From Monocercomonoides exilis PA203 (lineage: Eukaryota > Protista > Preaxostyla): 64,000 bases of DNA. The DNA lies in assembly GCA_001643675.2 (NCBI GenBank), contig LSRY02000006.1, positions 1,736,001 to 1,800,000 of the forward strand, written 5' to 3'. This document shows positions 1-64,000 of the stretch, in pieces. Every line of letters starts with the position of its first letter. Within the stretch, counting starts at the first letter, position 1. The notes under the pieces were generated by a model. That model worked only from the letters and a program-made list of their open reading frames with translations, was not told the origin of the DNA and made no database searches. The translations under genes were made by a program, and so were the position numbers.

Positions 1-766
1 TCATGGGAGGAATGAGAAGAAAGAGATGGCGATTGGAAGTCTTCAACAAAGAGAGCAGACAGCTGCCCAGATCCTGTTCTGGGTGGCCAATCTTGCACTT
101 CACTCCTTTGATGAGATGGAAAATGGATTATCTTCACTGGCCAATCTGAGTCCTCACATTGTTCTGTTCTCGGAGCATATGGTGATCACCATAGCCATGC
201 ACTCTGACTGCTCAACAGACTCAGGCTCATCATCCATTTCATCTTCTTCCACCATCATCACCTCTTCCTCGGACATTTCTGTGAAGAGTGAGAGGTTCAC
301 CAAATCACCACCTCCATCTTCCGCTTTTGAAGATGAAGACGATTTCAAGAAAGAGTGTCTGAGGTGGATGGCTCCGGAGCTGTTGAACGGAGCAAAGAAG
401 CATGCAACGAAGAAGACAGTGGCTTTCTCGATCGGGATGATGCTGTGGGAGTGCTTGACATTGATAATCCCCTTTGGAGAGTATGAAGCTGTGATAGCTG
501 GAGAGAAGATTGAAAAAGGAGAAAGGCCAGACATGATAAAGATTGAAGAAAGTTCGATGAAAGAGCTGGCAAAGTCATGTGTGCAGCACTGTTCAAAAGG
601 AAGATTGAGCTTGATGGATTTAAAGAGAGAGTTCATTACTCACTTTCCAAAGGGGATGACGATATTGACCGTTTCTGATGCGATTAATTTTGAGGAAGGA
701 ATGGAGAATGGCAGCGAGGCGAGCGGAAGCAGAAGAACTCAAATAGAAAGCAAACGAAGTTGTTAG
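1..766 (+). CDS. 5'-truncated duplicate of the C-terminal TKL-like pseudokinase region of the receptor gene at 3649-11540
   Basis: The 246 aa are identical to the last 246 aa of ORF 3649..7743(-). Motifs RWMAPE, FSIGMMLWE, PFGEY, GERP; TAG stop at 764-766. Confidence 0.85.
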   Translation, partial: HGRNEKKEMAIGSLQQREQTAAQILFWVANLALHSFDEMENGLSSLANLSPHIVLFSEHMVITIAMHSDCSTDSGSSSISSSSTIITSSSDISVKSERFTKSPPPSSAFEDEDDFKKECLRWMAPELLNGAKKHATKKTVAFSIGMMLWECLTLIIPFGEYEAVIAGEKIEKGERPDMIKIEESSMKELAKSCVQHCSKGRLSLMDLKREFITHFPKGMTILTVSDAINFEEGMENGSEASGSRRTQIESKRSC

Positions 767-1845
767 CAGAGTGTTTTCAATTCAAAGTCAACTTTGTCGT
801 TAAAAAAGAAAGAAAGAAAGAAAGAAATTGAAAGCTAAAAATAAATTCGTCACAAACGCATTGAATCATCAAATAAGCGGGGGGAAAAACAGCAAAACAC
901 AAATGAGAAGTGAGCATAACAAAGTCTTGTATTAACATAATTTTTGTCAGAGTTCAATAGCACTCAAAGAACAAGAGAAAGAGAAAGCGTGTACATGTGC
1001 GTGCGTGTGCGTGGGTGCGTGAGCTTGTGAGAAAATTGAAAAAGAAAACATTTCAATTTAATAAACAATTTGCTAAAAAAAAAAGAAAAGAAAAAAGAAA
1101 TAGATGAGAAAAATGAAAAGCATTGCAGGCACTAATAATATTTTCATTTAAGCACTCCACTTTCATAATCGTCTTTTCGATAAATAAACTTATTTTTTCA
1201 TCCATCTTTTTGTGGAACAAATAATAAAACGGTAAAAATGACTTTAGAAATTAAAGAACACAAATAACAAAAAAAACATCACAGTATTTACACCTGCCCA
1301 AATAATATCTATCCATATTCAAAGTATATTCTTGGTGTTTTTGATTCGTTTATTATAATAATAGTTATTATCCTGAAATTTTGTTTTAAAAAATTGTCTC
1401 AAGCAAAATACAGAATTCTATCAAACAAATCAAATTTATGTTCACTTTTATTACTTTTAGTGTCCATCCATTTTTTTTTCCGTTTCTCTCAGCTTTTCAA
1501 GAACATCAATTATTTTTTGTCTTTTCATTTTGATTTGTTTATGATTTGATCGTTTAATTAAATTAATTATTTAAAAAGGTTGAGAGCATGAAGAGAAATA
1601 TATGTATTTTCAAGGATTTTATGTGTAATGAATTAAAACTTCAATTCTCGAATTACTTTATCTTTCTTTCCATTTTTTTTTATCAATTGTATGCACTCAT
1701 TTATTTGTTGCCATCATTGCTGTGATGAAGCGTTGCATTCTTATACTCAATAAAATATTAAAAAATTATTTCATTTCAATTTTTTCATGCGAAAAATTCA
1801 TCCATTGCTCCTATTACTTCAATGAAATTGAATGAAGAGTCATAT

Positions 1846-2100
1846 GGGTTATTATTTTTGAAATCAAATTTTTTCATTCAAATTTTTCGGTTCAAAAATT
1901 AATCTTAAATGTTAACCAATGAACAGTGATAAGTGAAAAAGCTTATTTAAGACAATTTTATCTTTGATTAGGTTAAACTTTTTGTTTTCAAAACAGTTGT
2001 GACAATTTTAGCAATTGATCACAAAATCTCTTCTAAAAAACTTTTAATCTTTGTAAAATCGACACACCGAAAAAAGATATGATTTCAAAAATAATCACCC
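1846..2100 (+). mobile_element. GGGT-TIR MITE copy A (255 bp); mismatched flanks ATAT / AACT
   Basis: Starts gggttattatttttgaaatca and ends acaccgaaaaaagatatgatttcaaaaataatcaccc. Inverted copy of B; its right end marks the palindrome boundary. Confidence 0.9.
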
Positions 2101-2313
2101 AACTATAATAATTTTTGGTGTATTTGATTGAAACAAAAGATTTAAACAAGTGGGTCAAAACAAGGAACTACAATTATTTTCATTTGTGAAATTTGAACAA
2201 TGAATAATATTTTTTTGATAACAAAATTTGATGAATGAAATAGTGAACACTTTTGTTACAAAAATATATTAATTGTGATTATTTATTAAAAATACGAACT
2301 TGAGGGTAATATA

Positions 2314-4414
2314 TGGGTGATTATTTTTGAAATCATATCTTTTTTCGGTGTGTCGATTTTACAAAGATTAAAAGTTTTTTAGAAGAGATTTTGTGATCAA
2401 TTGCTAAAATTGTCACAACTGTTTTGAAAACAAAAAGTTTAACCTAATCAAAGATAAAATTGTCTTAAATAAGCTTTTTCACTTATCACTGTTCATTGGT
2501 TAACATTTAAGATTAATTTTTGAACCGAAAAATTTGAATGAAAAAATTTGATTTCAAAAATAATAACCCATATGACTCTTCATTCAATTTCATTGAAGCA
2601 ATAGGAGCAATGGATGAATTTTTCGCATGAAAAAATTGAAATGAAATAATTTTTTAATATTTTATTGAGTATAAGAATGCAACGCTTCATCACAGCAATG
2701 ATGGCAACAAATAAATGAGTGCATACAATTGATAAAAAAAAATGGAAAGAAAGATAAAGTAATTCGAGAATTGAAGTTTTAATTCATTACACATAAAATC
2801 CTTGAAAATACATATATTTCTCTTCATGCTCTCAACCTTTTTAAATAATTAATTTAATTAAACGATCAAATCATAAACAAATCAAAATGAAAAGACAAAA
2901 AATAATTGATGTTCTTGAAAAGCTGAGAGAAACGGAAAAAAAAATGGATGGACACTAAAAGTAATAAAAGTGAACATAAATTTGATTTGTTTGATAGAAT
3001 TCTGTATTTTGCTTGAGACAATTTTTTAAAACAAAATTTCAGGATAATAACTATTATTATAATAAACGAATCAAAAACACCAAGAATATACTTTGAATAT
3101 GGATAGATATTATTTGGGCAGGTGTAAATACTGTGATGTTTTTTTTGTTATTTGTGTTCTTTAATTTCTAAAGTCATTTTTACCGTTTTATTATTTGTTC
3201 CACAAAAAGATGGATGAAAAAATAAGTTTATTTATCGAAAAGACGATTATGAAAGTGGAGTGCTTAAATGAAAATATTATTAGTGCCTGCAATGCTTTTC
3301 ATTTTTCTCATCTATTTCTTTTTTCTTTTCTTTTTTTTTTAGCAAATTGTTTATTAAATTGAAATGTTTTCTTTTTCAATTTTCTCACAAGCTCACGCAC
3401 CCACGCACACGCACGCACATGTACACGCTTTCTCTTTCTCTTGTTCTTTGAGTGCTATTGAACTCTGACAAAAATTATGTTAATACAAGACTTTGTTATG
3501 CTCACTTCTCATTTGTGTTTTGCTGTTTTTCCCCCCGCTTATTTGATGATTCAATGCGTTTGTGACGAATTTATTTTTAGCTTTCAATTTCTTTCTTTCT
3601 TTCTTTCTTTTTTAACGACAAAGTTGACTTTGAATTGAAAACACTCTGCTAACAACTTCGTTTGCTTTCTATTTGAGTTCTTCTGCTTCCGCTCGCCTCG
3701 CTGCCATTCTCCATTCCTTCCTCAAAATTAATCGCATCAGAAACGGTCAATATCGTCATCCCCTTTGGAAAGTGAGTAATGAACTCTCTCTTTAAATCCA
3801 TCAAGCTCAATCTTCCTTTTGAACAGTGCTGCACACATGACTTTGCCAGCTCTTTCATCGAACTTTCTTCAATCTTTATCATGTCTGGCCTTTCTCCTTT
3901 TTCAATCTTCTCTCCAGCTATCACAGCTTCATACTCTCCAAAGGGGATTATCAATGTCAAGCACTCCCACAGCATCATCCCGATCGAGAAAGCCACTGTC
4001 TTCTTCGTTGCATGCTTCTTTGCTCCGTTCAACAGCTCCGGAGCCATCCACCTCAGACACTCTTTCTTGAAATCGTCTTCATCTTCAAAAGCGGAAGATG
4101 GAGGTGGTGATTTGGTGAACCTCTCACTCTTCACAGAAATGTCCGAGGAAGAGGTGATGATGGTGGAAGAAGATGAAATGGATGATGAGCCTGAGTCTGT
4201 TGAGCAGTCAGAGTGCATGGCTATGGTGATCACCATATGCTCCGAGAACAGAACAATGTGAGGACTCAGATTGGCCAGTGAAGATAATCCATTTTCCATC
4301 TCATCAAAGGAGTGAAGTGCAAGATTGGCCACCCAGAACAGGATCTGGGCAGCTGTCTGCTCTCTTTGTTGAAGACTTCCAATCGCCATCTCTTTCTTCT
4401 CATTCCTCCCATGA
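2314..4414. repeat. Right arm of the large inverted repeat
   Basis: Reverse complement of 1-2101. The ORF track gives identical translations for 26..766(+) and the C-terminus of 3649..7743(-). Confidence 0.97.
2315..2569 (-). mobile_element. GGGT-TIR MITE copy B (255 bp), TSD ATAT
   Basis: ~23-bp TIRs gggtgattatttttgaaatca ... tgatttcaaaaataataaccc; ATAT at 2311-2314 and 2570-2573. Confidence 0.92.
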
Positions 4415-7400
4415 AGCAGCATGAACAGCGAATCCCTCAGATCCACAATCAATTTCTCATGAGGTGATGAGCATGCGATTGCATCCACCAGATTAGACAT
4501 AGATGAAGTGGTTGGGCACATATCCTCCCCTCGAACAAATGTGGATTCTGTATCTGAAGTGTCTGTTGTTGAAGTGGATGAGATAGAAGGTGAAGGAGAT
4601 CTCTTTCTCACCTCTTCCTCTTCCTCCTTCTCATCAACCTTCTCCAGCATCCATTTGGGAATCTTGTCTGAGTCTTGGCCAAGAATGTATTCAGTGGAGC
4701 CACTCTCAGACAGAAGATGCTCCGATGACTCCGAGTGTCCCAAGCTTTTCTCATACACCCTCTTCTTGATCCTCTCTTCATTCATCTTTTCTGCCTCCTC
4801 CTCTGCTCTCCTCCACTGCGCCTCAGGCGACATCTCCATCGTCACCATCTCAAATGCCTTCGGATCTTTTCTGATATTATCATTCACAATCACCTCCAGC
4901 TCTTCTGTCCTTCTCTTTTGCTTCCTCCATCTAATAGTGACAACAATGGATACAATTAGAACAACAAAAAACAAAATTGCAAAAACCACAATTACAATCA
5001 TTGTCCATGACGATTTCTTTTCATTGGAGCTTTGACTCATATTATCTGTGGGGCTGCTGTCATCTCTTTTTTTGCTGGCATTCTTTAGCACAATCTCCGA
5101 TGTAGAATGAAAGTTTGGTGCCTCGCCAAACATAATTGCAACAATTAGTTCTGTGTCATCTGACATGTCTCTCACTTTTGCTGCAGAAATGTCTGAACAA
5201 AGCACTGACTCATTCACAAAGCCTTCACCTTCGAATGGATACTTCTCAATCATTTCTTCATCGAATCTTGCATATATAAGCTGAAGTTGCAGATTGCAGG
5301 GAAGGAAAAGAGCTCCAACAAATGTTAATTGTGCTTTGTTTTCATCCAGCTCCATTTCTACAGAATCAAGGATTGGGATGAAAAACGGCGATAACCTCTC
5401 AGCTGCTATCCCATCCAGAGTGCACCCGTCGCTTAATACCCACAATGATGTATTGTCCCTCAGCCCATCTCCTCCTTTCAGACTCGAAACCATTAGCTCA
5501 CCCGAATCACCACAAAGGATATTGCGGCGAGCAGATGGATATCCTCTGATTGATGGGTTGTTATCTTTGAACATTCCCATCTCAACTGTCATACGTCCCC
5601 CAGATACAGACAGCCCTCCTTCACATGAATTTGAAATCACAGTGTCTTTCATTGCAACAAAACTATTTCTCGTCCAGACCAAAGATCCGTTCCACAAACA
5701 TAGTCCTTCATTCTTTTCGTTTTGTTGGTTCAATACCTCTCGGCTATCTGGGTCACTATGTTCTCCAACAAACGAGCACGTTTTTATTTCCACATTCAAA
5801 CAAAAAGCAAACAAAACAGCACTTCCAAGAGTCGAAGACAATGAGCGAGCTTTGAATGAGCAGTTCGATAAATTGATCAGTTCTTTTGAGGAAGCGGAGA
5901 TCGCACAAACGTTTGAGCCATATCTCGAAACATTTGAAAATAAACACTGAGATATATCGACAATGCATACATCCTGAGAATTTATCGAATTCTCATGTGG
6001 ATCAACGATGCTGATGCAGCTTCCATCCTGAAGAGCCACATTCTCAATTGATAATTGCTCGAATGAGATATTTGCAGTTCGCGAAAAAGCACCTATGATT
6101 GCTTTTCCAGAAGCAAATGAGAGACCGGAAACGTTGGTGCGGGAGATTGCAAGATGCTTTCCATTTTGAACAATAAGCGTCATCGACAGCTCAGGCATAG
6201 TGGAGACGGAGGGCAAGTCTGATGCACAAAATGAGCAAGACTGAATTGAAAGCGATCCGCTTTTAATGAGAATGAACGAAGAGTGTTTTGAGGAAAATGG
6301 TGACGGAAACGAGAATTTGAGGAGAGATATTGTTACACATTCTGATGTGACCACGAGCTCATTTCGTGTTGCTGGAATCTCAGAAAAAACATTCACTTTG
6401 GACGGAAGTGAACCTTTCGACAAGAGCGTCATATCACTCAGCTCGGTCTCTCCCTGCACCAGCGAACAATTGTCAACATACATCATACTCACAAATTCGT
6501 GGGACAAATGGCTTATTGCATAGTCAATTGACTTGCATGGATATGATGGCGGCCCACACTGCCTGTCATTCTTCCCTCCGTTCGATGGTAATGAGGAAAC
6601 AACAATCATGTCTGCCATATACACAGTTATCAGATTGATCAAATCAAATGGTGTCTCAGAATGCTCGCCACTATCAATGCCATATATTGCATTTTCCTTG
6701 ACATATCCCTTCTGCGATAGGACAAGCCTGAATTGTGTCTCATTGATCTGATTTTCAATGTTTATGCACTCAACAAACACATCATTCCCCACCTGTGCCA
6801 CGTTGCGTTTGAACAGCACATTATCAAAAAAGAAGTTCAGTTCTCCACTCAGCGTACTCTTTATATATGCGCCACCACCTCTTCCATTCGCAACAGAACA
6901 GCTTGTTTGAATGACCTTTGAATCATGAAGTGCAAACGATCCCTCTTCATCAAGCACAAACAGCATCCCTCCTCCTTTCTCTGACAACGTTGTGTTGCAC
7001 TGCTCAAAAACTGTTCCATTTATTGTCAGTTGCACATTGTCTCCATGTGCACTTTCAACAACACTGCATCTGTTTCCATCACCAGACACGCACAAAAATG
7101 ATCCATCCTCTACGTTTACGACTGTTGCATTATTTGCTCCTCTACCTTCGGTGCTTTCTATCATTATCAAGCATCCGTTTCTCATTTGCACTTCGGTGGC
7201 AGTGAGCCCTTTCATGGTGCAAGTACTTCCGCTCCTCAAGCGAAACACTTCTCGGCCAAGTGTCATGTGCCCCACAGTCACTATGTTCACATCAAGCTTC
7301 CCTTTCACCAACAGCACAAAGCAACAATCACATTCCTCATGCTCTTGCACATCTGCTTCAAACAAGCAATCTGAAAGCATCAGTATTCCAGCTTCATTAA

Positions 7401-10400
7401 CAACTATTGCACTCGAACCTCCTCCATTTATTTTTCTCAATGACAAAACAACAAGGCCAAAAAACATCTCCCCATAATTCTTTATATGGGGAGTTGCCTC
7501 TCCTCCCTCTTTGCCTTCAATTCGGATTGTCGCTTTTACCTTTTCGTCTGCCTCCCATGCCGATGAATTTATGCTACACCCGGAAAGATCAAACATATCT
7601 TCAAGCACACATTCATCATTTATTAAGATTCCACATTGTGTCATCGAATGATTAATATGTTTTGTTGCCATCCACAGAGACTGGCATGGATATTCTTTGC
7701 TTCCGCACGATACAATATCGATTCCATTGCCAGAGACACACACAATATCAGATGAAAAGTTTATTAAAAATCTCAGAAGATTGATTTCTCCCAGTTTTGG
7801 ATCTGCACCATCGAAGAGGTCACTGTCATTTTTCCCGATTCATATTCAAATGCAAAAGAAACAGTCGAAATTGTGTGGTTAAGATCGCTCGAATAAATAT
7901 ACATATTCTTTCCATGGCCAGCTTTGTTTTTTGTAAATACTACAGAACTAAAAGAGTACGTTGTTGTTGGTTCTTCGAAGCAAGCATAAAGGCCTCCTCC
8001 TTTCCCGCTTTCTTCATTCACGCTGGATTCATTAAATGTGCAACTTGAAAAGAAGAATGAACTCCTTTCGCCAATCGTTATGGCACAGCTTCCGCCTTTG
8101 CTTTCTTCCTCAGCACAGCTTGTCTGCTCAAAAAAACATCTCTCTGCATTGATAAACTTTCCAGCTCCAATTGTTGCCTGCACTGCTCCTCCACCTCCTT
8201 CCATCCTCTTCAAATTCTTAAACGAGCTGTTCAACAATGTTAATTTCGATTCCAAATGAATCACGCCGCAACAATCAAAGTTCATGTTGCAAAACATGCT
8301 GTTGTTTATCAATCCTGTTCCACTAGCCCCCATAGATATCATCCCATTTGCGCTGCTTGTCCCTCCTCCGGCAATTTTCAACCCATCAACAGTCATTGCT
8401 CCATCTCCCTCAAATTCAATCATTCCCGCCCCCTTGAACATTACTGATTGAGAATTCTCCACCTCAAAATTCGTGATGTTCAAAGTTCCTCCGCATATTC
8501 GAAGAAGCGAGTACTCAACAAAAGTTGTGAGTTCATTCATTTTCATTGAGCACCCAACAAGAGTTAGAGCGCTTCCGTCACATTCAAAGAATGTGGTTCT
8601 TCCGCTTAGAGACGCGTTCAATGCAAATGTCATCTTTGTCATGCTGACTGTTGTGTTACTCCTTGCCAGCCAATCATGAACTTTCTCATCTCGGCATCCA
8701 ACTGCAATGTCTTCTCCGCTTCCATTCACATCAATGTTGAAAATGTGTTCTTTGAACTCCATTTCGTGTTCAAACTCAAATGTGCTCATAAACCTCAATG
8801 TCTGCTCCGGATTATCAATATTTCTCTGAACACCTCCATCAATTGTTTTGCAGGGGAAGTCTTCATATCCACATTTTGCATGATCATGATGGCTCGCTCC
8901 GCCAATATACACAACAGACGGCGGATCCCGCAAATACAACACAAGAGGGATTGCCAAGCTGTCGTTGAATGTTGATCTTTCATAACCACGAAGCTCAACC
9001 AGGCTGTTCAAGTCATATTCAAATCCAAATGATGCTGTGGATATCACAACTGACAAATCATTCCCATTCACAAAAACACAATCTCCAGCTTTGGCTTTGC
9101 ATCCTCTAAAGAATACATCTTTCAGGCAAAAGTTCTGAAAATCGTTGCTCAAATAAAGAAAAATACCTCCCCCAAGACCGTTTTCCCCTTCATCGTCGCT
9201 CATAGCCTCACATGAATCCATTCCAACTGTGTCTTTGTCTCCTGCCCCATTTCCAGCACTGAATTCTGAATTGTCTTCCATCACAACACTTAACCCTCCG
9301 CCATTTCCACCCCTGCACGAACACTCATCAACGCTCATATTCCCCAAATGCAGCTTCTCTTCATTCTTGAGAGACACCTCAAATATGCATCCATTCCCTT
9401 CAACGCGAATGATATTGTTAAACATAACATTGGCAAGCGTTAAACTATCTGGATTTCCAAACGAAAAAACTGCAGCTGCTATTCGAAAAGAGAAAAGCAT
9501 CACATCTCTGATAACTGCTTTGCCTCCAGCAACATTGATAACCGATTCCGTAAATGTGTTCAGTTGATTCTCTTCAGCCGAAATGCTGCAATCACACACC
9601 AACACCGATCCTGATGCAACCAGAACAAATGAGGAGGAAGCGTCTGATAATGAGGAATTGTGAATCAACTTGAACTTTCTGATGGTCAATGCTCCGTCGT
9701 TCTCCACTGTTATTGCAGATCCAAAATCTGGAGATGCTGACACTGTCACAGTCGTGTTGTCCTTCGATGCTCCTTCAATTTCTATCATCTTCTCAACAGA
9801 AATGGCAGTCTCATTGTAGATGCCTGCATCCACTGTCACTTGTGTTTCTGCACCAGCCAAATCACTTGCCACAATAATGCTCTGCTTCAGCGAACGGCAT
9901 TTTCGTTCTGCGGGGCCACACATTACAGTATCATTTCCGGCATCTGCAGACACATGCACTGGATTGAATGCTGAACTGAGCCACTCACTTTTGTCTTCAT
10001 CATTCCATGTCAACTGAGGCCTCGATGTTGTGTGTGTCAGGCAGCACACAAAATCCTTCTGTGTGATGATGGAAGCCCAATCACCAGACACAAAAACATC
10101 ATGCCCTTTATTGAATGCTGCTGTGTTCGATTCAAAATATAGATATTTGAAAGAGAAAAAATTCTCATATGTTAAAATGGAGTTTTTGGCTCCCACGCAA
10201 ATACCGCCACCGTTACTGTGTGACGTACATTCCAATATATAACAATCTGATATCAGAATATCTAACTCACATCTAATTCCAATTCCTCCTCCAAAACAAC
10301 ACTGTGATTCATTATTCGTTGATGTGTTATTCTTGAAAAAGCATTGTTGCACAACAACATGATTTGAGTCACGTGAATAGAAACCGCTTCCTAAATTGGG

Positions 10401-11540
10401 AACAGAATTATTATAAAAAGCACAGTTAATTACACACTTTTCTGATACTTTGCTTGTCACTATTCCCACAGTTCCACAATCTTCAGAACAGCAATTCGAA
10501 AAAACAGAAGAATTAATTGTTCCACTTCCGGAAGGAAAAAGAGAAATTGCTGAATGTCCGTAATTTTTAGTGGTTGAGCATCGTTCGAATTCACAGTTTG
10601 TCACTGTCAATTCACCACTCGAAGCAAATCTCAATGCACCACCATAATCTGAATCGTATGAAACGTCACGGAAAATAGTGTCAATGAAATTGGAATCCCC
10701 ACTTCCGGTGATTATCTGGCGGATGTTTGTGATGTTTTTTGGTGTTGATGACAAAAAAGAGCAGTTTGAGCAAAAGAAGCACAATGACTGCACAGAGTTT
10801 ATATCAGTGAAGAGTGACCCATAAAATGGTTCGTCTGTCGATACAAATGTGGAGCTTCTGATGCTTGTGTCACATTTTCGATAAGAGTTTTTGAGATCAT
10901 CCGCATGCTTTATTGAGCAGGATATGTTTGAAAAATGACAGTCCACAATGTTCACTTCAACAAATGAAATTGGCGACAGAAGAGGTTCGAAAGATGTGGT
11001 AATCAAAGAATCGAATGAAGACACTGAAATGTCCAAAATTCCTTTGGTTAATGGTGCGCAGCTTGTCAGTGGCTCAAAAATGGCAAAGGAATGACTCAGC
11101 AAGCTGGCTGTTGCAAGCGACAAATTCTCAAGCTTAACAACTCCTCCTTTCGTTTGCATAAAGTTTTTTGAAGAACATTCACATGGAGCAATCGTGCAAG
11201 CGTGCAGTGATATCAGTGAATTCTCGTCACTTGATAACACGTTGCATTTTTGGATCTGCTGAAAGAGAATGTTGCAGGATTCAAAAGAAGAATTCAGTAA
11301 ATGAAATGAGGCCAAGTTGCAGCTCACCAGACCGGAAAAATGTCTTGTTTCACTGTAATGTGCATGACATGCTTTCGCTTCCAAACGACCATTCTTTTCG
11401 ATTTGATATGTTCGGTTTGTGGATTTATTTCCAAAGTGAAATGCTGTTGACTGAAATTCTTCCGCACAGTTACCGATCAATTGCGAAGGTGCTTGAATAA
11501 ACAATAATACACACAAAGAAAATAATAAGTCATTCATCAT
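3649..11540 (-). CDS. Large type-I membrane receptor-like protein (~2,630 aa): signal peptide, Pmp/pectin-lyase-like beta-helix ectodomain, one TM helix, TKL-like pseudokinase; one frameshift near 7830-7836
   Basis: ORFs 7773..11540 and 3649..7743 join by a -1 shift (SFAFEYESGK/NDSDLFDGADPKLGEINLLRFLINFSSDIVCVSGNG). Repeated GG[A/G][I/L]..F..N and CG....PC.[S/T][I/L] motifs; TM WTMIVIVVFAILFFVVLIVSIVVTI followed by RWRKQKRR; kinase C-lobe motifs without HRD or DFG. Confidence 0.85.
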
Positions 11541-12049
11541 GAAAAATATTTATTGATCAAACCTCATCCTTTCATAATCCAAAATATTTTATTGGGATGA
11601 TATTTTATGTTTTATTTGTTTTGTTTTTTTAATGAAATAATTGAATTAATTTCTTTTTTCAATTCCAAATCTAAAAAATTTTTGTTAATATATCAAACAA
11701 ATGATTTCATAAAACAGAAAAGAAGGAAACATACGTGGTTTTCAAAAATTAAAATATATTGCCCTTATTCTAATTTTTAATAAAATTCTTCAATCTTTTT
11801 TGGTATATGAAATTTTGATTTTTTTTTTTTTGAAATTAGAAGAAATAATTTGTGAAATGAAGCGAAAATGCCAATAATAATGAATAGAAAGCTATTATTA
11901 AAAATTCATTTTGAATTTATGAAAAATTTCATTCAATTACTGGATAAAATAAGCTTTGTTATGAGTAATAAAGTGAAAATTCTGATCATCTCCGGGCAAT
12001 TGCGGAATATTGCCATCATTCATTAATATTGTTATTCCACAGGACAGTT

Positions 12050-15000
12050 ATGTGGAAGACGATTCAAATTAAAAATGCAGTTGCTGGGTTTAATATGCAC
12101 ACTGCGGTAATTTACAAAGACCACATCCATTTGCATGGAGGCTATGGGAAAAACCCAACTATTATGCTGGATATTGAGCCGAGTTTGAATTTATAATTTT
12201 CCAACCTCAAATCCTTTTTATTTGAAATTATTTCACAAATGCTTTTAAATATATTCGTTTAAAATTTTGAATATCTTATTTTTTAAAAAGGTACTGGTTT
12301 GACAAAAACTTCACCTATAAAGCCTACAAAGCGATATGGGCATACTGCAACGCTTGTACAAAATCACCTTTATATTTTCGGTGGGAAGGATTTTTCTGTT
12401 CGAGTTAATGAGCTTTGGGATTATGCAATGGATGATGGATCATGCTCAAAGGTGAGCACATCAGGTACTGCACCTTCACCTAGGAATAGCCATACCGCCA
12501 TATATTTCAACGGATCAATTTGGATTTTTGGAGGCATTGATGATGCAGATAACCTTTATAACGACATGTATCAATATTCAATTGGTTTGAATTTTAGCAA
12601 ATTTCAAAGAATTTTTTGACGTTTTTTAAATAATTAGCGGATAAAAAATGGAAGAAAGTTATCTATTTAAATGGAGATGGTGACATTTTCAATGTTCCGC
12701 CTCCGATGTACATGCATTCAGCTGTTTTGCTCCAGAATAGATATATGTATGTTTTTGGAGGAACTACAATCGCCACAAAACATGCGGGAAGATCAAGAGC
12801 AGGATTTTTAGACAGTCTTTATCGTTTTGATTGTGTAGATTACACATGGAAACGAATAACTCCACTTCGCTCAACTGTATCTCATCTTCCTGATCAAATG
12901 AAACTTGCCGGCTTGGAATCAACTATCGGGAGTGGAGATGCTGCAAGCACGAGTTCAATGGCTTCGTCCATACCCACAACAGACACAATCGCAACGACAC
13001 ATACAGTTTCTGATGGAACGTTTGGAGAGACATCTCGATTAGTCCTGACGTCCAGCGCCAAGGAATTGACGCTTGGCGGTGCTTCATGGCCTTCTGCGCG
13101 AGTGTCGCATGTGGCAGTGGAGATAAACGACAACATGATTGTGTTTGGAGGGAAAGGCGAAGTCGACTTCAACGATCTATGGATGTTCATTCCGAAAGCA
13201 GATGTGTGGAGGAAAATTCCTGTGAGAGGAACACCACCTTGTCCAAGGTATGGAAATAAAACCTTCTTTTTGAGACTATTTTATTTTATTTTATTTATTC
13301 AATTTTTCAACAGAGCTGCCCATGTTGGATTATCAAGAGGTACCACTTTGTACATCCACGGAGGGTTAGCCATTGAGAATACTCTTCCGCCTGATTTGCA
13401 TTGCATCGAACTGGATGACGAGTCTCTTCAGCAAGCATTCGCTCAGACATACGGCAGCGTCCAATACGATCTGAATGGGCGTTCTGATTCTTCAATGAAA
13501 GGAGAGGCCGAAAGATCGCATTTGCATAGATCAGGTCAGATGTTTTCTTCGTCATCATCATTTTCCTCATCTTCCTCATCTTCCTCTTCTTCTTCAGACG
13601 CTTCTTCTGCTTATTCGAGAATACGACTACAAATGGACGAGATACTTGATTCAGCAATAGGAGAGATACCAATCGATGGCAAAGTTGCTCTTCCTGCCAT
13701 CAAAGAACTCGACTCACACAAAAAACAGATTGCTTCAAGATCAGCGAAATCTTCTATGAACTCCGAGCCTTCTTCGCAGGCTTCGCAATCGGGTGCTCGT
13801 CTTCGCGTCTCTACGCGGAAGCGGAAGCCTACGCAAAATAATGAGAAAGTGCCGATATTCTCTTCTTCCATTTCATCCACACTGCATGACGAGACTCTGC
13901 CAGCGCTGTTCTCTCCTCTCCAGCCACATTCGCCTGGAGACGCGGCAGCCGCAGACGATTCAGTCATCACCCCATCAGCCGAGACGCTTCTGAAGGAAAC
14001 AGTTCTTCCGAAGGAGTTGAGGAAGCTGGGGATGACCCAGCTGGGGATGAACTTGCTGTCGCTTGTGTGCGACTACGACACTTGCGATGGATATTTGTGT
14101 TTGAAAGGCGACTTCTGGGAAGACGACGAGAAGTTCCTGAAGGAGGCTGAAGAGAGGCAGCACAAGAGAGCACTGAAAGAAGATAAAAACGCTGCATCCA
14201 AGTCGAGTGCTTCAAGCAGCACTTCTTCGTCTGATGCTTCCGGAAGCAGTGGAGATCAAAGCACAGAAAGCAACATCAGCAGCAGTCCAGGCACAAGCTC
14301 CTCGTCTTCTTTGGACGATGGGCTGGATGAGCTGGGCACACCTCCTCCGATTGGACTCTCAAAGCCGCAGTGTATTGTAGTGCTTGTGCATCAGTGGCTG
14401 GTAGAGAACAGGATGCCAGCGCTTCTGCCGCATGTAGTTCCACGCCCAGAACACACGCTGTTCAACAAAGCGAGGACTGAATTTGAGAACTGGAAGAAGA
14501 AAAGAGACGAGACCAACAGCCTGCTGAAGAAGTCGCTGTTGTGGGAGGAGAAAGAGAAGGAGGATGAGGAAAGAGAGCTTGAAGAGAGACAGTCAGAAGA
14601 TGAGGATGATGAACAACAGGAGCGAAAGAAGGCGAAGAAAAGAGGAAGCAGCAAAAAAAAAAGGAATGTCAGACCAGACTCAATCCCGCCAGTGGCCAAG
14701 CTGTATGAGCAGATGCAGAAGCAGAACGAAGAGCTTTCGAAGACGATCGATGAGGTTGTGCCAATGATTGTGCGGAACGAGGCAGACTCCACACTCACAG
14801 CTCTTCCGCTTGAAGGTGTTGGAGCAGAAGCGTTGTCTGTTTTGTTGGGATATGTCTACTCAGACTGTCTGCTGCCATCTTTTCTGATTCCACCGCTGCG
14901 AAACGAGAGAACAGGCATTGCAGTAATGAAGGCAGCGCTGGAAAAGGCAGAGAAGGAGAACAGCATACTTCTTCAGCACATCACAGAAAACACTTCCAGG

Positions 15001-15957
15001 AATGATCCATCGAAGGATTACACGAACGAAGAAGGCAAAGCATACCAATCTCGCAGCACAATTGATGGAGACACTGCCTCTTCTCCTGATGAAGCACAGG
15101 GAAAGTCAGAATTTGGATCTTCTTCTGGTGATGGATTGCCTGATGTGTCTGAGCTTGAGCCACCTCCGCCTGATGGAATGGGCGATTTGCCTGGCGAGCC
15201 ACCGCTTCCGCCTGAAGAGCCGTTTCCATTGGAGGCAGAGGAAGACTGGTCGTTTTTGAAGGGATGGGGAAAAGGATCAGCTCCACAGAACAGAAGCTAT
15301 GCCTGTATGGAGCAGAGAATCAAGTCGATGATGTCACCCCCAGTGACTCCCTCTTGGGTCATCGGCAAAATCCCCTGCTCTGCTTTGCTCGAAACTTCTA
15401 TGCAGCCCATTCCTCCTTCAATTTATGCACTTCCTTCACCTTCAATCTCTATGCAGATTCCAGATGCCTCTGGTTTGATACCGTTGGCTCCATCACCTTC
15501 ATTAGCATCTTATTCTTCAACAGCAACAGCTGCAACTGCATCTTCCGCAATCGCTTCGTATTCATCTACTTCCTCATCCTCATCTTCTTCTTCTGCACAT
15601 GCAACGCCTTCTTCTTCTCTGATATCTTCCATGTCTCCATTGACCCAGTCACTCTACAAAGAACTATCAATCGATTATTCCTCTCTCTCATTTCTGGCTG
15701 AGCTTCCGCCGCCTCCTTATTTGAGCGACATGGAGAAGCTTATCCCATCTCCACGGGCGCTGGTTGATCTGCACGTGAAAGGGGAGAATTGGGGTGTGGG
15801 CAGGCTGCGCATCTTGTGCTTCAACGGCATAATGGAAGGAATGGACGAGACGAATATTGAAGATGTGATTGCTCAGTGCAAGCGGGGTGGTGTGGTGAAG
15901 TTGGAGAAGATGTATTTGGGATGGCTGGTGGGCGCGAAGAAACTGGGGATTGCATGA
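12050..15957 (+). CDS. Kelch-repeat protein with a split C-terminal BTB-like domain (LZTR1-like architecture), 4 exons
   Basis: Kelch motifs (RYGHTA..YIFGG, PRNSHTA..IWIFGG, RVSHVA..VFGG) and BTB-like segments (VLVHQWLVENR; LEGVGAEALSVLLGYVYSD; GVGRLRILC). GT-AG introns 12183-12290, 12585-12637 and 13248-13313 keep the frame. Confidence 0.8.
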
Positions 15958-16643
15958 GTTCTGCATGGAATTCTGACATTATAACAACAATTCATTTTTA
16001 AATCTGCTTCCTCCTTCATTCTGCTTGTTTTTATAACATTTTATCTCTTTTGTGCATTTTGCTAATCTGGCTGTGTGTCAAGAGCTACAACCGCATTTTT
16101 CGCTTTTCTTGTTATTTGCTCTAATCTTCCAAAAAATTCAAATCTATCTCTCTTTCTCTCACTTCTTGTTCCTTTTAAAAGTTTTCTTGAATATTTGATG
16201 AAATAGCTTGTATTTTTGGATATTTTTTGACTTTTTGTGTTTGTTGTGAATTATTCTCCTTGTCGAATTGTTATTATGTTTTCTTATTTGTTTTGTTTTG
16301 TTTTTCTTTGCTTGTTTCATATCACTTATTTCAATTGTTTTAACTATAGAATTTTTTATCATTTTAAGTTCTTGCAATTGGAAAAAAGTAAAAAAGAGAA
16401 CGACTCAACTTTATTAATGACTTCTTTGTTTTGAAAAGTTCAACTGAAACGATGAAGTTGTTGAATAAAAATAAATTCACGTTATTTTATCGTGAAATTC
16501 TAGAAATGGCTATTCACAAACTCAAATCAAAATTAACAAGCTATCATCATCGAAAACTATAAATCATAAAGTTTAAAGGAATTACAATTGAAAGAGGAAA
16601 AAACTTGATTTATCGCAAAAAGATTAGAAAAAACATTAAAATT

Positions 16644-19400
16644 TTAGATAAAACGCTTAATCCACTTCATTTTCTTTTCATCGTAAGGCGGAAAAAGGCA
16701 TTGAAAATCAAACATTCGAGAAACAAAGCATTCTGATCTGAAAGAAGAAAATGCATCAAAAGTGCTTTTCCCTCCAAACGAGCCTTCTCCTGTGAACACA
16801 AACGAGGTGTTCAAAGCAGAATGAGCTGCATTGCTTGACGATGAGGAAGAAGTAGACAACGATGAATGAAGAATGGACGATTCCATCGGCAGCGCAGGCA
16901 CAAGCGGATGAATGCAGCACTCGTTGACAATGAAATATGCAGGGCACAAAGGAAGACATCTTCGTGTTTCTTTCTCATTGGCTGGCTGTTTTGTTGCATC
17001 CTGTGATATTTCGCCTGTGTTGAGAAACGCTTCCAGCTGGCGGACAAACAGCCCATCATCCGAAAAGACAGACATCGAAACAGGAACCGAATGGAGCAAA
17101 GGAGAAGACGCACTGATTCGGAAAAACGGAGAAGATGACTCAGAAAATGGAAAAGCAGTTCGATCTAATAATGAAGTGGAAGACCCTTCTGCTTTGCAAC
17201 TGTCTTTCTGTTCTTCGGACACAATTGGAACAGGTGAATCAGAAGAAGAAGATGAAGAAGCTCGTGCAGATTCTTCAGCTTCAGCTTCAGCTTCAGCTTC
17301 TGATGATGATGATGATGGAGATGATGAAGATGACAAAGAAGAATTGGACGAAGATGAAGACGAAGATGTTTCAGGTGATGAAACAACACTTTCTTCATCT
17401 GAAACTGCAGATGATGGAGTGAATGCAGAAGCCGATGAAGAAGGTGAATGTGAGGCACAATGTTCTGTATTCAAAGGAGTCGATAGAGTTTCCAATGCCA
17501 AAAATAGATTGCTTTGAAATGGAGGCTTCAGAACAATCACAGGAAGAATTGGGCAAAACAACGGCTTAGATAACAAAGGGCTGGACAAAAAGCGAGAAAA
17601 TGAATTTTCCGTTTCACAATTTGAGGAAGATTCAGAGCAATACGGCTTTTCCTTAACTTCACTTGAATTTGTTTCTTGTGTATCGTCTAATGATAATAAA
17701 ACAACCGTTGGCTCGATAAACAGATCCTCTTGAATATAACTTCCGCCACACACAATTTGATGCTTCACATTATTTGAGCCTTTGCTCGGTTTTGAGTGAG
17801 ACCACTGATCGCTTTCGCATTTTGAAGAATCTTCTGACTCTGTTTCTTTCATTTGCGTTTCATCTTTTCTATCTTTTGGGGTTAACTTTTTCGGTGCAAT
17901 TTCTTTGAGAAGATTCACAGCTCGTTTCCATTCAGCGAGACAACCCATCCTCCCATAATCTTCACCTGTTCCAAGAATCGTACGCTTGCATTTTTCTTCT
18001 TTGTTTGTATCATCATTTTCAAATTCTTCATCTTCTTTATTCGTTTCAGCTGATGCTGTGTCTTTTCCAGAAAAGACTCTTTTTTCATAAAGTTTCTCTT
18101 CCTCACAACTGCCAAAACACTCGGAAATTGCAGCTTTAATTTCTTCCACAAATAAATCTTGAATCTCCTCTGAAATGATAACATAGTCAGGTGCCACAAT
18201 TGTCTGTCCGCAGTTCATAAACTTTCCAGTTACTATCTTCTTCACAGCCATCGACAGAAATGGATCCTGTCCAGCCTTTGCTGTTGTTAACAGCATTTTC
18301 TTTCTTTTTGTGGTCAATTTCAATGAAATGATTACCGGATTCTTTGATTCTAATACAAAAAGCGTTGTTCTTGGAATTGTTGAGGTAGATGTTAATGGAT
18401 CAAGTACTGGATCTTTACTCCGATGAGAAAAGGGAATAATTCCCTTTAAAGTTTTTGACGGCAAGCAAGTGAAAGGAGAAGTTGAAGATGCTGACATGAT
18501 CAGAGGAAGAGCACTCATTTTCTTTATTAATTCGCACAATGAAGATGGGCCAATGCAAAATATCCCATCCCAGGTCAAAGAAAGAATGCACAAAAGGGCT
18601 CGCTCTGCGGAAATTGCAGCATCTGTAATCTTTTTGTGAGCATTAATTTCAATAACTGATAGATTAGATGAAGAAGCAATTGTTGCTGCATCGTCATTTA
18701 GAAAAACTGTTTGAATACAACCATCTACAAAATATTTTGGAATGAGCTCCTGAAGCAGCCCCGAAACATGTAATCCTGCATCGGTTCCTTGATTTGGCAA
18801 TACAAGGCAAATGCAGCATCCTGCAGCAAGAGCACCTGCAAGCAGATCGAAAACGTACAGTAATGACGATGACCAATGAGGAAACAACAAAACAACTCCT
18901 AATGGATATGGAGTAATCTGTGAAGAAGAAAATCCTTTTAGGAGTGCAACAGGAGTAGAAACTAATGTTGAAGAACACCACGACGATAAATGCTTTATTG
19001 CCTCTGCCACAGAATTCTGCGCAAATCCAAGATCATGCAAATATGAAACAGAAGAAGATTTGTGAAAATCCAAAAATAGTGCAGTCTCAAAATCCTTGAA
19101 ATTTTCTGTTAATAATGTTTGAAGAAGTTTTAATTGTGCTAGCCTCCAGCTAGACGGAAATGAAGCTCCACTTCGAAAAAGTTGATGAAGCTTTTTATGA
19201 GCTTCAATAACATCATTGTACGAAATTGACTTTTTCAATGCTTTCAGTGAATCGTGATTTCCTTTCTTGCCACTGTAAAATGAAGGTGATAATTTTTCAT
19301 TTTTTATTTCACTTCTTTTTTCATTTTCAGAACATATATTGGGGATGCATGACCATTCTTCATCCTCTGTGCAAGATAAGTGATGTTTATCTTGAATCAT
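16644..19400 (-). CDS. ALDH3-family aldehyde dehydrogenase homolog with long low-complexity insertions; probably catalytically inactive
   Basis: WRLAQLKLL, PYPLGVVL, GKFMNCGQTIVAPDYV, FIEPTVV, PILPVI, GSFGGKSTFDAFS, FPPYDEKK. Start codon uncertain (first in-frame ATG at 19400). Confidence 0.85.
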   Translation of the reverse strand: MIQDKHHLSCTEDEEWSCIPNICSENEKRSEIKNEKLSPSFYSGKKGNHDSLKALKKSISYNDVIEAHKKLHQLFRSGASFPSSWRLAQLKLLQTLLTENFKDFETALFLDFHKSSSVSYLHDLGFAQNSVAEAIKHLSSWCSSTLVSTPVALLKGFSSSQITPYPLGVVLLFPHWSSSLLYVFDLLAGALAAGCCICLVLPNQGTDAGLHVSGLLQELIPKYFVDGCIQTVFLNDDAATIASSSNLSVIEINAHKKITDAAISAERALLCILSLTWDGIFCIGPSSLCELIKKMSALPLIMSASSTSPFTCLPSKTLKGIIPFSHRSKDPVLDPLTSTSTIPRTTLFVLESKNPVIISLKLTTKRKKMLLTTAKAGQDPFLSMAVKKIVTGKFMNCGQTIVAPDYVIISEEIQDLFVEEIKAAISECFGSCEEEKLYEKRVFSGKDTASAETNKEDEEFENDDTNKEEKCKRTILGTGEDYGRMGCLAEWKRAVNLLKEIAPKKLTPKDRKDETQMKETESEDSSKCESDQWSHSKPSKGSNNVKHQIVCGGSYIQEDLFIEPTVVLLSLDDTQETNSSEVKEKPYCSESSSNCETENSFSRFLSSPLLSKPLFCPILPVIVLKPPFQSNLFLALETLSTPLNTEHCASHSPSSSASAFTPSSAVSDEESVVSSPETSSSSSSSNSSLSSSSSPSSSSSEAEAEAEAEESARASSSSSSDSPVPIVSEEQKDSCKAEGSSTSLLDRTAFPFSESSSPFFRISASSPLLHSVPVSMSVFSDDGLFVRQLEAFLNTGEISQDATKQPANEKETRRCLPLCPAYFIVNECCIHPLVPALPMESSILHSSLSTSSSSSSNAAHSALNTSFVFTGEGSFGGKSTFDAFSSFRSECFVSRMFDFQCLFPPYDEKKMKWIKRFI

Positions 19401-19555
19401 TATAGTTTGCAACGTCCTCAATAACTGTAGATTTACATTTTAAAAAATAAGTATTATTCAAAATAGATTAAGGCCTTTCGATCATCAGCAAAAATAATTA
19501 TTTGCTGCAATTACGCCGATTTAAGGCATCATCGGCGATATTCAGCAAGTAGCTC

Positions 19556-22500
19556 ATGCTTGCATTTCGTTCAGACTTTTCAGATGTTGACCTTTTTGAC
19601 TGTTCCGATATGGAAGATATCCTATCTCCTGATCCTGGAAGTCGTGCAGTGTCTTCCCTTTTTCTGGGAACGTACGATGAAGCCGATATATTTTCATTGT
19701 TAGAGCGATATGGTTTGTAAATGCATTTAGCGAATTTTATTTTTTTCATGAATTGTACCAACGTTTAGGTGTTATGAAAGCACTTCAAATTAAAGGAATT
19801 AATCCAAATGAACTTGAAATGAGAATGGATGTAAGAGATCATTTTATTCACAAAATATATTTTCATCTTGGGTCATCACATCCTCCACTTCCATTTCCTC
19901 CTAAAACCCTCAATTCATTGTCGATGCAACAAATCACTCCGATTCCGAAGCAAATTCACCAACATTCTGAAAAATCAAGGGAGGAACATCGCCAAACTTC
20001 TTCACTTTCCAAATCAGATTCTAAACAAGAAATTCCTCAATCTTCATCTTATTACTTGATGCAGTTTGTAACAAACACCTCAGATGAAAGCTCTACTGAA
20101 GTATCTTCAAAATCAAAAAGGAGTGAAGGAAAGAACGCCTCTACTCCTTGGTCATGGACAAATTCATTTTTTTCAGTGTTCTCATCATTTTGGAAAAAAA
20201 AGAAACCAGAACCAGAGCCTGCACATCAATCTCGCTCTGCCATGGAAGTGTATTTTGCAGATTCAGAAGGAGATTCAGCAAAGAAAAATCAATCAACAGC
20301 GCATCCATCATCTTATGCGTCTATTCCTTCGCTTGGTCTGATGGTTGATGCAAGTGACACCATTGTATCTTCCTTATCTTCGCTTCTGTCCGTGTTTTCA
20401 CCATCATCTTCTTCATCAGATTCTTCATCAACAGCCACATCACCATCTACCGTTCCTGTGCAATCTTCTTCAGTACCTGCCTCCACTTCATCCAACAGGG
20501 CATCAAATCCGCCTATCTCCTCTTATTCTTCCTCTTCTTCGTCAGTTCAAATCTCATCGGCTCCTCTGACTTCCCCATCGTCAATCCCCACTCCCTCAAT
20601 TTACACTGGGCTGTGTGCCATGTGCGCTGTTCGCGCCAACACAAATCATTTTATTTCAGACTTTGCCTCTGTGCAGCACAGTTGGGGCGCGAATGTGCCT
20701 TCATCCACTGGTGCTAATCTTTCTCTTGGAAACACTTACTATCAGCGGACTTTGTCACTGCTGGAGCGTATTTTAGGGGAGGCGCCTCTGAATGTGCTGA
20801 CCATCGAGTATCTTGTGATGCAGAATCCTCTAAAGGAGTTTTCGCGAGATAGCAGCGGGATCTTCTCTTCCACTCGGGCACCACTGCCTGGTCAACGTCG
20901 TCCTGGACTCGGCTGCGGAAGGCAAGTACTGCAAATGGTGACTGAAGTGTCCTCCTCAAAGGGAAGAGACTTTATTGCTAATAAGCCGGAGTTCTTTCAC
21001 AATGCTGTGTTTTATGGAGGATTTCATTTTCTGGTGCCTGAGATTGAAGTATGGATCTATTTATTTTTTAGGTTTTGAAATCGATTAATACCATTCAAAA
21101 TTTTTTATTTTTGACATTTTTGAATGTTTCTAAATGCGACTTCTGTTCAGAGTGCCTTTCGCTTTTTGTTTTATCAGCTGATTCCAACAATCCAACTGAA
21201 AGGGCTGTCTGCTGTTTCATTTGCAATTCATCTTGGATGCTGCTTCGAGGAGTTCCTCATTCCACAGTCTGTTGTCGATGAAGAAGAGGCAAAAGGAACT
21301 GTATTTGAAGTTCTGGGGCCAGCAGACGATTGGGAAGTCGACGAAACTTCCAGTTTTGGGAGCTTGAAGTCATTTCTCAACGGACTTGTTCGCTCTTTGT
21401 CTGGAAGTGTTAGTAGTAACACACCAAAAAAAACAATAAATGAGAAGCAAACAAAAGGCATACAGAAAGTTGCAGACAGCAATTCCAAAGGCAAAAAGAA
21501 GACACAAAAACAGAAAGCAGAAAGCAAAAAAGAAGCTAAAGGAAAGTCTTCAAGAAAAAAAGGAGAAAAGAAAAAAAGATCGCAATCTAACAAGAATGAC
21601 GAAGAAAAGCATGCAAAGCAAAGCTCATCACAAAGCAGAGTGTCATTCTTTCGATCACACAAAAAGCAAAAGAGCAAAGACAACTCAGCACATTCGAGTA
21701 ATGATGCTGCAGATGGCGCAAAAGAAGCGGAAAACATATCTTCGTTCCATCCTTTCTTTACACCAGACTCTGATCCTGTTCCAACACCAGAGAATCCGCT
21801 GGTGGCTGTGCGAGTGACAGTTCGTTGGACCAAAGAAGATTTGCTATTTGCTTCATCAGAGCGAACGAAGAGACTGTTTAATAACGATGAGTGGCTTGGT
21901 GCTGAGAAGCTCCACACAGAAAAGAGATTCAAAGCTCGAAAAAGCAGAATTGTGATTGACTGGGATTTGTTGAGGCTGAAAGACCCGAACAAGCAGAGCA
22001 CAGCGCAACAGCAGACGAAGCAGAAAGAAGCCAGATCCGCTTCCTCTTCAGGTGAACGAATGACAGAAGCAGCTCTGCCATCGCAGCACAGTACATTGAA
22101 GGAAGCTGCAAATGACAATCCATTGGATGCAATTGCAAGTGATTCAAAAGAAAACTTAGATAGTGGAAATGAAATGCAATATGAAAAGCACGAGAAAGAA
22201 ACGCTTAATGATGACGAAAAGGAAGAGGAGCTTGAAGAAGAAGAGGAAGAGGAAGAAGAAGATGATGAGGACGAAGATGAGGACGAAGATGTAGATCCTA
22301 CACCATCACCAGGGATTAACATTTCCACTCTCGACATCCTCACAGCCACGTTGAGCCAATCGCAGAAATTGAAGCAACAACAGCTGTTGGAAAAGCGATC
22401 CTCTGAAAAAAATACTTCTGCTCAAAAATGTGCAGAATGGGCTGACAATTCGGCAGATGAAACAACATCTGCATCTCCTTCACCATCTTCAACTTCTTCA

Positions 22501-22578
22501 CCTCGCTTTACTTTGTCTCCTTATTCTTCTGTCGCAAATAACACCTCTAACTCACATCGCAAAACCCATCAAACATAA
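19556..22578 (+). CDS. Uncharacterised protein resembling a bacterial-type GNAT-like domain (LPGQxxPGLG family), 3 exons, low-complexity insertions
   Basis: GT-AG introns 19713-19768 and 21049-21150 join FLGTYDEADIFSLLERYGV ... LTIEYLVMQNP ... PLPGQRRPGLGCGRQVL ... NKPEFFHNAVFY.GFHFLVPEIE ... LSAVSFAIHLGC. Family recognised from memory. Confidence 0.7.
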
Positions 22579-23192
22579 AATCACCCATTTCACTGCACAT
22601 CATATTCCATTTCGAAATGAGTCAAATATAAAAGAGTGATCCAATGAAACAACCTCATCGATCAAATCAAACCAAAAAGGATATAAAATAAAATGACATC
22701 CCCCCAAATAGCAATAAACACAATAAAAATTCTTTTTATAAATGAAAATCAACAACAATAATAAAATATAATGAATAATAAAATTAAAAGAGCAGTAGAA
22801 TGAAGCGATGTGAGGTGGAGGATAATAAAATATTCTGACTTATTAAAAAATATGTAATACAAATAAAAAGCAGGTCAATCAAAGTATATAATAAATAAAT
22901 CGAAAATAAAAATAATATACAAGAAGATGAAAAGAATCTGAAACCTAATGTTAACAAAAGAACTCTACTTCAACTGTCAAACACAACAAACAGCAACTTA
23001 TTTGTGTGAGTAACTCAAAAGATGTTGCTGGCCGAAAACTCTAAAACAAATGCTTATGCTGAATTTTTAATTAAAAAAAATCATCACCTTAAAACATAAA
23101 CTTCTCCGCCCTCCTACTTTATCCATAAGAATCATTCAGCACAAGGCAAATAGTGTATACAACAGAAGGTGCACTGAATATTCACAGTGTGC

Positions 23193-24954
23193 TTAATCCA
23201 TTTCATCCCACGGGTCCTGATAGTCATCTCTCCTGCTCCTGTGGTGTTCGTGGTGGTGGCGGCGCCTTCTCTCCTCCGGATTGCGGCGTCTGCGCTTCCG
23301 CGTGCTACCTGAGTCTCTGTCGTCGTCCAGCCTCCGCCCGCTGTAGCGCTCGTCTTCGTCCTCGTCGCCTTCGTCCTTGCCGATCTTGCCGCCCAGGCAG
23401 CAGCACTGGCAGCAGAGCATGATCGTCACCAGCAGAAGGAACACAAAGGCAATCAAGGCACACACAGCGACCAGCCTGAAGTTCGCGTTCAACTCATAGT
23501 TGAAGTATCCGTTGGTCAATTTGCTCCAGTCGTCAACTGTCAAGTCATTTGGGAAATTGCAAGAATAAGTTCCGTCTTCGTTCTTAAGTCTATCTGGTCC
23601 GTCGAAAAGAAGTACTCCATTGTTGCACGCGTCTTTTTGAATGAATTCTCCAAATATTTTGCAGCTGCTCACTTCGTCTGCATTTGGACTGCCCAGCTCA
23701 TAAAACATCGACCTCCGGAAACGCGACACACGCTGCGAAATTGCAAGTGAAGAAGTGACAGGCACAACAGAATTGCGCAGCACATTCTGTGTGGGGCTTT
23801 CGGTGATGTTGCAGAGCCCAGAAATTGCTGTTGAGATTGGCTCTTGCATCATGTCTCTTGCCTGCGGCAGGAAAAGGAAGATGCAAATAGCTGCAGCAAT
23901 TAGCATTAGCAGTCCAATCATAATGCTGGCAATAACCGTTGGGCACATTGTCCGCTTTGCCACACACGTGCATGAAGAAATCACTCCAATAAGTGCAAAC
24001 ACGGCAAATACAATTCCAACAATCATGACAACCAAGTACGGATCAAAGGATCCCCCGAGTACTTTTTTGAATATATCCATGAATTGCTTCAAGACTGCAT
24101 CTGTTGGTTCACGGAAAAGCACCAATGCTATAACAATAATTCCAGCACCTACAAGAAGAATTATGATACATCCAAGGATGTTTGTTGTCTTTAATTTGTT
24201 TAGAAATGATTAAAAAATCGTGAATTAATCAAAAATATTAACTTTAAATAGCAAACTTGTACAAATAAATTCTTTCCCATTATGACACATGATAAAATAA
24301 ATCCAAGTGCCAGAAGAACTGCGCAAATTATCATTGCAATTCCGACAGCATTTGCAGAATTTAGAAGATTTACAAGAGTACTGATAAATTCGCCAAAGCC
24401 TCCTTTGATTCCAAACACTGCATCCGTAATATCGTTCCAATATTTTATGCGAAAAGATTCAATAAAATCAGTAGCAGCAAAACATAATATCGCAATTACA
24501 GTAAGCAATAAAGTAAGAACCAATGATAGTACAAAGAAAACAAAAAGGCAAATGCGACGATCTTCACCTCCTGGTTTGTAATAACTAAACGAAAAATTAG
24601 AAAACAAATTAAAAATAATCATCAAACCCCGATGCGAAAAGTCCAATAAATCCAAATACAACGAGAATTGCTCCTGCAATGACTAAGAAAAAGAAGAATC
24701 CATTAAACACGCTGTTGTCTTTCCCATTTCCTTTTGCAACAGAAGCGTATGATACCCCAAGGAAGATGAAGAGGACGCCAACAAGCATGTAAAGAAAATC
24801 AAAAACTTTGTGAAGAAAACTAGCCGCTGGGCTTGTATGGTTATCAGCTGAAGAAAGTCATGATAAATGAGAAATTTTTCACAAATCAAGTCATGCCAAA
24901 GAGTATATAAACAACGATTATAAAAAGAATGCTCAAACCAACACAGCAACCCAT
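23193..24954 (-). CDS. 8-TM tandem tetraspanin-like membrane protein, 4 exons
   Basis: Spliced model MGCCVADNHTSPAA...; two successive 4-TM units, the second with a Cys-containing large loop; C-terminal CCQCCC plus charged tail. Three GT-AG introns (the third is 24189-24256). Confidence 0.7.
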
Positions 24955-25041
24955 GTTATTTCGGATAAGTTTTCAAGAGTAGTCACTATGTGATCTGAAA
25001 ACCATCATCACAAGCAAAGGGAACACTGTTTATCATTTTCT

Positions 25042-28000
25042 ATGAGCTCATGGTACAGCATTTGTAAATTTATTTTTGCACGGTTTTAATTGAAATAATG
25101 CTTATTATTTATATGTGATGAATTAGGGCAATCCGTACAAGACATTATGTACTGGAACAAAGAAATCGTAATCTTGTGTTATCAGAAGCAACTACGCGTC
25201 ATCCACTTGCTCCGCTAATTGAAGCATCTGGAATGATGGATGATGAAGCCATTGCAGCTGCACGCTCATCTGCTACGGATTTAGAATCTTCGAACGAACC
25301 ATTGAGTGCACTCGTGCCAACAGATGATGATCCACTTGTTTCATCTGCATCGGGCAGAGCGTCTTTGCTTAACCAAAAAATGAAAACAACAAGTCCTATT
25401 GTATGACATCTTCATTTTTGAAATTGTTTTGTTATTTTTTTCCTTTTACATTTTTGTAAAAGGCATATTTTCAACCTGAAGAAATAGCAAAATATGCAAA
25501 GAAACGTTTGCCGTGTTACATCACTTGTTGTTTTATAATACTTCTTTTCTTATGTTTCTTTCTTTTTATTCGCTATCTTTTTTTCTTTTGTTGTTTTAGC
25601 ATTTCCAACGTTTCAATTTATTTTAAGTTTATCGAAACCAACAAACGATCCAGGGGAAGAGCCAGAAGAAAAAGTCAAAGTTACTTACAACGACCTCGTA
25701 GTTCTAATAAATAGGAGACATCGAGAAATGAAAGAAGCTTGGGAACGCTCGCAACATAGGAAAGTTTTGAAAATTATGATACAATTAACAAAAGTTTTGA
25801 ATGATGGATTGCATCCCGATGTGTTTCCGAGATTGTTCTCGTTGTTATGCAGGTCATTGGATCAATTTGGAGCAAAGGTTTACAAACAGCTGCTTGATGC
25901 CTCATTTGAAAATGGTGAAGATAGTGTGCATTTTTATTGAAATTTATAAATAAATAATGAATGCTTTAATCGCAAAAATAATTTCTTTAATTAAAATTGT
26001 AAACAATCAATGATGAACCCCCCTTTCATTGAATGTATTTACAATCATCCATTTCTTGATTTATGTGTGTAATGATGTGAAGTGTCTCTGGGGCTGTCTC
26101 GAGTGAAAGATGAAGCAAAAGAATATTTTCAGTTTTGGCTTTACAAAATATCAGCTTGCAAGGATTTGCTTACCAGAATGTCTGCAATGTTTTATATTTT
26201 TTGTCTTTTTATTTGTTAATTTTTTTTGTCAAACCCCATTTTCCGTTTTCTGTGTTTTCTTCTAATTCTTGACCTAATTATTTTCTTTTTAACTAAATTG
26301 TGTCCTATCAATTTCCAATTCCTCTTTAGTCTTCTTGAAGCTGCAATTCTGAAGTCCTTCTGCCTGCTGCTGTCCAATCCTTATATTCCGACGCTGCGGC
26401 GTCTGTTCCACATGTGCAACGGCATCTCAAACCCAATGCTTGCTGCGTATGTGCGCTCTTATGTGCTTAAGAAGGGGATGGAAGTTGGAATGGACGACAG
26501 AAAGACAGTCATCGACAACTTCATCTGGTTCTGGATCAAAATGAGGAAGGCCACCACGTATCGCCTGTATCAGGCCATGAAGCTCGAGAAAATAGATTTC
26601 AGTCACTATCAAAGAGTATATTCGCCTTGCATTCAGATACACATCGCATCCCTCCTCCAGCTGCAGAGTGGTGCTACATCGTCGCGCAATCTGATTTATG
26701 TATGAAGAGAATGAAAAGAACGATTGAAAAGAAACTGGATGAAAGTGAGATGGGAAAGTTATTGCGATGTTATGCTTTGGAATTTGAGTTTTAAAATTAT
26801 ATTTGATTTTTTGATTTACTTGAACGTTTTGATATTCATTTCAATTTTTTCTTCTTTTTGTTATTTCTTCTATTCCTTTATGTTAATATCATAGCACAAG
26901 TTGATTCCTCTGCTCCTTCATGCTTACCGAGACATGGGATGTAACACTGTTGTGTTGCACCACATGCTCGAGTTATGTCCATCTGCTATCATTTCTGCCA
27001 ATGCTGAGAAAATCGTTGAAGCACTCAGCGGAGACATTATCTTAATGGCTGCATTGGATGGGGTATGTTAAATGAATTTTTGGTTATTTTTTGATATAAC
27101 AACAATTTCGTTCTCATGCATTGTGATGTGTTTATTCAATAAAACAAAACATTGAAACATCTCATTATTATTCTCTCTCTCTTTTTTTTTTATTCAGAAC
27201 AAGAAAGTGCTTCCAACAAAAAACTCGAGTGAAAGCGACTTAGACGAGGAGGACATGGACATGGACTCAGACAGCGAGATCGGGTCGAAGCCTTCGAGTT
27301 CTGAGGACGGGATGCCGCAGCGCAACGGGCGGGCAACAAGCTTCTCTGTTTCTGACCCCAGCTTGGCGTCTGTGTCCCCTCTGATTTCGATTCCTGGGCA
27401 GGAGGCGGTTCCGCTGGCGCAGCTGGAAGATGCGCTTCCGCCTGCAGCATACGACCCCCACGCCCTCATCAGCAACACCTGCTTCCACCTCACCCAGTCT
27501 GAGCCAGACGAGACGCAGAGGGCATTCATCTTCAGAGAGCTCCTGCTGCTTATATCGAAGATCAACAAGTCCTGCTCAAACTACCTCATCCACATAAAGG
27601 AGCTCCTGGCATTCGGACTCAAGTTCTGCACAGTGTGTTTCTTTTGATGAGGATTGATGTTCTCTCTCTTTTTTTTTGTGAATGAATGTTGAATGAAATG
27701 AGATTCAACTTTACAGTTTTTTGAATAAACTCTTTTTTCTTTATTTTTATTTCATTGAAATGCATTTGATTTCAACCATTTTATTCCTGCAACCTTTATT
27801 CACTCAACTTTTTTTTAAATATCCCTTTCTGTCTGAATTCCTTCTCATCCATCATTCAGAGCACAGATCTGACGCTTCTATTTGACGATGTGCACAACCA
27901 CTACATCACAAGCGAAGCCTTCAAAAGGTCTCAACTCAGAGTCACTTCAACCCAACCTTCTGATCGCATCTTCGACCCCCGCTCTGTTCCTGTTCTGACC

Positions 28001-31000
28001 TCTCCTTTAGCTGCTGGCAATCCTCTTTCTGCTTCTGCTTCTGCCTCTTCTTCCTCTTCTTCCTCATCATCGTCTTCAACTTCTTCTTCTTCTTCTTCTT
28101 CTTCTGCTTATCCTTCCTCATCTGCCAAGCCGTTTTCTGTCGTTCCCTCAGTTCCCTCACGTGGAATCTCTCTGTTCTCCAACACACACCAGTTTGTATA
28201 CGACAAAGAAATCCCATTAATCCTCTCCAACGCCGAGGAGGTGTCGCCCTCACGCTCCAGACTCAGCAAAGAGGTGCTCTCTTCATATGAGATCATCACA
28301 CCAGACTCTGTTCTCTCCTCTTCTTCTGAGATTTCCACTGTGTTTGACCACACACTCGGCATCCCCCACGACGAAAGCGTCGACTACGACACGATGGCGC
28401 CTGATGATGACGACAGGCCTGATCCTCTTTCACAAGCGTCCTCTCCTTCTTCTTCCTCATCTTCACCTTCTTCCTCCTCTTCGTCTTCTCCTTCTTCCTC
28501 TTCCATATCACCTGTTCCACCACCTCCTCGCACACTCTCTCCAAAAGGCAGCTTAAAGAAAAAATCTGGCGACGGCCGAGCAATCGACAACGATCCCTCG
28601 TCTGGCTCATCTTCTCCTCTCCTTCCCGATCGCGTGTTCTCCATCACCCCCTTCGCCTCCAGCGCACTCACATCCTCTCCTTCCTACTCTCCCATGGGCA
28701 GCCACACATCGCTTGCTGCCCCGCTGAAGCCACTTCCACCCCCTCCTCGGCCAGATGCCCCATCGCTCGGTAAGAAGAAAGCGCTGTCTGCTGCGTCTGG
28801 TGCTGCTGCCTCTTCCTTCGGCTCTTCTGCCCGCCGCCCAGGTGTCAAAATTGAGAAGAGGGCAGAGTCGCTCTGGGAGCGTCAGTCGCCGTCGAATCCG
28901 TATGCTGCCTCGAGATACTCAATGCGCGTCTCCAGCAGCCCGCTGTCAGACTCGAAGTTCACTTCACTTTCAGGTTTTTCTGCTTCTGCGTCTTCGTCCA
29001 ATTCATCCTCTGCACCTCACCGGATGCCTTCTCTTGCTGCCCCAAACTTTTCGCAGATGGACAATTTCTTGTCGTATTTGTATGCCACCCCACTGGAAGA
29101 GCCTGCGCCTCAGCAGAAGCTGTCAGAGGAAGAGATCTTGCTGTTCAAAGTGATCAATGGCAGCTGCCGCTCTGCTGAAAAAGCAGCATATGTGGCGCAG
29201 TCGTACTCGTTCCAGCAGCTTTTCTCGTTTATGGCAGAAGAGCAGCAGATGGACTGCGGGTGGGAGCTGCTGAACTCAATTGCTAAGTGTGCACTTATTT
29301 CATTATTTATTTTGTGTGTTTATTTTTATTATTAATTTTCTGAATTTTGCCTTTTTGATGTGTATTGGAAATCTTATATATACATTTTTATTCAACATAT
29401 GCTGCTTCTAACAGACCAGCGTGTCCATGCATCACAGATCCACTCTCAGCCTATTTCCTCTTCAAGATTGCACAGAAGGCATTTCGCTCTATCAATTCAT
29501 TCACACCAGACGATCTGCGGCGCCAAGCTGACCAAATTCTGCTTCATTTCGCATCGAAAATAAACTTTGGGAAAGGAATAGAACAACAAATCGCGTTTTA
29601 TGTGGAGATGCGGCGGTCGTTCCAGATATTCGAGATGCTCAATGCAGAACTCATCTATTTGGCTAACACATTGACGATGAAGGTTTGCTGTGTCTTAGAA
29701 ATATGACTAAGAAATTTCTTTTGTTTTTAATTGTTTTTATCTCGTGTGAATAATAATCCAATTCAATATCTTCTTTCTGTTATTCACATATATGTTCTTG
29801 ATGACCAGTCATTTATGCCCCACAAAACTCGTAGGCATCGCCGCGCACTGAATCTGATGAAAGGGTGCATAGCCTTCAGCCAAGTGTCCATCCCATCCAT
29901 CGCCTCAATTCCGCTCCGCCTGAGGCTTCTTCTGAACACTCTGTGTGTGTCGCTGGCGGTGGGACTTCTGAGCCATGTGGAGGTGATGGTCAAGATGATT
30001 ATCTCGCTTCTGATGCAATACCCAGAGACGAAGATGCAGAACGGAGAGGCTGTCTCGACAGAGCACGATATTGTCGAGTTTCTTTCGCAGTTCATTTCAA
30101 TCTTGCTTGTTCTTCCATGTATGTTTTGTGAGATGAGATGTCTAATTGATTTGTTTAATTAATTGGATGGAATGGCATTTCTTAGTATAAGAAATTGAAT
30201 TGTCCTTCTTATTATTTTGTTGTCATTACATTTTTCCTCTTGTTAATTCCTTTTTATATTGTTTTATTTCATTTAATGTTTTATTTTTTATTTCTATTAA
30301 CAGCTCATCCACCTCAAGCACCATTTGCAATTGTCAGAGCTGTCCGAAAATATGTGAATGACAAAAGGTGGAAAGTGGAGTCTTGTGCAAAGGGAATGAT
30401 TAATTGCAACATTCTTGCTCTTTTAACCTCCTTGGCACAGAAAACGTATATTTATCATGTGAGAGACCGTATGCTTGCCAAATGTACTTTGTTTATTAGA
30501 ATTAATATTAATTTGCTTGTTTGTGTGTTTATTTTAATGTATGCAACTTTCTTTCATTTGCGTTAGTTGAAAGCAATGATGTTCTGAAGGCGACAGACAC
30601 AGACTACAAGGAAGATCTGATGTATCTGTTTGATGACACCGTGTCTTCCATATTGTTTGAAGTGCAGCGTCTGAAGGATGTTGCTGCCGTTGAGGTGTGA
30701 ACATCAGTTTATTGCCTAATTTCCTGTATCAAATTTGTGCCTATTTTTATTTTAATATTTGCTATTTTTCTTTTTTTATGTGATAATTCAAACTTATTTT
30801 TGCAGGCTGGCAAAAGCTGCGTTGCACTCATAATTCATTTCATTGAGACAGGAATGGTGTTCTGCACTTTGAATCTTGGGCTGGCACAGGATATATCAAA
30901 ACTGTTCAAAATCCTTAAAACTAAAGTTGTAGAGCTGGAGCACAATCATTATTCTGTTGTGATAACAAAGTATGCATTGAAATTTTTAAGCAAAAAGCTA

Positions 31001-31278
31001 GCTTTGTGGAATATATTGAAAAATGAAATATTCTTTTCTTTTGAAATATTTAATAACTTTTTTCTGTGAATGGAATATTTTTCATTAATTTTCTAAACAT
31101 ATAAAATTATTTTTTTTAAAAAATCTCTTCTTTTCAATTTCGCAATAGATCTGACACATATTCCTCGCACGTCAAAAACATCATTGACAAAATCTGCCGC
31201 ATTGCTGACACAGATCCCAGTGTCTTATCCGTTCGACTCAGAAAGAGCATTCTGAAGCTAAATTTCAGTCGGCAGTGA
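25042..31278 (+). CDS. VPS35L: VPS35 endosomal protein-sorting factor-like (Retriever/Commander subunit, C16orf62), multi-exon, with Ser-rich insertions
   Basis: EAWERSQHRKVLKIMIQLTKVL, LDQFGAKVYKQL, FWLYKISACKDLLTR, LLEAAILKS, CNGISNPMLAAYVRSYVLKKGMEV, IEQQIAFYVEMRRSF, MKGCIAFSQVSIPSI, YIYHV and VESNDVL match VPS35L blocks as I recall them. Not all internal exon borders were verified. Confidence 0.85.
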
Positions 31279-31821
31279 AATCATCAAACTTTCCTTTGTT
31301 TGTCTGAATATTGCGTTTTTGTTTCATTTGGACATTTTGAATTGAATACTTATTACAGAGCTTCAAACGCTTGTTAATTCAATTAATTATTTCTTCGGAT
31401 TCTTGATTATTCTTTGAGATGTTTTTTTCTGAGCTTTATCTTTGAGTCAATTCAAAAAAAAGCATATCAAATTTCGTATTTATTTATTTATTTATAATTG
31501 TTTATTGGTATTGTAATAACTTTGTAACATTTTTTTCCCTGTAATTTCTATTTCATTCTACCCGCCATCTTGTATTCCTCGGTTGGGGGACATGAAGTTT
31601 TAAATGTGATACTCTCACAACTGCACTTCACTTGTTTCATGAATATTCTTTCACTTCATTTTCCTCATTTTTTTATTATTTTTTTGAGTTTTATTAATAA
31701 ATTGTTCATTGTTTTGGAGGTTAAAATATCTGTTATTTTTATAATCTTTGCTTGTTTCATTTACCACAAAAAAGAAAAGAGGGATAAAAAAAGTCAACAA
31801 AACAAATAAAAATTCCATTAA

Positions 31822-34800
31822 CTAAGAAGGCGCAGATTCACGAGCAGATGTTGGTGGTGTTGGTGTTCTCTTTCTCGAAGAGAGCGGAGGAACAATTCTA
31901 CCCGACGATGACAAAGAAGGCGAAGGAGGTATTGCACCCGAAGAAGGCGGACGCGGAGAAGGCGGCCTGCCAGACAGAGGACGAGCAGGTGAGCCGACAC
32001 GTGCAGAAGTTGGCGGTGTGGCACGAGACGCTGTTGCTGAAAGAGGAGCAGCTTGCGCAGAAGGCGAAGCAGGGCGTCGCCGACTTGCGCTGAGTCTTCC
32101 TTGTGTGCCTGTCAATTCAGCTGTTCCAGACTGAGATAAAGGTCGTCCAATGGTTGGTTGGTAACCTCCTGTAATTGAAGAAGATAAAGATGCAGGGTTA
32201 GCTGCAGATGTGGCAGAGCCTTCAAATGGGTTTGCTGCTTGCAACGAAGCTGCAGCTGGTATATTGCTGCCCTGTAACGATTGAGAAGGATTAATAAAAG
32301 ATTGAGCTTGGGCATTCAAGACAGCAGAGGAAGAAGAGTTGAGTGTGTGAGATGGATGAGGCTGAAGTGAAGGAGATGTTATGCGAGGCGGCTGAAATGT
32401 TGAAGTGGCGGAAAAAGTTGGCGGAGGCATCGACGAAGCAAGCTGTGATGCTGGCAAAGTGGATGAAGACAAGGGCATAGCTGACGGAGCAGCTAATGGA
32501 GCAGCTAATGGAGCATTTGCATTCTCAGGAATCGTCGAAGGCATTCCTGTCAGCTGTCCTTTTGGTGGTGCGCGTAGAGGATTTGCTGATGGCGGTGGAG
32601 GAACAATTGTCCGTGCTCCTCCGACTGTTTGTGGATGATCAGGCGAAATGAATGCTGATTGAGCATTCAGTGGCTGGCTCAGCGATGTTGTTGAAGCAGT
32701 CAGACTGGCTGAGGACGAATTGTTTGTTGAATGCAGCGCTTGGTGCAGTTCACTTGTGACTCTGTTTGGAGGAGCTTGTGAGGAAAACCTTGAGCCAGGC
32801 AAAGCAGATAGAAGAGAAGGATCAATGGCACTTTGTTGTTGTGAACGCTGTTGCATTGAAGCACCGGATGTTGCTGCACTCAGTGATGGATTTGTGGGAG
32901 TTGGTGCAATTGTCCTTCGAGCCATGGAGCCAGCCAGCAAAGAGCTGGGGTTTGTTGATGTGGCTGTCACTGTGGATGCCAAGAATGGTGACTTCACAAA
33001 GACTGATTGTGAAACAAGAGACTTGTCAAACTTGTGGTCAGAGCCAATGGCAAGGCCAAGATCAGCAGATGCAGACACCAAATCACCAGAAGGTCTCACA
33101 GTTGACTCCAAAAGAGGATCTCTTGGGACAAATGTTGACTGTCCTGTGAGTGTCTGAGAAAGAAGAGACGGAACATCGAAATCTGCATCAGAAGATGTGG
33201 ATGCATTGGAAGAAACAGTCGAATTGAGTGGAACATTACTTGGTTGCAGACTTGCTGTGGTTGTAGACTTACTCGTGTTATGAAGCGACTGGTTTGTGGA
33301 TGAAAGTTTTCCTGTTGTCGAAAGTGGCTGTTGCTTCATCGTCTCTGCATTCGTGCGTTCCAATGAGTTCTTTGTCTGGTCTCCTCCAACAATTCCTCTT
33401 TGACTGAATTTTCCGCTTTCTCCATTCTTCTGACTTCCGTCAATGATAATTGGCTGTGTTGTGTCTTCGAGTCTTCCTCCTCGTTCTTTTCGAGTCCATT
33501 CGCTGCTTTCTCTTCTGATAAATGACTTATTCTCTTCCTTTGAATCATCTGCATCTGACTCGTGTTTGCGGTGGTGGTGTCGGTGGTGATGGTGCTTCTG
33601 ATGCAGCTCAGAATCTCTGTTCTTCCTCCTTGCCACTCTGATTTTCTTTTCCAGTTCCAACAGCTGGTCGTCTTTCTGCTGCAGCAGAAGATCCTGAACA
33701 CTTGTCTGTGTCTGGTCATTCCCCAAGCGCCTACCGTCTCCAGCTCCACCAGCACCAGAGATTGGCAAGCCAAGAAGCGCCCCTGCATTGGACGGAGGAA
33801 TAACAGCTCCTGGATACATCATGGCACCCAGCTGGTTGTAGCCATCTACTCCCCTCATTCCTTCATCCATCCCTGAAAGAGGAGGCATCTGAGGAATCTG
33901 AGGGCTCTGCTGTGGTTGTACAATGCCCAAAGACACAAGCAATGAATGGAATGTGTAAGGATCCATCCATCGTGCATGGTGAAGGAGGTTGTTGACAACC
34001 ATCAAACGAGACTTGGTAATGGCAGCAGCTGTCTTGTTGCTGTCTAACGAGCTTGATGAAGAATAACTGGAAGAGTACGATGAATCTCCTGAGGATGAAT
34101 CCGAGTAATAGCTCGAGTTGCTCGAACGTGACGATTCGCTGTCGCTTCTTCTGTTGTGTGACGATCTGCCGTGTGAATGGTGTCTGTGCTTCCGATCGTT
34201 CTGTGATCTCCTGTGGCTGTGTTTGCGGGTGCTTCGCCCACTGCCCTCTTTGTTGTGAGAATAGCCCCGTCGGCCGTCTGATTTGGAGTCGCGCCGTGAG
34301 TGCTGTTTTCTTCTCCTTCCTCTGCTCGACGAAGACGAATCGCCTTCTGTGTCTTCTAAGTCCATTTTAGTGTATCCGCTTTTTCTTCTCCTGCCGTGGC
34401 TTCCTGATCGATGGCGGCGTCTGTCATCTTCTCTGCTCGAATCGTCTTCTGTTTCTCCATCTTCATTTACCACAAAGCGATGCCTCTTTGATGAATTGTC
34501 GTCTTTCTCTGTTTGACTCCTCATTCGTTCTCTCTTTTGAACCCAGCTTTCTTCTGGTTGATTCACCACAATCACTTCTCCATCGCCTCCGCTTCCGTCC
34601 CCTACCTTTCTTCCCCATTCTCTTCTGCCACCTTCTCCTCCTTCTCCCCGTACAGCTTCTGCTTCTTTCTTGAACAGCGCCCTTCGCTCAGCCCTTTTTC
34701 GCATCAGCTCATCCAACATAGGATCAGCTGAAGCTGAAGCTGCAGCATCACCGCCTGCTTGTTGGTTTGCTTCAGCATTTTCCGGTTGTTCTTGTGCGCC

Positions 34801-37394
34801 GTCTGTTCCTTCTCCTCTCAATTTTCTCAGTCTCTCTTCTTTCTCTTTCTTCTTCCTCTCTTCCTCTTCCTTCTGTTTTTTTTCCAAGGCGCGGAAGGCC
34901 TCTTCCTGACGCTGCTGAATCGCCAGAAACTTCGCTCGCTTGTCTCCGCCCATTCCATCATCAAGTGCGGTGCCTGCTCCACCTCCTCCTGCAATTACTC
35001 CAGAAGGTTTCTTTCCAGTCAGTTTTTCTTCTTCCTCTTGTTCTTTTTTCTCCTTCGCTTCTCTTTCGGCTTGTTGTTCTCTTTCGAATTTTTCCTTAAG
35101 TTCTTCAGCTTCTCTTTCCAAACGTTGCTGCTCTCTCAAATCTTCTTCTTCTTTCTGTCTTTTTTCCTCCTCCTTTTTCCTTCTTCTTTCTTCTATTTGT
35201 TTTTGCAGCTCTGCTTTGTATGCTTCTTCCTGCCTTTTCTTTCCTTCATCCGGCTCGTCCATTCGCGTAATCCTTGAAATGCGCTGGAAAGACGGCTGTT
35301 GCACAGGCTGTGCAGAGAATTGCTGCTGTTGCTGCTGCGGTGGCTCTCTCCCAAAAGGCCCCTCGTCTGCTCTTCTGTCGCTTCCTCCTTCATATCCCAA
35401 CGGCTCCTGGCGACCTCCTTCCCCTCTCCCCTTTTGCTGCTCGGACCACTGTGAATCAAGCCAGGGTGCTGCTTTGTCAATTTCTGCCTCGTACATCTCT
35501 CTCTTCCTCTTCTCTTCTTCTTTCCTCCTTTTGTTTTCTTCCATTTGTTGCTTCAGTTCGCGTTGATATGCATTTTGCCTCTCAATTTGCTTGCGTTTTT
35601 CTTCATCAGAAGGAATATTCCCCAGCAAATCACCCAATCCCACGCCATGCTGCAGTCCAGGCGCGCTTCTCCGATCTCTCTCATCCATCCCGTCGCTGCC
35701 TCTATATCCTCCATACTCTCCTCTCCCGTCTCGTTCATTTCTTCTGTCATACTCAAACTCGTTTTCTCTTCTTCCTCCGTATCCTCCATACCCTTCGTCC
35801 CTTCGCTCGAACTGCCCTCTGTCTTGTGGGCGCTGCGGAGACTGATAGAACTGATCTCTTTCATCAGCTCTTCTACTCGGTTCACTTTCGAACCGTCTTT
35901 CATTCATTTCTCTGTCATCTCGTCGGTATCCATCGTCTGCTCCTGGAGGCATATAGCCACGATCTGGCGGAAGCATTCTTTCCATGTCATCTCTCCTTTC
36001 GTTCCAATCTCTTGCTCCTCCTTCCATTTCTCCTCCTTTTCTCACAGGCGCCCCGCCTCCTCCTCTGCCCCATGGGTTGCGTGCCATCGACTCTTCTTCG
36101 ATCCTTCTTTCCTTTTCGATTTCTTGCCTTTTTTCTTCCTCTTTTCTTCTTCTTGCGTCTTCCATCTGTTGCTTCAATTCTTGCTGGTAGGTCAGCTGAG
36201 CTGCCCGCTTTTCAACTGCCCCTGCAGATGTCGGCGGAGTTGCTCGTGAAGGTGCACCCCACCCTCCTCCCTCTTCTCTGTTGTCTCTGCCAAAAGAGCC
36301 AGCACTTCCAAAGACAAGTCCTTCTTCGTGCTCCTTTTCTTTTCTGTCAAATCCTCCTTTTCCTTGCTTGTCTTTCTGCTTCATCTCAATTTGCCTTCTG
36401 AGCTCTTCTGCATATTGCCGCTTTCTCTCCATCTCTCGTTGTGCAGTGTTTGGCCGCCCTGAATCACCAGCAGAAGATGGAGTATATCCACCTGTTATTC
36501 CTCTTCTCTCATCTCTTTCTCTTTCTGCATTTAAACTTTGTTCAGAACCTGTTCTTTGATAATTTCGCGAAGGAGATTCCACCTCTTGCCTTCTCCAGGG
36601 ATCTATGCTTTTTGTTTCTTTTTCTCTGTCAATTTCTTCGGTTCTATTTCTTTGATAAAAACTTGGAGGTGATTGCTGCTGCTCTTGTTTTGTTTTCACC
36701 TCGTAATCAACTTGATCGCGAAACTGTGAATTTCTTGATTCCCATGAATTTTGAGCACCCATGTTTTGGGGCTCCTCGCGATTGGAAATATTATCCTCCG
36801 CATGAATCTTTGCTTTTACCCAACTTGGCTCTTCAGGAGTTGCAGCAGGCGGTCTAACAGTAATTACAGGCTGTGGCTCTTCTTGTTTTTCACTCGAAGC
36901 TTTTGCCATTGCTTCAAGAAATTTCCGACGTTTCGCTTCATAAACTTCATCTCGCTTGGTTTTTGCAGTCGAGCTGAATAAAGAAATAATGTAAACAAAT
37001 ATCATTTAAAAATAGTAGTTTTGATAGCAAACGCTGTAATTTTCTTAAATTGTGATTGTGTAACAACTTAATGATGGTTAATGAAATTTTAAAATTAAAT
37101 TAAAGCAAAACCTGCTTTTGAAGATACCTTGAAATAAACGAAATTTTAATTATAAAAATGCTATAAAATAAATAAAAACATACATGCTCTGCTGGTCCTG
37201 ATGCACTAATAACATGAATGTTTAAAAATATGTGAAATAACTACATTTGATATTATCATTTCAAATAAGAACCACTACCCCTCTAATTTTCTCAATTTTC
37301 TTTCTTCTTCGCGCAATCTTTGTCTTCGTTCTTTTTCAGTCTCCGCTGGATCATATATATCGCCTGTTAATCCATAAGACTGTTGTTGAGACAT
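31822..37394 (-). CDS. CSPP1/CCDC66-like coiled-coil centrosomal/ciliary protein with a long low-complexity C-terminus
   Basis: Repeated Y..EL..Q[I/M]E...R[K/R].EEEK helices and NPWGRGGGGAPVRK motif in a 1727-aa ORF. Probable first exon MSQQQSYGLTGDIYDP from ATG at 37394. Confidence 0.6.
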
Positions 37395-37652
37395 AGCAGT
37401 TTATATCAATGTTTATATAATGGTTACTGGAAACATTAACATGTTCATATGGGACAGATCCAAATTTTTATTTATTTTTTTCTTGAAGACACTCGTGCAT
37501 TTCTGTATGTATTATAGTTTTTAGCGTACATTTGAATTTGTTTATTCTTTTGGTTACTTTTCAAATTTGTAACGACCGTTATAATTTAAATTTACCTTAA
37601 TGAATATCCAATCACTTTTTTTTCTGTGAAAAAGGGTAATAATAAATATTTG

Positions 37653-40600
37653 ATGAATTCTGATCAAGAAACATCTTTGACTCAACATGAAGGTATTAAA
37701 TGTTTATTTTTTATTCAAACATATAAATGAAATTTAAATGATGATAACTATCTTCATTCTCATTCTTGTCAAAAGAAAATGAGCCAAAAGCAGTAGCTGG
37801 TACTCCAAAAAAACGTACAAATGTTCCGCCCCTTTTTCCAACAAAGGCATCGACTGCTACTCCAAAATCGCATGTAAAAGGGATTTCTCAATCATCTCCT
37901 CTTTCTTCAATCTCAAAATCCGCTTCAAAATCAGAACAACAATCGGCTAGATCGTTAAATTCTTCTTCACGTTCAAATAGAGGTCAGCATAAATCCAATG
38001 GATCAAACGAGGAAAAATCAAACGCACCTAAATTGTCAAAGCAAACAGAACGGTTATTGGAATTATCAAATCCATCTTTTTTAAAAGGAAAATTATACTC
38101 TTCGTCTTCTCTTCTCACGCAGCTTAAGTCAACGAAATCACCTTCATATGGAAAATCAAAAGATAGTCGAGCAGTTCCTTCCAGAAATCAAAAATCGAGA
38201 GAATCTCCTCTCAGCTCACGAAACATGCAGTCAACGTTGAGCAATACTTCGTTTTCTGGGAGCCCACGACAGCAAAATTCGCTGAAGCAGCGTGCTTCAT
38301 CGCCTTTAAAAAGTTTGACCGCAGCTCAGTTTGCTCAACTTATAAACAAGCCTTTTGAAGTTGGTGGGCAAGTGTATGTAATTGAAGCAATGATCGAACC
38401 AGAAGAAGAGCAAATGCAGGAAGAACCACAAGTTCCAGAGTTTCAGGCACAGCAGCATCCTCAAATACAGTATTCAGCTCCTCCTTTGACGCCTGGCTCG
38501 CAGTGTAAAACCAGACGTTCCACAATGGCCAACAGAGGAAGAGACTCTGGCTTCACATCTCCTCGTGCAAAAACACCTACGAAAGATCTTAGTAAAATGA
38601 CAATGTCTGAGCTGCAAAAAGAACTGAAAGTCGCAAAAGAAATCACAAACAGCTCTAATATTGAAGAAGATCTGAACAAAAGTTTAACTTCCAGACAAAA
38701 TTGCAACACGCATCGCTCTTTTGAAGGAGGTGCCTCTATGCATCTTACGCCTCGTTCCTTATCTGCTCCACGTGGGATGGCGCATACTTCAGCATCGATG
38801 TCTTCCTCATTCACTTCAACAAACAATGGCGGAATGGCCTCAACTCAGACAAATGGCTATCAATCAGCTCGGCAAAGAGCCGTCACGCCCGGTCGCTTAA
38901 GGCTGCAGCGGTGTTTGCATCGGAGGACGAAAGAAGAAGACGAAGCAGCAAAGGAAGAGCTGCTCAACAGGCCGCCGTGGGTGATAGGCAGGCCTCCATC
39001 TCCGTGGAATCCCTACAAGCAGCCTGAGACTGATTACAACCAACGAGACGGATTTCTTCCGGATGAGTCGTCATTTGCAGAGTATGGAGGCAGAGACTCG
39101 TGTGTGTCGATGTCTGTTTATTCAGCAAACACTGCAGCAACTGTAGACTCAAGCACAGGAAGCACCAGCGGAAAAGAGCAGACAGATAAGGATCAGCCTC
39201 AGAATGAAGACAAGCCTGCAGATTCAGAGAATGCTAAGCCAGCAGAAGGAGAAGGAGAACAGCAGCAACAAACTGCACCTGATCCGCGCACAACAGCCGA
39301 GTTCTCCTCTGGATTTGGCAACAGACCAACTCCTCTGGCTGAATACCCTCAAATGACTGCACTGGATGGCACACCCGGTGGAGCCTTCTCTCCCTCTCGC
39401 TTCTCCAACAGATATCCTATCGGTGCCCGTGTTCCTTCGCCCAGAAGAGGCGGAGCGTCGCGTTCTGTGTCTCCTTCTTTCTCTCTCTATGGCAGCACCA
39501 TCCGCTCGCTTTCTCCGAGTCGTGGCTCTGTCTCCACACAGCCTGATCCACAAGTGGTGATTGCTGGAAATGGCGCTGCTGCTTGGATCGACCGCTCCAC
39601 GCTGGTGGCAAAGAGAGTGGCGATGGAGCTCTCACAAGAGTCTTCGCCACCTGCTCGCAAGGCCTCGCCTTCGCTGCGAAATAGCAGAGACATGGGCTTA
39701 ATCTCGGGTCTTTCATCAACAACAGCTTCTCCCATTGCACAATCATCGCCTTTTCCTTCTTCGTCATCTCCTGTTTCACAGCCACGCGCTGCTTCGCCAG
39801 CACGTTCTGTTAAATCTTCTCGTGCAATTGTAGAGCCATCGACTGCAACAGCCACAACATCCACACCAATCACAGCTGCTGCATTCAAAAATCCGTCTGC
39901 CTCGGCTGACGATAGTGACATTGACGTGAAGAAGATTGAGTCTCTCAAACAATACGAAGACACACTCATCAAAGCAAAGATCTCGTCTTCATCTCCACTG
40001 CGGAAGGACATAAACATTCAGATTGCGGCTGCAGTTGAAGCTGCAAAGATAAGAGGCATTGCTGTCACTTTTGAAAGGGATGAAAACGGACAGACTGTTG
40101 TGTTTGTTGATGGAGTACATGCCACATCAGATGCTTCTTCTGCTTCTTCTTCTTCTCAGAATTCATCTGATGATGCTAATGCAGGAAAAGAAGCGAAGCC
40201 CCAAAGAAAACCGCCGCTGTGGCACAAGTCGCCTTTGGTGGCAGGCAATCCAGAAATGAAAGAGCTGAGTGCTTCTTTGGCTGCTTCATCTGCAGAGGCT
40301 GGCTCTTCTTCAGAGGGACAAGGAAAAGAAGAGTCAGCTGGCAATGGTGCTGATGCAATGGATGATGAAGACAGCAGCGATGAAGATGATTACAGCGAGG
40401 ATGAGGATGAAGAAGAAGATGACTATGTTTACTCGGACGATGAAGAAGCAGATGAAAACGGAGAACGTCCAGTGAAAGAGAAAAAAGAGCGTTCAACAAA
40501 AAAGAAAGAGAAAAAGAAGAAAGCGTATAATCCTCCTCTTCACATATATACGACTGTTCAGAAGACATATGAAGAATTGGTTAAAGGAGGAGTCAAAGAT

Positions 40601-41149
40601 CAGAATGCGAATGCTGACTCAGCAGATAATTTGGAGGGAGATGATGCAATGGAGGATATTGACACTTCCAATTATGCAATTGAATTTACGAGTGAGGCAG
40701 ACAATGAAAACGAAGAGCAACCAGTTGAAGCATCATCCTCTTCATCTTCCGCTTCCTCCTCCTCTTCCTCTTCATCTCCTTCTTCTCCTTCATATCTCTC
40801 AGCAAACGCCTCTTCTCTTTCCCTTGCTATTCCTTCTTCAAATTCACAACAGCAATTTGAGTCATCTGACACAACTCAGCCAACTTCACTTCGACAGCCC
40901 GTTCAGTCGCCTAATGTGCGCTCTTCTCTCTCTTCCACCCGCTCATCCACTTACTCCACCGCATTGCACACACCCAGCTCTTCTCCTTACTTCACCGAAG
41001 ACGCACTCCTCCGCGCCGAGCGCAAGCATCAACAGGAAGAATCCTTACGCATGGCTTCAATGAGCGGCAAGCCTCTATTCGACAAGCAGACTCAAAAGGC
41101 TTTAATTAACTCAAATAAGAAAATTGAGGTTGCCGTTCCACAAAAATGA
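37653..41149 (+). CDS. Hypothetical Ser/Pro-rich, largely disordered protein
   Basis: 1127-codon ORF plus a short first exon MNSDQETSLTQHE joined in frame by a GT-AG intron. No recognisable domain. Confidence 0.7.
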
Positions 41150-41537
41150 GTTAGAATCTGTAATAAATAATTATTTTTATTTTTGATATTTGAGCAACTT
41201 GTTTTTATTTAATTCAAAAGCCGGGGCACCTGGAAGCTTAGTGTATTTTTTATTGTATTTAATTTTGTTTTTTTATTTACGTTTATTGTATAACATTTGC
41301 ACCTCCACAATTCTTTCTTCTTTTAATCCATTTGTACTTTTTCCTAATTTGAAATTTCCTCATATTTTTTTTTTCATGCTATTTATCAACTGTTTCTTCA
41401 TTTAAAGCAAAGCATCTGTGCAAATGGAAATTGGATGAATTGCCTTTTGTACAATGTTGAAAAACAAAAAAATAGTTATATCTTTGTTTGTTTCACTTCG
41501 CAAACACTATGTTGAAAATTGAGAATGATATGTTAAT

Positions 41538-42202
41538 TTAAAATCTCATCATGTGTGGACGCTGTGTGTTTGTAAGAGTGAAGAATGATTTCAAGTATCC
41601 CTGCATGCGGGGTATCTTTCTGATTGAATCCATCAAAGGCTTATCAATCTTCTTTTGGAGGGCAAGTAATTCCTTAGTCCTCTTTGTGTTACGTGCTCTT
41701 TGCTTCTTTTGGGTGAAGTCATCCTTATGTGCTTTCTTGAAACGAAGTTTCTTCTTTCTGAACATATCTTCTCTCACTCCTGAAAGATCAACTTTTGAAA
41801 CATTAACACGTGTTTTAGTGAGGATAAGATATGCGCGATTGAAGCGGCGAAGTGGAACGCCATTCATCTTGTATGGTCCTGTTATTTAACAACAATTGAA
41901 AAATGATAAAAAGCATTTATTTTTTATTTAAAATTGAAATTGAAATTGAAATCAATTTTCTCGATTCTTTTAAATAAAATAATTTAAATACCTGTGCAAA
42001 GAATTAATCCATTCTTAAGATTTTTCAGGCACACAACTCTACGTCCCTTGTTGCGTCCAGCAAGAACAATGGCGATTTGTCCAGGTTTGCAAACTAAAGG
42101 CAAAATAAATTTCACATAAAATAAAGAATAATAATTGATTAATTGAGTAAGCAGAATTTTATTCTGAATTATCAAGTCTAAATGGAAATACACACGCTTC
42201 AT
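41538..42202 (-). CDS. RPL6: 60S ribosomal protein L6 (eL6), 3 exons, 149 aa
   Basis: Exons 42202-42196, 42093-41992 and 41878-41538 total 450 nt: MKLCKPGQIAIVLAGRNKGRRVVCLK..GLILCTGPYKMNGVPLRRFNRAY...QKKIDKPL...GYLKSFFTL...PHMMRF. Confidence 0.9.
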
Positions 42203-42405
42203 TCTCTTTCTGATCAACAATGATATTACCCAATTGACTATTCTGATCTTTTCGATCACATTTTTAAAAAACAAAAAAAGTAAATTTTTAAATTTATTGA
42301 TTCATTTAATGAGACAAAACAAGCCAAATTCAATTTACTAATAAATCCTCATAAAATAAATGCTTAAAAAAACGCGATAAACTTTGTGGAAATTTTATGT
42401 ATTTT

Positions 42406-43774
42406 CTAGTCAGGATCGTCCATTGAAGATGAATCTCCACTTGAATAATATGATGTTAATGGACTTGAATAATAACTCGACCATGAGTAATAACTTCTTC
42501 TTTTCTTTTCTTCTTTTTCTTTTTCTTCTTGTTCAATTGATGTTGTATCAATCAGATCATAGAAATCGATTCGTTCATTCTCAAACGGGAATCGAACGTC
42601 AAGATCTTCGCTGTTAAGTTGCTCCAATTCATTTTCAATGTTTTTGATCTCTTCACCTGAAATTAATTCTTTATTTGCATCTTTGTTCGAATCATCGCCC
42701 TTTGCTATTTCTGCTGTTCCATCTTTGTTCCCTTCTTTCTCAGTTGTTTGTTCAGCATCCATATGTTGCTCATCCATCTCTCCATGTGAATCTTCCTTTG
42801 CTTCTTTTGCTTCCTTTGCCTTTTCAGCATCTTCCTTCTTTTGCAGCAGGAGCTTCTTTCTGTCTCTCTTCTCTTTCCTCTGTTTAAGGAGCCTTTCCTT
42901 TTCGATTCCTTCCTGAATCGCCTGCATCAGCGCATCTGCACTCCAATCAACCCCTCTGCGCTTGTAGAACAGCATATATGCATTTTCATCGATCACTCTC
43001 TTCTTTTCCGTCTCCGCAATCTCATTGTTTGCCTTCTCTTCCAGCTCGTTTTCATCTATTATCATCTGCTCTTCCTCAGTCATCCAGTCTTCCTCTTTGC
43101 CTCCGTTCTTCTCTCTCTCCAATCTCAACTCCTCCTTCTTCTCTCTCCTCATCCTCTCCCTCGTTCTCTCTTTGATCTGCTGCCTCTCTCCCTCATTCAC
43201 CACATCGCTGACGTAGCTGTCGTTGAAGTTCATCCACCTTCCAGTCATCGGACACAGTGCATATGCTGTGTAGTGCCCTCCGCTTGTCCATCCGCTGTGC
43301 ATCGAAACACCAAACAGATCATAAATGGCGGGGGAAGGAGAATTGGTGGAGGTGTTGGTGGATGATGATGGAAGTGAAGAAGATGAGGAAGATGATGATG
43401 ATGAACATTCATTACCACTCTGCCCTCTCTTGAAAACGAGCTCTGGGTATCTTTCTCTCAGCACATTCATCATCTCTGCTCTTTCTCCATCGCCACACTG
43501 CTCCACCCACGTGAGGTCGAGTGCGTCGACAGGATACTCAATCATCCCTGTCACTTTCTGTGCTGACAAAATCGACTTCCCCGAAGAGAAGCGCTTGAAC
43601 TGCATCACAAGCAGAGGAGGCAGTCTCCATACTTCCATCTGCTTCATCCCCTGGCGGAACTCCTTGCATCTGTTGCAGTAGTACATGTTGTCTTCCGTCA
43701 GCTCCTCGGGTGATGTGAATAGCTCGAGGCAATCCTTCAGCGTCAGCTTCTTCTTCCGAGCGTTTGGTGATTGA

Positions 43775-43806
<32 letters not shown>

Positions 43807-46800
43807 GAAAGAGGAAGAAGTGCCTTCCTTTGCAGCAATCTCGTCTTTCTTCGTCTCGTCTGCCACAACATCAATCGCCTTCTCAAAGTCGAAGCACTTC
43901 AAATTGAGAGCCACCACCGTCAGCTCTTCAATGTCATCTGGCAGCTCCTCTGCGAATGTGATCTCTTTGTTGAACGACACCTCCACAAGCGCCTTGCTGA
44001 TGTCTGGGCGATGATACACCAGCCGATACGGCAGAAACGCACGCGACGGAAGCGGCAGGTCTGCCAGCCATGCGCTGAGCTTCTGGTATTCTGGAAGCAG
44101 ATCGGTGTATTCTTTCTCTTCGTTGCGCTTTTTGAGCTCGGCTTCTTCCGCTTTTCGCTTCTCTTCGGCTTCTTTGCGCTCTTTCTCTTCTCTTTCTTCT
44201 CTTTCTTTCTTCTCTTTCTTTTCTCTTTCTTTTCTCTCTTTCTCTTCCTTTTCTGGGTCAATCTCTTTCTCTTCTTTCTCTTTCTCCTTTTCTTTTTCTT
44301 TGGCCAATCTTTCTGCTCTCAATTTTTCTCTTTTCTCCTTCTTGATTTCTTCGATCTTTTCGCTCCAAGAACTGCTTTCTGACAGCTCATCAGCAAATTT
44401 GAAGCACAATTCCTGGATTTCTTCTTGTGTAAGCAAATCATCATCATTGATGTCATCTGGATCTTCTTCTTTTCTGTTCGCTGCCTCAACTGCTCTTTCT
44501 GCTTCCTTTGCTTTTCTCTTCGCCTCTTCTTCTTTCTCCTTCTTCTTCTCCGCAGCTGCGTCAATCATCTTCCTCTTCCAGATGTTCGGAGCAACCTCTG
44601 CATACGCACCAACCCTGTCTCTGCCATCGCACACACTCTCAAAGAACTCTCTCTCACACTCGTCGTCGGTGGTGAGGTAGTCGTCGTTGTAGCACTGATA
44701 CCACGGCTTCCTTCTCCCGTCAGGCATTCGCTCGCCATAGTAATTCCCTGCATAGTCGTTGTCATAGAAGGACCCATCTTCACCAAAGAGTGGCTCCACA
44801 TAATGAGACGAACACGATGCAGATGCTTCTGATGATGTTTGTTCGGATCCCTTTTCGGGCTTCTTGGCATCATCAGGTTCTGCTCCTTCTTTCTTTTCTT
44901 GTTCGCTTTTCTCTTCGCTTTTCTCCTCCATTGCCTTTGCCTCTGTCTCTGCCTCCGCATCCTTTTTCACCTCACTAACAACAATCTCCTCCTTCTCCTT
45001 CCTGTCCACCTCTGCCCGCTTCTCCATCCATATCTTCAGCGCCACTGGGTCCAGCTGCGACTTCATTGCATTCCACACTCTGTTCTGCACATCCCACGGT
45101 GTGTTGTGGTGCACCCGCACACTCGCTACTATGGGGCCTCCGCGCAAATGAGTGCTGTATGGATAATACGATGAGTATGCTGATCTGCTCACAGAACTCA
45201 CTGACAGCCGCAAATTCAGCAGGTCGTGCTCGTGTTCATACTGTTTGGCTTCTTCGGCTTTTCGGTTCTTCTCTTCTTCTTCTGCCTGTTTTTTTCTTTC
45301 TGCTTCTTCTTCTTCTTTCTTCAACTTTTCTTCTTCGGCTTTCATTTCTGCTTCCTCCTCTTCTTTTGTTTTAGGTTTTGTTTCAGTCGAGTCAGCGTTT
45401 CCATCAGATTCAGTCTTATCTGAGTCCTCATTCGGCTTCTCTGCACTTTTGTCTTCTTCTTCGTTGTTGTTGTTGCTGTTTGTGTATCCGCCATTGGTCC
45501 ATCCTCCACTCCAGTTGTACTCTGACTTCTTTGCTCCTGTGCCAGCCGAGGCAGAAGAATCAGTGGCAGCAGCCGCCATCGTCTGCATCTTGCTCGACCA
45601 CACGCTTAGCCCATCCACCTCTACGACAGTGATGCGCTTCTGGTGGATCGCAATGGCCTCGTCTTTTAGCCCGTACCACTTCCACACCCGCCCAAAGGAC
45701 ACTTCGCAGCCGACAAGCTTCTCCTTCTCCACGCCAACCAGCGGCGACAGCTTCTTCGCGATGTCTTCGATGGACGAGAATTTGGGGATTTCCAACACAA
45801 ACGAGATGGGCCGGCGGTGTGTGGATGTGATGTATCCTGGAAAGAGAGAATAGACGCATGTAGGATATTTCTGTTTCGATTAATGTGAGTAATATAAGAT
45901 TAATTCGGGGAAAAAAAATTAATTTGTTAAAAAGGATGAATAATAAAATGAATGAATAAGAGAGTGAAAAAAGTTTCCAGAAATTCAATGAAGCTATCTT
46001 TATCAAATGTTTTTGTAGAAATAAAAATGATGTTTCTCAATTCTCTCTGTGTGTGTTCTGTTTATTCAAACTTTCAGTCGTTCTTTTACGCTCTTCATAT
46101 CAAGTGAGTTGTCTGGAAGAAAGATAATATCCATTTTCATCGTGCGTTCCCCAGGAAGCGGCAGCGGCAGAACAGAAAAAGGATCAAATGTAACACTCCG
46201 CTTTTTGCAAACTGGGCAGTCAATTGTCGACTTCAGCTGGCCTTCGAAATAATCAACAACAAATGATTTGTTGCGCAAAAGATGCTTCGACCATGCGTTT
46301 GCAGCATTCTCCGCGTCGTTATTTCCAGTTGCTTCAGTCATCTCCACATAAGGTTTGTTAAGAACACGATTTAAATCTTCGTGCTGAATTTTTTTCGATA
46401 AGAATTATCAGAAACACAAAATAATGAATAAATTATTGAACAAAAAATTGCATTGAAAAATAGTTAATAAATATTATATTCACAATCAAAAAAGATAAAG
46501 CCTTCATACTAATCCATCTAACAAAAATGTGAGAAGTTCTTGCGAATCATGTTGCTGATAGCCCATGAATTGAGGAGCAAAATGACCAATTACAGTCTTT
46601 AAATCAGAAGGTGAAACTGTTCTGTTATCATCTTTCCATATCTTTTTCAAAAAAGAATAATAACTTCCGGCCATTTTTCCTCCACATCCTAAAACGTTTT
46701 TTTCATTAACATCTTTTAACCATGATAAGGAAAGCATATGTGCCGTTAATGGAAGAGCGTGTGACAAGCATTGTAAAGCTGAATTCATAAAGCAGGTATT

Positions 46801-46960
46801 TCCAAGATTTGATAATCCAACTGCGCCTGGAATGGTTGTACGCTGGCCAGAAGATGATTGCAATGTGTTTGAAGAATTAAAAGTGTTCCATGATTTGCTT
46901 TCTGAATCTGGTCGCAAAACTATTGAGGTATTTGGTTCATGATTTTCCTCAAAATCAGAG
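42406..46960 (-). CDS. Ubiquitin-specific protease (peptidase C19, USP4/11/15-like), multi-exon; 5' exon(s) unresolved
   Basis: Cys box GLSNLGNTCFMNSALQCL, QQHDSQELL, FEGQLKSTIDCPVC, YYCNRC, LPPLLVMQFKRF, His box HSGWTSGGHYTAYA, FNDSYV, AYMLFYKRR. Confidence 0.92.
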
Positions 46961-48490
46961 CTACAACAAACAAATTGATGGAGTTGAGTGCAAAAAAGAT
47001 GAATAAAAATGAAGAAGTGAAAAAGAATATATGTTTTATTTCTCACAAATCATCAGTAAATTCACACATTTTTTTATTCTGACTTTCGTTCTTTGTTAAA
47101 TTTTCATTTTCTTCAATTTTTTTGTTTTCTAAAAAATATTATTTAAATTACCCAAAAACATAGACAACAACAGCAAATTGAAAAAAATTTTTTCCATGAA
47201 TAAAATTTTAAATGAATAATACCAGGTTCATTCTTTGAAGATAAATTATCTAATTCTTTGGTTGTGACTTCATCCTTTGTGTTGTCTTCTTTTTTATTTA
47301 AGATGTTATCCTCTTTCATTTATGATCAAAGCACCAATAATTAATTTGGACTTTCATCGATCACTTTTTTTTTGTTTTTTAACAAAAAAACAATTTATTT
47401 ATTTCAATTTTTCTTTCAATATGATGCAACAACAAATAAACACATTTACGAATAAAGTCATGTTCTTCTTTGAACAATATTCATTTTATTTTTAATTATT
47501 GTTTTTCTTTGTGTTTATAATTGTTTGTTTTGAAAAAAAAAAAAAAGAAATATTTATTGGTAATTTAATTTTTTAAAAAAAGAGATGCATGACATAAATT
47601 TCACCAATTCAATAATGAGAAAAATATCTAATATTGTCCGAAAAATATTGAAAATCGTTTTTTAAAAAAAATCTGCTGAATGATATCAATAAATTTGTTT
47701 ATTCGATGTTTTTGACTATTGTGAACATTCGGATTCCAATATTTTTTTGTATATCATATTTATTCTATGATGTTCAACATAAACGTTCATTTTTTAAATG
47801 GATGTGATTAGATACAATGCAGATTGAATCAAATAATTCAAATTGAAAAAATAATTTTAAATTGTGGGGGTTATTTTATATAACCCCTGTTAATTTGAAT
47901 TGACTTGCTTATTTTTAAAATACACATGCGATTTTGAATTGAATGTTTAAAACTTGAAAAAGAATAATATTAAATAACAAACAGAAAAGATTTATATAAA
48001 AAACTGAAGTCAATTTTGATTTTCTCTTAGAAAAAAATTTGGTCTTTCAATAATCAACTTCGAAAAAATAGAATAATTCGATAATTCGTTTTAAATGCTA
48101 TTTCAATTTATGTCATCGAAAACATGAGTTATATAATGAGAGTTTGAATGATTGCTGCAATTAGAAATTCAATTTTCCCAATATACAAATTATAAAAGCT
48201 TTTTAATACTTTTTGTTTTTTTCTTCACAATTGTGAACTGTTTCTTAATACTATAGCACCAACGATAACTTCTGTACCATTATGCTCAGTCCTCATTGTT
48301 AATTACTGCTTTTTTCGTTTTTAGCAACAGCAATTTTCAAACAATATTGTTTTTCATTTTTCGCCTTGTTGATAAACAATGTTAAAAATCATTAACAAAA
48401 AATATATAAAGCACTGAATTTTAAAAAGTGTGTATGGTTATTTTTCAAGATTTCCTATCGAGTATTAAACATTTCTATTTTTAACAAATT

Positions 48491-48746
48491 GGGTAATTAT
48501 TTTTGAAATCATAACTTTTTTCGGGGTGTTTGTAATTCTAAAATTTTGTTTCTTGGAAAAGGAATTATTCTTTTGAAGGGGAAAAAAGACATAATAATTG
48601 TTTGAAAAAACGATATTCGAGAACGTATTTAAAAAAACAATCTTTTGAGCAGCTATAACTTTGTAGTATCGTTTAATCTGCATTTTAAGTGAAGACTCAG
48701 ACTGAAATTTTTGATAGAAAAAATATGAATTCAAAAATAATTACCC
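48491..48746 (-). mobile_element. GGGT-TIR MITE copy C (256 bp), TSD AATT
   Basis: gggtaattatttttgaaatcataacttttttcggggtgt ... tatgaattcaaaaataattaccc; AATT at 48487-48490 and 48747-48750. Confidence 0.92.
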
Positions 48747-49309
48747 AATTTTGCTTTTTCGATTTTTATCTTATTATTAAGTCGATTATACATTTTTCTT
48801 TCGTGCCTAAAGCACAGAAAGCCTTTCATATGTGGATGATCAAAATTTTGAAGTATTTTTATCCTCAGAATTACTCTTTAGCGCAAATAAAATTTCTACG
48901 ATCCCATCAGTTTATTTTCTCTAGTCTAAATAAACAGATTTATATTCCAGCACGCTCAAACCATCATCAACAGTTCTATCTTCCTTCTATTTACAGCTCC
49001 GACACTTTTTTCTCTGCCTTTGACACCTCCTTTCTTCGCCAAACAAGCTCTTCACCAAATGCTTCTAGATGTCTAAATTTTTTTGTAAAGTTCCTTTTGT
49101 TTAATTTTCAAATAAAGAAAAAATATCAAATTTTCATCAAATTTCGGTTTTCGCTCACCAAACTTCACTAAATTGGAAATAATAACATTGTCAATATTTT
49201 ATTGTCATGATATCGAAATTTGATGAGTGGGAACAGAAATTTGATCAAAATAAGAAATCTTTATTTAATTTGAAAATTAAACAAAAGGAACTTTTCAAAA
49301 TAATTTAGA

Positions 49310-50814
49310 CAGATGCTCGAAGGATCAGAAAATAAAAGAGAAGCGCCAGGAAGATTGCTTCATTCGTACAGAAAAAACATCGCTTTGAATGGTGCGAATG
49401 GAATAATTCAGATGGCGGATTTTCATCTGGTGGTGCACTTTATGTTGTTTGTTCCAATGCAAATCTCACAATCATTTCTTGTTCGTTTTTCAATTGCAAT
49501 TGTCCAGGAAGTGATTGTGGTGGAGGAGCATTGTTCTGCGGAAATTTATGGAAATTTGATATCACAAAATCAAATTTCACAAATTGTTCTGCTTAACATG
49601 GAGGAGCGAATTGTTTATCTACTCCACAATCATCTTCAGTTTGGAAGTTCTCAGAAAACAGAGTTGAAAGCTGTTCAATAACAAACTGGTGTGGAACTGG
49701 TTGGTGCTTTTCACTCTATTACATGCCCTCAGATGCTCAATTCCTTTTTATCAAATGAAAGTGCATCTCAAATTCTGGTGGTGATTCTGCTGGTTCTCTC
49801 ACTTTTCAAAATCCACCAAGCAATAAGCCAAGTCAATTTTTGGTCGATAATTGTCAATTTATAAATAACAAATTGACATCAACTTCAACTTCCTATGGAT
49901 GTGCCGCAATGTGTTTTTATCCTCCTTTTCCCTGGATGAATAATATGAGATTCATCACTTTTTGTTTCTTTGATGGCAACACCGCAACTAATGGCAGAGG
50001 AAACGATGTGGTTTTCAATGGCAGCAGCATCACTCAATCACCTTTCCAGCAATGCAGCTTAACAACCCCAACACAAAGAGTATGGAATCAAGGAACAGCT
50101 GATAGCGATGTGTACAATGGCTGGCTCCCCCTCATCGCCCAGAACAAAATCGTTTCTAACAGCGGAACTGATGCTGATACCTGTGGCAGACCCCAACAGA
50201 CACCATGTGCTACCATCGAGTATGCTCTCAGTGGTTTTGCCCTCCCCCAAGATGCCTCCCTCATCCTCCTCAAATCCACCTTTGCACACATCCAGACACT
50301 CACGTTCGTTTCTCCTTACACAAAAATCACCGAAAATTGCACAGATGCCACAACCATTGCCTCCAGTGGCATTCCCCAACCATCAAACTCATATTCACAC
50401 TCATCACAAACAACATCATCATTTTCTTCATTTTCATCCTCATCAACAATTTCTTCACCAGATCCATCTGCCTCGTCTGCCCTCTTCCAACAGACCCAGG
50501 GCTCCCTCACAGTCTCTGCCCTCGCCCTCGCCCACAACTCCACAAATCAAATCACCCCCATCTTCTTCCACCTCTCCGATAACTCCCCTTCCCTCAACCT
50601 CAACACAACCACCATCACTGGAACAATCCCATCTTCATCATCAATCACCACACCCCTCTTCTTCCTCACTGCTGGCTCCCTTTCCCTCACCAACTGCACC
50701 ATTACCAACATCAATTCACCACAGCTACACCAACAAACAACGAATCGTTTTGCAAGCAACAAATTGATTTTCAATGTGTTTTACCAGAATGACTCTGTTT
50801 TAATTTTAACTTAA
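49310..50814 (+). pseudogene. Truncated pseudogene of a Pmp-like beta-helix surface protein
   Basis: One frame reads FEWCEWN..SGGALYV..CGGGALFC..CSA*HGGA..FIK*KC.. and runs into ORF 49840..50814 (GNDVVF, CGRPQQTPCATIEYAL). In-frame stops at 49594 and 49756; no TM or C-terminal domain. Start approximate. Confidence 0.7.
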
Positions 50815-51998
50815 TATTGTTTAATTCATTTCATCTAAAAATATCTTCTTTGTTACCGAGCTTATCGTAATATTATCAACAATATTAGAGTGTTAAATCG
50901 GAACTCTGCACCACATTTGGAAAATGTCATACGTGAACTGTTTTTGACTATGAATATTTTAAATAAAACAAAATGCTTCGCTAAATGAATTTTTAGCTTG
51001 TCGTTAATTTCTAGAATTCCTACGTTTACACATGAAGATTTGGAATTTGTTTATTTTATTGAAACAATTTTCTTAATTTATCGAAATCTTCTTTAAAATA
51101 GAAGACGTTAAGGATCTGTTTTCTTTTTTTGCCAATCGCATCATATCATGGACATGCAGCAAATAACTTTCGCTTTATAAGAAGACTTCAGCAAATGACA
51201 AGCCATTATGCAGCATAAACTGTGAAAAGCTTATAGAGAACAAATCCTGAAATAGGAGATAACTTTTTATAAAAGTGTAAATTACTCAAAATCATTTGAA
51301 ACGATTGTGAATAAAACATGAACATCAAGCATTCTGCACTCAAAAAATTTTCTAACATTTTCGTTTGGATTCGCGTTTATGAGATTTAGAAATAAAGCTT
51401 AAATGATTTTCCTGGAATTATATCGAAAATAAATGATGTTTTATAAATTGACTCCAACATCAAATTATACACTCATGATTGTTTTGAGAATATAATTTGC
51501 TGTGGAAATATTTTTTATTATAATGGTTATTTTCGAGATACTCCCAATATTTGTTAAGCTTTTTCTGAGTTAATGATTGCAGAAACTTCTCCACTTTACG
51601 GCAAGGTACTTTTCGGTTCATCGCATTCAAGTGATGAGATACAAGACAGAATGTTTGTGATTTAATTTTTTTGTCAATACGGAAATTTATTTTCATCGTG
51701 ATTGATAGATTTGTTCAGAGTAGTGAAAATTCATCTCAATCAGGACAAACTGAAATTAATGCGAAAAAACTGTTTAATAATTGAATCAAATGAAAGAAGT
51801 CCACATTCTTCAGAAGAATCGATGATTTTGACTCCAATAAAACGGAAAAATGCTGCGATTCATCAAGATCATGATTCTCTAACTGAAAGAAGGGAAAATT
51901 CAATAGACAGCGAAAAAACGTGTTCTTCTCCATTTTTCAAATCTTCTGCAACATCTTCGCAGGTTTTGAATTCTAAAAGAAATTCTCAAATCCCAGAT

Positions 51999-52254
51999 GG
52001 GTAATTATTTTTGAAATCATATTTTATCTAACAAAAATATCGGTTCGAAAATTACACTCGAATATATGTAAATGAACCCTGAAAAATTATTGATCAATTT
52101 TTTTGACTTATAGACAATTTTTCCATTTCAAACTTAGGCTTTTGAAACGATTAATAAACATTTAATTTCGAAATGAAAATTATAAAGATAATAACAATGT
52201 ATTTTCATAATAAAAACACTCCGAAAAAAGTTATGATTTCGAAAATAATCACCC
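51999..52254 (+). mobile_element. GGGT-TIR MITE copy D (256 bp), TSD AGAT
   Basis: gggtaattatttttgaaatcata ... acactccgaaaaaagttatgatttcgaaaataatcaccc; AGAT at 51995-51998 and 52255-52258. The host reading frame continues across the empty site. Confidence 0.93.
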
Positions 52255-52994
52255 AGATTTTCAAATCATATCATCGTCATCAAGAAAGAGACAGAAAAGG
52301 AGTTACCAACCTGATTTTGAATCGTTATGAAAGAAAAGAGATACACAAATTTCCAGTTTAGAAGAGCAAACTTTATGTTCAGATGAAAGTGAAGATGAAG
52401 AAGAACATTACGGATTATTGTTTGATGGATTTCTAAAAGAAAAAGAGGATGAACATATTAGAATATGGGTGATATTTTTTGATATCATTAAAAATTACGA
52501 AGTTTGATCTTAAATTTTTTTCATAATGGGTGGGGTGGCAAAAATTTTTTTATTTGAAATTACAAGAATATATATATATATATTTTTTACAGAAACAACC
52601 TCGAATAAATTATATGTTTTTTTGGTTTATTCGTTCAAAATCAAATGTGAAATTTTTTTTTAACAATAATGTTGAAACATTTTATTATTCTATTTATAAA
52701 CTATTGGAAAACCACTCGAGATAATTTATTCTTTTTAAATTTTGAAGATTTAAAAAAGTGAAAAAAAATTATTCATTTTCAAAACTTTTATTAAAAAAAT
52801 TGAAAAAATTTCTCTCAACATAAGCAGAAAAACAATATAATATTTCACAAAATAATGTCGGAATGTTAAATTTTTGTGCAAATAACGATGGATAAATAAT
52901 CATCTCATAACACTTAAGTCAGACAATTTAATGTTATATAAAATAATTATGGATATGATCATAAGGAAAAAATATTTTTTAGGTATCCCACGAG

Positions 52995-53089
52995 GGTCAC
53001 ACCTTGGGTGGCATTTTTTTTGCACAAATCGATTTGTTGTTATGAGGGTGTGTGAAATATATCAAAAAAAGGGGTACCAAGGTGTGACC
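52995..53089. repeat. Short inverted repeat/hairpin with 13-bp perfect arms
   Basis: ggtcacaccttgg (52995-53007) and ccaaggtgtgacc (53077-53089), extendable inward by T-run/A-run pairing. Confidence 0.75.
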
Positions 53090-53599
53090 TCTTTTTCGAA
53101 AAATGTATCTCAAATTTTCAGATCAAAAATCTGTGAAAAATTTTCGCTTTTTTGTTCTTTCAAGAACGAGAAAATGCTTATATTCTATTAGTGTTCATAC
53201 GCTTCATAATTATTAAAACAACAATATTCATTAAAAATGATTAAAAAAAATGTGTGTTTTGCACTCTTTTCAAAGAGAAAAAATTCCATAACTTTATTTC
53301 AAAATGTTCTTTCAACAATTTTTCTCCACATTGACGTTGCATCGAGGCTTGTTTTTTGTTATTTTATGATAAAAACGCATGTTTTAAAACAAATCTTTCT
53401 TCTAGATAATCAATATGTGTTCTTTCTTTGTTTTAATTGAAAATATTTGTATGATGGCTGTGGAAACGAAGCTGTTTGGCAAAAAACAGTTGAAGGGCAG
53501 TTTGGTCTTTATTAATTTTTCTTTATATGAATATCTGCTTATTAACATTTTTTGTGTTTCTTTCAGGGCAATAGTCGGAAAAGAATGAAAATAAATAAA

Positions 53600-56500
53600 A
53601 GCTTTATATCTCATTGTGCAGGGTGGCTATGGAATTGGGAGAGCGAATTCATACGAAAAGTGTCCAGGATGAAGGGATTGGGAAGGGAATTGGAGATGAT
53701 ATTTTCAGACGAGAAACAAGGATATTTTTCAATGAGAAAGATGAAATTGAAGAAAATACATAAGTTTCACATTTTTCAGAAGAAACAGAAATCGATGGAT
53801 TTAATAGAAAAATGACTTCTGGAAAGGACGATTAGCGAATCAGATGATGAAATATTTGAAAACGAAAGGAATTATGAATTTTTATTGGAGGGAAACAGAT
53901 GCCAACGGAATAAAATATTGAAATTGCCTATAAAAATGTTTAGAAGGTTTGCTGTTGTTATTTTTTTTTTTTTTTTGAAGTGATTATTGTTATTTTTTTA
54001 TTCAGGATGTTGAAAGAATTCGAAATTAGGCGGTTTTGAAGAAGAAAAGTGGGGAAGAACAAATAAAGACGAGCAGACGAAATTCAAGAAATTTCGAAGA
54101 TGTCTGGAATTGGGCTTTGGCAAAGAATTAGTTTTTGAGAAAAGACGATTTTTTGTGAAAGAAGAGGAATTGAAAGCTTAAGAGATGGAATGAAAAAGAG
54201 GAAAAAGGAATTGTCGCATGTTTCTTATTAGCATTAACGATAGAAAGAAGATTAAGAAGAATTAATGATGAATTTGGTGAACACTATAACAAGAAGAACA
54301 TGAAAAATGGAAGAAAAATATTAGAAATAACGTTTCATTGAATTTCTCCATTGAAAATAATTTGCATTCATCTTTAAAATCTTCGATCTTCAATAACCTC
54401 ATAAATGCACTTCTCCTTTTTCTTCAAATGAGACAAATCCATATCTCAGATCTTCTTCTTCTTCCTTATTTTCCTCTTCCTCTTCCTCCTCAACAAAAGC
54501 AAACACTGTCTCCAGAGAAAACACATCTTCTAAGGCACTGATTGTGATGAAGACTGAACTGGAGATAAGCTTCGATTCGACTTTTCGTTTTTCCACCGAA
54601 TGTTTCGTGAGCGGTGCGGTTGTTGGAGTGTTTGAGGAAAACGTGGCAGTGAGGAAGCACAGCATCTTTCCGAACATGCCGCAGAGAGGAGAGGCTGCAG
54701 GGAAGATGATGAAGAACGCAAGAGAGAGAGAGAGAGATTATGAGAAATATGATGGGAGAGGGAGAAGAGGAAGAAGAGGAAGAAGAAGAAGAAGATGATG
54801 ATGAATATGAAGATTATACAAGAGAAGAAGGAGAAACGAGTGATTCCGAAGAAAAAAGGCACAAACACAACAGAAATGCCAAACAGAAGAGACAGAAAGA
54901 AATGAATGATGAGCTGAGCAAGCTGCGGAAGGAAGAATTTGACTGTGGAGAATCGAACTATTTTAGAGAGCAGGTGATCAAAGAAGCAATTGAAGACAGG
55001 CCTGATGCGATGTTTGGGAACAAAATACAGAAAAGAAGGCGAAGCAAAAAGAACACAAACGGAATTCGTCACGAATGCAGACACAGATCCAAGAAATCAT
55101 CGGAATACATCATCATCTTCTTCTTCTTTTTCTTTACACAGCAATTCTCTCCATCGATCTGCTTATTCGGACTCCTTCTATGAAGCGAGTGAAGATGAAA
55201 AAGATGAAGAAAACAACGAAGCAAACGACTTTACAGATGACTCAGATTATCCATAACATGCAAGGCAATCAGCAGAACGAGATGTTCGAATGGATTTTGG
55301 CTGAATCTGCATCTTCCGAGCGAATCAAGTGCGACATTCGCTGATGATGCAGACAAGTGAGTTCACAATAGGCAACTTTGTAGTGTGTGCACCGTCGATT
55401 CGATATGGGCCGCACGGAGAGGAGGAAGAGGAAGAGGAAGAGAATGAGAAGGAAAAGGAGAAGGAGTAGAAAGGAGAGAAAAAGAAGGGAAACAAAGGAA
55501 AAACTGAAAAAGGACTGACTTTTCGAAATTCGAAGGGTACGCAACGGATAAAAATGCAAAAAGAACAGAGAGTGCATTTTTATCACAAAACATACAACAA
55601 AAGATAAACGTCATCATCATCATCACTTGCAAGTTTCGATAAATCTAACACAAATAAATGCGAAGAATCTTCTTCTTCGTATTTTTATTCTTCATCCAGC
55701 CAAGTGATCTATACTGCTTGTTCTCCACACACATATTTCACCACAAATGACTGGGCGCATCTTCTCTCTTCATTCAGCAACCATCCCAAACGATTCTATC
55801 AAGCATAAACATTTTTGGAAGAGCTGTTTCTTCGATAAGGAGAATACATCAACAATTAATGGAAGAGATTCTGAAGAAATGTTATCAGATAAAAGCAGTG
55901 AAGAAGATGAGAAAGAAGAATTCAAGTCACCTGAGAAGCCTAAGATTCATTCACATAAGTCTCAAAATTCAGGTTTTTCTTCTTTTCCTCCTCCTCATTA
56001 TGGAGGCCATCGTCTTCGTCTGATCAACCGACTTGAGTATGTGATGAGTGTGCGGACGCTGCATCTGGTTGAGCGGTAAAACTTAACGCGTTTTGTGCAC
56101 TGGTTAAAAGAGCTGGTGAGATGTGAACTTGTGGAGAATAACTTTGAGCAGGCAGGTGTGGAGCATGAGAAGGAGAATGCAGCGTGGAGGAATAGAACGC
56201 GCTTTGAAGAAGGAGATTCAGAAGAAGAAGAAGAAGAAGAGAAAGAAGAGAAAGAGGAGAAGAAGAAAAAGGAAGAAGGAATTGCTTCTACAACTTCTTC
56301 TTCTTCTTCTTCTTCTGGTAACAGCAAGATTGATCAAGCGACTCTATCAGAAGAATTCAGCAACTTACAGCCAATACAGGGCTGGTGAGTGAATATTCTT
56401 CAGAAGATACCTTTCAATCAAAAGAACTTCAAAAGAAGAAAGAGCGAATATGATGAAAACAATGCTTACATAAATTTAATTGCTTCAACCATTGATCAGT

Positions 56501-58800
56501 CAAGACACCTCAAATTCCCGTTTTCTGGCTCCGTCCTGAAGCATCTTCTGCTCACCCACTGGTTCACCAACTTCCATCAAATCAATCCAGTTTTTATTCT
56601 TGTTGTTCCTTGCCTAACTCTTCCCTCTATCTCTGATATCTTCCATCCATTATCCATCAAAGACGACTCAGAAAACAAACAGTATTCTTTCACTGTGCAA
56701 TACCGCATCATATATCTGAAGAATGCAGAATCGATTATGCCTATCAGACTGGGGCTGGAGAAGATGCTGTGTGCTATTAACACACTCCTGCATGTTGTCT
56801 TTCACAACGCATGTGACAACAACAAAAACAAAAACAGCGAAAAATACAAAAGCCAATCTAATTCGATTTCAACTTCTTTTTCTTCATTCTCTTTCCCTCT
56901 CTCTTCTTCTTCTTTTTCTTCTTCTTCTTCCACATCCCATTCCATTATATCATCATCTCTGATGCATTATCCAATTTGTATTGTAAATTTCGACTGAATT
57001 TGAAGCAATGCGTTGTTTTACGTTCAGATCTTCCCATTTGCTGTTCAATCGATCAAATGAAGAACAGATGAATTTGCAGATGAAGATGAAGGATCAAGAA
57101 TTTACTCCGAGTTAAGGGAGAGAAATAGAAAGAGAAGGAGAAATGAATGAAGAAAATGAGGAAAAGAAATATGATTTAATGTAAGAAGAAAGAAACGCCA
57201 TGTATGATGATTCCGATGATTACGAGAACACTAAACGAACAATCAGGAAAAATCGCACCAAATATGATAAAAAAAGAAGAAGCAGAAGCATACATTACGT
57301 CAACAACAGCATTTTTTAAACGGCAATACAATTTTCTATAAAAATTCTAGAAGTTATTATTAACCGCGAGTTTTGTTGGCATCTGCTAGGGCTGTTTATT
57401 ATTCGTTCGCTCCTCCACCTGCACCGTTATTGCAAGCTGAAAATAGGTGCAACTGCAGAAAATATAAAGGAAAATATTTCATTTCTTTTTGAGAACAGAA
57501 AGAAAAACAGCTTAAAAGAAGATAAAGCGAGACGAATGAAAGACGGAAACAAATGACTGTAACGGAGACATTTTCGTTTGATTAATACATTAAGTGACAA
57601 AAAAGGTAACTTTGTGCAAATTTCCATTAACTCATTTGTTTTCTTCTGCTATTCTCAACTGCATCTTCGTATTCATTCACAGGCACAGAATAAACAGCAA
57701 TCTACTTATTCTTCTTCTTCTTCTCTTTCCTCTGCTTTTCCACTTGGTTTGCTTTCTTCCCATTCTGCATGTCTTCATCTACACAGAAGTTGGGCTGGCT
57801 ATCAGATGAAGAGTTCTATTGAGCCAGAGACAAAAGGGAAAGATGAACCTTATTTTTTAATAATCACAAGAATTCTGATTCATTTTGTTGAGTGCTCAGA
57901 TCGAAAGGGACAGAAAGAGGAGAAAATGAAGAGGTGAAATGATGATTTGGAAGATGAAGGAGGTCTAGGAAATGAGGGAGATTGAGGTAAATTGCCATCA
58001 ATGCAGATGAAAGGAGGTTATAAAAGAAATTTAGAAAAGAAATTAACAAAGAACTTGAAAAAGTCAGAAAAGGAAACGAAGAAGAAGAGAGTGAAAGTGA
58101 AAGAGAAGGAAGAAGATGCTGAGAACAATACCCAAACACGAAAACCTCAGAATCTTTAGAAGGATCATTGGATGACCAAATTTATTCGTCAAAATCTGAA
58201 CAATTTGAAGGAGCGGCTGCTGAAAGAACGGAGCAGCAAAAATTTTGTCTTCTTTTATATCATCTTCATTCTAATCGTCATCACGGCCAGTTGATTGTGA
58301 GGCAACTGAATGTTGCTATATCCAAATATCTTGCTCTTTTGCTTCCTCTTCTTCGGATGTGGAGAAAGAAGCAGCAGATGAAACATGTTCAAATGTAACT
58401 TCGATCACTTTCATTACAAAACCTCCTTTGACTGCCACCAATCTTCTTCCTCTTCTTCTTCGTCGTCGTCCTCCTCTTCCTCCTCTTCTGTTTCTTCTTC
58501 TTCATATTCTTCATAATCTTCTTCTTCTTCCTCTTCTTCCTCTTCTTCTTCCTCTTCTTCTTCCTCCTCCTTTACCTCCTCTTCTTCTTCTTGTATTTCA
58601 TCTTCTTTGTGTGCATAAACATCATATATCTCCACTTTTTCATTATCATCTCTCACTTCATTTGATTGGATTTCTTCTTTTTTTTTCCTCATCCTTATAT
58701 GGGATGATTACAGAAAGAAAGAAGAAGGGTATTTCTGAAGAAAAAAAACAGTTAAAAATGAGAAGAAGATTGAAAAGTCAATGAAGAGAATAAAGATAAA
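53600..58800 (+). pseudogene. Decayed coding-like cargo: acidic/Ser-rich gene fragments of unknown family
   Basis: Raised GC and codon-like GAA/TCT tracts. Short protein-like ORFs (55747..56079, 56095..56388, 56389..56997) are broken by frequent stops. Boundaries approximate. Confidence 0.45.
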
Positions 58801-60049
58801 GAGATAGAAAATTTCGTTTAGACAGGATATGATGAATGGAAATTGGTAAGTGAAAATTGCTGAGATTTCAAAAAATGAGGAAGTTAAATGGAAATGGGGA
58901 GAAGTTGGAGGAGAAGAAGATGATGAACCAGAACAGGAAACAATGTGGCAGGAAGGAATACGTTGAATATCTGAATCATTCTATCTGTTGCTTCTTTTTC
59001 ATGAGCGTTATGGAGCACAGATACGAAGAATGTGGAAGTGCGCTGAGATATGATACTGTTGAGAGAACATTAGCGGTTGAGAAGCCACAAGGAGGTGCGG
59101 GAGAGCATGCCATCACCTCTCCAGGGAAAGGTAATAATGAGAGAACAGCGAGAAGGAGGTGATGTTTTTGCAAGCGGATTAATTATTAGGGAAGACGGGG
59201 CTATTGGTGAACTTACAGCAGTTGATACAAGCAAGTGTTTCTGCGGAGACTATGTTCGGCTGTTCTTCTTTTGTAATGAATCAGAAAGGCTCTTCATTCA
59301 CAGACACTCTCTTATGAATCAGATGCAGTGTCCAATGGATACTTGTGGCAGCTGCAGAGCGAATCCATATATTGAGCATGTCTCGAGTACAGCTATAGAT
59401 CAATGGATAAACGCGACTGCGCTCCCAAAGAATGTAGAAGTTCTTTTGGAGAAAGGTGCAGTTTGAGATACACTGGAGACATGCTGCTGTTTCATTCGTA
59501 TATGTTGTTGATAAGGTTTCCAATCAAGATGGTAGTTAAGACGGAGTGCATCAAGCTGAAGTGACTTTCTGATATTTTAATTCCAAAAAGATAAATAAGA
59601 ACAATTATACCGCTTTCAATTGCGATATACGTTGAGATAAGATGCTGTGCTGAACTATAGGATTCACCATAAAAAGCGAATTCGATTGAAGCAGCATTTT
59701 GTGTAGAGATGTTGATGTTGGAGAGAAAGACGCAGGAATTGGGAAGAGCACGAAGATCGGATTGGAAGAGGCTCAGATATCTTCTTCAAGCACAAAGAAG
59801 TATGTGGTTGAGGTGAAGATGCTTATCGGAAGGAGAAAGGAGAGAGGAGGACACAGCAAGAGATACGACGAGGAAGGAGAAGAGGGAAGAGCGAGCGAAG
59901 GAGTATGAATAATGGGAAAAGATGTGATAGCAAATGAGGATGCAGCTTGTGAGATATTACATCAGCGAGTTGGCGAAGGATAAATGAGCAGGAACAAGAC
60001 ATTAAGAGACAGATATGATTCGAATGTTGGAAATACAAAATAAACTTTT

Positions 60050-60600
60050 GATACGGAGGACATCTGCGGAGGTGGGGCTCAGGGGGCAAGCGGGGAGCCG
60101 CAATGATGCGCAGAGGAGCCGATGTCTTGATTGACAAATATCTGGTAATCCCAATAGAATGTGATGAAGGTGACTTTGTTGAAATCGAGATCGGGGTTGG
60201 GGTCTGTGTGGGAGAAGTCAAACTCGCAGATTGACGTGTTTCAAGCGAAAGAATGCTGAGTGAAGCCGAAGGAAAAGAGGGACTAGTTGATTTGGGCAGG
60301 AATGGAGGAGCATCGGAGAAAGAGTTCCTTTCCCATGAATACATTATTCAAGACGAAGCAGAAGTTGAGGATGCATTCGGACAAGTGCAGCTACGACTTC
60401 TCGCAGTTGAGGAACACCATTGCAACTCCGCCCTCAGAAAACTCTTCGCTCACATAGCTGGTGAACACATATGCCTCAGAAGCGCAGTCAAAGGCACATC
60501 ACCTTTCCAAATTAACACAAGAGCTGCTCAGTTGGATAAGCGCACAATGTTTGTATTATTGGAGGAGTGAAAAACGATTATTGTTCTTTGATCTGGGGCA
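60050..60600 (-). pseudogene. Decayed internal fragment of the beta-helix receptor family; probably extends ~59000-60950
   Basis: A minus frame reads EGGVAMVFLNCEKS*..LNFCFVLNNVFMGKELFLRCSSIPAQIN*SLFSF..NTSICEFD..FITFYWDYQIFVN..HCGSPLAP*. This is collinear with GRGGGAYIKS..LNFFF..VGNDVFVECINIENQINETQF..ENAIYGID..LITVYMADMIVVS..QCGPPSYPC of the 3649-11540 gene. Confidence 0.7.
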
Positions 60601-63112
60601 GACAAGCCAGCCAGAGAAGCGGAGCCGTCCAGAGCAGATGGGCAGATAGCCACGAGGGAATTGCAAGGGAGCCAAGAGGTAGAGACTGAGAGGAATTAAA
60701 GTTTTGATGAAGTGGATGCAGAAACGGATATGATAATGATGAAGAGGCGAGGGAGTAGTTTTCGAGAGACGTACGCTCTTCTGCTACATCAACCATTGCA
60801 TTCGCTAAGCTTTTTTGTTAAGCCCGTATGGAAAAGGAGCGTCGCGAAAAAAGGAGAGGAGCATCGGGTGTGGATATCTGGATGATGGATAAGAGACGAG
60901 GGAGAAATATGGAGAGTCAACGGAGAAACGAAGGGAGGAAAATAAGATGAAGATGTTCGTGCGATAGAAGCTTTTTTAGTGTTAAAATCCAAAATTGACA
61001 AATTTCTATTCAATTTTTATAATTTTCTTTGTTATTTTTCTATTTCTTTGTTTGATCAATTTATAAGAATTACTAATTTAAAGAATTTTTTGTTTCTAAA
61101 CAAAAACAAACAGCAAACTGTTGTATATCTGATAAATATCTTGTTTAACTAAAATCTTTTTCGATGTTAATTTTTGAAAATTGTTCATTTTCAATAAATG
61201 TTTTAAGATCTTCAATATCAATTTGAAGTTTACTTTGCAATAACATCATAAAACTAATTTTTTATAAGAAATTGATAAATTGCATAATGTTAGAATTATT
61301 ATTTGTTATACAAACCAGTGAACTTTTGTTTTTTTCTGTTAATCATATTTTCGAGATTTTTTGAAAAATTTTTAATGTATTTTCAAAATTTTAAATAAAA
61401 ACAATTGGAAAGAAATTAAAATCAACAAATAATTAATGATGATAATATATTGAACTATATTTTAGCAAATTGAAACAAAAATATGTTCTATTCAACCCCA
61501 CCCTTAATGAAAAAATATTTTGATCAAACTTCGTTAATTTTTATGAAATCAAAAAAAATCACCCATATCAAAAGAAACAGTCATCGAATAGGGAAATTTG
61601 ATTTCATCTCACATAAGCACAGTTTCGAAAAGAGGGCAAAAGAAAATTCTTTCCATTCACGATCAATTGGTTGTTTCTTAGAATGGTTATCAAGCAAAAC
61701 AACTATTAAAGGCATCGCAGGTTTTCTTGGATTATCGGAAACAATGGCCAGCAACAGCATTCGAGAGATCAGGCCATATTTGCTTAAAGTGTTGGACGAG
61801 ATTTTCAAAAATCCGCCCAGACCTCCAAAGTTCATTTCCGAAGAATTTCCATCTGTTGCCTAACTTGTTGATGCCACCACAATCAGATGCTCAGTTCCAG
61901 TTGGAGACTTTGATGATGCAAGGCAATTGTTTGATGGACACCACTACGCTTACAGCATGAAAATAGAAGTTGCAGTATCAGCCTGGCCTCCATTCAAAGA
62001 GTTGTTTGTTTCGGAATCAGTTCCTGGAGGTGTTCATGACGTTACCCTTTTCAAAAGTGGCAAGCATAGGTATGTTGAATACCTAAAAAAAAAAAAGAAG
62101 AAGAAGAAAAGCTAGGAAATTCAGTGCACAATCAAAATGGAAGTTGGCCAATAATGGCTGATAAGGGGCATCAAGGCCATTTCATTGATATCAACGTAAT
62201 AACTCCCATCAAAAGAATTCATAAAGCAAACAAAACTTTGAATGAAAAAGAATTCAAACGTTCAGAATCTGAATCGGTTTATTCTCTCTCTTCAACACAG
62301 CTTTCTTCTTTCTCTTCTCCTCAACCTCCTTCACTCTCTTCTCAACCTTCATTTATGTCTTTATTTGTTTCTCCATTATTATCTTTTCCTTCTGCTTCTT
62401 CATCTTTATCAATCTCTCCTCCAGCAGACAATTTTTTCATCGTTCCTGCATCAGTTGCAACTTCTTCAACTCAATCAGAAATGTTATTCACAAAACCAGG
62501 GATGAGCGTTATGACTGCTTAAGAAGTGGAAATTTTCAATAAGAAAGTTGCAAAACACAGAATTCCTGTAGAGTGGTTTTTCTGTCGAATGAAAAGATTA
62601 TGGCTCCGAATGTCAGAAAAATACACAGGTCCACGAGAAGATTTTGCAGCTGATGCAAAGATCGCATGCTAGCTCACGAACATTGTGATCGATAACAACT
62701 CTTTAGAAGCAGATGATGTAATTTTTTTTTGAAAAGTTTCAGAATTTTCAAATAGTAAAGAAACGGAAAGAAAATAGATTCAAGAAATAAATGCAAGGGC
62801 AAGAATGGAAAGAAAAATGATAAGGAAAGCCTCCAAATAATATGAGTTTGAATATTTTTCGACATATATCTGAAGATCAAATGTTAAAAGAGGAATGATT
62901 GTAATTTTTTTATAATAAATATTTTTTGCAAGTAATTTTTAACATTATTTTTTTCATTAACGATGAAAAGTTTTTGAAAGTAAAAAATTGCATGCTTTTG
63001 TGCAAATATTTTCATTCAATATTAAAAATAAATCTATTCTTTTTTAAAATTTTGATGATCGTTTCGATCTCGATATATCTTTGAATATATATAATTTTTT
63101 TATTTGAAACAT

Positions 63113-63369
63113 GGGTAATTATTTTTGAAATCATATTTTTTCATTCGAAAAATTAGGTGCATAAATATTTCTTGAATATCAAATAAAATTTTTTTTAAAA
63201 TGAAAGAGCTTATTGAATGCATTTTAATTATTGATTAGGAAAAACCATTTGTTTTTAAAAACAATTATCAAGCTTTTTCTCTTTTTAATTAATATCTTCT
63301 TTGAAAAAACTAACAATTTTCGAAAAATCAACACCCCGAAAAAAGGAACGATTTCAAAAATAATCACCA
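63113..63369 (+). mobile_element. GGGT-TIR MITE copy E (257 bp), TSD ACAT, terminal C mutated to A
   Basis: gggtaattatttttgaaatcata ... acaccccgaaaaaaggaacgatttcaaaaataatcacca; ACAT at 63109-63112 and 63370-63373. Interior aligns by eye with copy A (ttttttcattc, agcttatt, ttgattagg). Confidence 0.9.
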
Positions 63370-64000
63370 ACATTTTCATTTAAAACCTTGATGAACAAGA
63401 ATCACTTAACGAAAGTGTATGAAGGATATATATATCTGTCAAGTATTTTTTCAATTATAATGATTTGTTTTTCATGTCAGCCCTTTCGATGCATTTTTTT
63501 TCGAAGCATTTTTGAAAGCTTGCTGAACCTCACATCGATTATTTTATTTGATTAAATAAATGATAAAAGGTGCTTGACGGCATTTTGTTCTTTAAAAAAC
63601 ATGTTCATTTCTGAGACGATAATTTGCGTAATGAATAAAGGTGATAATTTGATTTTTTATTCATTTCTGATTTCTGCTTTCTTTTTCTATGGACACTTTT
63701 ATCCTTGCTTATGAAGGAGTTCATTTTTTGTTCATAAACTTTTATTTCAAAATGTTTTTTTATTTGATTCCTTCTGATGAAAAGATATTAATATTTGACA
63801 TTCTTTTCAAACAGAAGTTATTGAATTGTTTTTAAAAAAATTTTTTTGAGATAACAACAAGATTATTGACTGTTATTTCTTGAAAAGCTTATAACAACAT
63901 ATTTGTCAAGAAGTTTGAAAAACAATTTATATGAGAATTATCTGATGAATATGAAAACAACTATTTTTTCCAAAAAATTATGAAAAATTAACTTTTGAAT

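Follow-up and report, generated by a model that had tools for sequence, protein, structure and literature searches.

MITE copies in the window

The window analysed here is a 64,000-nucleotide stretch of the Monocercomonoides exilis PA203 genome (contig LSRY02000006.1, positions 1,736,001 to 1,800,000). Five copies of one MITE lie within it, together with a long inverted duplication around the first two, a decayed copy of a second MITE family, and a Harbinger-type transposase gene interrupted by MITE copy D and by a larger element of about 9.1 kb (Table 1). A 21-nt pattern representing the terminal inverted repeat (TIR) matched the window 12 times against 0.02 expected, and the matches pair up as the five elements listed, so that the coordinates, lengths and terminal sequences given for them in an earlier note on this DNA proved to be right.

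Table 1 Mobile elements and duplicated DNA in the window, and a related large element on another contig (C8, contig 8). TSD, target-site duplication.
Feature	Position	Strand	Description
Inverted duplication, window part	1-11558	.	Arms: upstream of window to 2100, and 2315-11558; spacer 2101-2314
MITE copy A	1846-2100	+	255 bp; palindromic duplicate of copy B
MITE copy B	2315-2569	-	255 bp; TSD ATAT on both sides; original insertion
MITE copy C	48491-48746	-	256 bp; TSD AATT
Decayed 240-bp MITE copy	49071-49310	.	Exactly 240 bp; 70-73% identity; TSD AGAT; termini mutated
MITE copy D	51999-52254	+	256 bp; TSD AGAT; inside Harbinger-type transposase gene
Putative non-autonomous Sola2-type element	52467-61564	+	9,098 bp; 74-nt TIRs; TSD ATAT
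MITE copy E	63113-63369	+	257 bp; TSD ACAT
Candidate parent element	C8:106406-120856		14,451 bp; TSD ATAT/ATAT; intact 1,018-aa transposase ORF

The MITE ends form an inverted repeat of about 30 bp starting from GGGT (GGGT...ACCC; the right terminus of copy E is mutated to ACCA) and are flanked by 4-bp target duplications, which in copies B to E all have the form A-N-N-T, as had been claimed. Farther inward the two ends are unlike, one of them carrying the motif CCGAAAAAAG. This one-sided motif, to which the earlier note had drawn attention, was found in every window copy and is conserved across the family at 0.82-0.93, compared with about 0.72 in the interior.

Copies A and B are a single insertion doubled by a near-perfect palindrome. 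Its arms extend over about 9.24 kb with 99.87% identity in a BLAST comparison with the DNA upstream of the window (inside the window alone they are limited by its edge to 2,106 nt), the spacer between them is 214 bp, and both inner ends are the motif-bearing MITE termini. Copy A is flanked by ATAT on the outer side and by AACT on the inner side, where it is without a TSD. No clear TSD was found when one was sought at the outer palindrome junction. A 1-bp indel was met 2,656 bp along the arms. Since A and B sit in the two arms of one inverted duplication, the window holds four independent insertions; the earlier count of five stands for the copies, all of which exist, but not for the events that produced them.

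Copy number and target sites

In the M. exilis assembly searched (82,301,135 bp, 101 contigs), the TIR pattern matched 1,407 times in the forward and 1,407 times in the reverse orientation, compared with 1 and 0 for a control pattern. The genome scan for paired TIR motifs proposed in the earlier note gives a family of about 1,400 copies, a census that combines pattern counts with the reading of about 100 of these copies. Two paired TIRs lying 2.9 kb from each other on contig 6 proved to belong to two separate MITEs.

In samples of 45 and 55 copies, 32 and 43 respectively had perfect 4-bp TSDs, as against one of 45 in a shifted control, and none of the 45 fitted a 3-bp or 5-bp duplication. At the outer positions of the target site, A and T were found in 41-45 of 45 copies; at the inner positions, T and A occur in about 73%. 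ATAT is the commonest duplication (28 of 43 perfect TSDs). The A-N-N-T duplication described from the window copies and the outer A/T bias of the target thus held in the wider sample. Empty sites were observed as well: uninterrupted paralogues of the Harbinger-type gene have a single, unduplicated AGAT or GGAT at the site of copy D and a single ATTT at the position of the 9.1-kb element. The arrangement A-N-N-T/GGG...CCC/A-N-N-T formally admits a second reading, in which the TSD is 2 bp and each end of the element gains one base.

These observations bear on the suggestion that the repeats are segmental duplications or long-read assembly errors instead of mobile elements. The assembly was made from nanopore reads, A and B are duplicates of each other, and MITE copies are also carried by other near-identical inverted duplications (L032 and L035), all of which would fit such an origin. 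For the family as a whole it is refuted, its chance being negligible, by the hundreds of copies with unrelated flanks and a 4-bp duplication of their own, the empty paralogous sites and the many diverged subfamilies; it may apply to the A/B palindrome alone.

The target sites also speak to whether the family should be placed in, or is mobilised by, a different superfamily (PIF/Harbinger, piggyBac or Kolobok, or an undescribed lineage). PIF/Harbinger is brought to mind by the DDE_Tnp_4 transposase gene that surrounds copy D at 51.4-62.9 kb. This gene is, however, an insertion target; each of the duplicated sites occurs just once in its uninterrupted paralogue (L120; 642 aa, DDE_Tnp_4, E 2.6e-16). 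The 3-bp duplication that goes with PIF/Harbinger was seen in no sampled copy, in agreement with the earlier note's argument against that superfamily. Against piggyBac and Kolobok, which use a 4-bp TTAA, stand the outer A and T of the target and the absence of TTAA from the 43 perfect TSDs of an end-ascertained sample. Given also that a Sola2 transposase sits inside an element bearing the MITE's own ends (see below), an origin in any of these other groups appears highly improbable.

Large relatives and probable assignment to Sola2

The earlier note had suggested looking for long copies with the same TIRs around an intact transposase, and one was found on contig 8 (Table 1). This element, examined as a single copy, has TIRs identical to that of the MITE at 21/21 and 20/21 positions. 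Of the first 36 bp at its left end, 34 agree with the motif-bearing end of the MITE (alignment score 85, compared with 59 for the opposite MITE end). At its right end, 37 of 45 bp agree with that opposite end (69 compared with 50), and the sub-terminal match fades past about 45-60 bp. This establishes a common ancestry of the ends, though not a simple internal deletion.

The 1,018-aa ORF showed homology to PPL_04538 of Heterostelium album (E 3e-22), in an alignment running through three D-containing motifs (DFKEN, CD.G.HF and HGK.ECD), and stretches of PPL_04538 recur, as checked by eye, in the published Sola2_PPa-1 transposase. A word-based protein search returned only M. exilis proteins; it was an exhaustive search that reached this dictyostelid Sola2 protein. 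PPL_04538 was likewise matched by a second, autonomous family of 17-23 kb (E 8e-24; E 7e-16 with phmmer over the whole protein library), in which a ubiquitin-protease (USP) domain is fused in the transposase ORF and whose TIR agrees with that of the MITE at 20 of 22 positions. The genome contains several diverged families of Sola2 transposase. Among nine large elements of 12-24 kb, a perfect 4-bp TSD is present in eight (six ATAT, one ATTT and one AATT). A USP-containing ORF within the window (42406-45798) was considered as a transposase and set aside, as it resembles the C-terminal half of an ordinary USP gene. Pfam scans gave no confirmation of a DUF7869 lead.

Smaller relatives were recognized in the window. 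No recognisable transposase was found in the 9,098-bp element, which is a deletion derivative of the 17-23-kb autonomous family. The decayed copy near copy C represents a second MITE family that is 240 bp long, palindromic, and has the first 19 nt of its TIR in common with the main family.

Taken together, the family is short and non-coding, has TIRs and TSDs, and is present in about 1,400 copies whose ends are common to a transposase-encoding element, as is usual for MITEs; the homologous transposase, the 4-bp TSD and the AT-rich AWWT targets are those of Sola2. The family accordingly appears to be of Sola2 type, an assignment in which the preference for Sola2 over Sola1 and Sola3 is suggested by one pairwise homology and the TSD pattern. 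The earlier note had seen in the 4-bp target and GGG ends a possible distinct lineage, from which Sola elements were to be excluded. Neither idea survives, since Sola cannot be excluded where the family itself is, by TSD pattern and transposase homology, most likely Sola2, and a homologue of the transposase of that known group is encoded by the 14.45-kb element that shares the MITE's ends.

Interior divergence

The interiors, said in the earlier note barely to align, are homologous though diverged. Those of the window copies are 59-66% identical in collinear pairwise alignments (z = 2-10 relative to shuffled sequence), and all copies can be aligned to a single 255-bp consensus with only a few gaps, the mean pairwise interior difference being 0.41 against 0.68 for shuffled sequence. 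The family splits into many diverged subfamilies. End positions beyond the search pattern are conserved at 0.89-0.93, compared with about 0.72 in the interior, and copy C differs from a B-like consensus by 47% in the interior and by 9% at the ends. RNAalifold found neither conserved structure nor covariation in the interior, and neither a coding signal nor conserved structure beyond the TIR pairing was found in the 255-bp consensus. An interior difference of 0.41 despite 78% intact TSDs suggests that most of the interior divergence is older than the last move of each copy.

Element length

The near-fixed length noted in the window was borne out genome-wide. Among 176 copies whose two ends both have an exact 16-bp core, 164 measure 253-259 bp, ten measure 260-268 bp (260, five; 262, two; 263, two; and 268) and two are shorter, at 247 and 252 bp. 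The distribution has one mode with monotonic tails, a standard deviation of 2.08 bp and 93% of copies within 3 bp, and the outliers show no 10.5-bp periodicity, with no peak a helical turn away from the mode.

The earlier note had taken this constancy to mean that mobility is set by end-to-end spacing. This was not supported, given that the same ends bound elements of 240 bp, about 256 bp and 14.45 kb. A special spacing rule is also unneeded, because a neutral simulation with 0.02 indels per substitution reproduces the observed spread (standard deviation 2.08 bp, 90% within 3 bp). With 0.05, which is mid-range for other repeats of this genome (0.02-0.065), only 75% of copies fall within 3 bp, so that mild stabilising selection on length is conceivable. 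The length of about 256 bp would instead reflect the descent of all copies from one progenitor, with few indels, mostly of 1-2 bp.

It is rather unlikely, by comparison, that the length is held by stabilising selection, with the transposase complex working best near 256 bp on very short substrates. We attach little weight to the routes by which this might come about, namely DNA looping, helical phase or nucleosome geometry, with length-changed lineages ceasing to spread. Besides the 75% predicted at the mid-range rate, such selection would account for the concentration of copies at 253-259 bp despite their interior difference, and for two copies with decayed ends that have lost 12-16 bp through several larger indels. 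It also has precedents. Excision of one Stowaway MITE drops as its size grows, Paramecium IESs have 10-bp periodic sizes, mostly below 150 bp, and the transposition of IS50 and IS1 is length-dependent at short inter-end distances (PMC3464196), the IESs and the two insertion sequences being examples of loop geometry limiting the size of short mobile DNA. The M. exilis MITE differs from the Paramecium IESs, however, in its single length mode without periodic side peaks. Further points weigh against selection: the spread equals the neutral expectation at a rate inside the measured range, and gap openings per mismatch in BLAST alignments are no fewer than in other repeats (0.08-0.09). One subfamily already spans 256-262 bp, the 240-bp family is 16 bp (about 1.5 helical turns) shorter with the same first 19 nt, and the ends of the MITE also bound the 14.45-kb element. 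Moreover, the dead copy in the window that belongs to the 240-bp family has kept a length of exactly 240 bp despite 27-30% divergence and mutated termini. That the interior is free in sequence and not in length, with only a certain end-to-end distance assembling a productive complex, is accordingly a doubtful proposition; if true, the family would document in nature the physical constraints acting on a eukaryotic transpososome.

Proposed mode of spread

Very probably, then, these are some 1,400 MITEs of the Sola2 group that have been moved in trans by large Sola2 elements and that owe their length to descent. Their mobility is judged from sequence signatures. The copies would be moved by the Sola2 DDD transposases of large elements in the same genome, possibly to the present, and the best candidate mobiliser is the 14.45-kb family, with its identical 21-bp ends that each match one end of the MITE; the 17-23-kb USP-fusion family may be a second source. 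Integration would proceed by 4-bp staggered cuts at A-W-W-T, with ATAT favoured, and duplicate the cut sites. Under cut and paste, each move would create a new TSD while the interior retained all mutations of its lineage. Only about 35 bp at each end would be kept constant, because copies that lose intact ends no longer move.

Comparison with known elements

The Sola superfamily was reportedly defined by Bao et al. in 2009. Sola2 elements have 4-bp AWWT, ATAT, AAAT or ATTT TSDs and include DFa-1/2/3 of Dictyostelium fasciculatum and PPa-1/4/5 of Polysphondylium pallidum (Bao & Jurka, 2013; PMC3627910). The M. exilis elements resemble these dictyostelid ones in AT-rich TSDs of the AWWT kind, short TIRs, large elements (10-15 kb) with extra genes, and a DDD-type transposase that aligns with both M. 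exilis ORFs at the E-values given above. The published dictyostelid termini have G as the first and C as the last base; those of M. exilis read GGGT...ACCC. They differ in their host, an oxymonad (Metamonada), in the ubiquitin-protease domain within the transposase ORF of one family, and in that the amplified form is a 256-bp MITE.

Sola2 MITEs of insects (iMITEdb; PMC5199201), likened to those of M. exilis by description, are similarly miniature, non-coding and assigned to Sola2 by TSD and TIR; they were classed on these two features alone, whereas M. exilis adds a transposase-bearing relative. Our literature search found no paper linking Monocercomonoides with Sola elements or MITEs.

In the Stowaway/Mariner-like and mPing/Pong systems, a MITE has little beyond its ends in common with the element that supplies its transposase. 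The M. exilis MITE is alike in that only the ends are conserved. Those systems belong to other superfamilies, with TSDs of TA and TAA/TTA, and in them trans-mobilisation has been demonstrated experimentally, whereas we infer it for the M. exilis MITE.

About 35% of the M. exilis assembly has been reported as unclassified repeats (M. exilis ONT assembly paper). One abundant family of these can now be assigned, with the qualification given above, to the poorly studied Sola2 group, as can the related elements measuring 240 bp, about 268 bp, 9 kb, 14 kb and 17-23 kb. Nothing established is overturned by this, and the spacing idea is not needed for the data. Because the MITE is paired with a candidate transposase source that has an intact ORF, a transposition assay would be feasible. 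The family may also serve as a clean case of a MITE in which about 35 bp at each end is conserved while the interior drifts.

MITE copies in the window

The MITE family is of Sola2 type, real and abundant. The 21-nt TIR pattern of the earlier note matched the window 12 times against 0.02 expected by chance; ten of these matches are the ends of MITE copies A-E, whose coordinates, lengths and flanks were reproduced by TIR pairing, and the other two delimit a 9,098-bp element. All five copies are therefore present, but not as five independent insertions, as A and B sit in opposite arms of an inverted duplication and are a single insertion. The arms showed 99.87% identity by BLAST against the 10 kb upstream of the window, and on outward comparison a 1-bp indel was met at 2,656 bp. 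Their inner ends are both the motif-bearing MITE terminus (the end with a one-sided sub-terminal extra motif). On its inner side copy A is flanked by AACT, which conforms to the A-N-N-T target pattern, and inspection of the outer palindrome junction gave no clear target duplication. Two long ORFs (3649-7743 and 7773-11540) are duplicated within the palindrome, which could have arisen by aberrant one-ended transposition or fold-back repair, or could be an assembly artefact. Further inverted duplications carrying MITE copies (99.8-99.9% identical) were observed in C71:104000-111000 and C58:1152000-1161000, the former being centred within a degraded MITE-like copy of 244 bp. This assembly may contain many large palindromes.

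Coordinates of the repeat features (L, loci fetched from the M. exilis genome; C, contigs; others, positions in the window)
Feature	Location	Size	Remarks
MITE copy A	1846-2100	255 bp	Paired TIR matches; ATAT outside, AACT inside
MITE copy B	2315-2569	255 bp	Paired TIR matches; ATAT both sides
MITE copy C	48491-48746	256 bp	Paired TIR matches; flank AATT
MITE copy D	51999-52254	256 bp	Paired TIR matches; flank AGAT
MITE copy E	63113-63369	257 bp	Paired TIR matches; flank ACAT
Inverted duplication	1-11558 and upstream L031:2859-10000		Arms about 9.24 kb, spacer 214 bp
Decayed palindromic MITE copy	49071-49310	240 bp	TSD AGAT; 27-30% diverged, termini mutated
PIF/Harbinger-type transposase gene	51400-51998, 52255-52466, 61565-62900		Split by copy D and 9.1-kb element (nested Sola2-type insertions)
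Sola2-type element	52467-61564	9,098 bp	74-nt inverted repeats, own ATAT duplication, without transposase
USP-Sola2 fusion ORF	L040:1077-4301 (C58:1877576-1880800)	1,074 aa	Ubiquitin-specific protease domain and Sola2 catalytic region
Full-size Sola2 element	C8:106406-120856	14,451 bp	ATAT both sides; TIRs match MITE TIR at 21/21 and 20/21
Third MITE family	L003:255-539, L004:2840-3126, L010:2870-3165, L018:1737-2018, L036:2841-3130, others	~264-271 bp	
Palindromic repeats	L015:1100-1498, L019:2192-2595, L023:2329-2733, L038:728-1091	~400 bp	

Abundance and target duplication

The window belongs to contig 58 (C58) of the 82,301,135-bp assembly (101 contigs), in which the MITE TIR with up to two mismatches was found 1,407 times on each strand; a control pattern gave 1 and 0. 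Amongst 45 copies from fetched loci the 4-bp flanks were identical in 32 and one base off in nine, against identity in one of 45 in a shifted control; duplications of 3 bp or 5 bp fitted none of the 45. Of a further 55 copies, selected solely by exact 16-bp cores at both ends, 43 had a perfect 4-bp TSD (ATAT in 28). The A-N-N-T target was likewise upheld, with A first and T last in 41-45 of the 45 copies and T and A at the inner positions in about 73%. At one locus (C35:495580-498833) four 256-bp copies were observed inside 2.2 kb, and MITE insertions appear to cluster locally.

Assignment to Sola2

Dictyostelid Sola2 elements have TIRs of 12-22 bp with G-initial and C-final ends, and 4-bp AT-rich TSDs (AWWT, ATAT, AAAT, ATTT) (PMC3627910). 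In M. exilis, a 1,074-aa ORF adjoining one relative of the 9.1-kb element contains a Sola2-like region, with the motifs RTD.C..C, FDFKE, CDSGPHNRN and HHGKNICD, that lies C-terminal to a UCH domain (E 2.4e-14). An exhaustive profile search with its catalytic region gave 651 relatives, including PPL_04538 of Heterostelium album (formerly Polysphondylium pallidum), which, compared by eye, has the same long sequence stretches as the published Sola2_PPa-1 transposase. The fusion ORF aligned with PPL_04538 by BLASTP (E 8e-24) across all three D-containing motifs. Its catalytic region occurs in at least 90 genome copies (86-100% identity), most with open frames of more than 1,050 aa, and the fusion copies reside within 17-23-kb elements whose TIR is that of the MITE at 20 of 22 positions. 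Of nine 12-24-kb elements defined by this TIR, seven containing a match to the fusion transposase, eight have a perfect 4-bp TSD (ATAT in six, ATTT, AATT). The 9.1-kb element is a deletion derivative of this family; it contains glutamate-rich ORF fragments, and its relatives, of which there are at least ten, are 80-92% identical to it.

With a diverged second Sola2 transposase as query, several families were listed in the genome, and two matches each have an exact MITE-type TIR 4.2 kb upstream. The one examined lies in a 14.45-kb element on contig C8, identified from its sequence as a full-size relative of the MITE and thus the long copy around an intact transposase that had been sought. Over the first 36 bp its left end agrees with the motif-bearing MITE end at 34 positions (alignment score 85 vs 59 to the other end); its right end shares 37 of 45 bp with the other MITE end (69 vs 50 to the motif-bearing end). 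Because each end matches one MITE end, the extra motif is the sub-terminal sequence of one full-size Sola2 end. The uninterrupted 1,018-aa ORF aligns with PPL_04538 (E 3e-22) through the same three D-containing motifs, which argues against the distinct lineage suggested by the earlier note, where Sola was still to be excluded.

Copy D and the 9.1-kb element interrupt one gene, of which uninterrupted paralogues exist elsewhere in the genome, with a single AGAT (or GGAT) at the copy D site and a single ATTT at the site of the 9.1-kb element. An intact paralogue (L120:1075-3003) encodes 642 aa with a DDE_Tnp_4 match (E 2.6e-16). This neighbouring Harbinger-type gene was rejected as the source of the insertions; given the single target sites in its paralogues, it is their victim.

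Interior divergence and length

The interiors of C and D, said to align barely by eye with those of A and E, do align: window copies are 59-66% identical pairwise, 2-10 standard deviations above shuffles, and a 255-bp consensus accommodates every sampled copy, gaps making up 0-4% of each column. In the end-ascertained sample the mean pairwise interior difference was 0.41 (0.68 when shuffled), conservation was 0.89-0.93 adjoining but outside the ascertainment pattern and about 0.72 in the interior, and 23 clusters were formed at 30% difference. Since 78% of TSDs in this sample are intact, decay after insertion amounts to only a few per cent, so that the interiors must have diverged mostly beforehand, in lineages that remained mobile. 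The pattern is that expected of cut-and-paste elements at long-term steady state, in which every move renews the TSD and selection acts on the ends only. No conserved secondary structure or covariation beyond TIR pairing was found in the MITE copies.

The near-fixed length holds genome-wide: among copies whose two terminal 16-bp cores are exact, 164 measure 253-259 bp (mean 255.96 bp, SD 1.22 bp in the first 50), ten 260-268 bp and two 247 and 252 bp, although some 1-bp differences may be errors in such A/T-run-rich elements in a nanopore-based (Illumina-polished) assembly. This constancy had suggested that end-to-end distance, not interior sequence, governs mobility, a hypothesis that is not needed to explain the lengths, though it may still hold with low probability. 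Length differences between copies increase with divergence, and one subfamily ranges from 256 to 262 bp. Indel events per substitution were 0.033-0.044 in multiple alignments; by a BLAST measure the MITE (0.08-0.09) was not lower than other repeats in the same loci (0.02-0.065). When neutral evolution was simulated at 53 substitutions per copy, 0.02 indels per substitution gave an SD of 2.08 bp with 90% within 3 bp, and 0.05 gave 75% within 3 bp; the observed spread in this comparison was 2.08 bp and 93%. The observed lengths lie near the narrow limit of what neutral drift gives, which fits either an absence of selection or mild selection. The outliers (247, 252, 260 five times, 262 twice, 263 twice and 268 bp) are not offset from the modal length by one helical turn. 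The 14.45-kb element is bounded by these ends as well, and the initial 19 nt of the TIR recur in eight copies of a palindromic MITE family, all 240 bp, with an unrelated interior (z about -1); the dead copy of this family in the window has kept exactly that length despite its divergence.

Two other repeat families were observed: a third MITE family with ends GGGGAAAATAT...ATATTTTCCCC and A-N-N-T flanks (ATAT, AATT), and palindromic repeats with ends like CAGATATCGC, unlike the GGG...CCC type.

No paper linking Monocercomonoides with Sola elements or MITEs was found in the literature searched. The analysis provides a Sola2-type MITE family, together with an identified full-size relative, from an organism in which most repeats have yet to be classified.
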